DNA from: a virus
Taxonomy: Duplodnaviria; Caudoviricetes
Virus record (IMG/VR): IMGVR_UViG_3300036759_000011
Coordinates: 1-56,120 of that record
DNA length: 56,120 nucleotides
Reading direction: 5' to 3' (one strand)
Shown: positions 1-56,120 of the stretch, one piece after another
Layout: the number at the start of each line of letters is the position of its first letter
Numbering within the stretch: the first letter of the stretch is position 1
Made by a program: the position numbers and the translations under genes
The notes under the pieces: generated by a model
Databases searched by the model: none
What the model was told of the DNA's origin: nothing
Seen by the model: the letters and a program-made list of their open reading frames with translations, nothing else

Positions 1-6
1 ATCGGA

Positions 7-20
7 CGTACACACGTTCG
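7..20. promoter_or_regulatory. Near-consensus LexA (SOS/Cheo) box
   Basis: CGTAC-ACAC-GTTCG, 1 mismatch to CGAAC-N4-GTTCG. Confidence 0.55.
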
Positions 21-135
21 TAAGAAGGTACACTACTCAATAATACACTAGGTAATATAAGAGAAGAGAGAGAAGAGCGGAATATTGACTGAGTAACGCA
101 ACAAATAGCACAATCGATGCGCGAATTCTCGATGA

Positions 136-149
136 CGAACACTTGTTCG
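136..149. promoter_or_regulatory. LexA (SOS/Cheo) box
   Basis: Perfect CGAAC-ACTT-GTTCG about 24 bp upstream of the -35 at 173, and downstream of a weaker TTGACT-18-CACAAT promoter (85-114). Confidence 0.8.
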
Positions 150-172
150 CCTCAAATCGCTACAGAAAGGGC

Positions 173-201
173 TTGACAATGATCCGTACTTCCGCTATTA
201 T
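173..201 (+). promoter_or_regulatory. Sigma70/SigA-type promoter
   Basis: TTGACA-17bp-TATTAT. Confidence 0.65.
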
Positions 202-388
202 TCTTCTCACCGGGGTAATCATCTTCCTCGGAATGAAGTACAACACGGCCAAAGCAGCACTTGACAAGAATCTTAAGCAGGATTCGGTCATCGCGTGGTG
301 TCTGTATGAGCAGAATACACAGAAGCCTATGAAGTGTGTTGACCGGTCGCTTGACGTGATGGATGTGTACGAGCATCCCAACAACTAA
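179..388 (+). CDS. Small membrane-anchored hypothetical protein
   Basis: AGAAAGGG SD before ATG 179; N-terminal hydrophobic helix. Confidence 0.6.
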   Translation: MIRTSAIILLTGVIIFLGMKYNTAKAALDKNLKQDSVIAWCLYEQNTQKPMKCVDRSLDVMDVYEHPNN

Positions 389-405
389 CGGGAGAACAAA
401 CAACC

Positions 406-555
406 ATGAAGCATTACGGTGACTTCGGTCTTGTCGAGTACGAGGGTAGGTTGTACCTCATCAAGCGTGGCGAGAACGCTAACAAGGTGTTCTCAATCCC
501 GCTCACTTCACAAATCATCGCTGAACTGTCAAGCTTCGATTACAGCAACCATTGA
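406..555 (+). CDS. Hypothetical protein (49 aa, not in ORF track)
   Basis: AACGGGAG SD then MKHYGDFGLVEYEGRLYLIK...; fills the gap between genes. Confidence 0.65.
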   Translation: MKHYGDFGLVEYEGRLYLIKRGENANKVFSIPLTSQIIAELSSFDYSNH

Positions 556-573
556 AGGGAGGTGTAGCCAAAA

Positions 574-882
574 ATGAAGAAGGGACTGAATCAGGATCAG
601 ATTAAGGCGCTCTACGCCGGTCGTCGCGTCAAGGGCCTTTACGAGGATCGCACTATCGAGTTTATCGAGTCGGATGAGCTTGGTGTCGAGCCGATGGATC
701 AGTGGCCGCTTGACTTCGGTGACAAGTCTGCCACCACTGTTTTCCAGGGATTTCGTAACGCGATTAAGAAGGGCGAGCTTACCGGCGTTGTTGACGTTAT
801 GCAGCGCGGTGGTAAGGTGTTCATCTGTCATCGTGAGCGGTGTGGTATCCCCGCTGGCGTGACCGTTGAGGACGAGAACTAG
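574..882 (+). CDS. Hypothetical protein, paralog of 8137..8463
   Basis: GGGAGGT SD; shares LYAxRRxKGLY, WP and QGFxNA motifs with the 8137 ORF. Confidence 0.85.
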   Translation: MKKGLNQDQIKALYAGRRVKGLYEDRTIEFIESDELGVEPMDQWPLDFGDKSATTVFQGFRNAIKKGELTGVVDVMQRGGKVFICHRERCGIPAGVTVEDEN

Positions 883-892
883 AATCAAACAA

Positions 893-942
893 GCTTGACC
901 CCTAGGCGCAGTAATGCGGTACTGTTAGCTTAGGGGTCAAGC
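893..942 (+). other. Intergenic long hairpin
   Basis: GCTTGACCCCTA...TAGGGGTCAAGC, 12-bp inverted repeat. Confidence 0.7.
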
Positions 943-963
943 CCTACAAACGGGAGAAAACGC

Positions 964-1314
964 ATGAAGGTATACGCGATTGTCGTCGGAGCGTTCGTTA
1001 TTCTGGCGTCAATTGTAGTTGTTTGGGTTGGGATCGATTATTACATCGCTCCGGAAATTCAGGCAGCTAGAGCACAAGCCAAGCAAGCTAAGCAAATCGA
1101 GGCTTCAAAGCCCCACGGATGGGGAGCAATTAAAACTGGGATGACCCAAGATCAAGTTAAAGATATTCTTGGTGATCCTGATAAGAAGTACGAGTACCAA
1201 GATAACACGAGTCTTTGGGTGTATTACATTACCGATTACGGCCATGATATCACCTTTGATACTGATAGCACAGTATCGTCTAAAACCATCGATTCTTATC
1301 GTCGCGCTAATTAG
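964..1314 (+). CDS. Membrane-anchored SmpA/OmlA (BamE/BLIP-like) domain protein
   Basis: N-terminal TM helix; IKTGMTQDQVKDILGDPD...WVY motif. Confidence 0.7.
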   Translation: MKVYAIVVGAFVILASIVVVWVGIDYYIAPEIQAARAQAKQAKQIEASKPHGWGAIKTGMTQDQVKDILGDPDKKYEYQDNTSLWVYYITDYGHDITFDTDSTVSSKTIDSYRRAN

Positions 1315-1326
1315 CTAGAATCCAAC

Positions 1327-1355
1327 TTGACAACTCGCCTCGGATGTGCTATGCT
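1327..1355 (+). promoter_or_regulatory. Sigma70/SigA-type promoter
   Basis: TTGACA-17bp-TATGCT with extended -10 TG. Confidence 0.85.
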
Positions 1356-1392
1356 CCCTGTGCGGGTTTTGAAGGGAACGGGAGGCGTTACC

Positions 1393-1611
1393 GTGAGTAA
1401 CAACAACTGGCAGGAACTAGAGGAATGGATGACGAACACACGTTCGGATCCTTTCCGTGACGAGTACATCTTGGATGCTGCTGTACTCGGTTGTCTAGAA
1501 ATGAATGTAGTCATCGAGGTTTTCGATGATTACAACATTGAGAATAACAAAGAGAACAGGCGCAGGTTTAGTGGCCTGATTTCCAAAGCTCTTACAGAAC
1601 ACGGCATGTAA
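1393..1611 (+). CDS. Hypothetical protein
   Basis: AACGGGAGG SD, GTG start. Confidence 0.7.
   Translation: MSNNNWQELEEWMTNTRSDPFRDEYILDAAVLGCLEMNVVIEVFDDYNIENNKENRRRFSGLISKALTEHGM
1433..1446. promoter_or_regulatory. LexA (SOS/Cheo) box inside a coding sequence
   Basis: Perfect CGAAC-ACAC-GTTCG about 70 bp downstream of the predicted start of the 1327 promoter. Confidence 0.7.
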
Positions 1612-1618
1612 TCCAGTC

Positions 1619-1895
1619 ACTAGGCTGGATAGAGTCATAGTGAGACAGGAGTAAGCTCAAAGCTTACATGGCCTCTTGTCATCTATGGCTCTATCAAGCC
1701 TAGTCACCCTAACTCAGCCGGATAACGCTATTAGGTCGTCAGTGGTAGACGCAACCACTCTCCAACCGAACGCTGTAACCAATGTCGGTGATGGCTGGCT
1801 AGGCTTGACAAGCTAGCAAGCAAAGACCATGATAAGACCACCTGTTCATACAGCAGGGCACATGGCTCACGAATGTGAATAAGCTTGCTAGCTTG
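1619..1895 (+). ncRNA. Putative structured RNA region (three consecutive long stems)
   Basis: Stems at 1619-1704, ~1708-1803 and 1809-1895 inside a ~350-bp ORF-free gap. Confidence 0.5.
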
Positions 1896-1960
1896 ACAAA
1901 TTTGCGTAGGCAGTTACCTAGAGAGTCCCCCCGCTACGCAACAAAATAAAGGAGTGGTAA

Positions 1961-2143
1961 ATGAGAATTGAGAATTGGAGCGAGATGATCGCTCGTGATC
2001 GTGAGAAGCTGCAAAGCAAGACTTACAGGCAGATGTTTGCATATAGCATCTTTCCGCTGCTTACGCTGCCTCTGCTGATCGAGCTGGAGGCTAATCAGAA
2101 GCTTAACAAGCTTGAGCAGCAACTCTTTCCGGTCAAAGCCTAG
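1961..2143 (+). CDS. Hypothetical protein
   Basis: AAGGAG SD, ATG. Confidence 0.65.
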   Translation: MRIENWSEMIARDREKLQSKTYRQMFAYSIFPLLTLPLLIELEANQKLNKLEQQLFPVKA

Positions 2144-2155
2144 ACGAAAGGATAG

Positions 2156-2184
2156 TTGACAATGCCAACCTGGCGTGTTATACT
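2156..2184 (+). promoter_or_regulatory. Sigma70/SigA-type promoter
   Basis: TTGACA-17bp-TATACT with extended -10 TG. Confidence 0.8.
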
Positions 2185-2407
2185 TCCAGTGAAGGATGAG
2201 GCAGGAAACATTGTCGATTGGATCCGAGTGGCAATGTCAGTAGCGCCAACCATGACAGAAGCGCTAACAAATGCGCGGAAAGGATGGGGCCAACAAGCTG
2301 ATGTGCAAGAATACTCACTGACTTACGAACCAGTGGGTAAGCAAACAACAACGGGAGCGTATTATGACAGAGTATACGGTCAAGAATCCGGGAGAACCCG
2401 CTTCTGA
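2162..2407 (+). CDS. Hypothetical protein
   Basis: AAAGGA SD; ORF in the gene string. Confidence 0.55.
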   Translation: MPTWRVILPVKDEAGNIVDWIRVAMSVAPTMTEALTNARKGWGQQADVQEYSLTYEPVGKQTTTGAYYDRVYGQESGRTRF

Positions 2408-3032
2408 AGCTCAGAAGAATTTTATCCGCAAGTTGCGTGATGAGCGTGACTTGAGTAAGCTATCTGAAGTTCAGCGCGAGTATCTCATTGCTGACGATTT
2501 CAGCGAGATGCTTAAGGGTCATGCGGATACGGCCATTAAGCTGCTTCTCAGCTTTGAGAAGAAAAGTGCAAGACCAAGAGTGAATGACAAGCCTACTCCG
2601 CTTGTTTCGCAGCAGATTACGGATGCCGACGGATCGCATAGTAGCAAAGCAAGTCATTACTTCGTGGTTGACCCGACTGATGGTAAGGAAAAGTTCGTTA
2701 CCATCTGGATGAGTGTTCGTGCAAGTGATGACATGTACCCCGTGACTAACCCCGAGCACAGGAACCAGTTGATTCAGGAAGTTGCTAAGGATCCTGTGCA
2801 GGCCATGAACGCTTATGGTGAGAAGCTTGGTATCTGTGGAAGGTGTGGCCGTACTCTCACCGATAGGGATTCAAGGTTGCGTGGCATAGGCCCCGTATGC
2901 GCTCAAAAGATTGCGATGATTCGCACGCCTGAGCAGGATGCATTGCTCGATGCTTATCTCGCAAGCAAAGCACAGAAGGAAGGTGAGAATGCATCATCAG
3001 GACTTAGTGACGATCAGGACGACGTGTCCTAA
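2364..3032 (+). CDS. DUF6011-like Zn-finger protein
   Basis: CGRCGRTLTDRDSRLRGIGPVC motif; N-terminal ASEAQKNFIRKL helix. Confidence 0.8.
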   Translation: MTEYTVKNPGEPASEAQKNFIRKLRDERDLSKLSEVQREYLIADDFSEMLKGHADTAIKLLLSFEKKSARPRVNDKPTPLVSQQITDADGSHSSKASHYFVVDPTDGKEKFVTIWMSVRASDDMYPVTNPEHRNQLIQEVAKDPVQAMNAYGEKLGICGRCGRTLTDRDSRLRGIGPVCAQKIAMIRTPEQDALLDAYLASKAQKEGENASSGLSDDQDDVS

Positions 3033-3198
3033 CTGCCACAGAGTGACTGACATTACGATAGAGGCTGGTAAGCTTCAAGCGTATCAGAGTGGCACGCATA
3101 TTCAGTATGTGTGGCCTGAATGGAGTCCAATTCAACGGGAGCAACTCATCACTGGCATGTGTAGTGATGAGTGTTGGAACAAGTACATCGGAGTATAA
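2989..3198 (+). CDS. Small Zn-ribbon protein
   Basis: CPNC...CSDECW; AAGGTG SD. Confidence 0.7.
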   Translation: MHHQDLVTIRTTCPNCHRVTDITIEAGKLQAYQSGTHIQYVWPEWSPIQREQLITGMCSDECWNKYIGV

Positions 3199-3209
3199 CG
3201 GGAGACAAC

Positions 3210-3437
3210 ATGAAAGTCTACGAAGATTACGTAGTTGTAATGCCCGCAAGTCAGGCAATGATGGTAACCAATCTACTAGCTAACTTGGGTCTTGCGCTTG
3301 AAGGCTTGGTTCTGGAAATTCCTGAAGGCGACGATTACTTGGTTCGCATCGAACCCAAGAACATTCACGAAGCATACAAAGCCGTTCGTACAGCGCTTGA
3401 AGAGAATTGGCTTGGTCATAACGGGAGTGAACTATGA
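3210..3437 (+). CDS. Hypothetical protein
   Basis: AACGGGAG SD; ATGA overlap with the next gene. Confidence 0.75.
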   Translation: MKVYEDYVVVMPASQAMMVTNLLANLGLALEGLVLEIPEGDDYLVRIEPKNIHEAYKAVRTALEENWLGHNGSEL

Positions 3438-3778
3438 GCTTTGAAGTACAAGACTGTAACGGGAGAAAGCTTAAGGTGGGTGACAAGGTTCTGTATGGTG
3501 ATCCTAACCCGAATGACGTGTTGAGTCACACGGCTACGATTACCAAGATTACCGAACCTGATGGTGACTACGATGATAACCTTGAGCGCGCGGTAGAGAT
3601 TTGCCCGTATGTTCACATCATCTTTGATGCGGATACATACGAGGCTGCCGATAAGGAAATCTGCTACACCTACAACAACACGCCCGTGAGTTGGAATGAT
3701 TATCCTGATGGCCCAAGTCATTACATCTACGAGGCAGAGGATTTGGAGTGGGTAGATGGCACTGAAGATCACAACTAA
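3434..3778 (+). CDS. Acidic hypothetical protein (KOW/SH3-like N-terminus)
   Basis: DxNGRKLKVGDKV motif. Confidence 0.7.
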   Translation: MSFEVQDCNGRKLKVGDKVLYGDPNPNDVLSHTATITKITEPDGDYDDNLERAVEICPYVHIIFDADTYEAADKEICYTYNNTPVSWNDYPDGPSHYIYEAEDLEWVDGTEDHN

Positions 3779-4145
3779 TCACGTACCGCGTAACATTATC
3801 AGCGGATATGAGTTGACGGAGAAGGAACTGAGGGATCTTGGCTTCGATTACATGTCGGACGAATTGATTAATGGTCACTTCTTCCGCTACAAGGGTGAAG
3901 CGTATGATCTGAGGGACTTCGAGGTTATCAGCCCAATTAGGATGGTGTATCATTATCCTAATACAAAGCTGAATGAGTGGGATGGTATCATGTCTGATAC
4001 TTACTTCTCTGGTATCCTTGTAAAGTGCCCCGATGAAGATACTGTGATTGTGGGGATGTACTATGTCGATAGCAAGCCCGAGCCACGAGAATTCGTAGTT
4101 GATTCACATGGACAAACTGAAGAGGTTTACGATGGGACTGGATAA
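3756..4145 (+). CDS. Conserved phage hypothetical protein
   Basis: FFRYKGxxYDLxDF...WDGxxSDTYFSGILV pattern recalled from phage early genes. Confidence 0.75.
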   Translation: MALKITTNHVPRNIISGYELTEKELRDLGFDYMSDELINGHFFRYKGEAYDLRDFEVISPIRMVYHYPNTKLNEWDGIMSDTYFSGILVKCPDEDTVIVGMYYVDSKPEPREFVVDSHGQTEEVYDGTG

Positions 4146-4668
4146 GGAATTCATTACCAATCTGTATCGGTTGCAACTCCCGCCAGTAAACTCTGGTAGA
4201 GCAGGTTGGATGTTTGACCAACCGGCAATTCTAGCTGCGTTGGATGAACTTGAAATCAAGCTTCCCGTAGTCTTGAAGTTTCGTGCATACAAGACACATC
4301 GTTACACAGGATGGCGCACATATGCTAACCACGGCATGAGGTATCTGAATCTAGATAATCCAGATGCGGGATGCTGCCACCTGATTAAGCTTAACGATGT
4401 GGTAAAGTGGGAACTGAAGAAGTGTGGCACGGATATTACGATTGAAAAGGTAAGCATGAATCTGTGGCATGAATTGCGTCATGCTCACCAAGCAGAGGAA
4501 TGGGCAAGGTACTTTAAAGAGAACCCGATGCTTTGGCACATGAAAGGGTATGCTCATCCAAGTGCAAGAGGTAGCTGGGGTGCAACATACAAAGAGAACA
4601 TCTATGAAGTCGATGCCAGGGAGTTTGCCGAGAGTAAGCGGGAATCGCCTCTTATCGTGCCCGCCTAG
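4132..4668 (+). CDS. HExxH zincin-like metallopeptidase
   Basis: HELRHAHQ plus downstream NIYEVDA; GAGG SD. Confidence 0.75.
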   Translation: MGLDKEFITNLYRLQLPPVNSGRAGWMFDQPAILAALDELEIKLPVVLKFRAYKTHRYTGWRTYANHGMRYLNLDNPDAGCCHLIKLNDVVKWELKKCGTDITIEKVSMNLWHELRHAHQAEEWARYFKENPMLWHMKGYAHPSARGSWGATYKENIYEVDAREFAESKRESPLIVPA

Positions 4669-4671
4669 CAC

Positions 4672-4700
4672 TTGACAACGCTCGCCGAACCTGCTATAGT
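4672..4700 (+). promoter_or_regulatory. Sigma70/SigA-type promoter
   Basis: TTGACA-17bp-TATAGT with TG. Confidence 0.88.
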
Positions 4701-4706
4701 CCCTCA

Positions 4707-4786
4707 TAGCCCCAGCACGGGCGTATGGAATCGAGTGGTAGCCGCAAAGCTGTCCCCCAGGTTCCCGCTGGCCTGTGCTGGGGTTA
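4707..4786 (+). ncRNA. Putative small RNA or structured 5' leader
   Basis: 16-bp terminal stem (TAGCCCCAGCACGGGC/GCCTGTGCTGGGGTTA) starting at the predicted +1 of the 4672 promoter. Confidence 0.5.
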
Positions 4787-4906
4787 AAATAAGACCTCAC
4801 GATACATCGGGATACGATGTGTCTTTGGGAAGAAACGGAGAGGGGTGAGTGTATATAGCCTAACTAGAGATGGACCCAGATGAATACAAAAACGGGAGAG
4901 AGAAGA

Positions 4907-5098
4907 ATGAGAATTTCACGTAATTACAAAGGCCATACCATCGAGATGAATCTTGACTCGAATGGTGTAGGTAATGGCATCATAGTCGTGACTCCGAAAG
5001 GCAGGCGTGTTAGTTGTATGCGTAGGGGTACGCACATCGTATTGTCTAAACTGCCTGAAGATGTACGTCAGCGGGCTGAATTCTTGGCGGGGTGGTAA
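4907..5098 (+). CDS. Hypothetical protein
   Basis: AACGGGAG SD, ATG. Confidence 0.7.
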   Translation: MRISRNYKGHTIEMNLDSNGVGNGIIVVTPKGRRVSCMRRGTHIVLSKLPEDVRQRAEFLAGW

Positions 5099-5382
5099 CA
5101 ACGTCTAGGGAGAGAGATCGTAACAGGAAGCACTTTCACAAAGGTCACTATGAGATTATCGCGGCTAGGTTTCGTGAGGAGTTTAGCACGTACGTCAACG
5201 AGGACGGTACTCCTGTAGTTAGCTATAATCATGGCGAGGGACTCATTGCAGCAACCGCATTGGTAAGATTGTGTGGATCTTTGGCTAATAGATTCGAGTT
5301 TGACAACGATGAGTTTGAACGGGAGATTTTCTTTAAGCGTTGTAGTCCATACGACGAATTCGATTTGAAGGATTGGATGTAA
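5092..5382 (+). CDS. Conserved phage hypothetical protein
   Basis: HYEIIA...DNDEFEREIFFKRC; TAATG coupling to the next gene. Confidence 0.7.
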   Translation: MVTTSRERDRNRKHFHKGHYEIIAARFREEFSTYVNEDGTPVVSYNHGEGLIAATALVRLCGSLANRFEFDNDEFEREIFFKRCSPYDEFDLKDWM

Positions 5383-5939
5383 TGGGACTTGACATGTATC
5401 TTAATGCCGAGGAGTATGTCGGCGGTTGGAGTCATGGTGACGAGGGTGAGAAGAGTAAGTACGCATCCATCGTAGAGATGGTTGAGGCTGAAAATCTCGT
5501 CACTGAGGATTCACCCAGCTTGTATGTGAAGGTGACGTGTGGTTATTGGCGCAAGGCAAACCACATTCACCAATGGTTCGTTCGCAATGTTCAGAATGGC
5601 GAGGATAATTGCGGTAACTATTACGTCTCGCGTGGGCAGCTTGAAGAGTTGGCTGACGCATGTAGAGCCGTGATGAGAAGCACTAGGTTGGTCGGTGGAG
5701 TAGTTCATACTGGTACAACGTATGACCGGAGCGGAGAAACCGAACACTTCGCTGATGGTAAGGTGCTTGAGGATTCAACTATGGCTGAGGAGCTACTTCC
5801 AACGCAGGAAGGATTCTTCTTTGGTGGTACTGATTATGATGAAGGGTATTGGAATGATCTAGAGACTACCATCGCAATCGTCAATCGAGCACTCAATGCC
5901 TCAACCAAGTGGGAATTTTCTTACCACTCAAGCTGGTAA
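5382..5939 (+). CDS. Conserved phage hypothetical protein
   Basis: MGLDMYL...YWRKANHIHQWF...LPTQEGFFFGGTDYD...YHSSW family pattern. Confidence 0.85.
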   Translation: MGLDMYLNAEEYVGGWSHGDEGEKSKYASIVEMVEAENLVTEDSPSLYVKVTCGYWRKANHIHQWFVRNVQNGEDNCGNYYVSRGQLEELADACRAVMRSTRLVGGVVHTGTTYDRSGETEHFADGKVLEDSTMAEELLPTQEGFFFGGTDYDEGYWNDLETTIAIVNRALNASTKWEFSYHSSW

Positions 5940-5941
5940 TA

Positions 5942-6361
5942 ATGCCGCCTACCATCAACTGGCCTAGTCCACTTGAGAAACTCAGGTGGACTGAAGCATT
6001 CAGACGGAGGGATAAATTCGTACACGGCGACGATGGTCGTAAGTTCTCATGCAGGTACGACAAGGAATCGGTATTCGTTAAGCCTGTGCTGGGTTATACA
6101 CCGATGGGATGGCTACCGTATGATTTGGTCTTTAGCGAAGCATGGTTGCATGAAAACAGCGATCCGATCTATAGATCAGCGGTAGCAGAGTTTTTAGCAT
6201 CCGAGTATGCAGGAGTATCAGTCAAGGCACATTGGTCTAGGTTTGAAAAAACGCCTCTGAAAACTCTTGAAAGAAAGTTCAGAGATGTGGGTGCGCCAGG
6301 AGTCGATATCCTCGTTACGGATAACGCCGTATTCCTAGTGAAAAAGGAATACAAGCCATGA
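5942..6361 (+). CDS. Hypothetical protein
   Basis: Tightly packed ORF. Confidence 0.7.
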   Translation: MPPTINWPSPLEKLRWTEAFRRRDKFVHGDDGRKFSCRYDKESVFVKPVLGYTPMGWLPYDLVFSEAWLHENSDPIYRSAVAEFLASEYAGVSVKAHWSRFEKTPLKTLERKFRDVGAPGVDILVTDNAVFLVKKEYKP

Positions 6362-6618
6362 CCGATTATGAAGACTTGATGTTCCTTCTCAAAGACCCAA
6401 GCTTTCCGCTAACTAGCCAAGAATGGGTTGACAGAACATATCACTTTCTTCGCACGCTCACCGATGAAGAGTTGGTAGAGATGCTGAGAATGTCCATGTG
6501 TTCAGTAGCATGGCGTTTAACGGGAGGAGTAACTGATATGAGTCAGGAGGAGTTTAAGCACGCTCTCCTCGAAGTTACTCGACTAATGTACAAATTAGTA
6601 CGGGAGAACAAGACGTGA
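6358..6618 (+). CDS. Hypothetical protein
   Basis: ATGA overlap; AAGGA SD. Confidence 0.7.
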   Translation: MTDYEDLMFLLKDPSFPLTSQEWVDRTYHFLRTLTDEELVEMLRMSMCSVAWRLTGGVTDMSQEEFKHALLEVTRLMYKLVRENKT

Positions 6619-6845
6619 GTAGCAATGAGTTTTGGGATATGGTACGTGGTGGCTATAACCTCGTAGCCACCGAGAACGGGAGAGTGGTGAAGTTCCAACA
6701 TGATACTCATGCAGCTGTGATTCATTGGCGTGCGGATGAGGGATTGGGACAAATCATTATCGAAGTAAGTGAAGTCAGTAAATTGCCGAGTGAGCCACTG
6801 ATAGCGCCACCGGCATCACATAGAAGGGATAGTATTGATGGCTAA
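6615..6845 (+). CDS. Hypothetical protein
   Basis: GTGA overlap; ACGGGAG SD. Confidence 0.7.
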   Translation: MSSNEFWDMVRGGYNLVATENGRVVKFQHDTHAAVIHWRADEGLGQIIIEVSEVSKLPSEPLIAPPASHRRDSIDG

Positions 6846-7167
6846 GATTAATCTTGGCGAAGAGTTTGAGATGAACACCCGTGATCGTTACACTAAGGTT
6901 AAGGCTCATCTATTCATTGAGCTTGACGGACGTGAGCTTCCCGCAATGTCTATCGTGGGTGAGGCACTTCAGAAGGCACGCGAGCTAATTGAAGAGGCAG
7001 TCAAGAAGTCTTACGAGATTGTGCCTGAGCGTGTGGATACACCGCAGGTTCAGCCGCAAACTATGCCTACCGCGCCTAGTGTGGCCGAACCTCGTAAGGT
7101 AACTCCTGAGCCTAACAATGATGTGGCTCCTGTTGAGCCCCCCAAGCCAGCGGTACCGTTTGGCTAA
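6838..7167 (+). CDS. Hypothetical protein with Pro-rich C-terminus
   Basis: AAGGGA SD; packed ORF. Confidence 0.75.
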   Translation: MAKINLGEEFEMNTRDRYTKVKAHLFIELDGRELPAMSIVGEALQKARELIEEAVKKSYEIVPERVDTPQVQPQTMPTAPSVAEPRKVTPEPNNDVAPVEPPKPAVPFG

Positions 7168-7352
7168 TGAAATTCACCGAGCGCGTAACTTTTAGGTTGA
7201 TTCAAATGCCATGCTGTGGGCATGCACTTTGTTGGGTGAATCCCAGATTCCCTAACTTCTGTCCGCAATGTGGTAATCACATCTTCACAAAAGTTAAGCA
7301 AGGTGTATTGTTGACCGATACAGAAGCGACCCTAAACTACGAGGGGGATTGA
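7167..7352 (+). CDS. Small Zn-ribbon protein
   Basis: PCCGH...CPQCG; TAATG overlap. Confidence 0.7.
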   Translation: MKFTERVTFRLIQMPCCGHALCWVNPRFPNFCPQCGNHIFTKVKQGVLLTDTEATLNYEGD

Positions 7353-7666
7353 TGGGACTCACCAAGGAAGAGATAGATAGACTTCTTGCGAAGAAAGCGT
7401 CACGCACTCGTGGTGGGGGTCGCAAAAAGAACGAGCCTAATCTTGATGATCGTACATATCAGACGTGGTTCAAGATGATGCACAAGCTCATTGATGATGA
7501 TACGGGAGAGATGCTGAACTGTGATAATGAGCAGTGTATCGATCCACGCGATCGTACTAACGGTCAGACCGTTATTAAGATTAAGGGTCAATGGATGTGT
7601 AGATATTGCTTCATTGATGGGTGGCTACTAGAAAACCCAGCACAGCAGGAACTTCCTGCCACATGA
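7352..7666 (+). CDS. Zn-finger protein with MGLTKEEIDRLLAKK N-terminus
   Basis: CxxxxC...CxxC; N-terminal 15 aa identical to the 16096 ORF. Confidence 0.8.
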   Translation: MGLTKEEIDRLLAKKASRTRGGGRKKNEPNLDDRTYQTWFKMMHKLIDDDTGEMLNCDNEQCIDPRDRTNGQTVIKIKGQWMCRYCFIDGWLLENPAQQELPAT

Positions 7667-8133
7667 CTTCAAGTGCTGACAACTTAGTAGAGTGGGCAAC
7701 GGACCTTTACGCTCTAATGTACGTAGAATCGAAAGTCAATGATTATGGCGAACGTGTGTTCGAGGGAAAGGTAACAGATCTGTTCAAGCACTTAGATGTG
7801 GGTATTGGGAATTATACTCCTATCCGCCAAGTCTTGGTAGAATCGGGAGCCATCGTATTCCAGCAACGTGGGAACCGGATGCAACCATCTGTCATCGAGC
7901 TTCGCGGCGCAGAAAAAATTTCGGCCGAACCCTTGACACGGGCGCGGCGAGCCGCTATAGTGAAGCTACAAGACGTTGACCGGCGGCTCGCGGCGGTCGA
8001 AAACTGGAGAGAGACAACGGGAGGTATCAATTTAGGAGAAGCACTAAGATCGATGGAACTACGGTTAACCAGGCTAGAGGAACTAGCCACAAACGGGAGA
8101 AACGAAGTTTCCCCACAAAACGAAAGGAAGTAA
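7663..8133 (+). CDS. Hypothetical protein (possible winged helix plus coiled coil)
   Basis: ATGA overlap; helical/beta pattern, coiled-coil C-terminus. Confidence 0.7.
   Translation: MTSSADNLVEWATDLYALMYVESKVNDYGERVFEGKVTDLFKHLDVGIGNYTPIRQVLVESGAIVFQQRGNRMQPSVIELRGAEKISAEPLTRARRAAIVKLQDVDRRLAAVENWRETTGGINLGEALRSMELRLTRLEELATNGRNEVSPQNERK
7749..7762. promoter_or_regulatory. LexA (SOS/Cheo) box inside a coding sequence
   Basis: Perfect CGAAC-GTGT-GTTCG about 170 bp upstream of the 7933 promoter. Confidence 0.65.
7933..7961 (+). promoter_or_regulatory. Sigma70/SigA-type promoter (intragenic)
   Basis: TTGACA-17bp-TATAGT with an upstream A/T tract. Confidence 0.8.
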
Positions 8134-8136
8134 GTA

Positions 8137-8463
8137 ATGGCTGGTTTGGATCCCAACGAGGTTAAGCGTCTTTACGCTAACCGTCGTCAGAAGGGCCTTT
8201 ACACGCAGCTTCTCTCTGAGCTTATCGGCTCTGGTGAGAATGGTGCTAACGTGAAGGAGAATTGGCCCCAGCTTGCGGAGAAGCCTGCTTCTACGCTTAA
8301 GCAGGGTTTCGAGAATGCTAAGCAGAAGAAGGACGCTCCCGAGGGTTCGGAGAACATCGATGTTATCGTGGATGGTGAGAATGTGTTTCTCATCAACACG
8401 GCAACGTTCGGTGAGGATGGTTCGGAGACTGAGGCTGAGCCTGAGGCTGCTGTCGCCCCGTAA
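8137..8463 (+). CDS. Hypothetical protein, paralog of 574..882, acidic C-tail
   Basis: AAGGAAG SD; shared motifs with the 574 ORF. Confidence 0.85.
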   Translation: MAGLDPNEVKRLYANRRQKGLYTQLLSELIGSGENGANVKENWPQLAEKPASTLKQGFENAKQKKDAPEGSENIDVIVDGENVFLINTATFGEDGSETEAEPEAAVAP

Positions 8464-8466
8464 CAG

Positions 8467-8613
8467 TTGCTTCCTATCGTCGGTTAGGGGCACCCATACC
8501 AAGATAGGAAATGCAAGTAAGCTGAGGGAGTTAGTTCCGGCGAGCTAACTCCCAAGGCTTATTAGACTGGATAAGATCCTATGCGGTGGGATAACTGTCC
8601 AGTCTAATAAGTC
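8467..8613 (+). other. Three tandem intergenic hairpins
   Basis: Stems at 8467-8516, 8526-8553 and 8556-8613; the last abuts an AGGAGG SD. Confidence 0.65.
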
Positions 8614-8622
8614 TAGGAGGAA

Positions 8623-8835
8623 ATGATGTACAAGACAATTGATGAGTTTGTCAATCACGAGATTGTTGTGTGGGGATGGGAAACTGTAGAGTCCCTGTTC
8701 AATCGCGGCTATCGAGTGATCGCCACAAACCACGGGTTTCGATGGATTCTGCCCTTGACACGGGCTCCCGGATGTGGTATGCTTTCCGGACCGAAGTACT
8801 CCCGTTCTTCGGTTTCCGTAGGAATCAGGGGTTAG
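8623..8835 (+). CDS. Hypothetical protein
   Basis: AGGAGG SD. Confidence 0.65.
   Translation: MMYKTIDEFVNHEIVVWGWETVESLFNRGYRVIATNHGFRWILPLTRAPGCGMLSGPKYSRSSVSVGIRG
8755..8783 (+). promoter_or_regulatory. Sigma70/SigA-type promoter (intragenic)
   Basis: TTGACA-17bp-TATGCT with TG. Confidence 0.8.
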
Positions 8836-8850
8836 CCAGGTTTCGAGGCA

Positions 8851-9255
8851 ATGAGCGCCAACCGCAAAAGTGGCGCTCCCCCTGATTCCACGGTATTATG
8901 TTTTAATTGCGGCAAATGGGTAGATGAATTAAATCCCATAAGTGGCTGGTGCTTAGATTGCACCGGCATCGAGTACGATGCGTTAGAGCGATTCTTAGCT
9001 ACTAATGCGGACTCATTAGAATTCCTAATTGTTCAAGGTCACACACTTTGGCAAGCAATCAACGTATTGAGGGGGCCGCAACTGCGGCCAACTTGCGTTG
9101 TATGTGGAGAAATAATACTCCGCGCACGCAAGAATGCAATATTCTGTAGGAGATATACAGAATGCAGAAAGCAGAGTCGCCGCTACGTCTATCTGTACAG
9201 GGAACTGAAGATGACGAAAGCGGAAGCCTTAGCAAAGGTACTCTCGGACTTATAA
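8851..9255 (+). CDS. Double Zn-finger protein, putative DNA-binding
   Basis: CFNC..CLDC and CVVC..FCRRYTEC. Confidence 0.7.
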   Translation: MSANRKSGAPPDSTVLCFNCGKWVDELNPISGWCLDCTGIEYDALERFLATNADSLEFLIVQGHTLWQAINVLRGPQLRPTCVVCGEIILRARKNAIFCRRYTECRKQSRRYVYLYRELKMTKAEALAKVLSDL

Positions 9256-9725
9256 CTAGGCCAGAGTACCGAACACTTACGGTTGCCATTAGCGGCACCC
9301 GCAAGGGAATGACCCCAGCACAGGAGGTACAACTACGGGAGATATTTAAGCGTTTGAATAGGATGTACAGACCTGTTTGGATATTGCACGGAGATTGTTT
9401 AGGCGTGGATGAGCAAGCCCATGAGATTGCTAGAGAACTTGGGATGCTCGTACATATCCATCCGCCCATGAATGGTAGGCTACGTGCCCACTGTAAGGGT
9501 GAGAAGATGGAGCCTGTGCAGATTTATTCCGTGAGGAACAATAACATGGTCAGGAGTTGTCAATACTTGATTGCAATTCCTGGCTCGTTCCAAGAACAGA
9601 TGCGTGGATCAGGAACATGGCAGACATTGAGGTTTGCGAGAAAAGAGCACAAACCCCATTCGATCATCTTTCCTGATGGGAGTAAAACGGGATTCGATTG
9701 GACTAAAATTCTTTATCCAAGTTAA
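9252..9725 (+). CDS. SLOG/DprA-like nucleotide-binding protein (start uncertain)
   Basis: VAISGTR, HGDCLGVD, RNNNMV and SGTWQT motifs. Confidence 0.75.
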   Translation: MTRPEYRTLTVAISGTRKGMTPAQEVQLREIFKRLNRMYRPVWILHGDCLGVDEQAHEIARELGMLVHIHPPMNGRLRAHCKGEKMEPVQIYSVRNNNMVRSCQYLIAIPGSFQEQMRGSGTWQTLRFARKEHKPHSIIFPDGSKTGFDWTKILYPS

Positions 9726-9733
9726 GGAGAGAG

Positions 9734-9913
9734 ATGGAGCTTAAGGATCTATTCAAGCAGATCGAAGCACGTTTGCTTGAGGCAGCTAGTGAACACTATG
9801 ATCCAGAGGATGAGGACTCTAATCCTACTACTGAGGATCAGGCTTCCGCTGCTGGTATCATGGAAGCGCTGGAAATCGTCCAGGCAGAGTTTGGCAAGGC
9901 GATTCTGAGTTAA
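9734..9913 (+). CDS. Small acidic hypothetical protein (not in track)
   Basis: AAGGAGAG SD; MELKDLFKQIEARLL... Confidence 0.7.
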   Translation: MELKDLFKQIEARLLEAASEHYDPEDEDSNPTTEDQASAAGIMEALEIVQAEFGKAILS

Positions 9914-9938
9914 CATGACGGGTGCGGGAAATACCCAC

Positions 9939-9995
9939 TATTTCCATAGTTTGATGTGAGCCGCGGCCGGACTCAGGCTATGCAAGCTGTGGGTA
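9939..9995 (+). other. Intergenic long imperfect hairpin
   Basis: TACCCAC/GTGGGTA enclosing CATAGTTTGA/TCAGGCTATG. Confidence 0.5.
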
Positions 9996-10001
9996 CCGTT
10001 A

Positions 10002-10178
10002 ATGGCTGATCCAATCACACCGGAAGATATTGTTATCATGGATATCTTCGTCTATACTCATGGTGATGAACATGATTGGGAAGCGTGGAAGCGTATCAAA
10101 CTCAGACTTATTGAATTAGCAGGTTTAAATCTTGGAAAGGAGGTGGGACATGGAGAGAAAGGCAATCCTGAAGCCTAA
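10002..10178 (+). CDS. Hypothetical protein (not in track)
   Basis: 58-aa ORF filling the gap before the helicase. Confidence 0.5.
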   Translation: MADPITPEDIVIMDIFVYTHGDEHDWEAWKRIKLRLIELAGLNLGKEVGHGEKGNPEA

Positions 10179-11766
10179 AGGAAGTGGTAAGTTTAAGATG
10201 GCAGACTTCCAACGGGAGGATATTGCCAGATTGCTGGAAAGCGGCAACTGTGCATTGTGGAATGAGATGGGCACTTTCAAAACAACGACAGTGGAATGGC
10301 TGTGGGAACAGAAGCTAAGGCATATCCCCAACCCACGTGTTTTGGTCATCACAACCAAAACGGGTAAGGGTGCGTACATGGAGTCTCTGCCTGAAGTGCT
10401 GCCGGAGTGGGAAGTGTTCTCTGTGTCTAGCACAAAGTTCCAGCTTGTGATTAATGGAACTGCGGCACCGTGGGACGTGATTCTCCCAGATCCACTGTTC
10501 ATGCGTCCGGTTGTGGTAGTCGCACATTATCAGTGTTTTCTCAACAAAGCGTGTCAGCCTCAACAGGTTATGCAGGTTCGCACGGATCCTGACGGGAATC
10601 CCATCTACGTGAACGGGAAGCCCGATAAGCGGCCTGTGATGAACGAGGATGGCACGATTCAGATGAAGATTCCCAAGTGTCATGAGTTGATGAACAAGCA
10701 TTGGGATGCCATCATCGTTGATGAGGCGCACAGGATGAAGAACAAGGATACTCAGTGGACTCGCAATATCAAGAAGCTGAAGGCTGGCTTTAAGGTTGCG
10801 ATGACCGGGACGGGATTCGTTAACAATCCGTCTGAAATTTGGAGTGCTCTGAATTTCCTGTATCCCAAGACCTACTCTAGTTACTGGGCTTTTCGTGAGC
10901 ATTACTGCGAAGAGGATGATGAGGGTGGCTATCGTAAGATCGTGGGTATCAAGCCCCACAGGGAGCAGGAGTTTCGTGCTCTTGTGAGGCAGATTGGTAC
11001 TCGGCGCACGATGGCTGAATGCTTCCCTGATATCGCCGAGCCGATGGAGACTATAGTTCCTGTTCAACTGTCTCCGATCCAGAATAAGATGTATATTAAC
11101 ATCATGGAGGATCTGTACGCGCTAGATCAGAAGGGTGCTCCACTTCATGCGCCTAACGTCGTGTCTGCACTTCAGCGGCTTAGGCAGATTTGTGTGGCTA
11201 CTCCTGATGTGAAGGGTGAGCATGAGGATCCCATCACTGGTAGAAGGATTCAGGAGATTGAGCTTAAGGAGCCTAGCTCTAAGCTTGATGCTTGCATGGA
11301 AGTGATTGAGGGACTTGAGTGGGATGATGAGCGGAAGGATCAGGTTGTTGTGTTCAGTAACTTCCGCGGGCCGCTTGAGCTTATGCGTAAGAGGCTTGAG
11401 AAGGCTAACATTCCATTCCTTCACCTGAAGGCAGATCATACGGAGAAGCAGAGGTATGATCTTTGGCATGAGCGATGGCCAGAAAAGAAGCATCAGGTGT
11501 TCCTTTGCACGCTCGGTGTGGGTAGCGAGTCTATCAATCTCACAAGCGCGCACAGGGCTATCTTCCTGGATCAGTCGTGGAGTCCTGCACAAAACGCACA
11601 GGCCATTGGTCGTGTGTATCGTCCGGGGCAGAAGGGTATGTGTCAGCTTATCTACATCAGGGCACAGAGTACGGTGGATTACCGCGTTCTCGGTAATGTG
11701 AATACCAAACTAGGGTGGTTTGCACAGGTATTCGGAGCAGAGCGTCCGGATGAAGTGGCAGCATAG
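10150..11766 (+). CDS. SNF2-family DNA helicase
   Basis: EMGTFKT, DEAH, MTGT and QAIGRVYRPGQ motifs; AAGGAGGT SD. Confidence 0.92.
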   Translation: MERKAILKPKGSGKFKMADFQREDIARLLESGNCALWNEMGTFKTTTVEWLWEQKLRHIPNPRVLVITTKTGKGAYMESLPEVLPEWEVFSVSSTKFQLVINGTAAPWDVILPDPLFMRPVVVVAHYQCFLNKACQPQQVMQVRTDPDGNPIYVNGKPDKRPVMNEDGTIQMKIPKCHELMNKHWDAIIVDEAHRMKNKDTQWTRNIKKLKAGFKVAMTGTGFVNNPSEIWSALNFLYPKTYSSYWAFREHYCEEDDEGGYRKIVGIKPHREQEFRALVRQIGTRRTMAECFPDIAEPMETIVPVQLSPIQNKMYINIMEDLYALDQKGAPLHAPNVVSALQRLRQICVATPDVKGEHEDPITGRRIQEIELKEPSSKLDACMEVIEGLEWDDERKDQVVVFSNFRGPLELMRKRLEKANIPFLHLKADHTEKQRYDLWHERWPEKKHQVFLCTLGVGSESINLTSAHRAIFLDQSWSPAQNAQAIGRVYRPGQKGMCQLIYIRAQSTVDYRVLGNVNTKLGWFAQVFGAERPDEVAA

Positions 11767-11951
11767 TGGCACTCTTTTATCTACGGGCGGTTATGACTGT
11801 GCCCGACAACATAACGGGAGAACAAGTCATCCAACGAATGGAGGAAGTGCTATTCGATGACATGACAATCGACAAGGCAGTTATTCTGAGAATCGAAGAG
11901 CCTCAAGATGCAAGCATGATCGAGTTTACTGATCCTTGGGGCAATGGCTAG
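11766..11951 (+). CDS. Hypothetical protein
   Basis: TAGTG overlap. Confidence 0.6.
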   Translation: MALFYLRAVMTVPDNITGEQVIQRMEEVLFDDMTIDKAVILRIEEPQDASMIEFTDPWGNG

Positions 11952-11966
11952 AACGGGAGAGAGTGT

Positions 11967-12476
11967 ATGGCAAGAAAGCAGTCCGCAATCGTTACGTGTG
12001 ATTGTCCCGGTTGCAAGAACTTCGGAGAAGTAGAAGATCTGAAGTATTCGCCTCCAGAATGGTACAAGATTTTCATTATCAAGCAAGATGGCTTGACTGG
12101 GGGTAGCTACAATAGCTTTGATATCTGTTCCTTGCCTTGCATGGCTGTGTGGGCAGGTGAGCGTGAGATGGCTCTCAATGGTACCGTGATTTCTCCTCTC
12201 CCAGTTACGGTTGGTGAGAATGGCCGCAAGAAGAGTCATCAAGCGGGAGCTAAGAATAAGAGCATGATCCTTAAGGCTATTGAAGAGTCAGATCATCCAC
12301 TCACCACCAGAGAGCTTGTGGAAATTATCGAAATCAAGCAAAGCTCGATTGATAGGCACGTTAGGGTTTTGGCCGATGAAGGGAAGATCGTGATTACTGA
12401 AGGTGTAGGCCAACGGGAGGGCCGCACATACACAGTTCCAACAGGCGTGGTTGTAGATGAAAAGATTGAAGGATAA
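11967..12476 (+). CDS. Zn-finger plus winged-helix DNA-binding protein
   Basis: CDCPGC..CSLPC; PLTTRELVE...SIDRHVRVLADEGKI. Confidence 0.75.
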   Translation: MARKQSAIVTCDCPGCKNFGEVEDLKYSPPEWYKIFIIKQDGLTGGSYNSFDICSLPCMAVWAGEREMALNGTVISPLPVTVGENGRKKSHQAGAKNKSMILKAIEESDHPLTTRELVEIIEIKQSSIDRHVRVLADEGKIVITEGVGQREGRTYTVPTGVVVDEKIEG

Positions 12477-12594
12477 TTTTCACTTCTTCTTGCAAGACGG
12501 AAAGCACATCTACTTGTGCTATCTCGAACCAATGCCAAGATTTCCCACGCTGTACGTTGTGCGTGATACTAAGCTAGGAGTCAAGCAGAATTGA
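12466..12594 (+). CDS. Possible small hypothetical protein
   Basis: 42-aa ORF with TTG start overlapping the upstream gene. Confidence 0.35.
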   Translation: MKDNFHFFLQDGKHIYLCYLEPMPRFPTLYVVRDTKLGVKQN

Positions 12595-12651
12595 AAGCTT
12601 GGGGAGTAGGTGGACAACCTAGTCGTAACGGGCGCTGCTTATTCGACACTG

Positions 12652-12837
12652 ATGAGTGAACCCGTGCTTACTCCCCTTAATCACAAATCGATAGAACGCA
12701 TGTTCGCAAGATACCAGGAACCTAGTAGGAACCTACTAACAAGTGCCGAACGTCACAAGAAATCGCTAAAATCGATAGTCGCGTGGCTAATCAAAGAACT
12801 GCCTATACCGTGGTATAGTCCTCGTCTGACCCCTTGA
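12652..12837 (+). CDS. Possible hypothetical protein
   Basis: ORF overlapping regulatory elements. Confidence 0.3.
   Translation: MSEPVLTPLNHKSIERMFARYQEPSRNLLTSAERHKKSLKSIVAWLIKELPIPWYSPRLTP
12693..12706. promoter_or_regulatory. Near-consensus LexA box
   Basis: AGAAC-GCAT-GTTCG upstream of promoter elements at 12811-12862. Confidence 0.6.
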
Positions 12838-12862
12838 CAACAGACGCCGTTTCTGCTATGCT
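12834..12862 (+). promoter_or_regulatory. Sigma70/SigA-type promoter
   Basis: TTGACA-17bp-TATGCT with TG; a second TGGTATAGT extended -10 at 12811-12819. Confidence 0.85.
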
Positions 12863-12899
12863 AAAGGCACAGTAACTCGGAGAGAGGAAAGGAGGTACT

Positions 12900-13637
12900 T
12901 TGCTCAATACCAAGAGCAAAGAGTTGCTTGTGGAGGCTAGAGAGCATTTGAAGCTAGCCGATACAAGGCAGACTCTAGCAGACAGTTCCAAGTGGGATGC
13001 TGCTAGTCTCATCTGGAAAGCCTACAAGGAAGAAAATGCTACTCAAGTAGAAATCGCTGGTATGGTAGGCGTCTCTCAAAAAACGGTAAGCAACTATGTC
13101 CGTATGGTAGAGATGTATCCCGAGAAAGAAGATAGGCCACCGTTTACGGAGGCTTACTATGCCGTGGCCGGTGGTTCCCCAATGGAGAAAGAGACACAAG
13201 TTCTCAAGAGAGTTGCAGAGAAGAATCCCGAGAAGATCGCAGCTATTGTAGCTAGTCAACCGAGAGTAGCTAAAGCAATCGCGCGTAATCCTGCAACAAA
13301 GGATAGCTTGGAACGTGGCAAAACTGAAGTCATGCTTGAGCAGATGACCAAGGATGCCAAAGTTGAGCGTGAGAATATAAAGAAGCTCTTTGCAGCCAAA
13401 GTCAATGAACCACCGATTGGCGGAAGAACATTCAACTTCTTGGGAGATATGTCCCTTGCAGAAGGAAAGCTCACCAATCTAACAGACCTGATTATTCTTT
13501 CTTGGAAAGATGAGGCTCCTCTAGCTTCAGAGGAAGATCAAGCAATTGCCAAAGAGAGCATGATTCAAGCGTATACCGAATGCTTGAGAAGGTTCCTCGA
13601 AGCAACCAAAGGTGTTCCGGATTTCCAGGAGGCGTAA
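12900..13637 (+). CDS. HTH DNA-binding protein
   Basis: AAAGGAGGT SD, TTG start; ATQVEIAGMVGVSQKTVSNYV HTH. Confidence 0.8.
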   Translation: MLNTKSKELLVEAREHLKLADTRQTLADSSKWDAASLIWKAYKEENATQVEIAGMVGVSQKTVSNYVRMVEMYPEKEDRPPFTEAYYAVAGGSPMEKETQVLKRVAEKNPEKIAAIVASQPRVAKAIARNPATKDSLERGKTEVMLEQMTKDAKVERENIKKLFAAKVNEPPIGGRTFNFLGDMSLAEGKLTNLTDLIILSWKDEAPLASEEDQAIAKESMIQAYTECLRRFLEATKGVPDFQEA

Positions 13638-13639
13638 TC

Positions 13640-14119
13640 ATGGCTCTGACACGGGAAGAGATCATTAGAATCTATGATGCCAGAAAAGCAAAGAGAAAGA
13701 CCTACAGTAAATCGATCATCGAGGTTGCCTTTGCTATCAAGAATCTAGTTGATGGCCCCGATCCGTTTCATGGATCAATCAGAGACATTGCAATAGCTCT
13801 CGATATTCCGTATCAGAGAGTAAGTGCAGCGCTAACCATGACAAGAACTACCTTCTGGATTAATAACGTAGGGTGGAGCTTTCCTTACAGTAAAGGAAAT
13901 TCCGAGAGACTCTGGTTCACAATCGATAGAGACGAGCATGTTCCTGAAGCTCTCCGTAGAATCGATTACAGAGTCAGCCATCTAGTTGGTTGGCTTAAGA
14001 GAGTAGAAGCACAGAATAGACTCTGTGGCAAGTTGAACGAGTCTCCGCTCATGGAGAGGAAGATCACAAGCGCAGCAATGAATATTAAACGGGCCATCGA
14101 GGATCTGGAAATGGCTTAG
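13640..14119 (+). CDS. HTH-containing hypothetical protein
   Basis: AGGAGG SD; SIRDIAIALDIPYQRVSAAL. Confidence 0.7.
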   Translation: MALTREEIIRIYDARKAKRKTYSKSIIEVAFAIKNLVDGPDPFHGSIRDIAIALDIPYQRVSAALTMTRTTFWINNVGWSFPYSKGNSERLWFTIDRDEHVPEALRRIDYRVSHLVGWLKRVEAQNRLCGKLNESPLMERKITSAAMNIKRAIEDLEMA

Positions 14120-14132
14120 CATCAATACAAAG

Positions 14133-14159
14133 GTGGGGAGTGAGCCGCACACTCCCCAC
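14133..14159 (+). terminator. Terminator-like hairpin
   Basis: GTGGGGAGTG/CACTCCCCAC stem after the gene; weak U-tract. Confidence 0.5.
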
Positions 14160-14172
14160 GAACGCTTGTTCG
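14159..14172. promoter_or_regulatory. LexA (SOS/Cheo) box
   Basis: Perfect CGAAC-GCTT-GTTCG about 26 bp upstream of the -35 of the replication-operon promoter. Confidence 0.8.
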
Positions 14173-14197
14173 CCTGAAATAAATTTTTTGGCTAGGG

Positions 14198-14226
14198 TTG
14201 ACTTTTCGGGCCGAATGTGCTAAGGT
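14198..14226 (+). promoter_or_regulatory. Promoter of the recombination/replication operon
   Basis: TTGACT-17bp-TAAGGT with TG and an AT-rich UP element. Confidence 0.75.
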
Positions 14227-14259
14227 AAGGGGTCGATACGGGAGGGGAGAGTCCATAAA

Positions 14260-15516
14260 GTGACTCACCAAATGACAGATAGCAAAAGCCCTGCTATCTG
14301 GCAAGCGCCGCAAATACCAAGCAAGTGGGATATAATCCCAATTCACAACAGCGACAGAGCGTCGTTTAGACGTTGCCGTCGTTATTGGGATTGGAGTAGT
14401 CCCTCAAGACATAACCTCACTGTACGTGCAGACGTACATGGTATCAATCCTAATCTCTGGTTCGGTACTGGCGTGCATTATGCATTGCAGGCGTATTATA
14501 CGCCAGGTCTGCGCCGTGATCCAGTAGAGGCATTTAAAACGTGGTTCCACATACAATGGTACGGTGGAACAGTAACGGAAGATTGGCTTGATCTAGTCTA
14601 CGATCTTAAGCCGCAAATGAAGCCCGACGGGCTTTTCTTTGTTCGTGGGCTAGAAGATATCCTTCCTGATCCAGACCACGATTTTTACGAGAGCCTCAAT
14701 GATCTTGGCATTGGTATGCTTGAAGCATACAAACGTTATGCCAACCAAATGGATGGCTTTGAGGTCCTCGTAGCTGAGCATGATTTCTCAGTCCCTATCT
14801 GGGATTACGAGAATAATTGCATCCTCAAGCGCATGGATACGCGCGTGGATTCTCCCAACGCTGGTAAAGTGTTGGAGGTTCATGCGCGTGGTCGTATGGA
14901 TGCTATCTGGCAGAAGCCTAGTGGCAAGATGGGCATAATGGATCACAAGACTGCCGAGAAGATCGGTGAGGAATACTTCGAGAAGCTAGAAACAGACGAG
15001 CAATGTACATCTTATCTGTGGGCGGCAGAAATTGAGGCCCAATACTACGACCTTCCCCACAAAGGGGAACAAATGGAGGAAGTAATCTATAATGTCCTAC
15101 GCAAAGCCGCCCCACGTCCACCAACTATTGTACGTGGAGGACTATTCTCGGTCAATCGTAACGAAGAATCATGCACTTACGATATGCTCATGGAGTGGAT
15201 CACACAGAACGAAATTGACATTTCATCCCTGTCAGAAAAGCACCAAAACTACATAAGCTGGCTGAGAGATGTAGGAGATGAACAGTTTATTATACGTAAG
15301 CTGGTGCGTCGTAATCGTCATCAACTCCGCAACGCTGGCATACGTTTATATCTTGAGGCGCTCGATATGCTCGGAAATCCTCGTATATACCCTAATCTCT
15401 CTAATAGCTTTAAGTGCCTCGGTTGTGCTTTTCGTGCTCCTTGCCTAGCTAAAGAGTCGGGCGCTGATTGGGAGTTTCTGATAGAAAACAACTATACGGT
15501 CAACAAGGATCGATGA
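14260..15516 (+). CDS. Cas4/RecB-like PD-(D/E)xK exonuclease
   Basis: RCRR near the N-terminus, GRMD, DHKT, QCTSY, C-terminal CxxCxFxxxC. Confidence 0.85.
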   Translation: MTHQMTDSKSPAIWQAPQIPSKWDIIPIHNSDRASFRRCRRYWDWSSPSRHNLTVRADVHGINPNLWFGTGVHYALQAYYTPGLRRDPVEAFKTWFHIQWYGGTVTEDWLDLVYDLKPQMKPDGLFFVRGLEDILPDPDHDFYESLNDLGIGMLEAYKRYANQMDGFEVLVAEHDFSVPIWDYENNCILKRMDTRVDSPNAGKVLEVHARGRMDAIWQKPSGKMGIMDHKTAEKIGEEYFEKLETDEQCTSYLWAAEIEAQYYDLPHKGEQMEEVIYNVLRKAAPRPPTIVRGGLFSVNRNEESCTYDMLMEWITQNEIDISSLSEKHQNYISWLRDVGDEQFIIRKLVRRNRHQLRNAGIRLYLEALDMLGNPRIYPNLSNSFKCLGCAFRAPCLAKESGADWEFLIENNYTVNKDR

Positions 15517-15662
15517 TTCCGCCTATTTGTAATAAGTGTAAGCGATTCGCAGTTCGTGACGAACCTCGCAAATGGTGGATTTGTTCCGGGTGTCTTGCAA
15601 TTATCACAGACGAGAACATCTATTACGCATTCAAGCAGTATTGTGAAGATCCAATCAATTAG
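15513..15662 (+). CDS. Small Zn-ribbon protein
   Basis: CNKC..CSGC; ATGA overlap. Confidence 0.65.
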   Translation: MIPPICNKCKRFAVRDEPRKWWICSGCLAIITDENIYYAFKQYCEDPIN

Positions 15663-15668
15663 AGGATA

Positions 15669-16109
15669 ATGCCTAGTGAAAAAGGTTACAGATCAACCTT
15701 CGATCCGTTAGTAGTTAACACGGCGGATCTGAAAATAGTCCTCGAAAGGTTCATCATAGATTTCAAAGCTAGGCACGATGGCAAGGTCAGAATTCACAAG
15801 AGAGTTTACGGTTCGGTTGGTGGATACGAAGAGAAAGGATGGGAAGATAGACTAGATATATCTTCTCAAGAAGGTTACGTAAGCTGGATATGTAGAGAAA
15901 CGGGAGTGTCACCAAGAAGATTGTGGGGCATTCTGCATCTACAATCAAAGCACACTAGTTTGGATTTGGCAGATCAAATCTTGCAGGGATTGGAAATGAC
16001 ATACGTTTATCATAACGGTGAGGTGCCCGTCATTCCCAATCCCCGCTGGAATCAGGAGAGATGGATCAAGTGGATGAGCACCAGAGGCTTGTGCGATGGG
16101 TCTGACTAA
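15669..16109 (+). CDS. Cro/XRE-like HTH protein
   Basis: ICRETGVSPRRLWGIL...SLDLADQIL. Confidence 0.6.
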   Translation: MPSEKGYRSTFDPLVVNTADLKIVLERFIIDFKARHDGKVRIHKRVYGSVGGYEEKGWEDRLDISSQEGYVSWICRETGVSPRRLWGILHLQSKHTSLDLADQILQGLEMTYVYHNGEVPVIPNPRWNQERWIKWMSTRGLCDGSD

Positions 16110-16521
16110 AGAAGAAATCGATAGACTCCTAGCCAAGAAACGGGAGAAAGAACGTGGGAAAACTCCTCACCAGCATACGGAATATCGTTCGCAACAAAAA
16201 GGCCCACTCCGATGGTACGAACACTCAATGCCGTGTTCTAACCATGCAGGTTACAGAGGTGGAGGGTGTGGTTCACCGACATATTGTAGAGTCGAAGGAG
16301 CGCCGTTGTGTATGATGCATGCGCTTCGGAGACTTAATGAACTAGTATTGGAGATGGATAAAAATGCCCAGGCGCGCATATTCCAAAGGGAGCAACAAAG
16401 CCCGAGCATCTATGAAGAAGCAATACGGCGCCAAGAAGGGGACACAAGTATTCTACGCAACAGCGAACAAACACGGGAAGGGGAAAACACGAGCAGCCAA
16501 AGCCAACTCGGTCTTTTCTAA
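16096..16521 (+). CDS. Zn-finger protein with MGLTKEEIDRLLAKK N-terminus
   Basis: Cys/His cluster; N-terminus identical to the 7352 ORF. Confidence 0.75.
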   Translation: MGLTKEEIDRLLAKKREKERGKTPHQHTEYRSQQKGPLRWYEHSMPCSNHAGYRGGGCGSPTYCRVEGAPLCMMHALRRLNELVLEMDKNAQARIFQREQQSPSIYEEAIRRQEGDTSILRNSEQTREGENTSSQSQLGLF

Positions 16522-16537
16522 GGGAAGAAAACGTTAA
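16364..16537 (+). CDS. Small highly basic phage protein overlapping 16096..16521
   Basis: GGAG SD; MKKQYGAKKGTQVFYATANK matches a recurrent small phage protein pattern (from recall). Confidence 0.7.
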   Translation: MPRRAYSKGSNKARASMKKQYGAKKGTQVFYATANKHGKGKTRAAKANSVFSKGRKR

Positions 16538-16647
16538 GTGATCTATGGAATGTACTAGACCGTCTAACGGATATTTACCCGGCGGCGGTGCTCCTAGTAA
16601 TAGTGCTAATGATAATTATAGCATGGGACATACGACGCCGCAGATAG
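16534..16647 (+). CDS. Possible small membrane protein (no canonical start)
   Basis: Frame encodes ...YPAAVLLVIVLMIIIAWDIRRRR*. Confidence 0.4.
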   Translation, partial: LSDLWNVLDRLTDIYPAAVLLVIVLMIIIAWDIRRRR

Positions 16648-16662
16648 AGAGGTTGGAATCTA

Positions 16663-17493
16663 ATGACTCAAGTCGATGATACTGACGATCTTCGTGAGTC
16701 GCTGCAAGTTCAGTCGCCTGATGAAGTGGTTGATTGGCTCAACGTCCTGATCTACGGTGATCCCGGTGCTGGTAAAACATGGCTAGCTGGAACAGCAGAA
16801 GATCATCCAGACACTAACCCTGTGCTGGTTTTGGACGTGGAGGGTGGCGTTACTACAATTCGGCACAGGAAGGTAGATGTAATTCCTGTTCGGTCTATGC
16901 CACAAGTCGAGAAGATTTATAACAAGCTTTATCACTCTATCGAGAATGGCAGGATCTACTACAGAACAGTCGTACTGGACTCACTCACTGAGCTTGCTGA
17001 TCTAGATATGCGTTTCATTATGAAGGAAGCGTATGAGCGCAACCCTGAGAAGGTAGATATTGATGTACCGTCTCAGCGTGAGTGGGGAAAGAACAGAAGC
17101 CACATCAGAAGGATTGTTCGCGCATTCCGCGATCTTCCTTGTCATGTGATTATGACTGCTTCTGTAGCTACCATGCAGGAGGAAGGCCAGCCCACAAGAT
17201 ACTTCCCCGGATTCGCTGGCAAGCTTCGGACTGAAGTGCCGGGATTCATGGATATTGTGGGATACCTCTACTCTGAAAATAAAACGGGGGTGATTAATCG
17301 CAAGCTTCAAGTGGTCGGTACACGCAGAGTACAGGCTAAGGATAGAACTTCCACGCTTGGCGGAAGTTTGGAGAATACCACTATCTCCGAAATTTGGAAT
17401 CACATCATTAGTGGTACACTTAATCCATCAGCGGTGCATTCCGATGACAGCGAAACGTTGCCAGAGGAGTCCATTGAAGCGACCGCCGCTTAG
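16663..17493 (+). CDS. AAA_24 / Sak4-like ATPase (single-strand annealing recombinase)
   Basis: YGDPGAGKT Walker A, LDVEGG, VVLDSLT; adjacent to DUF669. Confidence 0.88.
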   Translation: MTQVDDTDDLRESLQVQSPDEVVDWLNVLIYGDPGAGKTWLAGTAEDHPDTNPVLVLDVEGGVTTIRHRKVDVIPVRSMPQVEKIYNKLYHSIENGRIYYRTVVLDSLTELADLDMRFIMKEAYERNPEKVDIDVPSQREWGKNRSHIRRIVRAFRDLPCHVIMTASVATMQEEGQPTRYFPGFAGKLRTEVPGFMDIVGYLYSENKTGVINRKLQVVGTRRVQAKDRTSTLGGSLENTTISEIWNHIISGTLNPSAVHSDDSETLPEESIEATAA

Positions 17494-17515
17494 CAGGTAG
17501 TAAAAAGGAGAGAAC

Positions 17516-18010
17516 ATGTCAATTGGCCCCCTAAACCTTTCCGACGCTGATCTATCAGGTTTCGAGCCTCTGAATCCGGGTCGGTATAACGCTGAAGTGT
17601 TCGAGATTACTATGGACGCTACCAAGCGTGACGGCAAAGTTCCTATGGGTACACGGATGATGAAGATTCAATTCAAGCTCATGGATGAGAGCGTGATTAA
17701 TCGTCGTGTGTGGACCCAATACGTCATTCCTCCCGAGGATCATCCCAAGGAAAAGCGTGAGAAGATGAATGGTATGATTGTTCGCTTCTTCATCGCTGTT
17801 GGTGATCCCGAGGAGACTGTCAGGAGTGGTAGTTTCGATCCAGATTTTGAGGACTACAAGGGTCGTCCTTGTGTAGTGATTGTTGGCAAGGAACCTAAGA
17901 AAGATCAGAACGGAAACATCATCGAAGGTGAATTCAATAATCCTGTCAAGGGAGTGAAAGCAGCAGGATCTATTGTCACCACTGGCGGTGATGATGGTGG
18001 CCTCCTTTAG
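17516..18010 (+). CDS. DUF669 single-stranded DNA-binding protein
   Basis: FEPLNPGRYNAEV N-terminus; acidic C-tail; context. Confidence 0.8.
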   Translation: MSIGPLNLSDADLSGFEPLNPGRYNAEVFEITMDATKRDGKVPMGTRMMKIQFKLMDESVINRRVWTQYVIPPEDHPKEKREKMNGMIVRFFIAVGDPEETVRSGSFDPDFEDYKGRPCVVIVGKEPKKDQNGNIIEGEFNNPVKGVKAAGSIVTTGGDDGGLL

Positions 18011-18028
18011 CTAGCTAAGCTAGCCAAG

Positions 18029-18066
18029 ATCGGGGCCATGCTCTAGAGCAGGAGTGTGGCCCCGAT
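18029..18066 (+). terminator. Hairpin (terminator or processing site)
   Basis: ATCGGGGCCATGCTC/GAGTGTGGCCCCGAT. Confidence 0.55.
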
Positions 18067-18081
18067 ATATTTGGAGGTTCG

Positions 18082-20217
18082 TTGATTGCTAAGAGTGAAT
18101 TACGCAAGCAATTCTTTGAGCTACTGTTTAAGGATTACGAGGGCTTTATCTGTTTCGCCACATCTGAAGCAGCAGCGCCGAAAGTAACTTTCAGGCAGCA
18201 CTTCTTCAAGTGGCCTACAGACCACACAAGAGTAGAAGAGTTTTTGCTGCATCATGAGCAGAGATATAATCTCTACTTCTGTATTAATCTCCTCTCCAAG
18301 ATGGAGAGGCGTAAAGAATTCTGTCTGGAATCAGACATAGTTTGGGCTGATCTAGATGAGAAGAATCCAGAAGAAATCGAGGACATTCCCCCACAAATCG
18401 TCATTCAGTCATCTCCTGGCAGATGGCAAGCCTTCTGGCGTCTAAGTTCGAGAATCCCACCATACGAGGCAGAAGAATATTCTAGGCGCGTTGCTTATAA
18501 ATACAAGGCTGATTCGTCGGGCTGGGATCTAACCCAGCTTTTTCGTGTTCCGTTTACTAGAAATCTCAAGTATACAGACAAGCCACACATTACAGTTGCT
18601 AGAGCTTTTAGCGCCGAAGCGCCAGCTAAACTCTTTGAGCTTCTCCCGACAACCATCCACAAGAATCAGGATGGCTCGGAGATGCCCGATGCTTCCAAAG
18701 ATCCTACATCAATCATTGAGAAGCATAAGCCACTTCTACGTCAGACAGCCTTTGAGGCTCTCTTCACACAGGAGCTAGAACTAGACGCAGATTGGTCAAA
18801 GACTCTATGGAGACTCATCCACGAATGTTTCAAGGTGGGGATGACAGCAGAAGAAGTTTTTACTGTCGTTCGTCATGCTTCCTGCAATAAATACGAGCGT
18901 GATGGTAGGCCAGTTGAGCATCTATGGAGAGAGGTCATCAAAGCCAGCAAGAGTTACGTTGGTGGCGAACCCTTGCCAGAGATGTTGGTTATGCCTCAAC
19001 TTGTTTCTGATCCCCAAACCGAAACATTCGTAGATGAGTACATGGATTGGGCCTGTCGAGCTACGGACGCCCCAAGAATCTTCCATGAGCTATGTGCATT
19101 CATAGCTCTGAGTGCTATAGTATCATGCTCGGTTAGACTGGAAACCAATGCAGGGCCAATCGTTCCAAATCTGTGGGCTTTGATTCTTGGTGAGTCTACG
19201 ATCAGCAGAAAGACCACATCTATGCGTTTGATAGTCGATATTCTTCAAACGTTAGATAAAGAGCTAGTGGTAGCCACAGACGGTACAGCAGAGGGAATCC
19301 TCACTGGTCTGACGAACAGACCCAATCGCACTTCGATCTTCTGGAAAGATGAAGTGTCTGGATTCTTTGAGGCTATGAATCGTAGAGACTACATGTCGGG
19401 TATGCAAGAAACACTTGCAGCCTTGTATGATGTGCCTCCCTGGTTCAAGAGGACTCTACGCAAAGAAACATTTATCATTGAATCTCCCGCATTCATAGTG
19501 CTGGCCGGTGGAGTCGTTGATAGAGTTTATGAGTCAGTCACAGAAGGATACGTCTTGTCCGGATTTTTACCAAGATTTCTGGTAGTAACGGGAGAAGCGG
19601 AAGAACGTAGACCGATGGGGCCACCAACAGAAGAAGGAATGAACAAGAAAGCCAAGATCGTAGCTAAGCTAGCAGATATGTATGAGCATTATGCTTCTGA
19701 TGTGACCATGAAGATTGCTGGACAGAAAGTTCAGATGCCACCGAGGATTAGGGCTCAACTCACTAAAGAAGCTTGGGCTAGAAACACAGAGATAGAAAAC
19801 ACAATGATTGAAGCCGCGAAGGATTCCCTCGTAAGGAACCTCGCTCTACCGACATTTGAAAGAATGCACCGTAGTCTACTCAAAATGGGAGTAATATTAG
19901 CTGCATCCAGGCAGGTACCTATTGACGATCGTATCGAAGTAGAAGATCAGGATATAGTGAATGCGGCTCATTACGTCCAGATTTGGGGTAACTGCTCAAT
20001 TCAGTTGATTATGAACGCCGGAAAGAAACAATCGGAAAAGCTCCTAGATAAACTCCATAGATCTATCGAGAACCATCCTGGAATTTTGCGCGGTCAGCTT
20101 ATGAGACACTTCAAGCTGTCTAAGCGAGAAGCTACGGAATATCTGGATACTCTCGAAGATCGTGGTATGGTAAGGAGAGAAACCCGTGGTACCGGATCGG
20201 CATACTGGGTAACATGA
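18082..20217 (+). CDS. RepB-type primase fused to DUF3987-like helicase
   Basis: WADLD, SSPGRWQAFW, RVPFTRN; GESTISRKTT, WKDE, GFLPRFL; C-terminal wHTH. Confidence 0.85.
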   Translation: MIAKSELRKQFFELLFKDYEGFICFATSEAAAPKVTFRQHFFKWPTDHTRVEEFLLHHEQRYNLYFCINLLSKMERRKEFCLESDIVWADLDEKNPEEIEDIPPQIVIQSSPGRWQAFWRLSSRIPPYEAEEYSRRVAYKYKADSSGWDLTQLFRVPFTRNLKYTDKPHITVARAFSAEAPAKLFELLPTTIHKNQDGSEMPDASKDPTSIIEKHKPLLRQTAFEALFTQELELDADWSKTLWRLIHECFKVGMTAEEVFTVVRHASCNKYERDGRPVEHLWREVIKASKSYVGGEPLPEMLVMPQLVSDPQTETFVDEYMDWACRATDAPRIFHELCAFIALSAIVSCSVRLETNAGPIVPNLWALILGESTISRKTTSMRLIVDILQTLDKELVVATDGTAEGILTGLTNRPNRTSIFWKDEVSGFFEAMNRRDYMSGMQETLAALYDVPPWFKRTLRKETFIIESPAFIVLAGGVVDRVYESVTEGYVLSGFLPRFLVVTGEAEERRPMGPPTEEGMNKKAKIVAKLADMYEHYASDVTMKIAGQKVQMPPRIRAQLTKEAWARNTEIENTMIEAAKDSLVRNLALPTFERMHRSLLKMGVILAASRQVPIDDRIEVEDQDIVNAAHYVQIWGNCSIQLIMNAGKKQSEKLLDKLHRSIENHPGILRGQLMRHFKLSKREATEYLDTLEDRGMVRRETRGTGSAYWVT

Positions 20218-20834
20218 TTATTGCATTTACAGGTAAAAGAGGTAGCGGCAAGAGCACGGCCGCTGCTTATCTCATAAAAGAGCATGAGTTTGAGTTGCGA
20301 GCATTTGCAGACCCACTAAAGAAATCGTTTGCTGCGCTTTTCGATATTCGCTATCATGAGATTGAAAAATTCAAGAACGATCCAAACACGTTCATAGAGA
20401 TTAGAACAGTGGATACATCTTACGAAAATGAGTATCTATCTGGGCCAGTCATGACTTTCCGTGAGGCACTACAGCGTTATGGTACTGAGGCTCACCGTGA
20501 TATCTTTGGTGAAGATTTTTGGGTAGACTTAGCTTTGCCACTACCTCCTGTGGGATTCTATGTAGGCCGAAAAATCGTCATCCATGATTGTAGATTCCTG
20601 AATGAAGCTTATCGTGTAAAACAATTGGGAGGCTATGTAATTGACATTAAGCGGCCCCCCTCAGACCAACCCCAGCACAGGGGGTGGGAGAATCATGTCA
20701 GCGAGAGTGAAATGGATAATATCCCGAAGGATGTTGTGATAAAGAATGACGGAACTATTAGTGACTTATATATCAGAATCGAAGCAGTTCTCTCAACAGT
20801 TCTTGATTACGTCGGGCATGAGCGCACAAGTTAA
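20214..20834 (+). CDS. Deoxynucleoside monophosphate kinase
   Basis: GKRGSGKST, FADPLK, REALQRYGTE, DCRFLNE, HVSE. Confidence 0.9.
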   Translation: MIIAFTGKRGSGKSTAAAYLIKEHEFELRAFADPLKKSFAALFDIRYHEIEKFKNDPNTFIEIRTVDTSYENEYLSGPVMTFREALQRYGTEAHRDIFGEDFWVDLALPLPPVGFYVGRKIVIHDCRFLNEAYRVKQLGGYVIDIKRPPSDQPQHRGWENHVSESEMDNIPKDVVIKNDGTISDLYIRIEAVLSTVLDYVGHERTS

Positions 20835-21033
20835 TTATTACGAGAAGAAGTATGAGGAATGGTTCGAGAAGCACACAAACACTTCTCGATGGCATCCGCT
20901 CAGGAAACACAAAGCTAAGATCGAGTACGAGTATTATCTCAGAATGATGATGGATACAATCCAGATCGAGAAAGAAGAGTTTGCGGAGTATCTGAGGGAG
21001 AGAGAAGAGCAAGGCCATGCAGCCAAAAGCTGA
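20818..21033 (+). CDS. Hypothetical protein
   Basis: Packed ORF. Confidence 0.6.
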   Translation: MSAQVNYYEKKYEEWFEKHTNTSRWHPLRKHKAKIEYEYYLRMMMDTIQIEKEEFAEYLREREEQGHAAKS

Positions 21034-23470
21034 ACATGCTATTTGTGATAAGTGCCCGCTGAAGAACAAATCTTTTGCGGCATCGACCGGGCCGACCGAT
21101 GCGAAGATCGCAGTCGTATCTAGATCGCCAGGTCATTACGAAGCTATCCGAGGTAAGAGTTTTTCGGGGCCAAGCGGGAGAATCCTGGATCATCTGCTCA
21201 AGATTCATGGAGTAGACAGGAAAGATGTATTTGCCACAAATGCCGTCTTGTGCCAAGCCGATGGTACAGAGCAGGGTTTCGGATTAGCTGTCGCTTGTTG
21301 CGAACCGCGTCTAAAGGCGGAAATCGCTAATGCTGATACTATCATTGCGGCTGGCAGAGAGGCAGCCTACAGCGTTCTAGGAGTTTCTAATGTAGGCCAG
21401 AATCGTGGCTATCCCCATTTCGTGCAAACGAATGGGAAGGCGCAACGTGTCATCGTTACTAACAATCCTGCTGTTGTGCTTAGGGACGACGCTACTTATC
21501 CTGAGCTTGTTCGTGATTTTCGATTGGCTATAGCACCACTACCAACTCCAAAGCTACCAAAAGTACGATTCACTGAGAACGTCGTAGAGGCGAGGGAATG
21601 GGTAGAACAAATACTTCCCACGCTGGTGCCTGGTACTCTACTGGCATCAGACCTTGAAACCAGGAGTGAGGGTGATGGAGCTTACAATAGAATTGTTTGT
21701 GCAGGTTTCTCCACAAGATCCGAACGTGCCATCGTTTTCGGAGAGTCGGTCTGTTACAATAATGATTTCCTCGGAAACTATCTCCGACGACTTTATGAAA
21801 TCCCTGGAATCTCTTACCTCTGGCATAACGGAAAATATGACGTCAAGGTATTACGAAGAGCCGGAATAAATGCGCGCGTCGATCATGATTCTATGCTTGT
21901 CAGTTGGTGTCTCGATGAGCGTCCTGGCGACCCTGATAGTGGTGCTGGCGGCCATTCGCTAGAATGGTTGCTAAAGGATGAACTAGGATGGCCGAAATAC
22001 GAGCCACCATCTGTGCGGCAGTTTAAGAAAGATGGTATCCTCGCGGATGCTAAAGCGCATGAGGAACTATACAAATACAACGGCCATGATACCGCAGGAA
22101 CTATCTCACTGTTCGAGGTTCTGAAGGAACGGGCCATCAATGACAACGTTTGGGAGAAACCATATCTCTCGCTGCTGATCCGCTTGAGTGAGGCGTTGGC
22201 TCGTACTGAGATGCAGGGTACTATCTACGATGCTGAGGAATCCTGCAACATTCTAGAGCGGGTCGTGTGGCCTAAACTGCGAGCACAGCGTGCCTATATG
22301 CGGGAGCTATGTGGTGTCAAGCTTCTGAATCCAAACTCGCCCAAGCAACTTGAGAAGCTGATGTATGATGATTGGGGGCTTCATCACAACCTCATCAGAT
22401 CAAACATTGAGCGAGTAGGCAAGCGATCCACCGACAAATTCGTTCGGGACGAGATTCTACAAGTAGGGTTTAATTGCAATGACTCGGTTCATCGAGAGAC
22501 TTTCAAACTATTTGTTGAAACCCTCGATCAATTTAAGGAACTTGACAAGCAGAGAGGAACCTATCTTGAGGGACTCGTCCTCAAGCGAAGTAAGGACGGA
22601 AGAATTTACACTGACTTTAAGATTCACGGAACTGAGTCCGGGAGGGTTAGTGGTAATAAGCCAAACCTACAAAACATCACAAGACCAAAAGACGGATTAC
22701 CAAATATCCGTAGTGCCTTCGTTCCAGACCCCGGATGTATTTTTGTCTCTGCTGACCTCTCTCAAGCTGAGCTTCGCGCAATTGCCGCACTCAGTGGTGA
22801 CGAACAACTTCAATCAGTTTACACCGATACAAGTAGGTCACTCCACAAAGAAGTTGCCACCCAATTCTATGGAAGTGATTACACCTACGAACAGTACGTT
22901 GTTGCAAAGAACATCAACTTTGGAGTGGCTTATTGGCAGAGTGCATACAGCTTCGCGCAGATGTATCATATCAGTCAGGAAGAAGCTCAGAATTTTATAG
23001 ACTACTGGTGGAACAGATTTCCGGCGGTGTGGGACTGGACTAAGCACATGGAAGCTTTGGTGCTTAAGAAAGGGGAGATTCAATCTCCGTTCGGTCACAA
23101 GCGCAGGTTCTATGTAATCCCACAGGATGAGTCCGCACGTATCCATGTGGTCAAGGAAGGCATTAACTTCCTACCGCAGAACATCGCCGCAAATATCACC
23201 AATTGGGCTTTGTGTGAATTCACCGAATGGTTAACTGCTACAAATAAATGGGACGTTATCAGCACGCGCATAACAGTCCATGATAGCATCCTTGTCAATT
23301 GTAAGCAGGCTTACGTACCAGAAGCTGTGAGTAAACTAAAAGAATGTCTGGAAACCGCACCGCAAAAAGCTCTTGGCTGGGAGTTTCCTTTTGTGGCGGA
23401 ATTCAGCGTCGGCTCTAATTGGGGCCAAATGGAAGATTACCATGAAAACGCTTACAGCAATTCACGGTGA
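21017..23470 (+). CDS. polA: Family A DNA polymerase with N-terminal uracil-DNA-glycosylase-like domain
   Basis: UDG4-like CxxCPL..SPG..E..F.GPSG; exonuclease DLET/HNGKYD/YNGHD; polymerase DLSQAELR, KNINFG, VHDS. Confidence 0.93.
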   Translation: MQPKAEHAICDKCPLKNKSFAASTGPTDAKIAVVSRSPGHYEAIRGKSFSGPSGRILDHLLKIHGVDRKDVFATNAVLCQADGTEQGFGLAVACCEPRLKAEIANADTIIAAGREAAYSVLGVSNVGQNRGYPHFVQTNGKAQRVIVTNNPAVVLRDDATYPELVRDFRLAIAPLPTPKLPKVRFTENVVEAREWVEQILPTLVPGTLLASDLETRSEGDGAYNRIVCAGFSTRSERAIVFGESVCYNNDFLGNYLRRLYEIPGISYLWHNGKYDVKVLRRAGINARVDHDSMLVSWCLDERPGDPDSGAGGHSLEWLLKDELGWPKYEPPSVRQFKKDGILADAKAHEELYKYNGHDTAGTISLFEVLKERAINDNVWEKPYLSLLIRLSEALARTEMQGTIYDAEESCNILERVVWPKLRAQRAYMRELCGVKLLNPNSPKQLEKLMYDDWGLHHNLIRSNIERVGKRSTDKFVRDEILQVGFNCNDSVHRETFKLFVETLDQFKELDKQRGTYLEGLVLKRSKDGRIYTDFKIHGTESGRVSGNKPNLQNITRPKDGLPNIRSAFVPDPGCIFVSADLSQAELRAIAALSGDEQLQSVYTDTSRSLHKEVATQFYGSDYTYEQYVVAKNINFGVAYWQSAYSFAQMYHISQEEAQNFIDYWWNRFPAVWDWTKHMEALVLKKGEIQSPFGHKRRFYVIPQDESARIHVVKEGINFLPQNIAANITNWALCEFTEWLTATNKWDVISTRITVHDSILVNCKQAYVPEAVSKLKECLETAPQKALGWEFPFVAEFSVGSNWGQMEDYHENAYSNSR

Positions 23471-23852
23471 AACTTGCATCGTGGACGATGATGTTTATGA
23501 GTGGGCTTCGCAAATAAGATGGTGTGTCAGTGGTGGATATTTTAAGTGCAGCTCCGGACGTCATAAACACAAGTATTTACACAGAATGATTATCGGAGAA
23601 ATTCCGGAAGGATTTGAGACAGATCACATCAACAGGAACAAGTTCGATAATCGCCGCGAGAATTTAAGAATCGTTACGCACGCCATAAATATGCGTAATA
23701 ATGCAGCCAAAAATGTTTTTTATGAAGTGAGAAAATGTAGATGGGTGGCTAGACTCAGGCGTGATTATAAATTTATCCGGCTGGGTACGTATAAAACCGA
23801 GGAAGAGGCTCTTGAAGTCGTCAGGAAATTCAAGGAAGGTGAACTTGAATGA
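23442..23852 (+). CDS. HNH homing endonuclease with AP2-like domain
   Basis: LHRMI..DHINRNKFDNRRENLR; WVARL..LGTYKTEEEA. Confidence 0.9.
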   Translation: MKTLTAIHGETCIVDDDVYEWASQIRWCVSGGYFKCSSGRHKHKYLHRMIIGEIPEGFETDHINRNKFDNRRENLRIVTHAINMRNNAAKNVFYEVRKCRWVARLRRDYKFIRLGTYKTEEEALEVVRKFKEGELE

Positions 23853-24010
23853 GCATACCGGAAGCTTCTCCAGAACTGGACACTCTACTACAAGCGATAG
23901 TTCAAACGGTAACGGGTCAGCCAACTCAAGATAAATCATACGACGAGATGACAGCTATGCTCGTTCAGATGTGGCAAGACACTGAAGAGTACAGGCCACC
24001 TGCTGAATGA
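23849..24010 (+). CDS. Hypothetical protein (not in track)
   Basis: ATGA overlaps at both ends; AAGGTG SD. Confidence 0.65.
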   Translation: MSIPEASPELDTLLQAIVQTVTGQPTQDKSYDEMTAMLVQMWQDTEEYRPPAE

Positions 24011-24492
24011 GAGTAATAGCAATTGATCCCGGCCTGATGACAGGCTATTGCTATGCTCGTGTTACGCCTGAGAATAAGGTAGAATTCTACCCATTCCAAA
24101 TGATGGATGAGGTTGACGATCTTTGGAATCGTCTACACGAATTCCACCCAAGATATATCATCTGCGAAGATTTTCAGTTTCGTGGTGGTCATCATCGTGC
24201 AGCTACGGGCATCAACTACTTTCCCATTCAACTGATAGGTGTAGCTCGTTTGTATGAACTGACTGCGCCACATCAAGTGGCCCTGTATTTGCAAAACCCC
24301 GCACAGGGTAAGAGCTATTACACGAACGCCGTGCTGAAGAAACGGGGGTATATACCACATGGCATGTTCACTAAAGTGGAACACGGAATCGATGCCACCA
24401 GACACCTTCTACAGTGGTTCACATTTGGCGCTGGATATCAATTCATTACCAACGAGCAGGATTTTGCTGTCAGGATGGACGAATGGTTATGA
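24007..24492 (+). CDS. RuvC-like Holliday junction resolvase
   Basis: IAIDPGLMTG, ICEDF, HGIDATRH. Confidence 0.8.
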   Translation: MRVIAIDPGLMTGYCYARVTPENKVEFYPFQMMDEVDDLWNRLHEFHPRYIICEDFQFRGGHHRAATGINYFPIQLIGVARLYELTAPHQVALYLQNPAQGKSYYTNAVLKKRGYIPHGMFTKVEHGIDATRHLLQWFTFGAGYQFITNEQDFAVRMDEWL

Positions 24493-24683
24493 GTGAGTAC
24501 ACTGAAGAACAAGTCCACGAGGAAGGCGTGGTAGCCATTATCTTAGATAATATTCCAGACATATACATCTTGAACAATACTAGAATAGAGGAGGCCGAGC
24601 ATCCTACATCTGTTCTTGTTCTCGTTGATACTGATGACCGCATGTTCAAGGTTACAGTGACGACTGAAGAGGTAAAAGAATGA
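24489..24683 (+). CDS. Hypothetical protein
   Basis: ATGA overlaps. Confidence 0.65.
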   Translation: MSEYTEEQVHEEGVVAIILDNIPDIYILNNTRIEEAEHPTSVLVLVDTDDRMFKVTVTTEEVKE

Positions 24684-25602
24684 GCGATATCGGAAGTCAA
24701 GATGGGATCACGGCTGCAATGAATCGGCTACGTGATCTTGACCCTAATGGTACTCTTCTGAAGAAGGGAGCGGATGGTAAGTGGCCTAGCATTAATACGC
24801 TAACTCAGCCACTAGAACAGTGGAAAGCATATGATAAGCTGGAGCGTAGTCAAACCATTCTCGTTGACGATCACGATTCGGGAGCTAGTAAAAACCCTTT
24901 CGCCGGGGCATCCTCGTAGGGGATGCTACTTCCAATTGTACTTTCGACGGTCACGATTTCTCATATCCTGGTGGGATTGGGGTACTCCTAGACAAGTTTA
25001 TCAACCACGGATATTACGCCGTTGCGGTTAAGTACGGGGAAAACCGTGGGGATGAATGGCTTAACGAGGCAGCCAAGCGTAATATGGCTATTGCTCTGTG
25101 GGACGATAAGCCAACTCAAGAGAAAGCTCAGGGTGCTGCCGGATATCTGACTAGAACGCTTGAGCAGTATCCCACAGATCACATGACCATGATGTATCTT
25201 CCTCAGATGGAAACTGCTGAGGAGTGTGCAGGTTGTATGGCGGGAGCTACTTGGGTTGCTATCAATACGGCTATATGGGTAGCCGTATTAACTAATTTGT
25301 TCAACGAGCGTACTAATTCAGAGATTGCGCCAACTTTGGCTGCACTTGGAATAGCCGCTCTAGCTGAAGTTTACCCAGCTGAGAACACAGCATGGTATGA
25401 CAAGCCAATAGACTACGAGAACGCAATGATTGCCGATTGCAAGCGTCTCGGCTATGAATTCGTGGTTCTCCTGTTAGGAGTCTACTGGGAATACGCACTC
25501 AGTCGTTTTCAGCCTCAAGAGCTGCCAGGCTCCTGGAATTATCTGGGAGAAACAATGACAGATAGGCAAGGTGATTGGAACGTCTACTTTTCTTCGACGT
25601 AA
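24680..25602 (+). CDS. Hypothetical protein probably expressed as a 79-aa form and a ~307-aa -1 frameshift form
   Basis: 0-frame stops at 24919; -1 frame is open from 24892 into the 25084..25602 ORF; slippery AAACCCTTTC followed by a hairpin. Confidence 0.65.
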
Positions 25603-25606
25603 AAAT

Positions 25607-25834
25607 ATGAAGCCTATGACCGATATTTTGGAAGATCCGGCGCTTCCTTTTATGATCGGTCGTTTGGTGGGAGCTTCGGAAATGGCATCTCACCTGATGA
25701 GAGTAGCTACTACCACTGACGAGGCACTAGCCAAGCAAGGGGAACTACTTCAGAAGGTTGTAGACTGGTTCTTTGATCCAGCCCACACACCCACGTCCGA
25801 ACAAGATACAAAGATCATACCTCCAAGATTGTAA
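25607..25834 (+). CDS. Hypothetical protein
   Basis: Packed ORF, TAATG coupling. Confidence 0.65.
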   Translation: MKPMTDILEDPALPFMIGRLVGASEMASHLMRVATTTDEALAKQGELLQKVVDWFFDPAHTPTSEQDTKIIPPRL

Positions 25835-26133
25835 TGTTCGCTTGGCTTGATAAAGAAGGTAATACGATCACCCCCGAGGAATGGTCAAAGCTTCAGAACG
25901 ATAGAGATTATCGGATAATCAAGCAGGAGCACGTTGGCCCTTATTGGGTATCAACCGTTTGGTTAGGAATTTATAGCAATCTTGATGGGCCACCAGAAAT
26001 TTTCGAGACGATGGTATTCAACAACAAAAATTACGGTGAAGATCAGTGGCGCTATACTACTCTTGAAGATGCGACAGCGGGCCACGAAAGAGTTTGTGAA
26101 GAAGTCCGTCTAATTATGGCAGCCACAACATAG
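25834..26133 (+). CDS. Conserved phage hypothetical protein
   Basis: VSTVWLG..IFETMVF..RYTT..A..GH pattern. Confidence 0.75.
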   Translation: MFAWLDKEGNTITPEEWSKLQNDRDYRIIKQEHVGPYWVSTVWLGIYSNLDGPPEIFETMVFNNKNYGEDQWRYTTLEDATAGHERVCEEVRLIMAATT

Positions 26134-26223
26134 GGGGAAAGGAGGTGATACAAAGATAAACAACTGGCAATACCTCCGCACATACTCGGAGGAATCCAGT
26201 AAGCTATAAAAGGGAGACGACCC

Positions 26224-26544
26224 TTGCATAGACTGCTTGTACTAACCGCGCTCCTACTCGCCCTAGTAGGGGCGACGGGAACAGAAGCAGCACTAGCACA
26301 AAGGCAGGACTACGTTACAAATGGTCTATTATGCATACACAGGTACGAAGGTAGCTGGACAGATCCAGGAGCACCATATTACGGCGGGCTCCAGTTTTCT
26401 CTCTCGACTTGGCGTTCGGTGGGAGGCAGGGGTTACCCACACCAAGCGTCTATAGCAGAACAGATGTATAGGGGTAGACTTCTTTATTTGAGGAGCGGAT
26501 GGGGCCAGTGGCCGGTAACTTCTCGGATGTGCGGATTGCGTTAG
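26224..26544 (+). CDS. rpf: Secreted resuscitation-promoting factor (Rpf)-like transglycosylase
   Basis: Signal peptide; CIHRYEG (catalytic Glu), YYGGLQFSLSTW, ASIAEQ, GWGQWP. Confidence 0.88.
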   Translation: MHRLLVLTALLLALVGATGTEAALAQRQDYVTNGLLCIHRYEGSWTDPGAPYYGGLQFSLSTWRSVGGRGYPHQASIAEQMYRGRLLYLRSGWGQWPVTSRMCGLR

Positions 26545-26699
26545 GATATTTGGCAGGTATTATAGATGGTGAAGGCTCTATATCCTGCACATCTCGCAAC
26601 ATGCAATATTGGCTAAAGAAATACGATCTAACTCTAAATAGCCAAGACATTAAGAAATCCAAAGGAAGGAAGATTCTCAAGGAGTTGGGCTTGATTTGA
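26530..26699 (+). pseudogene. Truncated LAGLIDADG homing endonuclease remnant
   Basis: GYLAGIIDGEGSI motif followed by only ~40 aa. Confidence 0.65.
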
Positions 26700-26704
26700 C
26701 AAAA

Positions 26705-26757
26705 AGATAAGGCCCCTCCCGGAGCCTTACATCTTACAACCAGGAGGGGCCTTATCT
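26705..26757. terminator. Terminator between convergent transcription units
   Basis: 15-bp perfect IR AGATAAGGCCCCTCC; U-tract on the - strand. Confidence 0.75.
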
Positions 26758-26800
26758 ACTGGTCAGCCTGCTCGACAGACTCTTCAGGCGACAAAATAAA

Positions 26801-27034
26801 TCACCCCCCTTCTGACTCAACGGGAGTTTCAGCTGCGGCAATCCCCCAGGCACCAACGACCAAAGCAATCATGGATAGTAACCATACCATCCACACATCA
26901 TCTTTCCAGATGTATGTGAGCGGCATACCGGGGACGATCGTTAGGATAATTATCCATGCTGCTACAGAACGTCTGGTTCTGGCGGAGAATTTACCAGCTA
27001 GCCAGTCTCCGGGTTTATAAAAAAGGGTTTTCAT
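26801..27034 (-). CDS. Small 2-TM membrane protein (holin candidate)
   Basis: Two hydrophobic helices; distal to the lysis genes. Confidence 0.6.
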   Translation of the reverse strand: MKTLFYKPGDWLAGKFSARTRRSVAAWIIILTIVPGMPLTYIWKDDVWMVWLLSMIALVVGAWGIAAAETPVESEGG

Positions 27035-27206
27035 GGCACGAATATATCAACCACTTGAGATAGATCGTCCGATAGAATTAGAAATACTCAAAGATGCTTT
27101 GGTAGAATACATGAAGCATCCAGAAGTATTCCGTTCTACTTTGTTCGATGATGCCGCTCGACTCTTGAATAGGATTAAAGTTATAGAATATACTGCCAGA
27201 TTGTAA
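27033..27206 (+). CDS. Hypothetical protein (57 aa, not in track)
   Basis: AAGGG SD; MARIYQPLEIDRPIELEILKDALVEY... Confidence 0.5.
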   Translation: MARIYQPLEIDRPIELEILKDALVEYMKHPEVFRSTLFDDAARLLNRIKVIEYTARL

Positions 27207-27209
27207 AGC

Positions 27210-27311
27210 GTTGGGGGCGTGTGGTATGCCGGGAGAGAGAACGGCCACGCCCCCAACATTTTGAAAGCAATGTGGGAGGGATGGTTCAGCGGCCTTCCCC
27301 ATCCCTCCCAC
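27210..27311. terminator. Two tandem GC-rich hairpins
   Basis: GTTGGGGGCGTG/CACGCCCCCAAC and GTGGGAGGGATGG/CCATCCCTCCCAC. Confidence 0.65.
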
Positions 27312-27326
27312 GCTACTTCGCGTGAT

Positions 27327-28067
27327 TTACTGTACGCAAGTGAATAAAGTTTCTTTCCCGCCCGCGGCATTTACTGTGACAGTTCTTAATGTAAACCCTG
27401 GGGGACAATTCAATACTCCTACTGCTGGTTCACCTTTTGGCCCTGGTGGGCCTGGTGGGCCTGGTGGGCCTGGTGGGCCTGGTGGGCCTGGTGGGCCTGG
27501 TATTCCTACACCTTGTCCAGATTTTCCTTGTGGGCCTTGAGGCCCTTGAGGCCCAGGTGGCCCTTGTGGCCCAGGTGTACCACTACCACTAGATCCGTTA
27601 CTACCGTTACTACCCTGTGGCCCCGGTGATCCTGGTGGCCCTTGTTCACCTTGCTTGCCAGGTAATCCCTGTGGGCCTTGAATTCCGCGTTCTCCCGTTT
27701 TACCGCGTGGGCCTTGTGTTCCACGCTCACCACGTTTGCCTTGCTTACCCTGTTCGCCGCGTAATCCACGTAGCCCTCGTTCACCACGCAATCCCTGTGC
27801 GCCTTGAGCGCCACGTTTACCAGTTAAGCCTTTAATACCCTGTAGCCCTTGTATGCCCTGCTTACCTTTTTGGCCCTGTTGTCCAGTATTACCTTCTTGT
27901 CCAGGTGGGCCAGGCGGGCCTGGTATTGGATTGTGTACGGTAATAGTGGTTGTAATCTTTTGACCGTGATTGCTAGAAGCAAAGATTCCTGAAGCCGCTA
28001 TAAATCCCGCCGCGAGGAAGAATAAAACAACAGCTACGAAAAACGTTCTATTCGAGCTAAGTTTCAT
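27327..28067 (-). CDS. Membrane-anchored collagen-like protein in the lysis cassette
   Basis: N-terminal TM, long Gly-X-Y run, small C-terminal domain with a Cys pair. Confidence 0.85.
27443..27502. repeat. 9-bp tandem repeat (CCTGGTGGG)n encoding Gly-Pro-Pro
   Basis: About six exact copies. Confidence 0.85.
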
Positions 28068-28270
28068 TTTTCCATACGGAGCCTATGTAATTCTTCGGCT
28101 ACCGCTTCCGATTCCTCTCTGGCTGCTTTTAGTTTCTTCTCGCATTCCTCGCTTGATTCGTGTCTAGCCTTAACGAGAGCAGAGTAAGCCATTAGACACC
28201 CACCCGTTGCTGTGATAATCGCGGCAATCCCGGTGAGTACAACGTCCCACGGTATTTCACTCAGCAACAC
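28064..28270 (-). CDS. Holin-like TM plus coiled-coil protein
   Basis: One TM helix then charged coiled coil, directly after the endolysin. Confidence 0.65.
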
Positions 28271-29159
28271 GAACGAACACGGTGTTCTGACTATTCTTGT
28301 TTCGGAGCCGTCGCATAACTTCGCCGCCATTAGAGTTATCCGACATGGACGTATTGCCTTCGATAGCATTAAAGCTTGGTGATGTAGTCCAATCCTCGAA
28401 AAATCCTACGTGGTCGAATTCACCATTATAATCCCAATCGTAGCAGACTAGATCACCCGCCTTTGGGCTACTTGTAATACTTAGTCCATTATAGCCCATC
28501 CGAGCATCGTTCACGATGTATGGAACGTAGCTGTACCGCGATCCCCTGGCGAAGCTATTAGTGGGATTACCACTTAGTTGATCGCAATATGTGCAGAAGA
28601 TTGCACACCAAGGGACGCCATTCATTCCATACCAAGCACCAAATTCTTGCATATTCGAGCCAGCAGGATTCTCTTTCATACCAATATAAGAGACAGCCTT
28701 AGTCATTCTAGCCTGTGCCGAAGTGCTGCCCGAAGGTGGTGGATTGGGATTTCCTCCGAATCTATCCCATGCTGCGTTAATAAGCTCAACAGCTCTTGCA
28801 TCCATTGCCATTTCGCCCTCATGTGGCCCTGGTGGGCAACGAATGCTTCGTAGTGTGTTGAATGTAGATTCCCCAACCCATCCCGTTGAGTTGAGATTCT
28901 GCTGTCTCTGTATTCCCGCAACTCCACTATTGATAACATCTGATCCCTTACCGTGAGCAAAAGCATTACTATAAGCTTGATCAAATTGTTGCCATTCCCA
29001 ACGTTGTGCTCTACTCACGGTTCTTTTGATAGCTTCAACGTCTGAGCCATCGACAGATGGAGTGTGACCTTTAACATCAGGCGGATACAATGGTCGCGGA
29101 AAACCCTTCACAGCAACCATCGGTCCACCCTTATACGGCTCTTCCCACCAGTCAGTCAT
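28257..29159 (-). CDS. Endolysin (putative PG-binding N-domain plus CHAP amidase)
   Basis: PWCAIF, HVGF and IEGN CHAP motifs. Confidence 0.88.
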   Translation of the reverse strand: MTDWWEEPYKGGPMVAVKGFPRPLYPPDVKGHTPSVDGSDVEAIKRTVSRAQRWEWQQFDQAYSNAFAHGKGSDVINSGVAGIQRQQNLNSTGWVGESTFNTLRSIRCPPGPHEGEMAMDARAVELINAAWDRFGGNPNPPPSGSTSAQARMTKAVSYIGMKENPAGSNMQEFGAWYGMNGVPWCAIFCTYCDQLSGNPTNSFARGSRYSYVPYIVNDARMGYNGLSITSSPKAGDLVCYDWDYNGEFDHVGFFEDWTTSPSFNAIEGNTSMSDNSNGGEVMRRLRNKNSQNTVFVRVAE

Positions 29160-29419
29160 AGCTCATGCCAGATAGTGACTTCTCGTGCTCCTACTGTACC
29201 GTTATCTGGTACATGCTGTACTACTTCCCATCTGATAGTACCAACCATCGGATAATCTAGATTGAGTCTGATCGGACCATACTGAATTACGGTTCTATGG
29301 AAATACTCACGGATGATCGAATCAAGCTCACTCTGTGGTTCGAGATTAGTCATATGCTCCTGAAGTTCACGATCAGGAGTCCAAATCCTCCTAAGTTTTT
29401 CAAATGGGCTGACGGTCAT
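29156..29419 (-). CDS. Hypothetical protein
   Basis: ATGA overlaps at both ends. Confidence 0.65.
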   Translation of the reverse strand: MTVSPFEKLRRIWTPDRELQEHMTNLEPQSELDSIIREYFHRTVIQYGPIRLNLDYPMVGTIRWEVVQHVPDNGTVGAREVTIWHEL

Positions 29420-30507
29420 GCGATCCTCATAATCTTATTCACGATGATGGTAGGCTGCATACTCGTGTGAGCCACGGTGGATCCAGATGTACCACCAGCC
29501 GGCGAAGTGGTGAATGTATGAGTATGGGCACCAGACGCAATCGAGTGTGTATGGACGGCCACGCTGTCAAAACCGCCCACAGCGCCCATAGGCTGAGAAG
29601 CTGAATATGGGCCTTGGGTAAGCACGTTATTACTAGATGGGCCTGTGCTTCCACCGTGGTTATGTGCTGGGCTTTCAGCGTTCGTTGTACCACCATGAGT
29701 GTGGACGGGCATCTGTGCTGTGGTTAGTACGACTCCCTCAGCTCCACATACGGCACCAACGGTTTGACCGTTAATACCAGAAATGGCAACAGTCAATCTA
29801 CCGGCGGGAGTACCCCCCATATTATCAGCGCCAACGCCGATCCTACTCCGATAATCAGGCAAATTAAAAGTAGTACTTCCATCGCCATTACCATGTGGGT
29901 ATCCTGAGTTGGAAGCGATTGTGTGAAGGGTAGCGTAGTTGGTGCGGCTGATAGCTTGTCCGTAAGCTAGCGTGCCCCAAGGAGGCATCTGAGAGCTAGC
30001 CCAAGGCCAATCAATAACACCACCAATAGGAATAGCCGGAACGTCGAAACCCAGCTTAATAGCCGTAACGGCATGGTCAGCGATTTTGGGAGTAGTAACT
30101 GCACTGTCAGCAAGATCAGCAGCAACGATAGTACCATCAACAATCTTAGCTGAAGTGACTGCGCCATCAGCCATCTTAATCGTGGTGACTGCACCATCAT
30201 GTAGCTTGGGTGTGGTGACGGAGCCGTCTGCAAGATCAGGCGTATCCCACGGCCCCGTAGAACCGATCTGCACCCAATCCGAGCCAGTATCGTAGTAATG
30301 CTTACCGTTATCGGTAGCATACCACATTCTACCTTCAATGCCTAGCGTGCTTGGTGTGCTAGGTGGTCTGGAAGCTAACGCTCCCTGATCGTACATGAGA
30401 GAATTTTCCAGACCAGCAACAACGGCACCAATATCCCGCGGAACGTCAGCACTATCGTGACGATCAGGGTCGGGATAGACAACTCCGTAACGTGTGCTAA
30501 CTAGCAA
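29416..30507 (-). CDS. Tail fibre protein with tail-collar domain
   Basis: DGAVTTxK repeats; GQAISRTNYATL..GDGSTTFNLPD; HTH repeats. Confidence 0.88.
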   Translation of the reverse strand: MLVSTRYGVVYPDPDRHDSADVPRDIGAVVAGLENSLMYDQGALASRPPSTPSTLGIEGRMWYATDNGKHYYDTGSDWVQIGSTGPWDTPDLADGSVTTPKLHDGAVTTIKMADGAVTSAKIVDGTIVAADLADSAVTTPKIADHAVTAIKLGFDVPAIPIGGVIDWPWASSQMPPWGTLAYGQAISRTNYATLHTIASNSGYPHGNGDGSTTFNLPDYRSRIGVGADNMGGTPAGRLTVAISGINGQTVGAVCGAEGVVLTTAQMPVHTHGGTTNAESPAHNHGGSTGPSSNNVLTQGPYSASQPMGAVGGFDSVAVHTHSIASGAHTHTFTTSPAGGTSGSTVAHTSMQPTIIVNKIMRIA

Positions 30508-30527
30508 TCTCTCTCTCCCTCCCTTCG

Positions 30528-31232
30528 TTACGCTCCGGGTTGATCTTCCACGACGCCCTGATACGTGGCGTACTTGGTATACACAACGCCGTAACTAGCA
30601 TTATTGTGATAAAGCTGGTCGTAATCTTGGCCTGTGGCCGTCACATAGCGGAGGACGATTCCCGCGGGCTTCTGGGCGATAATATCTTTAAGCGTTTGTG
30701 CTGGATCGGGAGTCTCACTAGCATATGTGATGATAGTAAGACCGTATGGTGGCTCAGCCGGACAAGCTGCGTGATCGCGCTCTCTAAATACAACAGTCTT
30801 ACGCCCGGTAAGATGGAGAGCAGCGGCGCGCTTAATCTGATCCACTGTACCACGTTCTAGATTAGTAGAAGCTCTAATCCTATCACGCTGTTCTTCGTCT
30901 GTTAGACCTGGAACAACTCCGGTTCCCAGAAACTGCGCGATATAGGGGAGTCCCTTGTTGGGGATCCTATTCAGATCAACTAGAACAGACCAGCCGACTT
31001 CCCCATTCAAAGTATCCCTAGCGAGGAATTCTACCTCCTTAAACATTTCCCCAACCGCTCTAATATAGATCATGAAGTCATCAGTCATAACGACATTCAT
31101 AGCATCTATAATAGGATCAGGAAATGTATTTACATACTCTTCCGGAGTCGCAGGTTCTACCGGGGCAGCTACACGGAAGCCTCTATAAAAGCCCGATCCG
31201 TAATACCCCATTCCATATTCAGTGCCAGCCAT
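30528..31232 (-). CDS. Baseplate wedge protein (P2 gpI-like)
   Basis: LPYIAQFLG, RGT, KPAGI; position after baseplate J. Confidence 0.75.
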   Translation of the reverse strand: MAGTEYGMGYYGSGFYRGFRVAAPVEPATPEEYVNTFPDPIIDAMNVVMTDDFMIYIRAVGEMFKEVEFLARDTLNGEVGWSVLVDLNRIPNKGLPYIAQFLGTGVVPGLTDEEQRDRIRASTNLERGTVDQIKRAAALHLTGRKTVVFRERDHAACPAEPPYGLTIITYASETPDPAQTLKDIIAQKPAGIVLRYVTATGQDYDQLYHNNASYGVVYTKYATYQGVVEDQPGA

Positions 31233-32197
31233 TAGAGCTTAATGATCCTAGTAACCACAGTATAGGGCGGCATGATAGAATGTGATCCACCGCCACCAGT
31301 GTTATTACTGATAGTCCCACCAATAGTGGGGAAGCTTGTTGCTCCGCCAACTCCACCGCCACAAATCGGGGATGAGTTTGGGCCACCCGATACTGCGGTG
31401 AATGCTGAGGTAGCATATCCGCCACCGCTACCAAAGCTGCCCGTGCCGAATGATGTATAGTTGTGAGTATGGCTGGGCAAGCTGATGTTGTGACTGTGTG
31501 CATGATCCGGCAGAGTTAGTGCGTGTGGATGCGTGTGAGCAGGGATCTGTGCGGCCGTTAGAGTAACGGTCTTTGCTCCGCCAGTTTGTCCTACCGTAGC
31601 AAACTCTGTCTGACCTGAATCGACGCTGAAGTTGGCAACACCCTTGGGTGGAACGTTGAAATGGCTGCCATCCACAGCACCCCATCTCGTACCAATCGCA
31701 GCGAACAACGCATCATAAGTTCCACCCGTTCGTGGATACGAAGCACCATTGCACAAGACCCAACCAGATGGGGCAGCAGTTCCACCATAATCGATCATCA
31801 TTCCTGGCAGGAATGTGGTAATAGTAGCCCATACGGGCGCACCACTCTGGGCCATAACTACTTGACCGTCTGATCCAACCGGGATTGGATAAGCAGGCGC
31901 TCCCGGAATACCTTGTGGGCCTACAACACCCTGAATACCTTGCGGACCAGTTGGGCCTGCTGGACCTACTGGACCAGTTGGGCCTGCTGGACCCGTAGGA
32001 CCAGCCAATCCACCTTCAGCAGCAGTAATTCTGGCTGCGACAGTGGCAGCACCACCCTGTGGATTCAGACCAAGCGTAGACTCAATCGCATTAACAGCGC
32101 TCGCAATTAGATTATGCGTGTCCGCATGGTCATGCTCCATGAGAGTGTCGTCATTTTTATTGGACGGGAGGTTATCTAGAGTGGTTGGATATGCCAT
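31232..32197 (-). CDS. Second tail fibre protein (collagen plus tail collar)
   Basis: GPT repeats; APSGWVLCNG..LFAAIGTRWG..FNVP. Confidence 0.88.
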   Translation of the reverse strand: MAYPTTLDNLPSNKNDDTLMEHDHADTHNLIASAVNAIESTLGLNPQGGAATVAARITAAEGGLAGPTGPAGPTGPVGPAGPTGPQGIQGVVGPQGIPGAPAYPIPVGSDGQVVMAQSGAPVWATITTFLPGMMIDYGGTAAPSGWVLCNGASYPRTGGTYDALFAAIGTRWGAVDGSHFNVPPKGVANFSVDSGQTEFATVGQTGGAKTVTLTAAQIPAHTHPHALTLPDHAHSHNISLPSHTHNYTSFGTGSFGSGGGYATSAFTAVSGGPNSSPICGGGVGGATSFPTIGGTISNNTGGGGSHSIMPPYTVVTRIIKL

Positions 32198-32205
32198 ACT
32201 CTCTC

Positions 32206-33909
32206 CTAGGCCAAACTAGTACTGACGGTAATCGCGCCAGGTCTGGTAAGTGGGATAGCTCCAGGAAGTTGGATATCAGCTTCAGCCATAGTACCCCCCG
32301 TTATTCTCATAGTCAAACCTCCCGGCGTAATATAATTAACGCCATCCACGGCATTGATTACCTGGCTCACTTCGTACTTGCGAACTACTGAAATATTATA
32401 CCAGGTATGTGTATCTACAGCTTTATCTGTGCCCCCAGGAGGTTGTCCCCATGCAGATGGTTCCAGATAATCTTGAACAGCTTTCGCTACGGATTCCTGC
32501 ACAACTAGAGGATCATACCCATTGAGGATGGTTACCTGGGCAGTAACATCGATTAAGCTATAATTGGGGTCAATCACATTCACCACGAAATTGACCTCTC
32601 TCAAGCTTTCCAGATACTCACTTACCGCACTCTTAGCTGGGATAGAAATAGCTTCCCCAGCCTGATCCACACATGCGAGCACAACAGTTCTTGGGTTATT
32701 GAATTCTGTGGTAATTCCGCCAGGCGCCCAAACTATGCTCGATCCTCTATGGAGCGAAGCTTTATCAACAAAAACAAACTCACCGGCACCGGGACCTTGC
32801 ACAAAAGCCCGCACACCAACGAAAGCTGTGTTTATCGGAGCTACCCCCAAGACAGTATAAGCAGTCCAAGCAGAAGTAGAGTTATTGGCGAGAGTTCCTT
32901 GTACAGTGCCGACAAGTGTTCCGCCTGAATTAAAGAATCCAAGCTCCGCTCTACAAGCTCGCGTAGCACCCACAGGATTGGCTTTGATCGAAACTATACC
33001 AGTCCAAGTTTCGTTTGGCAGAGCAGCAATCGCACCCGCTCCTGAGCTAGCACTAGGAGCACGGGCAACCATGTCTCCACCAGTAGCAGTCATTTTTAGA
33101 GATGCGATACCGTCAGCAGCTTCTGCGGTGGATCTGGCGATTGTACAAGCTGATACCACAGCCCAACCTGTCGCATCAGTCTCAACACTCGCTGAGTTTG
33201 CCGACAAAGCGTTATAATCTGGATTATATCCATCGAAAGCTACTGCACGCCACACAGGAGAAACATTACGGGCTAGGTCAGCATAATCTTGTGGAAGGAT
33301 CGGAGTCCTTGTGAGTAGAGCAAGCTGACCAATTAGCCTATCCAGATAGTCGGGATCAGTCTCCTGATCTTGCCCACCAACGGTCTGCCCTGTGAGCGTG
33401 ACTGAATCAACATAATCCAGAATATCCAGTAGTTCAACAGGAGTACCAATACCACCGAGTCCAGACCCGGAAGATCCTTCGGCGATAGCTATAATAACTA
33501 CAGCACCGGGATCGGTCGAAGTTAGACCCGGAGGTATCGTGACTTCGTTAAGAGTAGCAAATGGAATAGAAGCTCCCGTGGCATCTCTAACAACTACTTG
33601 CGTGCCTACAGGGATAGTATATCCAGCAGAATCACGCGTTACCCACGTAGTATTCCCCTGTGCTGCCGTTCCCTCGATGGGAGGAATATTCATCAGAGAC
33701 GCGCCGAAGTACCTGAAAATTGTATCAGGAACCCTAGATGCGACACTAATTAGGTCGGAAGTCTCAGTTGAGATTGCTTCCGCCAGCCAAACATCAAGAT
33801 TTCCCTCAGCCGGTTCCCAACCAGTGACATGAGATTCCAGGTAGTTATATACAAGCTGCAGAAGTGTAGCTTCGTTAGTTTGTACAGGATATGTAATATA
33901 GAGCGCCAT
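32206..33909 (-). CDS. Baseplate J-like protein with inserted carbohydrate-binding-like domain
   Basis: IPVGT, GGQDQETDPDYLDR, DY motifs; beta-rich insert. Confidence 0.88.
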   Translation of the reverse strand: MALYITYPVQTNEATLLQLVYNYLESHVTGWEPAEGNLDVWLAEAISTETSDLISVASRVPDTIFRYFGASLMNIPPIEGTAAQGNTTWVTRDSAGYTIPVGTQVVVRDATGASIPFATLNEVTIPPGLTSTDPGAVVIIAIAEGSSGSGLGGIGTPVELLDILDYVDSVTLTGQTVGGQDQETDPDYLDRLIGQLALLTRTPILPQDYADLARNVSPVWRAVAFDGYNPDYNALSANSASVETDATGWAVVSACTIARSTAEAADGIASLKMTATGGDMVARAPSASSGAGAIAALPNETWTGIVSIKANPVGATRACRAELGFFNSGGTLVGTVQGTLANNSTSAWTAYTVLGVAPINTAFVGVRAFVQGPGAGEFVFVDKASLHRGSSIVWAPGGITTEFNNPRTVVLACVDQAGEAISIPAKSAVSEYLESLREVNFVVNVIDPNYSLIDVTAQVTILNGYDPLVVQESVAKAVQDYLEPSAWGQPPGGTDKAVDTHTWYNISVVRKYEVSQVINAVDGVNYITPGGLTMRITGGTMAEADIQLPGAIPLTRPGAITVSTSLA

Positions 33910-34256
33910 TACACAGAGCCACCCGCGCCTCTTAGGGAAATGATATCCTGAAGCTTTGCTATCAGAGGATCAGCCGAATCGGGATGCTGAGACAAAATCT
34001 GCACAGCCCTAGATTCCCAGAGTTCCACGGAATTGATAATCAATTGGAGGTTAAGCGGCTGATTTTCAAACACTTGACTTGGTGTCCCGAATGTAGGAAC
34101 CTCCACCCGAGTCCTAGGCTCGACAAGCAAAGATACGAGCACACAATCAACTACATCATCTAGGGAATCTTGCTCGTTTACGACAGCGTGGCTATCCGTT
34201 ATATAGGAAAACCTAAACGGATAAGCGAAATGCGGAACTTCTACTTCAGTAGCCAT
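33909..34256 (-). CDS. Baseplate wedge gp25/GPW-like protein
   Basis: YPFRF, PTFG, WESRA. Confidence 0.8.
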   Translation of the reverse strand: MATEVEVPHFAYPFRFSYITDSHAVVNEQDSLDDVVDCVLVSLLVEPRTRVEVPTFGTPSQVFENQPLNLQLIINSVELWESRAVQILSQHPDSADPLIAKLQDIISLRGAGGSV

Positions 34257-34513
34257 TATGTACTAAAAGGCCACCATGCGATTACCCATGCCAGCCCCCT
34301 ATTGTCGTATTGCACCAGACACTCATCTCCTCTATTCGGTAGAGTAGCTGAATCCCTGGACTGCCATCTACAAGGACCGATTCGGTTAGGAGAGAAATCG
34401 GGGAGAATGACCCAAGCCCTCTCAGTGTAATCAGTCACATCTACCGCGAATTGACCAAACCACAGAGAAGCGGGTACATTCGGCTTCGTGAATTGCTCAC
34501 GCATCATACTCAT
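34256..34513 (-). CDS. Short baseplate spike-like (OB-fold) protein
   Basis: LPNRGDECLV motif; position. Confidence 0.65.
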   Translation of the reverse strand: MSMMREQFTKPNVPASLWFGQFAVDVTDYTERAWVILPDFSPNRIGPCRWQSRDSATLPNRGDECLVQYDNRGLAWVIAWWPFST

Positions 34514-34515
34514 AG

Positions 34516-36612
34516 TTACGCTCCTACGTGGATATGGTCCGTATGATCGTCGGTGATGGAAGTCGTAGGTGCTCCATGATTCCATTGATGCTTACGAACT
34601 TCGTCATCATCGTAGCCTACACCATTGCAGATAATTTGGCTGGGATTGACGGAATGCAGAGCATCCATCAATTCAATAGCCCATTGCTTACCTGTGGGGG
34701 AAGATACTCCCAAATTAGCTACACCCGCTCCAGGTTTACCTAGACGACCGATATCCATAGCGCCACCCTCAGCATGTTCGCTTCGTCTAGTAGTCCCCTT
34801 AACCAAACAATCATGATCTTCGCACAACGCATTTAGATAGATGATCCATCCAGAATCCAGAATCCATAACATAATTTGCAGAAGCTTTGTTTGCGGTACT
34901 ACAGTATCTCCACAAGGTCCCTTCCAAGGTATACCCTCAGCAGCCTTTCGTAGCTGTGATAGGGGGCTAGGTCCGCCAATCAAGCGACCTTGCTTTTCAT
35001 ACTGCATAATTCTATTAGCCAATTCCTTGATAGGACCTTTAACAAGCTTGGCATCGGATTCTGTAAGACCTTGCTGTTGTGCGAGGGAGGGAGCACCATA
35101 TGCTCCCTTTGCAGAGGCAAGCTCGTCTTGATAAGGCTCTGGGAACTGTGGAGAAGGCTTTTTAAGGGTGATTGTCCCATGTGGAGAAAACATATCCCGT
35201 TCTACTGTCTCGACAAGCCAGCGACCGTCCCACGGTCCCATACCTTCTAGCCTCACGACACAGCCGGGAGGAACAGCATATCTTCCCATTCTCAGACTTA
35301 CTTGAAGAGTAGCGGCAGGCTTGTTAGTATCGTAATCCCCACTAATATCGTCGATGCCGTCGCTTTCCTCAGACCATACAGCCCGAGGCGCTGAGTTGAA
35401 TAGATCCCGCTCATCCATATAATAGAACGTTCCACTGATAAAAAATGCTCGCCAATTAACCTTGTCGGCAAGTCTTTGAATACAAGTCCAAGTATCTTCG
35501 GGCAGCCATTTTGTATTCTTATCGGTGGGCATAATTCCACGCCAGTAGTGATAATCGCCGCCTTCTGTTGCCTCGTACACATGTTGCATATTGGCGTTCT
35601 TTTCAACTGGCCCAGGATCGACGGGATTACCAGTAGCCAATCCCCATGCGGCAACCCAACGCTCCCCCTCTGTGCGCCATCGACCGTAAGCGTTGGGCTT
35701 TCCACTGTTCTGTACTTTCTGACACAAGTCGTTGTAACTAAGATTAGGATCTCTCAAATCCCAATCGACGGCTTTGACGAACCACGCTGCGGAATCTGTA
35801 GAAGGATCACCAGTGGCAGGCCACCACTTGGGATTTTGCTGAAAATCCCCCACAGCAGTATCGTCCGTACCCACATCTTCACCAATCCGAGATTCTGTAA
35901 TTACGGTCATCATTGAGCAAACCATGATCTTCTTTTTGTGGGGATTGCTCTTATCGATCATAGAATCCCCGGTATTCAGAATAGCCGTGGCGTGTTCGCG
36001 CTGCTTCATAGTAGCAGGAGAGCCTTTAACGGTCAGTCTCTCGCTGGCCGCCACGCCTGGTACCCTCTGAGGATCAACTCCTGGATAAACATATTGATCT
36101 TTCTGATTAAAGATAGGCTGCCTCTTGTGAAGCTCTGGGATATAATAGGGAATGAAAATTTCTCTTACTTCCTTGAGCATACCAACAATGAATTCGGCCC
36201 GAGTCATTTGGGTGCGCGCAACCGGGCCTTTCACATTCTTATACCTACGGAGGATCGCAACCTCACGTTCCTCAAACGTGAGGTTGAGAGTCCTTCCCTG
36301 TTTCTCAAGTCTTTGATATCTCCACCACAGGCCATCGATCTGTACGTCTAAATTTCTAGCCGACAGACGACCAGATCTAAGTAGAGTCAGCTTGGGATCT
36401 TCAACGCCAACTACTAGCGTGCTGGCACCATCAATCGTTCTCGATACCTGTGCGCTAACGATTGATTCTGACAGCTTAACTGCTAATTTGCCGTCCATTT
36501 GAGTATGAAATTGATTAATATCAACATCTTTGCCCAGGAGTTGTTGCTGAGTCAGTTCGACCTGACTAATCTCCATAGGCCGTACTAGTTTCTGTTGACC
36601 GGAAGAAGGCAT
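34516..36612 (-). CDS. Baseplate hub with lysozyme-like and M15-peptidase-like domains
   Basis: Hub motifs (EDTWTCIQRLA, WDGRWLVETV); TES..VGDFQQ; HxxxxxxD and HIH. Confidence 0.75.
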   Translation of the reverse strand: MPSSGQQKLVRPMEISQVELTQQQLLGKDVDINQFHTQMDGKLAVKLSESIVSAQVSRTIDGASTLVVGVEDPKLTLLRSGRLSARNLDVQIDGLWWRYQRLEKQGRTLNLTFEEREVAILRRYKNVKGPVARTQMTRAEFIVGMLKEVREIFIPYYIPELHKRQPIFNQKDQYVYPGVDPQRVPGVAASERLTVKGSPATMKQREHATAILNTGDSMIDKSNPHKKKIMVCSMMTVITESRIGEDVGTDDTAVGDFQQNPKWWPATGDPSTDSAAWFVKAVDWDLRDPNLSYNDLCQKVQNSGKPNAYGRWRTEGERWVAAWGLATGNPVDPGPVEKNANMQHVYEATEGGDYHYWRGIMPTDKNTKWLPEDTWTCIQRLADKVNWRAFFISGTFYYMDERDLFNSAPRAVWSEESDGIDDISGDYDTNKPAATLQVSLRMGRYAVPPGCVVRLEGMGPWDGRWLVETVERDMFSPHGTITLKKPSPQFPEPYQDELASAKGAYGAPSLAQQQGLTESDAKLVKGPIKELANRIMQYEKQGRLIGGPSPLSQLRKAAEGIPWKGPCGDTVVPQTKLLQIMLWILDSGWIIYLNALCEDHDCLVKGTTRRSEHAEGGAMDIGRLGKPGAGVANLGVSSPTGKQWAIELMDALHSVNPSQIICNGVGYDDDEVRKHQWNHGAPTTSITDDHTDHIHVGA

Positions 36613-37298
36613 TATGGAATGTGTTTGATAAGCTTGGGGAGCTTCTTCGTATCTCTGATGTTATTCACGTCGGCAATGGTCTGTGCCATATTAGCATCAC
36701 CATACCAAGTAATAGCAAGCTTCTTAAGCGTGTCCCCCTTCTTCACATGATATGGAGCAGTCGGTTTCGGAGACAAACCCTTGTTGGCTCCAGTGACTAC
36801 AGCTCTGTCGGGATTGACATACTCGATCAGCGTGAGGACAACATCTTGTCTCACCCTTGCGGCCGTTACTCCCTCTTGCTTTTCGGCACCAAGCATCATC
36901 CAGATGGTCTTATCACCAAACTCAATGTTGTTGATGATCCACTCGGTAGTGCTCATGGGATATGGCAGGGCTTGTCCGGTGATCTTTACTACAGGAGGTT
37001 CCTCCTGAACCGCCTTGATCTGATCCTTTGGCAGAGCCATCCATACTAATTCCCGGATCTTCGGTTCTTGATCTTCGGGACTGTCGTTCTGGCCGGTAGC
37101 CCATCCATCAAACAAGATAGCAATAGTAGCCCCAAAGGGATTTCTTCCCTTCCATTCTGTCAAGCCTTTCTTGCGAGGTCTGGTTACTACTTCCCAACCG
37201 CCAAAACCTTCAGTGATCTTGATGGGAGTTTCATCAAGTAATACAGTCACTTGATGAATACCGTCAGTCGAGGCGATCATAATTTCACCAGGATCCAT
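36612..37298 (-). CDS. LysM-domain tail tube initiator protein
   Basis: YHVKKGDTLKKLAITWYGD..IADVNNI. Confidence 0.85.
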   Translation of the reverse strand: MDPGEIMIASTDGIHQVTVLLDETPIKITEGFGGWEVVTRPRKKGLTEWKGRNPFGATIAILFDGWATGQNDSPEDQEPKIRELVWMALPKDQIKAVQEEPPVVKITGQALPYPMSTTEWIINNIEFGDKTIWMMLGAEKQEGVTAARVRQDVVLTLIEYVNPDRAVVTGANKGLSPKPTAPYHVKKGDTLKKLAITWYGDANMAQTIADVNNIRDTKKLPKLIKHIP

Positions 37299-39286
37299 TA
37301 CTTCCTCGCCAGATAATCCTGATTAGCTTGGGCTACGGCAGTAGCCAAGACTCTGCGATCTAGCATAACTTGCACAACAATTGGCCTACCCTCGCCCATC
37401 ATGCCACTCAAAGAAAGATGCTGACTAATTTGGTTATTAGGAATGACACTAGAACCACCGGGTAGGTACAATAGCTCAGGCCCAATTTCGCCAACTACAT
37501 AAGGGCCAGAAGATGTGACAGGCCCGCCACTTTGTCTTCTCCCAGGATGCCCAGGCGGACCAAGCACGGCTCTAGTTGCTCTATGAACGGCGTGGGCAGC
37601 CACACCCGCAACCTTACTTATCCAATGCCAGCCTTTCTTTACGACACCTACTACCGCCTCAATTGCTTTCTTCAGATCTTTCCATCTCTTCACCAAAAGT
37701 CCAATGATATAGATACCTGGAATGAGAAGATTAAGTAGCAATCCCATCCAATACCAGTTCTTCCAGATCCATTTTGCAGCGTCGATCAGAGTATCTCTAA
37801 AGCCCTTCCAGAAGATGAACAGAATAACGAAGACGGCAATAAGCGCGATTGCTATAGCGATCCATCCAAGCATGGCAAAGTTTACAAATAGCCAAGCAAT
37901 AGCATTAGCGATCAGAACACCCGTTTGCCAAATAAGCCTGACGGTTACTCGGATAATCGCCCAGATCACCCGAATCATAGTGCGGATAAGCCACCACAAA
38001 GCTCTAGTTAATACCTTAACTACTGTCGTGGTATACTCTATAACGTCATTAAGCATCTTGAAGGAGAAATACAACAGACCCATAGTTACTTTGGCTACCA
38101 CTATTGTGCCCGTATATACAAGCCACAAACCGATAACCACACCCAAGAAATATCCCAAAGCTTTCATTATCCACTTATTGGCATTGAATGCTTTGGTTAG
38201 GCCGCCCATATGACTAGTCACAAGACTAACTACTTTAATCAGGCTGATAAAGGTGATGGCAATGCCCTTAATCAGAGCATCGAAGAAGTAGAACGCATCG
38301 ATGATTGCATGTGTTCCGGGCGTGAGTCTTTTATCTAGAGCATTAGCGAAGTCCAGGAGAGTTGCTGGCTTACCATCTCTGACAATCTTATTGATTTCTC
38401 TATCAACACCAGCCAACAGCTTTTGAACGTGACTAAGAATGGGCAGAGTACCTTGACCAGCGCCCTGGGACAACAGATCCTTGAACGTAGTCCATGCACC
38501 AATCAGCGTCTTGGTTTGGATTCTCAGAGCAGCCCCAGAATAACCAGCAGTCGTCTGGACATACTTGTTCAGAGCACCGATTACCTGCTGTGCTGTTATT
38601 CCGGAATTGGCAATATTCTTAATCTGATCGTCGTTGAGCTTCAGTACCTTGTGCAAAGCAGCAAAGATCGGTAGGCCGTCACGAGCAAGGTTGGTAATAA
38701 TCTGACCTGTTGGTCTACCAACGAATGCCATGTGCTGCAACTGTACGGAAACTCGGTTTAGAGCCGCCGGTGTAGTCTTACCAGCATAAGACAAAGAATC
38801 GACCAGAGCTTGCATAGTCTGGTTAGTGAAATCTATTGAGAATCCGAGGGTATGAAAACCGGCAAACATCTGCCGGAAGGCTACAGTAACATCCTTAAAC
38901 TGGAATGGCGAGAATGCAGCTAGATGGAACAGCTTACCCATCTCTTCATTAAGCTGTCCCGTCGCACCCAACACCGGCTGTAGGGCTACTCTAGCTTCTT
39001 GGGATGCCATGTTGTAACTAACACCCAGCTTAACTACAGCCGCACCTAGGCCAATGGCCGCAGCAGTTCCGTAGAACATATACCTACGGGCTGTGAATAC
39101 AGCCTGTTGGAACATCAGGGAATTTTTCGTTGCTACCCTCGAAGCTGCCGCATTTCTGGTGATAGCCATGTTAGCACGGTTTACGGAACCCGTAAACGTG
39201 TTCATCGCAGCAGAAGCCGCAGGCCCGCCTTTAACCGCCAATTCAACTATCAGACGTTGTGCAGCGCTGAGAGCACTAAAACCCAT
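37298..39286 (-). CDS. Tape measure protein
   Basis: SPFQF tape-measure domain, hydrophobic/Trp repeats, GGPV..VGEIGPEL. Confidence 0.92.
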   Translation of the reverse strand: MGFSALSAAQRLIVELAVKGGPAASAAMNTFTGSVNRANMAITRNAAASRVATKNSLMFQQAVFTARRYMFYGTAAAIGLGAAVVKLGVSYNMASQEARVALQPVLGATGQLNEEMGKLFHLAAFSPFQFKDVTVAFRQMFAGFHTLGFSIDFTNQTMQALVDSLSYAGKTTPAALNRVSVQLQHMAFVGRPTGQIITNLARDGLPIFAALHKVLKLNDDQIKNIANSGITAQQVIGALNKYVQTTAGYSGAALRIQTKTLIGAWTTFKDLLSQGAGQGTLPILSHVQKLLAGVDREINKIVRDGKPATLLDFANALDKRLTPGTHAIIDAFYFFDALIKGIAITFISLIKVVSLVTSHMGGLTKAFNANKWIMKALGYFLGVVIGLWLVYTGTIVVAKVTMGLLYFSFKMLNDVIEYTTTVVKVLTRALWWLIRTMIRVIWAIIRVTVRLIWQTGVLIANAIAWLFVNFAMLGWIAIAIALIAVFVILFIFWKGFRDTLIDAAKWIWKNWYWMGLLLNLLIPGIYIIGLLVKRWKDLKKAIEAVVGVVKKGWHWISKVAGVAAHAVHRATRAVLGPPGHPGRRQSGGPVTSSGPYVVGEIGPELLYLPGGSSVIPNNQISQHLSLSGMMGEGRPIVVQVMLDRRVLATAVAQANQDYLARK

Positions 39287-39501
39287 TACTGTTTAAACAA
39301 CTTTCCCACTTGATTGGCAATCTCAACAGCCAAGTTCTTATCTAACATCTGTCTATAGTGCATCATACGATCTGCTACAGCCAGCATCAAATTTCTCTCA
39401 AAGCCATCAGTAGTCTTGAGGAAGGCGAGGGGATCCATGCCAACAACACCTATTTGTGCTGCGGCATTGATGGCATTGATTCCCTCCTCCGTCATTCCCC
39501 C
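39286..39501 (-). CDS. Tail assembly chaperone -1 frameshift extension (gpGT-like)
   Basis: G GGG GAA slippery site at 39501-39495 just before the stop. Confidence 0.8.
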   Translation of the reverse strand, partial: GGMTEEGINAINAAAQIGVVGMDPLAFLKTTDGFERNLMLAVADRMMHYRQMLDKNLAVEIANQVGKLFKQ

Positions 39502-40085
39502 ATCTGCCAAATCTCTCTTTCCAGATCAGCGTTTGTGTCCAACAACCATCGATTCAATCGTTCTGCATGGTTGATGATAGCTAGCTCGTTATTACCAAAG
39601 AAACGTCTAACCACCAATCTAGCCGTTAGAGGTTGCCCAGGCTCACTCTTCAGTCCCATAGCCTTAGCTAGACGTTCATCAAACATGACAGGAGATCCCA
39701 TCATCTCAGGATCTAATTCTACAGGCTCATCAATTCCCTCAGGCTGGCAATACAAGCCAGCACAAAGGCGAATCATCGTGTCGATACTGATATACAGATT
39801 CCTGTTATAGCCATCCTTAAATTCTCGTTGGACCTTACGAGTAATATCATCTAGTTCTTTGCCTTTATCGGGCAGATGATATTTGATCTGGATTCCAGAT
39901 CGCTCATAACCTCTAACAGGGATGTACACTTCCTTAACAGAGGCAAGTTCTTCTTGATCTTGCCTAAGCAGGTCAATGACCGAAGGCATTTGACCGGGAT
40001 GTGTACCGTTATCTTCGGCCGCGCCCTCTTCTTCAAACCCCTGCACAGCAGGAGTGGGCTGACCTTCTTGCTCAATTTCGTTCAT
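39492..40085 (-). CDS. Tail assembly chaperone (gpG-like)
   Basis: Lies between tube and TMP; ends in a slippery site. Confidence 0.8.
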   Translation of the reverse strand: MNEIEQEGQPTPAVQGFEEEGAAEDNGTHPGQMPSVIDLLRQDQEELASVKEVYIPVRGYERSGIQIKYHLPDKGKELDDITRKVQREFKDGYNRNLYISIDTMIRLCAGLYCQPEGIDEPVELDPEMMGSPVMFDERLAKAMGLKSEPGQPLTARLVVRRFFGNNELAIINHAERLNRWLLDTNADLEREIWQMGE

Positions 40086-40113
40086 AGCTCACTCTCTCCT
40101 AACTTAAGCTATG

Positions 40114-40578
40114 TTATACGACTTCAGGATTCCCGTGTACCGTTACCTCGATTTCGAGAAGTGCAGCAGACGTAGCTTCCGAATCTACATCAGGGACTTG
40201 AACGCGCTTAAGTACACCAATCCATTGGATACCCGTCTGACCAAACACATTGCCATCAATATCCATTGGACGCTGTGTAACGGTAACTGTACCCTTACCA
40301 ACAGCATTCAACAGAGCGCCAATCTTTGCATGATCGTCAAAACGATCATAAATGCGCTGAAGTGTCACGTTACCCGGCGTGACTCGACCGCCTAGAGAGA
40401 TGCGCGGAACCATTCCACCAGGATAATACGTCACTTCATCAGAGTCTAGCTCACCACCGCTTTTCTTATCAAAAGCTCCCAAGTTGATAGCGCCAGCGGG
40501 AGTTGTAACCTTGACATTAAGCAGGAATGTATCTTGACGGGTTCCGCCCTTAACAAGACGACCAATGTTCTGTGCCAT
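40114..40578 (-). CDS. Tail tube protein
   Basis: Follows sheath; SGGE..GG..GNVTLQR. Confidence 0.85.
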   Translation of the reverse strand: MAQNIGRLVKGGTRQDTFLLNVKVTTPAGAINLGAFDKKSGGELDSDEVTYYPGGMVPRISLGGRVTPGNVTLQRIYDRFDDHAKIGALLNAVGKGTVTVTQRPMDIDGNVFGQTGIQWIGVLKRVQVPDVDSEATSAALLEIEVTVHGNPEVV

Positions 40579-40588
40579 GTTTCACCTC

Positions 40589-42049
40589 CTAGACGGCCGA
40601 GACAGTGATGGGCGGTGCAACAGTAACAGGACGCTTCACAACCTGAATGACTACGTACTCAGCGAACGGAGCCATCTTGACAGTCACGATTGCATGAAGC
40701 TCAAGAGCAGCAATCGTCTGTAGCGTATTCACCCTAGAACTAGTATCCACTGAGAATGCTTCGGCGGCAGTAGACCCATAAAGCTCACCCTGATTGTAGT
40801 GAGTGAGCATAACTGCTGCCAGAGCATCGTGGAAGCCGTTGATCGTAGCACCATTTGGGCCATCAATCTCAGCAAACACGTAGCTCTCGCCAACTTCGTC
40901 AAGCTCGGCAACAAGTTGGGTATAGAATCTTGCATTAGCAAAATCGACCCAGTTGTAATCACCGATAGAATCGACTAGAGCACGCCATCCGTAGACGCGA
41001 ATCCCGCCAAACATACGGCGGATGACATTGACACTAGCGCCGTTAAGAGTTTGTCTATCAAGATCAGTCCAAGAAGGCTGAGACAAATCAATACAGTACA
41101 AACTCAAACCAGCATTACCAGCGGAGGGATGATTAGTACCAACAGCAGGATCATTGCGCGCAATGAGTCCTGCAATCAACGCAGATGGCGGGACTACACG
41201 AACAGTACCAGTAACCAAACCTGGGACAATAACCCAGGGCGCGAATCCAGCGCACCAGCGGCTTCTAATGCTAGCCGCACTTGCTTCAAGAGTTGCAAGA
41301 GTACCACTGTTAGGGAAATCAATAATAGCTGTGCGGTTGTGATCCTGTGCAGAGGCCGCGAGCTGATTGTATGCGGCATTCGAGACTCTACCAGGCGAAG
41401 AAATCTGACCAGGGCCAAGATCCTTATCGAACCTAGCATGAGCGGCAGCCCACGAAGAATCATCGATGTTGTTGCGATCATCATTACCAGCAGACATTGC
41501 CGTAGCACCCATAGTATATGGAATTAGGGCACTGGGACCAGGCGTGATACGAATATACTGGCTGTATTGTGACCACTGGATTGCTTCGCCTTGGTTCACA
41601 AGATCACCGGAATCCTCAAGAACCGTGCCAGCACCATCAGTCACCTGGATCCTGTAAGCTGTAGGATAACCCACAGATCCAGCAACTACGGCAACTTTGT
41701 AGTTAGCAGACCAAGCACCGGGGCCAGTAGCAGTAGCAATCAAGCTAACAACGCTACCACCGCTGTCAACCATGTCAACACCACCACTAGTTGCACCAGG
41801 GCCAACCACGCGAGAGATGAAAACTCTGTTCCCACCCTCACGGAAGTACGTGTCGATAGCATCGTAAAGAATGCTGTAAGTGACCCTATCACCGTAACGA
41901 GTAACAAAGTCATTCAAACTTTGTACAAGTGTTGGGGCGGTCGGGCCTCTATCTGTAAGTCCAGCAGCGAACCACGTCCCTGTATCAGTCGGAATTGAAA
42001 CAGGAACAGGTAGCTCGAGTAGACTTACATTTACACCGGGACGTGTCAT
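40589..42049 (-). CDS. Tail sheath protein
   Basis: RPGV N-terminus, RGP, PPSALIAGLIAR, VYGWRAL, PFAEYV. Confidence 0.92.
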   Translation of the reverse strand: MTRPGVNVSLLELPVPVSIPTDTGTWFAAGLTDRGPTAPTLVQSLNDFVTRYGDRVTYSILYDAIDTYFREGGNRVFISRVVGPGATSGGVDMVDSGGSVVSLIATATGPGAWSANYKVAVVAGSVGYPTAYRIQVTDGAGTVLEDSGDLVNQGEAIQWSQYSQYIRITPGPSALIPYTMGATAMSAGNDDRNNIDDSSWAAAHARFDKDLGPGQISSPGRVSNAAYNQLAASAQDHNRTAIIDFPNSGTLATLEASAASIRSRWCAGFAPWVIVPGLVTGTVRVVPPSALIAGLIARNDPAVGTNHPSAGNAGLSLYCIDLSQPSWTDLDRQTLNGASVNVIRRMFGGIRVYGWRALVDSIGDYNWVDFANARFYTQLVAELDEVGESYVFAEIDGPNGATINGFHDALAAVMLTHYNQGELYGSTAAEAFSVDTSSRVNTLQTIAALELHAIVTVKMAPFAEYVVIQVVKRPVTVAPPITVSAV

Positions 42050-42345
42050 TAGGCACCTCCCTCATCAGGCGGAGTCTCCTCAACAGGAGGCTCAGGTGGA
42101 GTAGCTTCTTCAGCTTCCAGAGAGCTAGGCGGCTGGGTTGAAATCAGAGAACCCTCTGATAGCATCCAGTTATTTGCAATATTACCTAGATCCTCTTCCG
42201 ATAGATCCACGAAATCACCGGGAGCTACAGGAACGGTCTTATCTCCGATAATTATTTCTGAAGCGTAGTACCCGATATATCTATATTGACCAGCAGCAGC
42301 TTGTGGCGTAGCCTCCTCCTGCTGCTCAGTATCAGGGTTGCTCAT
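42049..42345 (-). CDS. Acidic hypothetical structural protein
   Basis: AAGGAG SD; position. Confidence 0.65.
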   Translation of the reverse strand: MSNPDTEQQEEATPQAAAGQYRYIGYYASEIIIGDKTVPVAPGDFVDLSEEDLGNIANNWMLSEGSLISTQPPSSLEAEEATPPEPPVEETPPDEGGA

Positions 42346-43045
42346 AAATGGGCTCCTTTTCCACGTCAATATAGACGTGTTCAACTCTACCGTACACGTA
42401 CCCAGCAGGAGTACAGATGCCTGTGATGGGATCGCAGATAACTGGTCCGCCAGGTTCATCTTGGTCAGGCACGGGAGGCCCAGGTGTCGCAGTTGCTACA
42501 TCATCTACATAGACTGAGAAGTACACCCCTGCTGCTCTGTATTGCTGAATCTGATCGGGAATGGGAAGATCTTCATACACTTCATCGACCCATCTAACAT
42601 CAGAGACTAGAAGATTTCGATCCTCTAGTCTCTTTTGCATGATGATTCCTCTCGCCGAAGCAGCATAGCCCTTGATGTAGTCATTGACTATTTCCTCGGT
42701 CTGTGCTGACACAGCGATTCCGACTCCCAATCTCCAATTCGCACAATACTGTGCAGTACCCATCCTCTCAGGAGATTCCTCCAATCCACCACTGATAACT
42801 ACAACTTTAGGCATTCGTTCTCCGCGCTCTGCATCAAAAGAATTCCTATTGCTGTAGTTAATTGGCGGAACCAACGTGTTAGGAGGCAGTAAGAGTTGTC
42901 GTTCCTGCTGCCTTAGATACGTTGGAAACCATTTCCGCAAGCTCAGGATAGCAGCACGTTCAAGCTGTCCCGCAGAAAACATCCTACGGAAATAGCTATT
43001 AGGAACCTCCAGTGGAGGAGTGGGATCAACAGGAAGTACAGTCAT
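42332..43045 (-). CDS. Tail terminator/completion protein
   Basis: Position before sheath; size. Confidence 0.6.
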   Translation of the reverse strand: MTVLPVDPTPPLEVPNSYFRRMFSAGQLERAAILSLRKWFPTYLRQQERQLLLPPNTLVPPINYSNRNSFDAERGERMPKVVVISGGLEESPERMGTAQYCANWRLGVGIAVSAQTEEIVNDYIKGYAASARGIIMQKRLEDRNLLVSDVRWVDEVYEDLPIPDQIQQYRAAGVYFSVYVDDVATATPGPPVPDQDEPGGPVICDPITGICTPAGYVYGRVEHVYIDVEKEPIYEQP

Positions 43046-43539
43046 TCTCTGTGGGGGTTAGTCACGTAGAATAGGATCATCTCATTCCATCTTGCTCTGT
43101 CAGTATCCAGAAACCTAATGAACGGTCTTGCAGGAATCTTTCGTTTCCTGCTTCCTTTCTGATGTGCTCCTGCATACGGTCTGCTAGTACCAAACATCAA
43201 TTTATTTTTCGATAAAGCAAAGATCTGATATTCGGCACCAGGTTCAGTCACAGATCTATACATAGTATCATTCCCGAGAGACGAATAATTCGGCTTCGCC
43301 TCAAGAGTACGGAGAATAAGACTTGTGCCCTTCTTCCTGATAGTATCAGGCTTGAGTACTCTCCAAGAACCTCCACCACGCCTTCCCCGACTAGCAAAGA
43401 TCAGCTTCTCAATTTCGAGCATATCCAAGCCAATCTTACCAAGGACGGGCATTGGATCCTCAAGCCTCTTCATGACTCTCTTTAGGCGGAAAACTTCCTT
43501 AGGAAACGAGCGACCCACATCCATAATGATAGGCTCCAT
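43042..43539 (-). CDS. Virion morphogenesis protein (Mu gpG-like)
   Basis: GTSRPYAGAHQKG, IPARPF. Confidence 0.85.
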   Translation of the reverse strand: MEPIIMDVGRSFPKEVFRLKRVMKRLEDPMPVLGKIGLDMLEIEKLIFASRGRRGGGSWRVLKPDTIRKKGTSLILRTLEAKPNYSSLGNDTMYRSVTEPGAEYQIFALSKNKLMFGTSRPYAGAHQKGSRKRKIPARPFIRFLDTDRARWNEMILFYVTNPHRE

Positions 43540-44003
43540 TACGGAGTCACCATTCCCATAGTGAAGGCTCTATCAGTGTCATCCACCGGGAAGAAGTCAT
43601 CAGCAGTAACGATGTCGAACGGGGTGGTGGGGATATCCGGATCAATCGGAATGGAACCATCGACAATCATACCAAGCAATGCGATAGCTTGATCGTACAG
43701 TTTTTGTGCAAAACTCTGATCGTCAATGGTGAGAGAAGTTCTCGCAGACGAGTTGAAGTACAGCTGTGCTGCAATTAGCTTTGCCGCGATCTCTCTGACA
43801 ATATCGGGAGTACCCTCAGGCGTAGTCCAGGAATACAAGATATCTTGGCTCACGACAGGCGTGAGATATCCTCGAATAACCCGAGCGACGCTAATCTGGA
43901 TTAGCGACGTATTCTCGTCAGTAGCTACGCAGACGGCATTAACATCTAGCCCGTCGGGCAGATTGGCATTAATGTCGTCTAAGCTAGCTAGAATCTCAGG
44001 CAT
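43539..44003 (-). CDS. Head-tail adaptor (Mu gp36/DUF1320-like)
   Basis: IRGYL..P..IA..LY..YDQAI..L..I..G. Confidence 0.75.
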   Translation of the reverse strand: MPEILASLDDINANLPDGLDVNAVCVATDENTSLIQISVARVIRGYLTPVVSQDILYSWTTPEGTPDIVREIAAKLIAAQLYFNSSARTSLTIDDQSFAQKLYDQAIALLGMIVDGSIPIDPDIPTTPFDIVTADDFFPVDDTDRAFTMGMVTP

Positions 44004-44005
44004 GT

Positions 44006-44434
44006 TTAGCTACTTGCAGGAGCGTCAGCAGTCGTGGTCTTGGCATTAGCCTTAGGAGCAGGTGCAGGTGCTTCTTCAGCTTCACCAGGAGGGACACCTT
44101 CAGGATCGCCTTCCATCACGGGAGGAGAAACAGGAACACTAACAGCGAGATTCTTCATATCCTCTGCCTCTTCCTCCGTAAGCGCCTCACCTTCACCCAT
44201 CTTAGCGAGAAGGTTTGTGCGATAACGCTCAGGAGACTCACCGGCTTCTAGAGCACCCTTAGGATAAGGAGCCTCACGAACAACACCCTGCTCCTCAAGA
44301 TGCTTCCATTCCTCATCAGTCATACCCTCGAAGTCACCCTGGCTAACTTCGTCACCAGGATTAGCAACCTCTTCGACCTTTCCCCACTCGTTTACCTTCT
44401 TACGCATCACAGACCATGCATACGCCATTTTCAC
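44006..44434 (-). CDS. Hypothetical head-associated protein
   Basis: Follows MCP; acidic. Confidence 0.7.
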   Translation of the reverse strand: MKMAYAWSVMRKKVNEWGKVEEVANPGDEVSQGDFEGMTDEEWKHLEEQGVVREAPYPKGALEAGESPERYRTNLLAKMGEGEALTEEEAEDMKNLAVSVPVSPPVMEGDPEGVPPGEAEEAPAPAPKANAKTTTADAPASS

Positions 44435-44439
44435 ACCCC

Positions 44440-45447
44440 CTAGAAGGCAGTAGCCGAGAAGGCGGTCTTGATGAGATAACCAGCAGAAGCAGTCACGATC
44501 TTCAGATCATACTTCCAGCTAGTACGAACCAGATCAGCCTTACGAGGCTCTTCACGCCAACGCTCAGTTGGGCGAGTAGAACCATCAGGATAAATCTGAG
44601 AGAACGTCTTACCGAAGGTCATCTGATTCAGACCGAGAGTGTTATCCACGATACCCAGCCACACATCTTTGCCCCAGAACGAAGTCATGGAAGCAGTAGC
44701 ATCGATGTTGTTAGCTGCGTTGTACATGGACTCTAGCGGAATGATGACTCCAGTAAAGCCAGTCAGAGCGCGGAAAGCATCATCCATTGTTAGAGCAAAG
44801 TTCTTGAAGCGGTCGATGACTCGAGGATGGTTCTCGATGTAACGCATACCCAGCGTGGGAATAGCAAGCACGTTGGGGTAGCGACCAGTGGCACCATACA
44901 CAGCACGCATTCCTACGACGATATCGTTAACCGGGTTGCTCGTAGAAGTTACACCATTGGTGTAATCATCCCACTGCTGAGCACCAGTCAGCGTTACGGT
45001 ATTACCTGCTGGGTAGTTAGCAGTATTACGAAGCAGAACAGAGACAGCACGTTCATGATCTAGGAGCAGAGAGCGCACAACAAGAGCAGCAGCATCTCTC
45101 TCAGGATCAAGCTGAAGATCGCCACCAAACGTAGCATTGGCGAGTCCGCCCTGAGAAGTCAACTGCTGACGCTCTTCGTCAAGAACAGGAGACTGGAGCG
45201 AATGCTCTTTAGTGGAGAACACATCCTGACTCCACTTTGCTCCGACGATCTCGTGTGCCACAGTACCCGGCTCACGCCTGGACTCGAAGATCAAATTGTT
45301 CGATCTATCGAATACGCGGTACTGTCCTGATTGCGTTCTAACGGGCACCACAGGCATGAGGCGCTCGCTGGAAAGACCCAATTCCGTGAAACCAACAGAG
45401 AAGTTGGTGAGAATAGGATCGATGTAAAGTCCACTAGGATCGTACAA
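44440..45447 (-). CDS. Major capsid protein
   Basis: DPILTN N-terminus, QWDD..SNPV, FGKTF, AGYLI; position. Confidence 0.9.
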   Translation of the reverse strand: MYDPSGLYIDPILTNFSVGFTELGLSSERLMPVVPVRTQSGQYRVFDRSNNLIFESRREPGTVAHEIVGAKWSQDVFSTKEHSLQSPVLDEERQQLTSQGGLANATFGGDLQLDPERDAAALVVRSLLLDHERAVSVLLRNTANYPAGNTVTLTGAQQWDDYTNGVTSTSNPVNDIVVGMRAVYGATGRYPNVLAIPTLGMRYIENHPRVIDRFKNFALTMDDAFRALTGFTGVIIPLESMYNAANNIDATASMTSFWGKDVWLGIVDNTLGLNQMTFGKTFSQIYPDGSTRPTERWREEPRKADLVRTSWKYDLKIVTASAGYLIKTAFSATAF

Positions 45448-45463
45448 GGAATCTCACCCCCTT

Positions 45464-45853
45464 CTACAGTGTAGGTCCACCTTGGATGATTAGCATGGAA
45501 ATCCGATCCCCAGCATTCGTAGAGGGATGGCCCACACAGCGACCCACAAGACGAGCACCACTAGCCGCAACAGCCAATTTAACACGCCCGTCCGTTTCGA
45601 GTTGGCATCTCTGTCCAACTGCAATTGCTCCCGATGCTTCCACTTCACTCACGCCATGAACACGAACACTTGCACCCTTACCCTTGGCGATTTCACCAGT
45701 GGTGACACCAAACTGACTAACGCCGATAGGATCATCGGCAATAGCAGTAACCGCCGTCACAGTCTCAGCAGACGTGTACTTGACAAGACGGTACTTGCTG
45801 ATAGCACCAGAAGCATCCATACCAACGTCAAGCAGGAAGTTTCCCCATGCCAT
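45464..45853 (-). CDS. Capsid decoration/cement protein (DUF2190-like)
   Basis: VEASGAIAVG..DGRV..AGDRISM. Confidence 0.8.
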   Translation of the reverse strand: MAWGNFLLDVGMDASGAISKYRLVKYTSAETVTAVTAIADDPIGVSQFGVTTGEIAKGKGASVRVHGVSEVEASGAIAVGQRCQLETDGRVKLAVAASGARLVGRCVGHPSTNAGDRISMLIIQGGPTL

Positions 45854-45869
45854 TTATACATTCACCCCC

Positions 45870-47648
45870 TTACACCTTTGCAGCAGCGCGATACCCACGA
45901 GCTAGCTCAGGATAGCGTCTGGCTGCCTCAGTAAGAGCGGCATCAAAGTCCAGCTTATCCTCACGCTGGATTTCCGCAACACGATCAGCGAACATCTTGC
46001 GAGCACGCTGGATACCTTCAGCACTCGTAGTATCCACAGAAAATTCACTAACAGCAGGAGCGAGAGAGCTACCAATCTCTCCATACTGAACCGTTCCACC
46101 CTCAGCGATAGCCTTCAAACAAGACTCGAAATCACCGAGTCCGGCCTCACCAACAGCAAACCGCTTATGAGTCTCTGCCACGATATCCTGCGCGTGGGCA
46201 GAAAGTCCCCATCCACTCTTCCTCATTCCAGCACCCTCAGGCTGCTTGAATTCGGTAATGGACTTGACGAACGTGTCTGCGTTGATTGAGCGATCACGCT
46301 CGACCATCGCAACATGCTCTTCCCACATACGCGGGAACTTCTTACGGAAATCTGCTTCCTCATTGCTGAGGCTAACAGCAGAACGCATACTCTCTACTTC
46401 TCCATGCAGAGTTTGCACAGCAGCGAAAACTTCATCGTCAGTCGCCTCTGCGTTAAGTCCTAGAAGCTCACGGAGATTCAATGCGATACCCTCCCCTCTA
46501 GCATTAGTATTAGGTGGAGATGGAGTAGGTGTGGGAGCACCCGGCCCATATACGGGGAGGGGATCCCTGCGCGATCCAGATTTAATTGCTGGATCATCTG
46601 AGCCATCCTCGTCAGTCCGCGGTGTTGGAGGCGAGCCGGTTCCCGGCTCAGAATGCTCCCACTCTTTCGACTCTGTGTACAGTTTCCCGTACACGCTGGG
46701 CGATACGGCCGAACCACCAAATGGAAGATATCCACTAGTATTACCGGTCCAAATCAGACTGGCGTTAGCAGCATTTCCACCTGGGAATACAACAGTCACA
46801 TTCCGTTGTGAGCCAATCTGACCAAGTACGTGCTCGTATGGCATGACAGCATCCACCATGCCAGCTTCAAGAGACTTCTTAGCGGTAAGCATTCGCCCAC
46901 CACCAAAATGCTCAAAAACGTCCGATGCGTCGGCTCCACGACCCCGTGCTACAGAATCGATAAACTCTTCATACACTTCATCTACTACTTCCTGTCGGTA
47001 CTCCTTTCCTTCCGAGGAGAGCGGCTCGTGCTCGTTTCCTTCCGTCTTGTACTTACCCGCAGAGATGTAAGTAAAGCGACGGCCCTCTTGTGCATCATGT
47101 CCGGACTGATCTTCGTGGACGGTATATACACCGATGCTACCTACACTTCCACTCGGGGTTACATACAGTCCTCCGCGAGCCTGCGAAGCCAGCCAATACG
47201 CCGCCGAACCCGCCATCGTGTTCGCCACCGCATATACAGGCTTGTCGGCATTGTAAATTTCATCGCCCACCTCAGAAATCATATCTGAAGTACCACCAGG
47301 ACTATCGATATCCAGAAGAATGGAATGGACTGCATCATCTTTCATTGCAGCCCTAAACTCACTCTGGAATGATTCCATGCTAGTAGCGCCACTCATCTCA
47401 GTCAAGAGATTCGCTTTGCCAAAGATAGGCCCGTAAAGTGGGAGAATGCCAGTACCCTGGTAACGACGATAGGAATTCTCACTACCATCGTGTTCAGCAT
47501 ACTCTAGACGGGCACGAATCTCCTCATCCGTAAGATATTCCCCACGGATACGGCTATCCACGATACCGAGAATTAGATCAAGCGCCTCAGGAGTGATGAG
47601 CCAAGGCGTTGTCTTGATCTTGTTCACAATCCTAAGGTAATCTCGCAT
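45870..47648 (-). CDS. S49 prohead protease with C-terminal scaffold domain
   Basis: DIDSPGG, SAAYWLASQA, GSIGV, GKYK. Confidence 0.92.
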   Translation of the reverse strand: MRDYLRIVNKIKTTPWLITPEALDLILGIVDSRIRGEYLTDEEIRARLEYAEHDGSENSYRRYQGTGILPLYGPIFGKANLLTEMSGATSMESFQSEFRAAMKDDAVHSILLDIDSPGGTSDMISEVGDEIYNADKPVYAVANTMAGSAAYWLASQARGGLYVTPSGSVGSIGVYTVHEDQSGHDAQEGRRFTYISAGKYKTEGNEHEPLSSEGKEYRQEVVDEVYEEFIDSVARGRGADASDVFEHFGGGRMLTAKKSLEAGMVDAVMPYEHVLGQIGSQRNVTVVFPGGNAANASLIWTGNTSGYLPFGGSAVSPSVYGKLYTESKEWEHSEPGTGSPPTPRTDEDGSDDPAIKSGSRRDPLPVYGPGAPTPTPSPPNTNARGEGIALNLRELLGLNAEATDDEVFAAVQTLHGEVESMRSAVSLSNEEADFRKKFPRMWEEHVAMVERDRSINADTFVKSITEFKQPEGAGMRKSGWGLSAHAQDIVAETHKRFAVGEAGLGDFESCLKAIAEGGTVQYGEIGSSLAPAVSEFSVDTTSAEGIQRARKMFADRVAEIQREDKLDFDAALTEAARRYPELARGYRAAAKV

Positions 47649-47656
47649 CTCACCCC

Positions 47657-49147
47657 CTACTGTGGCGCGTTGACAGGCTTACCGGAGTTACCACCATCAC
47701 TACCAGCCGGTTTAACACTACCTTTCCCGTTACCACTAGTGGCATCCTGTGCAGCACTTGGAGCGCCAATGTTAGCTCTTTGGACACTAGTTTGATCGTA
47801 CTTGGTAGTGTCTTGTAGAGCAGGCATATCGAATACTCCACGGATCCACTGTTCTGTGGTAAGATCCATCGTGATGCCTTCCTGGGAAAGCAGATTGGCA
47901 ATCGCAGCACCAAGCATTTGCAGATCGCGCGAGTCGCCAATATTTCTGACCTTCAACTGCGGAAAATTCTTGGTTGGGTAGTTGTATACTACCAACTCAG
48001 GAATCAAGTACATGTTAACTACGTCCGCAATGTAGTTCGCCACGTACCGCAGAGCCTTCATAAAAAGATCTGCTTGCACGCCACCAACTGCGCGCGATCC
48101 CTGGCCTTGGCCGCCGACACCCAACGCAAGAAATTGGCCCATGACGTTCATCAGAATCATCATGTTGTGATGGTCCGCAGATTCCATCACGTTGACCAAT
48201 TGCCCCTTAAGTTCGGCGAATTCCACTTCCACGTTAGGTGTAAGCAGCATGAAAGCTTCTTCGTTCGTTCTAAGATTCCTGAGCATGGTACGCAGAATCG
48301 TCTTGTCGCTATCCTTGTATCCGGCAGCTAACTTACCGACAGGCACGCCAATACCGTGACGTTCCTTCTGGATAGCATCAATCTTATACAAGTGATTCTT
48401 GTAGTACCAATGCATATACGCAGTCCTCAGCAGGCTACGACCTGTCAAGTCTCCCGATCTGCGCCCAAACGTGAAAATCATGATTTTGTTGATAGGCAGA
48501 GTTACATCCTGAGTCTTACCACCAGCCTTGATAGCTCCCTGGACAATTTGGACAGGCCCACCATTATCGTCGTATTCAATTTCCTTGACGGTGCTGGTGG
48601 GCCTGACTCCCAACTTCTTCAGCATGGTATACTGCTTCGTGTTTCTGCCCTTACCTTTCGCCGTCCACTCACGAAGCTCGTATACCTTCTCAAGAATGGC
48701 ATACCCGTCCTCATACATATGGAGAACATCCTCCAGAGAATTGAGGAAAGGCGCGCTCATTCCTTCAGCAAGGTTAGACCAGCAGAAATCAGCAATCTCA
48801 ACATTCTGGTCATCATTGTCATATGGCTGCATGTAAAACTCGGCACCGAGAACAGGCGTCTTGGCAGCACGCATAGATACATCTACGCCAGCATCATTCA
48901 TCATCTGCCCATACGTCTGTAGACGCTGGGACGGAGACACCAACGCTGGGACTAGTTCACGAATCTGCGATGGCTGGGAGCTACCAAGCTCAGCATCCAA
49001 CTCAGGTGGCTCAATGTTAGCCAGTTGTCCTGACTGGTAACTAGTTCCCTGTGGAGTATTCTTCGCAGGTGTTGCCATCTGTAAATCGATGGCCTCCTCA
49101 TTCAAACCCCGCACAGGCGGAGCGCCGTTACGTTTGAACCAAACCAT
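47657..49147 (-). CDS. Portal protein (DUF935/Mu gp29-like)
   Basis: GYAILEKVY, GRSLLR, ERHGIGVPVG, GSRAVG, LIPELV. Confidence 0.9.
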   Translation of the reverse strand: MVWFKRNGAPPVRGLNEEAIDLQMATPAKNTPQGTSYQSGQLANIEPPELDAELGSSQPSQIRELVPALVSPSQRLQTYGQMMNDAGVDVSMRAAKTPVLGAEFYMQPYDNDDQNVEIADFCWSNLAEGMSAPFLNSLEDVLHMYEDGYAILEKVYELREWTAKGKGRNTKQYTMLKKLGVRPTSTVKEIEYDDNGGPVQIVQGAIKAGGKTQDVTLPINKIMIFTFGRRSGDLTGRSLLRTAYMHWYYKNHLYKIDAIQKERHGIGVPVGKLAAGYKDSDKTILRTMLRNLRTNEEAFMLLTPNVEVEFAELKGQLVNVMESADHHNMMILMNVMGQFLALGVGGQGQGSRAVGGVQADLFMKALRYVANYIADVVNMYLIPELVVYNYPTKNFPQLKVRNIGDSRDLQMLGAAIANLLSQEGITMDLTTEQWIRGVFDMPALQDTTKYDQTSVQRANIGAPSAAQDATSGNGKGSVKPAGSDGGNSGKPVNAPQ

Positions 49148-50604
49148 TAGAAACCTACTGCCTGATTAAGACTTATGCCGGTTTCCATCGTAACCTCTGA
49201 ATTAAGAGTCAAGAAACTCTCGCTTTCAGATCCCCTATAATTCTGACCATATACATCTTCTAGATGTGTACCCGCACCAGCCACAAAATGCGGACCGATG
49301 AAATATCTCAATGCGTCACAAGTGTGGTCATCCACCTTGTGTTGGATGTTGTGGTCGCCGGATTGTTCGTTTAGATCGGTCCTAGCTGTAGCACTCTGCT
49401 CCTTGACGTGTAGTTGGTTAATCTCACGTGTGAGATTAGTGCAGCTAGGATCGACAAACAACTTCGGCGTGACCTGTTCTATCTCTCCCGTCTCTTCATT
49501 CTTGATTTGAGTCTTGAGCATACGCTTGATCTGCTCAACACCGTGCTTCCAAGGGATATCCATGCTACCAACGTGACCAAGACCAGTCAGCGCAAGAGTT
49601 GCAGCCTCATCCGGGCCACGCAAATCGCCCCACATTGCATCTATGTGATATCCTGGGGGCTGGTCACGTTCCTGTAGCGCTTTTCCGTGCTCATACGTAG
49701 CTTTATATCGCTCGTAATACTCTCTCCAGACGTAACACGTATCATCTGGCCCGACTTGAATATCAAGGCAGACGAAGGGGTTACTGAAACCATAGTCGAA
49801 GGCCAAGTAATTCGCCCAATCGGGTCGAAAAACGTGTGGTTGCACATGGATCTTGTCGTCCCACTCCTCATAAATAGATCCACTCATCGCCGTGAAGCTC
49901 GCACCATACTCCTGTGCGAAGTATAGTGGCGATGCTACCTTCTTGATTCTTTGGATTTCAGGATTATTGATCCCGCCTGGGTATCTAACAGGGTTCATCC
50001 AGCTTGGGAACTGCCAGCTTTTATACATCTTATTGCCTTGCTGCCCAAGCGTCCACATGCCGTGATACCAGTTGAATCCCTTAGGCGTGCTGGGGAAGTC
50101 ACACGAACCCAAAAGATCGCTTAGCGCCGGTTCGATATACGTTTCCCATGTAGCAAGAGAGTGCTTAGCGGCCTCACTCATGATGACGTGCGACAAGCCT
50201 TCCCCCAGAAGGTTATCAGGCCGCTCAGCACTCACCACCATGATATGTGCATTCCACGGAGTTTCAATATACATATCACCCTGGTGAAGGCTGTAGCCTT
50301 TCTTGCAATATTTCAGAAGATTCAGCTTACGATAATCATCGTATACAACTCTAAACTCTTTCTCGCCAAGCCGGTACGAGGGAGCCACAATCCAGTTATA
50401 CGAGTCAGGCACGAACGATTTATGCGTCATCCGATGCCCAGCTACCTGACTCTTACCATAACGACGACCACAACAGGCGATATTGAACCGGGCATCAGAG
50501 TACAGATACTCTTTTTGCCCGGGTGAATGCGCCTGGAAGCCAACCTTTTTGTACAAGGTTGCGGCGTCGATGCCTGGTTCAGCTTGTGGTTGTGCTAGTG
50601 CCAT
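49147..50604 (-). CDS. terL: Terminase large subunit
   Basis: GRRYGKS, STPKGFNW, FDYG, DHTCDALRY. Confidence 0.93.
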   Translation of the reverse strand: MALAQPQAEPGIDAATLYKKVGFQAHSPGQKEYLYSDARFNIACCGRRYGKSQVAGHRMTHKSFVPDSYNWIVAPSYRLGEKEFRVVYDDYRKLNLLKYCKKGYSLHQGDMYIETPWNAHIMVVSAERPDNLLGEGLSHVIMSEAAKHSLATWETYIEPALSDLLGSCDFPSTPKGFNWYHGMWTLGQQGNKMYKSWQFPSWMNPVRYPGGINNPEIQRIKKVASPLYFAQEYGASFTAMSGSIYEEWDDKIHVQPHVFRPDWANYLAFDYGFSNPFVCLDIQVGPDDTCYVWREYYERYKATYEHGKALQERDQPPGYHIDAMWGDLRGPDEAATLALTGLGHVGSMDIPWKHGVEQIKRMLKTQIKNEETGEIEQVTPKLFVDPSCTNLTREINQLHVKEQSATARTDLNEQSGDHNIQHKVDDHTCDALRYFIGPHFVAGAGTHLEDVYGQNYRGSESESFLTLNSEVTMETGISLNQAVGF

Positions 50605-51947
50605 TAGAAGAGATTGTACTTCGCGTTTAGATAATCGACAGTGGCGTTTCTTTCGGTATCATTCAGAGCACGGTTATACACCAAAACCTCAGCCACGTCG
50701 CACTTCGCTGGGAAGGTTTGGTCATCATTCCTGATACCAAGTGCCAGACCCACCAATCCATTAGTACCAGCATTCCCTGTCGTTTTAAGAGTTTTATTCT
50801 CCCAAACATTCGTTGTGGCGTCGCCACCAAGCATCACACTCATACACGTAAGCGGCATGGGCCAGTTTGAGGCACGGTTATAGGTGATATCTGTCCCACC
50901 AGCCCACATATTCACTTTGTTAGTATTGTCAGCATGGTAAAGCAGAGGTGGCCCGCCATTCCCGGAGAACCAAACCTGAGTAACATTCCCACCAGACGTT
51001 TGGGACACTACGATAAAAACCGTCACAGGTGTGGCGTAATTCAGACCGATCGCATCAATGCCCTTACTCGGATCGCAAAAGAGAGAATCATTGACTCCAT
51101 CAAATCTGACTACTTTACGACCTGTATCAATGGCAAGTAAAGGCTGCTTGGTAGCATTAGTTTGTGTAAGATGATGCCCATAACCAGATAGATCCAACCA
51201 TTCTGCTATAGGCGTGCCATCGGCTCTAGGAATATGACTAGCGTCAGCCCAGAGCCCCAAGCTAGAATCCCGCACAGGAGGGAGGCTGCTGGTGAAAGCA
51301 TCAGGAATATATGTAGCTGCGCCAGGCCCGCCAATCCATCTGTATCTGGCGGTTATTCTCCCAATATGACAGTTAGCACCCTTGTTATATAGAATTGGGT
51401 ACCACCAAGGCTCAGTAACAGTTTGTTGTGGTGAAGTTTGCCACCCAGTAGAAAATCGCTTGTAAACGGTTGGCAATTCTGGTACTGAAATCTCCAAGCC
51501 AATATTAAGAGGGGTGGGACTTAGGAAAGCTTCATCAGGAGTCATGGGATACCAATTTTGAGCTACTTCGGCATTACTATGATTACCTGAATCTCCATGC
51601 CATCTGATATCAATATCGATCTTTTCCTGGAAACTGAATCCCATCGCAAGCGCAGTATACAGATCGGGCCTTTTAATTTTAATAGGAGTCATCCCATAAT
51701 CATTGGGATCAACTCCTCTTAGCCCGACCCATCCCGAGATATAAAGCCAAGCACTTGGGCTTCCTTGGCTTTCCATTTGCCTAAAGCCATCAACTCCTGC
51801 ATATGTAACACGAGGCTTTGTAACCCAAATCTGCTTAGCAAGATTCCAGTAGCACCGCTCAAGTGGCAGAGATGGATCAATACGGACGTGCCCGACAGCC
51901 CCATCATCAGTAGGAGCACCAAGTCCGCTAACAGTGCTGGCTATCAC
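50604..51947 (-). CDS. Putative virion adhesin with C-terminal LamG/concanavalin-like domain
   Basis: LWADAS..WLDLSGYG..RFDGVND..AEVLVYNRAL..YLNAKY; GTG start overlapping the upstream TAG. Confidence 0.75.
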   Translation of the reverse strand: MIASTVSGLGAPTDDGAVGHVRIDPSLPLERCYWNLAKQIWVTKPRVTYAGVDGFRQMESQGSPSAWLYISGWVGLRGVDPNDYGMTPIKIKRPDLYTALAMGFSFQEKIDIDIRWHGDSGNHSNAEVAQNWYPMTPDEAFLSPTPLNIGLEISVPELPTVYKRFSTGWQTSPQQTVTEPWWYPILYNKGANCHIGRITARYRWIGGPGAATYIPDAFTSSLPPVRDSSLGLWADASHIPRADGTPIAEWLDLSGYGHHLTQTNATKQPLLAIDTGRKVVRFDGVNDSLFCDPSKGIDAIGLNYATPVTVFIVVSQTSGGNVTQVWFSGNGGPPLLYHADNTNKVNMWAGGTDITYNRASNWPMPLTCMSVMLGGDATTNVWENKTLKTTGNAGTNGLVGLALGIRNDDQTFPAKCDVAEVLVYNRALNDTERNATVDYLNAKYNLF

Positions 51948-53890
51948 TAACCAGCACCAATCCAACGCAGTTTCAGGTTAGTATCGAGAACTTCGCCACT
52001 CCCGACACTACCGGAAGGCATTTTTCCTGCCATAACACAGATCAGACTGTGCGCTGTGGGAGTAAATGGTAGATCAGACCAATCTGCGGCCTCAGCCCAG
52101 GTGAAGTGTCTCTCATCACTAGCCAGACCACCAGGATCGGTAGTGCCAGTCAGGCTAGCACTAACGCCTAAGCCTCCCGTTAGTGGTGCTGTGATAGGTG
52201 CAGTACCTTCACCAGAGTTATACTGGAACCAATATGGAGCAATCGTAAGCGCCTTGCTGCTATCAGGTGTAGGCGCACCATTCATTTGACTAATCAAATA
52301 CTCCTGCAAATGGAAGCCAGCAGCGTAAAACTCGCCTGCAAATTCAATATCAATGGGCATCATACCGAACCCACCAGGCTGTCCCTGATAAACCATTGCG
52401 CCTACGGGGATTGTTCCCTTGCTCCCAGATGTGCAAGTACACCCAGTAATGTCGTTAGTTCCAGTATTAATCCCCGTATATGTGATATAATTGTCACGGA
52501 TCTGAATAGTCCCACTCGGAGAAGTTAGTGGATAAGCCGCGTGACCCTCTCCGACATATGTTACGACACTAATTACGCCCGTTCCACCAGTAAAAGCGGC
52601 GCTACTCAGGTCAACTGAGGTGTCTAGATGGCTAAACCACTTGCCATACGGCACCGCATTACTGAATTTACAGTACTGAATGAGATTAGCGCCGCTCTTG
52701 TCACTCAGATCCATAGCCCAAGTATCTGCTTGGACCAATGCATCAAAGGGTTCAGTCTCCCACCAACTCTTATTAGCGTTCCAAGTCAGATCAAGGAAGG
52801 CATCGATTCCCACCGGACGACACACCCCCGGCACACCATCAGTCTTATCGGTACTATTCGCGTTCAACGCGGTGCGCGTTGCCCCGAAATAAACCGGCAC
52901 AGAGCCCGAGGGGAACGAACCAGTCTTGTTATTCACAGATGGAGCGGTAAAACTGTCCGCAGCGTTGCCCGCAGCGTCAGCAATCCACGGCGCACTTCCT
53001 GGCTTTGTATATGTTACCGTAACTGACTCTCCTGCAAGCACGCTCGCACCCAGCGTAAGCGTGACAGTATTCGTTGTAGCCACAGCAGCCGTTACCGCCC
53101 TATTACCCGAACCCGCTCCCGTTACTGCAAATGCCCCGATCGGCGCAGTTGTAGTATTTAGATTCTCGCTAAAGGTAATAGTGAGTGTAGTTCCGGCGCT
53201 ATTGACACTCAGGGCAGTTGGATACGGGGTGATCGTATCCGGAGCCGTGCCAGTCCCGCTATTAATCGCCGCAATCGAAAAAGACGCTACGTCATTCAGT
53301 GCAACATCTTCCAGCACAGGATCGGCACCAGGCTTATTATACGTCAGTACCAGATAAGTACCTGAGACGACCGGGCCGGCATACGCCAGACTAAGTGTAT
53401 TAGCCGTAGGCGCAGTAATCGCCGTGATCGTCTCGTTAAAGGTGAAGGCGGTAAGCAGGCTAGCAAGTTCAGGACCCGTGTATGCTCTCAGGTTCTCACT
53501 GAACGTAAGCACTACATGCGTGTCATCTGCTACTGCACTTGAGGGGAGCGGAGGAAGTACATCTGGCCCACCACCGTTACCACTGATAGTCAGGTTAAAC
53601 TGTTCAGGCGTTCTTTGCTGCGTAGTCGGTTCATACACGGTTTCAATTAGGATGATGCTTTGGCCTGTGGGGGATATCACATAAGTGGGTGCGGGAGGTT
53701 GTGTAGGCACGAACTCATAACTGAATCCCTTGCCAGGCTCGATAGGCATACCGATGCTAGTCGTGACGTTAATGTCACCCACGTAGACAGGGCTAGCATT
53801 GTCCTCAGGATTAAGAATCACCAAGTTAACGACAGTAGAGACTGCTGTTTTCTCGTTAGCAGTTAGAGCTACTGATCGCTGTGTAATCAT
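51947..53890 (-). CDS. Putative virion fibre/adhesin with two SwmB-like Ig repeats
   Basis: Two repeats TFSENL...TYxKPG...DxAxN...SF. Confidence 0.7.
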   Translation of the reverse strand: MITQRSVALTANEKTAVSTVVNLVILNPEDNASPVYVGDINVTTSIGMPIEPGKGFSYEFVPTQPPAPTYVISPTGQSIILIETVYEPTTQQRTPEQFNLTISGNGGGPDVLPPLPSSAVADDTHVVLTFSENLRAYTGPELASLLTAFTFNETITAITAPTANTLSLAYAGPVVSGTYLVLTYNKPGADPVLEDVALNDVASFSIAAINSGTGTAPDTITPYPTALSVNSAGTTLTITFSENLNTTTAPIGAFAVTGAGSGNRAVTAAVATTNTVTLTLGASVLAGESVTVTYTKPGSAPWIADAAGNAADSFTAPSVNNKTGSFPSGSVPVYFGATRTALNANSTDKTDGVPGVCRPVGIDAFLDLTWNANKSWWETEPFDALVQADTWAMDLSDKSGANLIQYCKFSNAVPYGKWFSHLDTSVDLSSAAFTGGTGVISVVTYVGEGHAAYPLTSPSGTIQIRDNYITYTGINTGTNDITGCTCTSGSKGTIPVGAMVYQGQPGGFGMMPIDIEFAGEFYAAGFHLQEYLISQMNGAPTPDSSKALTIAPYWFQYNSGEGTAPITAPLTGGLGVSASLTGTTDPGGLASDERHFTWAEAADWSDLPFTPTAHSLICVMAGKMPSGSVGSGEVLDTNLKLRWIGAG

Positions 53891-53899
53891 GACAAGAGG

Positions 53900-54208
53900 T
53901 TACTTGGTAGTAGAGGGAGCTTGCAGTTCCTTAATCAGATTCTTGATCGGGTCGCCATCGTCCTTCGCATCGTTAATGGCATACTCGATAACTGCCTTAG
54001 CCGCAGACAGTCTTGTGCTCTCGCTGTGTGCGTTGTTAGCAAGCCACACTACTTGTGCAGCTGCGGCTGCTGCCTGTGTCTTGAAGAAGTCTCTGGTAAG
54101 CTCTTCTACATTTTCAGGCACGCCATTCTTACTCAGCTCGTATTCTGCTTTGATGGCTTTTTGATAATTTTTAAGCTCTTCTTGCAAGTTTTCATCGTCT
54201 AGAGCCAT
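53900..54208 (-). CDS. Terminase small subunit candidate
   Basis: First gene of the late operon; AAGGAG SD; STRLSAAKAVIE helical motif. Confidence 0.6.
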   Translation of the reverse strand: MALDDENLQEELKNYQKAIKAEYELSKNGVPENVEELTRDFFKTQAAAAAAQVVWLANNAHSESTRLSAAKAVIEYAINDAKDDGDPIKNLIKELQAPSTTK

Positions 54209-54380
54209 TCGTGGACTCCTTCGGTTTCAGGATTGCTGTGATTTGTAAGCCCTTCTCTCGCGTGCGCGCGTGGAGACGTACTGTGACCCGGAAATCGGCT
54301 CCGAGGCCGGGAGACGGCTTGTGGTGAACGCTGGGGAGGCATCGCGCAGGTGGGCTCGTTCACGGCCGAGGAGCCATGAA

Positions 54381-54410
54381 CGAACATACGTTCGTAAGTA
54401 CGGGCGTTCG
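54381..54410. promoter_or_regulatory. Tandem LexA boxes downstream of the putative late promoter
   Basis: Perfect CGAAC-ATAC-GTTCG (54381-54394) plus AGTAC-GGGC-GTTCG (54397-54410). Confidence 0.75.
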
Positions 54411-54425
54411 TCCCAAACCTGGGTA

Positions 54426-54478
54426 AGTATACCACGTTACTCAGTGGGGAGCTTATAAGTTAGTTCTTACTAACTTAT
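54426..54478 (-). promoter_or_regulatory. Putative late promoter with upstream palindromic operator
   Basis: Extended -10 TGGTATACT on the - strand, weak -35, perfect IR ATAAGTTAGT-TCTT-ACTAACTTAT at 54455-54478. Confidence 0.55.
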
Positions 54479-54660
54479 TGATTTTATCGTTGGTACATTC
54501 TAAAAGACGGTTCCAAGTGCTTACCCCCCATTCGGGGAGTATAGTTCCTAGACCATTGGGGGGTATCATCCTATACCTTTGGGGGGTGTGCTAGGGAAGG
54601 GGGTCGGCTATAGTGAGGGAGTGAGGTTGATGGAGAGAGCGAGTTGAGAGGAAGTGAGAG

Positions 54661-54837
54661 ATGAGAGTCATCACAATTGAAGTGTATGATCACACTCCGA
54701 TGGAGGAAGTGCGGGATATCATCAACTGTATCGTCGCGCTAGGAGTCCCTGCCAATAAGGTAGCGTTCATGGACGAACCAGAGCTGAGGGATCCTTGGTT
54801 GGACTCCGAGGAAGCCTGCGAGATTGAAGCCTGGTAG
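54661..54837 (+). CDS. Hypothetical protein (not in track)
   Basis: GAGGAAG SD; 58 aa; TATAGT -10 at 54609. Confidence 0.65.
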   Translation: MRVITIEVYDHTPMEEVRDIINCIVALGVPANKVAFMDEPELRDPWLDSEEACEIEAW

Positions 54838-54840
54838 ATA

Positions 54841-54925
54841 GTTAGGCGTGAACTATACCAACGTATAGTTCACATCTAACACTCTGTCAGCTAGAGTGTA
54901 GTTGTAAGGCAAAACCGAACGGGAG
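54841..54925 (+). repeat. Double-hairpin intergenic cassette, copy 1
   Basis: Long stem, then ACACTCT/AGAGTGT stem, then AACGGGAG. Confidence 0.75.
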
Positions 54926-54932
54926 GAACGGA

Positions 54933-55139
54933 ATGACCCGCGAACAGTATGACTACCTGGCGCAGTATGTCAGTGGGTACACTGGTACCAAGGTGGTCAG
55001 CATCAATTTCGAGATCGATGGTTCGATGATCCTCGTAACCGAGCATCCGTCAAGCTGGGATTTTAGCTACCAATACAAGGATCGGGTCTATATCGACGGT
55101 TCAATGCAGGAACTGGACACGAACGAAGTTGCGGTCTAG
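54933..55139 (+). CDS. Hypothetical protein
   Basis: AACGGGAGG SD. Confidence 0.75.
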   Translation: MTREQYDYLAQYVSGYTGTKVVSINFEIDGSMILVTEHPSSWDFSYQYKDRVYIDGSMQELDTNEVAV

Positions 55140-55145
55140 CGGATA

Positions 55146-55234
55146 GTTTAGGTGGGATACTAGACTAAGGTCTAGTATCCCACCTAAACACTCTATGCTA
55201 GAGTGTACTTAGCACCGAAAAAACCTAACGGGAG
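55146..55234 (+). repeat. Double-hairpin intergenic cassette, copy 2
   Basis: Perfect 20-bp stem, then ACACTCT/AGAGTGT stem, then AACGGGAG. Confidence 0.75.
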
Positions 55235-55240
55235 GCAGGA

Positions 55241-55660
55241 ATGCGTGATCTAGACGCAATCGCACGGGCCGATGAAAAGCGCCGGAGGAATCGCAAGATT
55301 CTCGATGACGCAATCATCGCAGGCAAGACTTCGCAAAGCTACGTGGATACCATGCTCGAATGGTACAACAACGCTTCGCGGTCAAAAACCGTCACCCATG
55401 ATGTGATGGATAAGGGAATCGGCGCGGTTATTCCTCCGCGCAAGTATCCAAAGACTCCTGCAAGGCTGACGTACACAAACGAGGCAAAGCAGGAAGGTAC
55501 CACTCCCAACATCGCGGTTTGGTATCCCGGCGCGGACGAACCAGTCATCCGGCCTGCCAATACGAAAAAGTTTCACAAGCGAAGTTCTACCAAGGTGGTG
55601 AAAATTGCGAACACGGTAGAAACCGCCACAATCCGGCACGGTCACAACTTCAATAGCTAA
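55241..55660 (+). CDS. Basic hypothetical protein
   Basis: AACGGGAGG SD. Confidence 0.75.
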   Translation: MRDLDAIARADEKRRRNRKILDDAIIAGKTSQSYVDTMLEWYNNASRSKTVTHDVMDKGIGAVIPPRKYPKTPARLTYTNEAKQEGTTPNIAVWYPGADEPVIRPANTKKFHKRSSTKVVKIANTVETATIRHGHNFNS

Positions 55661-55729
55661 GTGGTTTTGGGTGACAATCCCTCATTCGAGGGATTGCATC
55701 CCAAAGCTCACTCAACTACAGTAGGAGTA
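55661..55729 (+). repeat. Double-hairpin intergenic cassette, diverged copy 3
   Basis: TTTGGG..CAATCCCTC/GAGGGATTG..CCCAAA, then an ACTC..GAGT stem. Confidence 0.55.
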
Positions 55730-55734
55730 CGGAA

Positions 55735-55848
55735 ATGATGATGTGGAAATGCAGTAAGGGTCATATGAACGTCGCACACAACATACCGCCTTTCCGCAAG
55801 TTTCCACGGCTGATTTGTTGGGCTTGTCACTTCTCGAAGGAAGGCTAA
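55735..55848 (+). CDS. Small Zn-ribbon peptide (not in track)
   Basis: AGGAG SD; CSKGH..CWAC. Confidence 0.55.
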   Translation: MMMWKCSKGHMNVAHNIPPFRKFPRLICWACHFSKEG

Positions 55849-55849
55849 C

Positions 55850-56098
55850 GTGACAGACAAGGAAATCTCGGCACTCTACAAGAAAACCAGCGCCACAGGG
55901 AAGAATTGGAAGTTTCAGGAAGGTCAAAAACTTCCCTTGACACACACTTCAGAGTGTGGTAAGTTTCATGGCAAGGCAGGTACAATTAAGCGCAGTCGCA
56001 AGGGTAGTGTTACCAGATTGCCTAACGGTAAGCGCTGGTATCCACATCCCGATAGTGACTATGGAACGTATGTAACTGCGTATTTGTATCATCCATAG
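55850..56098 (+). CDS. Basic hypothetical protein
   Basis: AAGGAAGG SD, GTG start. Confidence 0.6.
   Translation: MTDKEISALYKKTSATGKNWKFQEGQKLPLTHTSECGKFHGKAGTIKRSRKGSVTRLPNGKRWYPHPDSDYGTYVTAYLYHP
55937..55965 (+). promoter_or_regulatory. Sigma70/SigA-type promoter (intragenic)
   Basis: TTGACA-17bp-TAAGTT with TG. Confidence 0.65.
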
Positions 56099-56120
56099 GT
56101 ATCACGCAAATCGCACGAAC

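Follow-up and report, generated by a model that had tools for sequence, protein, structure and literature searches.

Temperate phages of the coliphage 186, CTXphi and SPC32H type carry host LexA sites in their promoters and SOS induction triggers their lytic programme, with one or two sites standing before a single switch gene; these phages also have a repressor and a system for integration or replication maintenance. The genes under LexA control in these phages are antirepressors or lytic genes (PMC9437464). In the betatectiviruses GIL01/Bam35 lysogeny is held by host LexA (PMC4551915; PMC6182141). Pili- and flagellotropic phages of Alphaproteobacteria are rich in sites for the cell-cycle response regulator CtrA ('lytic deferment'), and the virulent Bacillus phage phi29, a small podovirus, has promoter-associated sites for the host master regulator Spo0A that suspend the lytic cycle, the signal being sporulation (PMC9437464).

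The window, by which we mean the whole 56,120-nt stretch analysed, belongs to an uncultured soil myovirus of 56 kb with sheath, tube and baseplate genes and replication genes of its own. Its LexA-type boxes and the features around them are as follows, with strand where assigned.

7..20, box with one mismatch, CGTACACACGTTCG, spacer ACAC
136..149, perfect box, spacer ACTT
1327..1355, plus strand, sigma-70-like promoter match P1327 (TTGACA-17-TATGCT), with a homologous promoter in the relative L005
1433..1446, perfect box within ORF 1393-1611, codons M-T-N-T-R-S
7749..7762, perfect box within ORF 7663-8133
11967..14119, plus strand, lineage-specific DNA-binding cassette (P0004, P0005, P0006)
12693..12706, box with one mismatch, AGAACGCATGTTCG
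14159..14172, perfect box abutting a terminator-like hairpin (14133-14159)
14260..23470, plus strand, replication/recombination operon downstream of box 14159
53900..54208, minus strand, first late-operon gene, weak match to small terminase
54381..54394, perfect box where the minus-strand late operon and the plus-strand early genes diverge
54397..54410, degenerate second box with two mismatches, AGTACGGGCGTTCG, one perfect GTTCG half-site kept
54424..54431, minus strand, TATACTTA block within a stretch that L005 shares with the window; 13 nt separate the block from the second box

Compared with coliphage 186, CTXphi and SPC32H, this phage has 7-8 sites over six loci and no lysogeny module. It shares with GIL01 the 14-bp CGAAC-N4-GTTCG type of site and boxes at early and late control regions; its full box with an adjacent half-site recalls dinBox1/dinBox1b downstream of the GIL01 P1 start (PMC4551915), and its tandem pair recalls the tandem boxes of the late promoter P3 (PMC6182141). 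Both phages are without an integrase and a dedicated CI-type repressor. However, GIL01, a tailless plasmid-prophage, has a linear 14.9-kb genome with terminal repeats and relies on a protein-primed PolB and on gp7, gp1 and gp6 as co-factors, whereas the 56-kb myovirus has no terminal repeats, replicates with PolA and a primase-helicase, and lacks homologues of these gene products. GIL01 has no perfect box, its proven operators carrying 1-2 mismatches, whereas the phage has five perfect boxes and more boxes overall; and GIL01 lysogeny is known, whereas the phage is compared here from sequence alone. As in the CtrA-site phages, a lytic-type tailed phage shows a skewed, promoter-associated excess of host-regulator sites that evolved in a particular lineage, is absent from its relatives, and is proposed to time lysis rather than give lysogeny, although CtrA binding and regulation have been experimentally shown and the sites here are predicted (PMC9437464). 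The parallel with phi29 differs in signal, DNA damage against sporulation, and in phage type (PMC9437464).

Perfect CGAACNNNNGTTCG sites occur at 136, 1433, 7749, 14159 and 54381, the five positions named in the earlier sequence-only reading. In 100 dinucleotide-preserving shuffles the mean was 0.03 and none reached five. Allowing one mismatch adds 7-20 (CGTAC...) and 12693-12706 (AGAAC...), and the resulting seven sites were again not reached in any of the 100 shuffles (mean 1.01, maximum 5). That reading had listed 7, 12693 and 54397 as near-perfect copies, which holds for the first two but not for 54397 with its two mismatches. Taken alone 54397 is background, as the window contains 18 two-mismatch sites, and it is counted only because it starts 2 nt past the perfect box 54381 and keeps one perfect half-site. 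Among all 5-nt-arm palindromes with spacers of 0-8, CGAAC-N4-GTTCG ranks first (p = 4.7e-9, unbiased count). The half-sites alone are at background (58 CGAAC and 55 GTTCG, ∼55 expected), and inverted half-sites at spacings from 0 to 12 number five at N4, one at N10 and none elsewhere; the enrichment is confined to the inverted arrangement with a 4-nt spacer. The spacers of the seven sites (ACAC, ACTT, ACAC, GTGT, GCAT, GCTT, ATAC) all have a purine first and a pyrimidine last, as had been claimed.

The motif is identical, in arms and N4 spacing, to the published LexA consensus of Bacillus and Actinomycetota, as the earlier reading had recognised: CGAAC(n)4GTTCG in B. subtilis (PMC4551915), TCGAAC(N4)GTTCGA in M. 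tuberculosis (PMC3381160) and tCGAAC-N4-GNNCGa in S. venezuelae (PMC9380542). Validated Streptomyces boxes include CGTAC-type variants like that of box 7 (PMC9380542). Chromosomal SOS regulons of Actinomycetota and Bacillota have the same consensus and similarly varied box positions, from about -200 to inside the coding sequence, with a few dozen sites per genome compared to about one perfect box per 11 kb in the phage (PMC3381160; PMC9380542). Of 22 half-site flanks, 10 fit A-CGAAC...GTTCG-T and 4 the actinobacterial T...A, a preference that we counted against a LexA reading. The window also holds hints to its host, namely an Rpf-like transglycosylase whose look-alikes among bacterial clusters belong to Actinomycetota, a DUF6011 protein, a CHAP/LysM lysin, and TerL, whose nearest cultured counterparts are those of Arthrobacter and Microbacterium phages (31-34%). 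As judged from these genes, the probable host fits a phylum using the CGAAC-N4-GTTCG box.

Intergenic DNA makes up 5.7% of the genome by our gene model, and it contains five of the seven sites (P = 1.2e-5). None of the seven lies between 14172 and 54381, an interval comprising the whole late module and replication genes, in agreement with the reported absence of boxes from the structural genes. The boxes had also been placed within about 200 bp of a predicted promoter. This is literally true but weak evidence, with some ten sigma-70-like matches present in the early region. The -35/-10 cores of the strong matches are all free of boxes, which is likewise counted against LexA. Box 7 lies just 3′ of the stop of gene 55850-56098, provided that the contig ends abut. 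Box 136 stands between two promoter matches, 22 nt past the -10 of P85 (85-114), which is weak, and 23 nt short of the P173 -35; the ATG (179) of a small membrane-protein ORF follows 30 nt after the box. Box 1433 is 78 nt past the -10 of P1327. Box 7749, in an ORF whose product has homologues in genomes G001 and G010, is 171 nt upstream of the P7933 -35, and box 12693, with the winged-helix gene 11967-12476 on one side and the HTH gene 12900-13637 on the other (423-nt gap), is 128 nt upstream of the P12834 -35; both distances count against a LexA reading. Box 14159 precedes TTGACT (14198)-17-TGC-TAAGGT by 25 nt and the operon start at 14260 by 88 nt, the operon encoding a PD-(D/E)XK nuclease, AAA_24, DUF669, a primase-helicase, a dNMP kinase and UDG-PolA. 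Box 54381 lies 173 nt from the first late gene, in a gap bordered by the end of that gene at 54208 (minus strand) and the early genes from 54661 (plus strand). On the late strand the TATACTTA block contains a -10-like TATACT (TGG-TATACT in the window), from which we infer a late promoter -10 that would put the boxes at about +10 to +39.

The one close relative, L005 (TerL 85% amino acid identity), is a 13.9-kb fragment with two perfect and two one-mismatch boxes, and in the shared region all four window boxes have counterparts, with box order and neighbouring homologous genes both preserved (5096 for 54381, 3350 for 7, 3106 for 136 and 682 for 1433). Box 3350 is perfect and has the ACAC spacer of window box 7, the spacer of 3106 is identical to that of 136, and a comparable second half-site follows two of the L005 boxes. 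The flanking DNA has diverged to the point that blastn aligns only three short stretches of the early region. Box 1433 is in coding sequence and box 682 in the 5′ leader of the same homologous gene, in each case after homologous promoters; the box has thus shifted from leader to coding DNA, showing site turnover within one regulatory unit. With position kept against diverged flanks, the boxes are evolutionarily maintained. On the other hand, twelve more distant syntenic relatives with the same promoter type (385,155 bp) contain no perfect box, and their 13 one-mismatch sites compare with 17 for a reversed control pattern, indicating that LexA control is not needed by the phage group. These box-free relatives, and the count of two box-bearing genomes, one of them the 13.9-kb fragment, are counted against LexA as well.

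On this evidence we consider it moderately probable that the boxes are lineage-specific operators for a host LexA of the 'Gram-positive' (Bacillota/Actinomycetota) type. The gating of early, replication and late programmes by host LexA, as first proposed, has consensus, placement and conservation in L005 behind it; it is a prediction from sequence and faces a rival in a phage-encoded regulator.

That main rival, which we regard as unlikely, holds that the boxes are operators of a phage winged-helix regulator, most likely P0004, else P0005 or P0006, sharing the LexA target by chance or by evolution like GIL01 gp6. A phage LexA-family protein acting at LexA-like sites has precedent (PMC6182141). 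P0004 (11967-12476) joins a Cys-rich N-terminus to an ArsR-like winged helix (HTH_5 27.8 bits; sub-threshold LexA_DNA_bind 13.9 bits, E 0.047) and has only two relatives among 5.8 billion proteins; P0005 is an HTH protein, and the P0005-P0006 genes are flanked by boxes 12693 and 14159. The cassette has no homologue in G001, G009 and G010, which are also box-free, so that the box-bearing lineage is the only one seen with it and a phage regulator could be the binder; this co-occurrence rests on a single genome because L005 does not cover the cassette. However, a random operator would match the ten LexA positions and the spacing in only an estimated ∼1 in 10^4 cases (1,024 arms × about ten spacings), and a true LexA homologue is not encoded, as PF01726 scores at most 13.9 bits on any window protein and 51.6 bits on the positive control, GIL01 gp6.

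The fuller original claim, that the boxes hold a GIL01-like LexA prophage or carrier state, is less likely again. It draws on the same box evidence, with boxes before early, replication and late units, and its premise of an integrase-free myovirus was borne out: the sheath, tube and baseplate genes are present, and six-frame searches of the window found no integrase and no S24 repressor, as in GIL01 (PMC6182141). Yet the same searches found no resolvase, ParA or protelomerase, the window has no terminal inverted or direct repeats and no homologue of GIL01 gp1, gp6 or gp7 (tblastn E above 0.3), and PolA with a primase-helicase is not protein-primed replication. A search of 185,579 species genomes with TerL/MCP patterns, which have limited sensitivity, found nothing of the phage group beyond a 35% MCP match. 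Replication genes downstream of box 14159 turn up in contigs from soil RNA libraries, and the box-free relatives have the same genome plan. A latent (dormant) state is not supported.

Very unlikely is a LexA sponge, in which each copy of the replicating phage genome offers 7-8 strong sites that titrate away host LexA, so that the SOS regulon comes on although the DNA is undamaged; the boxes would then not regulate phage genes in cis. Several boxes are indeed poorly placed for a repressor blocking a promoter, and five perfect sites in 56 kb is a very high density when the entire M. tuberculosis genome has 24 sites within one mismatch of the 16-bp consensus (PMC3381160). But the box after the P1327-type promoter stays in the same leader/5′ region in both phages despite its shifted place, and the tandem pair keeps a fixed 12-13 nt from the conserved TATACTTA block in both, which point to cis action; the literature searched gave no precedent for a sponge. 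Least credible of all are RNA hairpins for processing or stability, or nuclease, packaging or replication sites: most boxes are in transcribed early DNA and each can fold a 5-bp stem with a 4-nt loop (-4.9 to -6.6 kcal/mol), but 5 to 22 of 200 shuffles fold equally well for four of five boxes, the stems are invariant and never covary as the loops vary, with ACAC and its complement GTGT both on the transcribed strand, which points to a dimer recognising double-stranded DNA, the sites are dispersed over six loci unlike pac, cos or an origin, and phages usually avoid restriction sites rather than enrich them.

Under the host-LexA operator reading, one lineage of an otherwise lytic-looking myovirus would have acquired and maintained boxes in the regulatory DNA of several units. 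Boxes 7, 136 and 1433 would serve the early genes around the junction of the contig ends, 12693 the HTH cassette, 14159 the replication/recombination operon, and 54381 with 54397 the region where late and early genes diverge. LexA dimers would bind, in most cases beside a promoter or just downstream of one, and keep these units repressed until RecA-stimulated LexA cleavage, triggered by DNA damage or by the phage's own attack on host DNA, releases them. Stable lysogeny is not implied. The arrangement suggests that the phage ties its own gene expression to the host DNA-damage alarm, and coupling to the SOS state may thus serve to defer or time its development.

The window holds five perfect copies of CGAACNNNNGTTCG (136, 1433, 7749, 14159 and 54381), whereas dinucleotide-preserving shuffles average 0.03 copies and none of 100 reaches five, which confirms the palindromes of the sequence-only reading far above the shuffled expectation. 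Allowing one mismatch adds positions 7 and 12693 and gives seven sites (shuffle mean 1.01; 0/100 shuffles reach seven), so these two copies were rightly called near-perfect; a further copy so called, at 54397, carries two mismatches, as do 17 more places elsewhere in the window, and its position is therefore its sole interest. Among all palindromes with 5-nt arms and spacers of 0–8 nt, CGAAC-N4 shows the window's strongest enrichment (5 copies versus 0.057 expected, Poisson p 4.7e-9); the half-sites themselves occur at background (58 and 55 copies), and the enrichment of the inverted CGAAC/GTTCG pair is confined to the 4-nt spacing. Five of the seven sites are intergenic, though only 5.7% of the window is intergenic in the gene model used (binomial P 1.2e-5), and the remaining two lie within the ORFs 1393–1611 and 7663–8133. 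As had been claimed, the spacers of all seven sites begin with a purine and end with a pyrimidine, and the same is true of the four sites in L005, a close relative of this phage. The Cheo-box consensus has the spacer RNRY, which is present in full in 5/7 window sites.

The window spans an entire IMG/VR virus record (56,120 bp), which is classed as linear with an estimated completeness of 92%, and its genes fall into two strand blocks:

1–26,700 and 54,661–56,098, plus strand: many small family-less ORFs, an SNF2 helicase and three DNA-binding proteins
Plus strand, replication/recombination operon: PD-(D/E)XK nuclease, AAA_24, DUF669, primase-helicase, dNMP kinase, UDG-PolA fusion and HNH nuclease
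Plus strand, after this operon: Rpf-like transglycosylase gene
26,801–54,208, minus strand: myovirus late module with tail fibres, CHAP endolysin, baseplate wedge, tape-measure-like proteins, tail tube, tail sheath, major head protein (MCP), protease, portal and large terminase (TerL)

The DNA polymerase of the operon (21017–23470) joins an N-terminal uracil-DNA-glycosylase-superfamily domain to a 3′-5′ exonuclease and a family A polymerase, with the HNH endonuclease gene following it. On the late strand, two large genes at 50604–53890 (453 aa, a virion structural protein PHROG, and 647 aa with SWM_repeat/Big_5 domains) sit between a small-terminase-like gene and TerL; the corresponding L005 interval is ∼400 nt, so the stretch represents an insertion or a loss specific to a lineage.

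The early region contains eight perfect TTGACA-N17-TAnnnT promoter matches, all plus-strand (173, 1327, 2156, 4672, 7933, 8755, 12834 and 55937) and most with TG or TGC before the -10, and three more distant syntenic relatives that have no boxes (G001, G009 and G010) carry three to five matches of this type each on their early strand. None of the boxes overlaps the core of a perfect match, and with matches named by their start (P85 and so on) the geometry is as follows:

Box 136: 22 nt past the -10 of a weak match, P85, and 23 nt ahead of the -35 of P173
Box 1433: 78 nt past the -10 of P1327
Box 7749: P7933 lies 171 nt downstream
Box 12693: P12834 lies 128 nt downstream
Box 14159: adjoins a terminator-like hairpin and lies 25 nt ahead of TTGACT-17-TGC-TAAGGT

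That each box lies within ∼200 bp of a predicted promoter is thus literally true but carries little weight as evidence, given the lack of core overlap. The boxes may act as a roadblock, by promoter occlusion or in some other way. The perfect box at 54381 precedes the degenerate one at 54397, whose GTTCG is intact, an arrangement also seen after two of the L005 boxes. Near the second box (13 nt away in the window, 12 nt in L005) stands a conserved block whose late-strand reading, TATACTTA, is a -10-like hexamer, with TGG before it in the window. If this block is a late-strand promoter, with a putative start near 54419, boxes 54381/54397 would stand at about +10 to +39.

Other repeated elements occur in the same regions. 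The 9-mer AATCGATAG has four copies, all on the plus strand (12686, 12770, 13921 and 16116; ∼0.2 expected), two of which flank box 12693. Two intergenic stretches between early genes (54860–54900 and 55160–55205) have in common the pattern AACACTCT-N5/6-CTAGAGTGTA after long hairpins, a pattern that could mark either a terminator/promoter unit or promoters of a second type (-10 TAGAGT). The word AAATCG(C/A)T near boxes 7, 136 and 12693 (5 versus 0.36 expected, p 3.6e-5 per single hexamer among 4,096) fails multiple testing and was discarded.

Relatives were collected from IMG/VR by TerL (8 loci) and MCP (16 loci) searches. L005, a 13.9-kb fragment, is the sole close relative among those loci (TerL 85% and MCP 87% identity), and carries two perfect and two one-mismatch boxes, all of them confined to the 5.3 kb of its early region. 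By protein matches it is collinear with the window across the window end and start, indicating that the contig ends are adjacent or nearly adjacent in the real genome. Its boxes have the same order and homologous gene neighbours as those of the window:

L005 5096, window 54381: separating the first late gene from the early genes
L005 3350, window 7: immediately after the homologue of 55850–56098, with an ACAC spacer in both
L005 3106, window 136: ACTT spacer in both
L005 682, window 1433: downstream of a homologous TTGACA-17-TA(T/C)GCT promoter and a common leader start

Since blastn aligns just three short stretches of the early regions, the flanks have diverged while the boxes were kept. The most telling pair is 1433/682: the L005 box lies in the leader, ∼40 nt before the start codon, and the window box lies in coding sequence (codons MTNTRS), the homologous codons of L005 being without a box. 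Read from these two genomes, this is site turnover within one regulatory unit, an argument that selection acts on a function in cis.

Twelve more distant syntenic relatives (385,155 bp in total, three of them 95–100% complete genomes of 56.5–59.9 kb) contain no perfect box, and their 13 one-mismatch sites compare with 17 for a reversed control pattern. Conservation in related phages therefore holds for four boxes at matching places in L005 and does not extend to these twelve, and the box set is specific to one lineage. A TerL scan of metagenome contigs for further box-bearing relatives gave 10 loci, all at 60–67% identity, and the homologous divergent regions of G001, G009 and G010 gave no useful alignment with the window. 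Taken together, the sequence comparisons say that the box set is real and under selection.

Two further elements emerged from these comparisons. G001 (loci L054/L055) has an early-region palindrome of its own, cACTAACCC-N4-GGGTTAGc, in four copies (45374, 49192, 49812 and 50661; p 1e-7), which could form a hairpin or serve as an operator for some other regulator. The non-coding stretch 1692–1817 (∼125 nt; L005 41–166) is 90% identical between the window and L005, where neighbouring proteins are only ∼50% identical; a hairpin within it keeps its ACGCAA loop but differs on both arms (window AGTGG/CCACT, L005 CCACG/CGTGG). The -35 of a promoter match, P1805, marks the end of this conserved stretch, which has no match in Rfam and may be a structured RNA or regulatory element; a 23-nt exact part of it, searched in viral contigs, was found in L005 only.

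The LexA site is given as CGAAC(n)4GTTCG for B. subtilis (PMC4551915), TCGAAC(N4)GTTCGA for M. tuberculosis (PMC3381160) and tCGAAC-N4-GNNCGa for S. venezuelae (PMC9380542). The window motif is identical to the first and to the core of the other two, and its assignment as the LexA box of Bacillota/Actinomycetota thus agrees with published consensus sequences, N4 spacing included. The actinobacterial T...A flanks (TCGAAC...GTTCGA) are largely missing, with 4/22 half-site flanks T/A versus 10/22 A...T; in the published consensus they are weakly conserved (lower case, PMC9380542). Validated Streptomyces boxes are described as spanning -199 to +91 relative to start codons, with CGTAC variants among them (PMC9380542), so the positions and variants of the window boxes are not unusual for SOS boxes.

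A close point of comparison is GIL01, a tectivirus with lysogeny held by host LexA. In our re-scan its proven operators at 185 (dinBox1), 4886 and 4919 have one to two mismatches, and the window sites are nearer the LexA consensus. GIL01 P1 is described with a strong dinBox1 and a half-site, dinBox1b, both downstream of the start (PMC4551915), and P3 with tandem boxes (PMC6182141); at the level of sequence the window is similar in having boxes at early and late putative promoters and a full box plus half-site. In contrast to GIL01, with its LexA co-repressor gp7, gp1 and the LexA homologue gp6, the window has no detectable counterparts (tblastn of gp1/gp6/gp7, best E 0.36, a search that could miss proteins this small). 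The genomes also differ in plan, as GIL01 is linear with terminal inverted repeats and a protein-primed PolB, whereas the window encodes PolA and a primase-helicase, inverted matches between its first 300 and last 300 nt are no longer than 7 nt, and DNA contigs extend over its start. More broadly, LexA co-option is established for temperate phages (PMC9437464) and GIL01 (PMC6182141, PMC4551915), and lytic phages are described as reading a host master regulator in the cases of CtrA and Spo0A (PMC9437464). The window resembles this lytic-deferment type in its skewed promoter-region excess of putative host-regulator sites, which one lineage gained while its relatives did not. In two Streptomyces tectiviruses, scanning of the whole genome revealed no LexA sites (PMC6950372), and the literature searched, which leaves out most subscription journals, describes no lytic-type myovirus with a set of consensus SOS boxes.

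By profile search, no LexA family member is encoded in the window: PF00717 had no match in six frames, and PF01726, which scores 51.6 bits on GIL01 gp6 as a positive control, reaches just 13.9 bits in P0004 and 11.7 bits in the winged helix at the primase-helicase C-terminus. P0004 (Cys-rich N-terminus and ArsR-like winged helix) forms with P0005 (HTH) and P0006 a cassette of DNA-binding proteins at 11967–14119, whose regulator could instead own the boxes as its operators. Boxes stand on both sides of the cassette genes and the cassette is missing from the box-less G001, G009 and G010; relatives of P0004 and P0005 were absent from viral contigs, and among 5.8 billion proteins P0004 has two relatives only (95% and 65% identity). 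A phage operator would, however, have to coincide with all ten LexA positions plus the spacing, and for this reason we hold the cassette regulator to be rather doubtful and rank host LexA above it, leaning on balance, from motif identity, towards the boxes being host-LexA operators. RNA hairpins are unlikely, as the stems reach just -4.9 to -6.6 kcal/mol (for 4/5 boxes, 5 to 22 of 200 shuffles fold equally well), show no covariation, and carry both the loop ACAC and its complement GTGT on the transcribed strand. A chance motif, restriction site, pac/cos site and iteron were all rejected, since the statistics, the spread of the boxes across six loci and their conserved positions speak against them.

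Which host would supply this LexA is hinted at by gene content. Comparison of 40 kb of the window with 50,697 phage records by megablast yielded no match, and the best TerL identity to cultured phages is 31–34% (Arthrobacter and Microbacterium phages), so that by these searches the window has no close cultured phage. The nearest cultured TerL, the Rpf-like transglycosylase (whose bacterial look-alike clusters are Actinomycetota), DUF6011 and the CHAP/LysM lysis proteins hint indirectly at a host in Actinomycetota. The 48% G+C and the strong TG-extended TTGACA-17 promoters would also fit Bacillota, and a LexA box of the CGAAC-N4-GTTCG type is used by both phyla; the box flanks (A...T over T...A) differ from the actinobacterial extension, the endolysin look-alikes are mostly viral, and no WhiB was found in the window. 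Rfam (gathering thresholds) and ARAGORN found nothing in the window. The sole hint of a cyanobacterial host is a sub-threshold NblA (phycobilisome degradation protein) match at 6358–6618 (E 0.0094, 16.8 bits versus a 25-bit cut-off), probably a chance match.

The absence of a recognisable integrase withstood a six-frame search with PF00589 and PF00239 (integrase and serine recombinase) at E up to 1, the controls being positive in 14 and 13 of 14 genomes. The step from there to an integrase-free latent state gated by host LexA is unproven and the latent state is not supported, as six-frame searches with PF00717, PF13614 and PF16684 (S24 repressor, ParA ATPase and protelomerase) had no match where control genomes gave hits, the contig ends bear no inverted or direct repeats, and no gp1/gp6/gp7 homologue was found; P0005 has a sub-threshold ParB-HTH match (22.2 versus a 22.6-bit cut-off). 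A transient deferral, as distinct from a latent state, may still take place. Scans of one genome per species from 185,579 species, using two peptide patterns each and thus of limited sensitivity, found no relative by TerL alignment among 74 pattern matches and one match by MCP alignment (35%, an uncultured MAG). More doubtful still than the cassette regulator would be the full scheme of a contractile-tailed soil phage without repressor, integrase or partition genes, with early, replication and late units under host LexA, that would hold every infection of an undamaged cell in reversible, SOS-released deferral, thereby re-creating the GIL01 type of strategy in a 56-kb myovirus that lacks every GIL01 helper protein.

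Phage DNA is present in six soil DNA runs, and the source sample may be any one of these. In one, window position 1 is the exact end of a long contig, and two short contigs (286 and 150 nt; depths 48 and 21.5 versus ∼31) overlap positions 1–30 and extend past the window start, so that the end looks like an assembly-graph branch and not a physical end. Parts of 1–10000 occur in three soil RNA-library runs. All three have contigs over about 7991–8510, just past P7933, and about 17200–18000 (DUF669 gene); those at 7991–8510, covering the small gene 8137–8463, and 17202–18000 are the deepest within 1–20000, and low-depth pieces fall within 13594–17301. These libraries may contain DNA, their contigs cannot rank genes or show transcript starts relative to the boxes, and uncovered parts of 1–20000 are uninformative. 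Gene 8137–8463 is a paralogue of 574–882, and a single L005 ORF matches both.

Judged on motif, placement and conservation, the box set is probably the host-LexA regulon of a phage. LexA co-option is known among temperate phages that have a single switch promoter, and in GIL01, a small tectivirus. If the reading is right, a genome-wide, selected SOS-box set in a lytic-type myovirus would extend LexA co-option to a new virus class and to the soil habitat, and would supply a DNA-damage analogue of CtrA and Spo0A control, by which virulent phages time or defer lysis through a host master regulator. It would also blur lifestyle calls, as tools that equate the absence of an integrase with ‘virulent’ would miss such behaviour, and the lineage-specific gain (two related genomes with boxes, twelve without) would offer a natural comparison for what LexA control buys a phage.

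Follow-up and report, generated by a model that had tools for sequence, protein, structure and literature searches.

A short N-terminal helix on otherwise unrelated phage proteins varies in step within genomes of an uncultured myovirus clade

The window analyzed here, a stretch of 56,120 nucleotides, is the whole 56-kb genome of an uncultured myovirus in which several small proteins begin with the same kind of peptide, a tag that takes up the N-terminal 12–15 residues and has the form of a short N-capped amphipathic helix. The tag follows the pattern small-Leu-Thr/Asp/Ser-x-x-Glu/Gln/Asp-Ile/Val-x-x-Leu/Ile-Leu/Tyr, often with Ala next, and usually leads into a basic or Pro-containing linker. 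Its carriers, which include three mutually unrelated protein families (A, B and C), belong to a clade of uncultured 56–60-kb myoviruses, and across the families of one genome the tags change in step. We propose, with a probability of roughly 0.58, that the tag is a modular address label by which the tagged proteins would dock onto one partner, most likely encoded by the phage itself.

The tag was first noticed in an identical pair of N termini. The family A gene (7352–7666; this gene, the other six candidates and gene X below all lie on the plus strand, as do their tags) encodes a Cys-rich protein of 104 residues that is Zn-ribbon-like by inspection, and the family B gene (16096–16521) encodes a CCCH protein of 141 residues in which C47, C58, C72 and H75 are invariant. 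Both proteins begin MGLTKEEIDRLLAKK, matching at 15 of 15 residues, with the tag at residues 2–15 in each (nt 7355–7396 and nt 16099–16140) and a basic Gly-rich linker following it in 7352. Of the 14 codons after the start Met, nine differ between the two genes, all nine synonymously; codon usage would lead one to expect 5.4 identical codons, against the five observed. BLASTP aligns the two proteins over residues 1–21 only, and in a profile–profile comparison of the families the alignment is confined to the first 19 columns. The shared N terminus, the synonymous differences and the divergence of the remainder are thus as the first-pass annotation had described them, and the tag is the sole part that families A and B have in common. 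In the AF2 models the helix starts at residue 5 in both proteins, spanning residues 5–16 of 7352, whose whole-model quality is poor (pLDDT 43), and residues 5–20 of 16096 at pLDDT 80–85, where the model as a whole reaches 77 and a low-confidence linker lies between helix and core. At its opposite end, 16096 carries a clamp-type C-terminal pentapeptide (nt 16504–16518), a Pol II-type clamp-binding motif. The gene for an AAA_24 ATPase always lies directly downstream of the family B gene.

The remaining candidates were scored with a position matrix trained on relatives only, in which 7352 and 16096 each reach 19.8 and which gives 10 or above to 2 of 1156 ORFs taken from 80 viral loci drawn at random. 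Family C occurs twice in the window, at 8137–8463 (108 residues; score 16.7), where the tag at residues 3–16 (nt 8143–8184) runs straight into a conserved R-x-K-G-x-Y segment, and at 574–882 (102 residues; score 27.0), with the tag at residues 4–17 (nt 583–624). Since these two are paralogues over their full length (38% identity over 91 residues, E 5e-17), we count them as one family. The N termini of the five genes said to share the register of the identical pair read as quoted, and their standing is uneven. The gene at 13640–14119 (159 residues, HTH-like by inspection; tag at residues 2–15, nt 13643–13684; score 10.9) probably represents a fourth tagged family, and its orthologue in L130 also has a tag-like helix at the N terminus. 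The gene at 55850–56098 (82 residues, GTG start; score 9.8) is perhaps a fifth, with the start Met in the tag's Leu position (nt 55850–55888) and an orthologue in L127 that scores 11.3. The gene at 4132–4668 (178 residues, with an H-E-x-x-H segment) is a doubtful member: it matches the regular expression of the first-pass annotation and fails the matrix with a score of 1.9, and its orthologue in L129 lacks the tag and has only sub-threshold metallopeptidase matches. The labels Zn finger, peptidase and HTH come from inspection only, and none of the seven candidate proteins has a Pfam or PHROG match.

The core of the tag is a classical helix N-cap with a hydrophobic staple, and such helices are widespread. 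One alternative, which we consider unlikely, is that the tag is a generic, well-capped first helix and that its likeness between families goes back to an ancient exchange, or to gene conversion, of a short 5′ segment, with no shared partner. The resemblance to a capping box is real: tag positions 1, 2, 5 and 6 are hydrophobic, Thr/Ser/Asp, Glu/Gln and hydrophobic. The capping pattern that we tested (hydrophobic, Ser/Thr/Asp/Asn, x, x, Glu/Gln/Asp, hydrophobic at the helix start) is matched by 574, 7352, 8137, 13640 and 16096, and it also appears at 6 of the 1156 random viral N termini and, internally, about 1.1 times per 1000 positions. At N termini, however, it is found in 4 of 97 window ORFs against those 6 of 1156 (p 0.005), and the motif at window N termini is about 8-fold more frequent than in random viral ORFs, contrary to the first-pass annotation's condition for rejecting the tag, that the motif be no commoner than background N-caps. 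The regular expression of the first-pass annotation, defined with the data already in view, matches within the first seven residues of 5 of 97 window ORFs and of none of the 1156 random ORFs (Fisher p 2.5e-6), for which start-site errors of our home-made ORF caller may have reduced the count. Within the first ~12 residues, the matrix scores 574, 7352, 8137, 13640 and 16096 at 10 or above, and 55850 and 4132 below. The best internal matrix match in the window (18.2) lies inside 964–1314, a gene for a membrane-anchored protein, and is probably unrelated. A generic cap leaves unexplained this N-terminal enrichment, the conservation of positions 9–11 and the co-variation across families described below.

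In at least 12 related viral contigs, families A, B and C likewise start with a capped amphipathic helix of this kind, and orthologues of family A occur in 11 related genomes or loci. All genomic orthologues examined have such a helix, and the same register recurs in the orthologues of G001, L010, L011, L017, L020 and L127–L134. For family C in L129, L130, L132 and L134, we chose as the start an internal Met directly before the tag, with the tag position known, and RBS-like sequence supports this choice. Database homologues of the identical pair likewise start with a helix in this register, contrary to the second condition that the first-pass annotation set for rejecting the tag, and they vary in how closely they follow it: one of the two homologues of 7352 has the tag with two changes and the other the hydrophobic register only, and two of the three non-identical homologues of 16096 have a similar tag, with only the capped-helix register in the most distant. 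Between orthologues, the tag changes no more slowly than the remainder of the protein: P0002, for example, has an overall identity of 68% but retains about 4 of the 15 tag residues. Further tagged families are indicated in relatives, where 6 of 418 ORFs outside the training set score at least 10, compared with 2 of the 1156 random ORFs (p 0.006). One of these six, in a single relative, is a tagged Endonuclease VII (Pfam Endonuclease_7, E 3e-22) whose domain begins at residue 43, preceded by the tag and a basic linker, and in genome G003 six proteins begin M-P-L and continue with the tag. Between two and six tagged proteins are found per genome. Taken over these predicted proteins, the comparisons show the tag to be independent of protein family.

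To compare tags between families, we took the best ungapped BLOSUM62 segment within the first ~21 residues and shuffled genome labels 50,000 times; the comparison covers families A, B and C, the orthologues of 13640, 55850 and 4132 being too few. For A and C in 11 genomes, the mean score was 34.9 within genomes and 24.1 between them, and 1 of 50,000 shuffles reached the observed sum. The corresponding means in nine genomes were 38.0 and 22.8 for A and B (8 of 50,000 shuffles, or 60 with the window removed) and 26.3 and 18.4 for B and C (33 of 50,000). The genomes in all three comparisons are related, so that a single ancestral event may be counted in several of them. The A–C result was still significant when the two genomes most alike were left out (29 of 50,000), and likewise with three left out (185 of 50,000). 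In the distant G001 and L011, within-genome similarity is weak, with A–C scores of 23 and 18. Tags therefore change in step across the families of one genome, and they do so without homogenization of the underlying DNA: among identical residues in within-genome A–C and A–B pairs, 47 share a codon and 63 do not, so that codon identity is near chance. Selection therefore acts on the predicted tag peptide, as this near-chance codon identity shows, and since the tags co-vary without sharing codons, a genome-specific factor would keep them alike.

These results bear directly on the account by generic helix and exchange. Its appeal is that, according to one study, fragments common to unrelated phage proteins are often seen (PMC10684548), and codon sharing is uneven among within-genome pairs, with eight codons the same and four different in the A–C pair of L127. 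Old exchange followed by independent evolution, however, predicts equal similarity within and between genomes, which all three family pairs reject, and recent conversion predicts shared codons, whereas the 7352/16096 pair is at chance; for 14 residues to remain unchanged in both copies while their codons were randomized, selection for identity is needed. Orthologous tags moreover differ even between close relatives. The tag likewise resembles domain mosaicism as described in the same study (PMC10684548) in being a fragment common to otherwise unrelated proteins, but differs in that it comprises about 15 residues rather than a domain, occurs within one genome and is alike at the protein level only. 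If a single partner, shared by the tagged proteins and specific to each genome, read the peptide, one would expect just such a family-independent tag that co-varies without homogenization, and on that ground the docking or targeting peptide postulated in the first-pass annotation gains support as a putative function.

Co-variation among the tags could also arise if they bound one another, forming a hetero-oligomer through an N-terminal helix bundle whose helices co-evolve mutually, and the genes for A and C do lie only one gene apart, with the start of the intervening gene overlapping the end of A. We regard this as very unlikely, because a helix of about 11 residues, hydrophobic at only three or four of them, offers little length for a stable bundle, helices that pack together have to be complementary whereas the tags show likeness, and the number of tagged proteins ranges from two to six per genome.

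The first-pass annotation had also remarked on a likeness to FliM, and for the tag version of this genome the likeness holds: FliM and FliY too have an N-terminal capped amphipathic helix, and the E. coli FliM N terminus, as read from the genome, matches the window tag at 6 of 10 residues in the same N-terminal position. The EIDRLL of the window matches five of six residues of the motif EIDALL reported in two papers (PMC9126983, PMC6946799), being one residue off. FliM is also a precedent for such a helix acting as a docking peptide. A mimic of this flagellar switch peptide that binds host phosphorylated CheY or FlhG is nevertheless highly improbable. The tags of relatives lack the motif (for example, KIKEIY, TIKELL and ALESIL), which is therefore not the conserved feature, and the Asp is missing from the ‘LY’ tags carried by 574, 8137 and 13640; a conserved host protein, moreover, would leave the rapid, genome-specific co-variation unexplained. 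Unlike the FliM/FliY helix, the tag is carried by many families; no PF02154 (FliM) domain was found in the window genome, and the tag is not attached to FliM/FliN (SPOA) domains.

The closest precedent is the T4 capsid targeting sequence (CTS) of IPI, IPII, IPIII and Alt. The propeptides of the T4 internal proteins are reported to be N-terminal peptides of 10–19 residues on otherwise diverse proteins, identical in IPII and IPIII and similar in IPI, and to be retained in relatives whose protein bodies differ (PMC9026906, PMC3012670). The tags have the same anatomy, being N-terminal, of a length within that range and attached to diverse proteins of one phage. They could accordingly send proteins into the prohead via the scaffold, perhaps to be cleaved and then injected with the DNA. 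A prohead protease (Peptidase_S49), to which the scaffold may be fused, is encoded at 45870–47648, and the co-variation within genomes would be accounted for if the receptor were a fast-evolving phage protein, for instance a scaffold. We nonetheless hold capsid targeting to be quite unlikely. A scan of six whole genomes placed the tagged genes of every one of them in the early/replication arm, and Endonuclease VII and a clamp-motif protein fit replication better than packaging as cargo. The structural arm of these genomes contains only two weak matches, one at 53900–54208 (9.1) and one at 10.0; the latter, in a conserved protein of 358–403 residues, looks like chance. The present phage further differs from T4 in lineage, with a Mu-type portal and an S49 protease, in that its tags are known from genes alone rather than from a virion proteome, and in that its tagged genes include those for nuclease and Zn-finger-like proteins. 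We know of no report for T4 of within-genome co-variation of the kind measured here.

We therefore return to the address label as the preferred reading. The helix would be placed as a tag before otherwise unrelated small proteins, all of which would dock by it onto one putative partner; the binding site of this partner would differ from phage to phage, and the partner would therefore most likely be phage-encoded. Most tagged proteins are DNA-acting in appearance, and their gene neighborhood (SNF2, nuclease, AAA_24, DUF669, primase-helicase and PolA), together with the clamp-type C terminus of B, suggests that the partner most likely belongs to the replication/recombination apparatus. Gene X (7663–8133, 156 residues, untagged), whose start overlaps the end of A, always lies between A and C in a gene order kept in nine loci; it gave no significant Pfam or PDB match, and it is by inference a candidate partner. 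The β-clamp-binding motif offers a parallel, being described as a short terminal peptide by which many unrelated clients use one hub site (PMC3716654), and protein B carries such a motif at the end opposite its tag. In contrast to that motif, the tag is helical, N-terminal, of another pattern and variable between related genomes. More tentatively, the tags may constitute a programmable address code, in which a phage hub, possibly gene X or a replisome component, reads a genome-specific helix and thereby assembles varying combinations of nucleases, Zn-finger and HTH proteins. With the clamp-binding pentapeptide at one end and the tag at the other, protein B would then couple the hub to the host sliding clamp, and new clients would join by gaining a tag of roughly 15 residues, as the tagged Endonuclease VII suggests.

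To our knowledge, the T4 internal proteins are essentially the only phage proteins described with short transferable targeting peptides. If the address label is correct, it would be a second, independent case, from an uncultured lineage and detected from sequence alone, and the measurable co-evolution of the tags could be used to find their receptor. A docking code would give roughly eight orphan families a shared functional context and provide a 15-residue handle with which cargo could be brought to a phage machine. It would also supply a recipe for recognizing hubs and their clients in viral dark matter, namely N termini that are more alike within than between genomes.

The proteins encoded at 7352-7666 and 16096-16521 share the N-terminal sequence MGLTKEEIDRLLAKK. 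Over this stretch, nine of the 14 codons that follow the ATG differ, all of them synonymously, just as the first-pass annotation had read, and the five further N-termini that it aligned with this pair (those of ORFs 574, 4132, 8137, 13640 and 55850, named by start coordinate) have the sequences it quoted. The five codons that are identical compare with 5.4 expected by chance for 14 identical residues under the codon usage of the window, so the identity of the two peptides leaves no trace at the nucleotide level. Since the likeness is one of residues rather than codons, we rejected a common 5' RNA signal or translational operator as its source. The BLASTP alignment of the two proteins is confined to residues 1-21, and that of the profiles of their families, the Cys-rich family A (7352) and the CCCH family B (16096), to the first 19 columns. 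ORFs 574 and 8137 are full-length paralogues (family C). None of the seven ORFs has a significant match in Pfam or PHROG.

When the first 20 residues of 90 window proteins were compared all against all, the pair 7352/16096 scored 78; internal 20-mers, drawn 200 times as controls, had a mean maximum of 34.8. Of the eight N-terminal pairs that score at least 30, seven fall among 574, 7352, 8137, 13640 and 16096. A second tag pair, from the related complete genome G001 (13650 and 51865, the latter on the minus strand), was dropped, its N-termini scoring 41 against a control mean maximum of 40. For the background, 80 viral loci were drawn with an arbitrary pattern, yielding 1156 ORFs from the same home-made caller as was used for the window. 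The regular expression of the first-pass annotation, which was composed post hoc with the data already seen, matches 5 of 97 window ORFs (574 is missing here, displaced by an overlapping ORF in that run) and 0 of the 1156 background ORFs; for a generic capping-box pattern the counts are 4 of 97 and 6 of 1156. Because the expression had been written with the data in view, we built a 14-column matrix from 31 tags, all from relatives and none from the window. It gives 27.0 for 574, 19.8 for both 7352 and 16096, 16.7 for 8137, 10.9 for 13640, 9.8 for 55850 and 1.9 for 4132, with scores of at least 10 in two and at least 8 in six of the 1156 background ORFs. Of the 94 window ORFs that belong to none of families A, B and C, three reach at least 8, versus the 6 of 1156 in the background (p = 0.025). 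A 102-residue ORF at the head of the minus-strand arm (53900-54208, minus strand), whose only Pfam match is sub-threshold, has an N-terminus that scores 9.1. The top internal score, 18.2, belongs to residues 59-72 of the membrane-anchored protein at 964-1314 (plus strand), which has a hydrophobic N-terminus; this segment is probably the capped first helix of a domain and unrelated to the tag, and its score warns that generic capped helices can do well on the matrix. With fair confidence, we count five tag carriers of four families in the window, and one more is possible. ORF 4132 (4132-4668, plus strand), which contains an H-E-x-x-H segment, is a doubtful carrier; its orthologue at L129:9085-9537 lacks the tag and matches Peptidase_M78 and DUF6782 at sub-threshold level only.

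The tag is retained in homologues. Database homologues of 7352 begin MGLTKEQIDALLAKK and MPLDPQLFAEILESKE, those of 16096 begin MGLTDEQIAALRSKE and MALTDTEIDAILKKKE, and a distant 83-residue relative of 16096 carries a capped helix a few residues further inward. Searches of viral and metagenome contigs provided G001 and the loci L010, L011, L017, L020 and L127-L134, four of these relatives being later taken whole as genomes G003-G006 (L127 is G003, and L128 lies in G004). The exact window peptide, searched as a degenerate DNA pattern, had no match in viral contigs, and family B had no relatives in genome_contigs. In the family alignments (A4 for A, A3 for B and A5 for C), every orthologue examined has an N-terminal helix in the same register, and C47, C58, C72 and H75 are invariant in B. 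The AF2 model of 16096 (mean pLDDT 77) places a helix at residues 5-20 (pLDDT 80-85), with a low-confidence linker between this helix and a core of beta-hairpin and helix; that of 7352 is poor (pLDDT 43), yet a helix is present at residues 5-16. No PDB fold matches the 16096 model at E 0.001 or better, a profile search of family C against the PDB gives nothing below E 0.1, and 8137 finds only unnamed viral clusters in the ESM Atlas.

The version of the tag differs between genomes and is alike across the families of any one genome. Families A, C and B begin MPLDPDKIKEIYAKK, MPLDPDKIRSIYAKRR and MPLTDEQIQALYQRK in L127/G003, and MALTPEQIKELYAKK, MALTPDQIKNIYAKRR and MPLTPDQIAELYAKK in L130. In L134, an S-E-L ... 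I-K-x-L-L version is common to A and one C paralogue, and in L010 an acidic version with an E-P end occurs on both A and B. All six tagged proteins of G003 begin M-P-L, whereas those of the window begin M-G-L, M-A-G-L, M-K-K-G-L or M-A-L, so the residue right after the methionine also looks genome-specific. Independent evolution of the families after an ancient exchange would leave their tags equally alike within and between genomes; we shuffled the genome labels 50,000 times against this null. Mean scores within and between genomes are 34.9 and 24.1 for A-C (11 genomes), 38.0 and 22.8 for A-B (9 genomes), and 26.3 and 18.4 for B-C (9 genomes), and the observed sums were reached by 1, 8 (60 when the window is omitted) and 33 shuffles, respectively. 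Dropping the two or three genomes that are most alike leaves the A-C result standing (29 and 185 of 50,000); the genomes are related to one another, and the distant G001 and L011 add little. The weaker comparison of A with the second C paralogue, over five genomes, is not significant (19 of 120). Recent gene conversion is ruled out as the cause by codon sharing: identical residues in within-genome A-C and A-B pairs use the same codon in 47 cases and different codons in 63, with a rough expectation of 0.36 from the codon usage of the window. A caveat on the test is that four C starts were placed at an internal methionine that precedes the tag and has an RBS-like sequence upstream. In these genes (L129:10744, L130:1743, L132:600 and L134:8530, all on the plus strand) the open frame runs 30-50 codons upstream of that methionine; the long form is either an artefact of ORF calling or a second isoform. 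The tag is under selection at the protein level, independently of the family that bears it, and co-varies within genomes. The shared tag of the first-pass annotation is real, and the finding is stronger than could be known from the window: across the clade, unrelated small phage proteins carry an N-terminal tag that co-evolves.

Among relatives' ORFs outside the training set, 6 of 418 score at least 10, against 2 of 1156 random ORFs (p = 0.006). They include one further B member (L130), one protein of the 55850 family (L127) and three Cys/His-rich or unknown small proteins. The sixth, a recombination Endonuclease VII at L128:514-897 (plus strand; genome G004), matches Pfam Endonuclease_7 over residues 43-125 (E 3e-22), and its 42-residue N-terminal extension consists of the tag and a basic linker. 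Of all the carriers, this enzyme points most clearly to the tag being an add-on module.

Scans of six whole genomes place the tagged genes in the early/replication arm. The window, a 56,120-bp complete IMG/VR entry with an estimated completeness of 92%, has plus-strand genes at 1-27 kb and again from 54.6 kb, with minus-strand genes between. The plus arm encodes an SNF2 helicase, a PD-(D/E)XK nuclease, an AAA_24 ATPase, DUF669, a DUF3987 primase-helicase, a dNMP kinase and a family A DNA polymerase (PolA; 21017-23470, plus strand) with an N-terminal uracil-DNA-glycosylase-superfamily domain and a 3'-5' exonuclease domain. The minus arm is structural, with a Mu-type portal, S49 prohead protease, sheath, baseplate J, tape measure, tail-collar/collagen fibres and CHAP lysin; collagen triple-helix repeats occur in the tail-fibre-region proteins at 27327-28067 and 31232-32197 (both minus strand), one of which has a tail-collar domain. 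The best relatives of PolA are below 30% identity and a 12-kb megablast matched no cultured phage; by these measures the virus has no close cultured relative.

The window (6838-8835, plus strand), G001, L011, L127, L128, L130, L131, L133 and L134 all have their genes in the order 6838-family, A, X, C, 8626-family, and gene X (7663-8133) lies invariably between A and C. By inspection, X has a helix-turn-helix-like centre and a coiled-coil-like C-terminus; its profile finds nothing in the PDB below E 0.1, and Pfam searches of nine members gave single chance matches only, none significant. X is a candidate receptor for the tag, by position only. Protein B adjoins the AAA_24, DUF669, primase-helicase and PolA genes, and in the window it ends in Q-L-G-L-F (nt 16504-16518, plus strand), as does its database homologue P0004; the extension bearing this ending is missing from shorter B-family members. 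For E. coli Pol II, PMC3716654 reports this same pentapeptide as the beta-clamp motif.

The tag has at its core a capping-box/staple helix start of the general kind, and this by itself accounts for neither the enrichment nor the co-variation. The first-pass annotation had loosely likened the tag to the CheY-binding peptide of FliM. The window tag does match E. coli FliM at 6 of 10 residues, and the published EIDALL motif at 5 of 6, but the likeness is not kept in relatives. CheY (Swiss-Prot reference) with family A residues 1-36 gave a predicted-complex score of 0.02 against a mark of 0.32 in a run without controls, which speaks neither for nor against binding. The closest precedent is the T4 capsid targeting sequence. 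According to PMC9026906 and PMC3012670, the T4 peptides are propeptides of 10-19 residues at the N-termini of otherwise diverse proteins; IPII and IPIII carry an identical one, and that of IPI is similar. The likeness lies in the short N-terminal peptide on diverse proteins. When we searched the literature for early phage proteins that share an N-terminal tag of this kind, only capsid targeting in T4 and giant phages and domain mosaicism in general came up.

As to partner and function, we infer that the tag lets its bearers dock on a single partner, much as the first-pass annotation proposed. The site on this partner would differ from phage to phage, which makes a phage-encoded partner probable. 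Both the gene neighbourhood and the types of client point to a partner within the replication/recombination apparatus, to which the tag would bring Zn-finger-like proteins, an HTH-like protein, Endonuclease VII and B.
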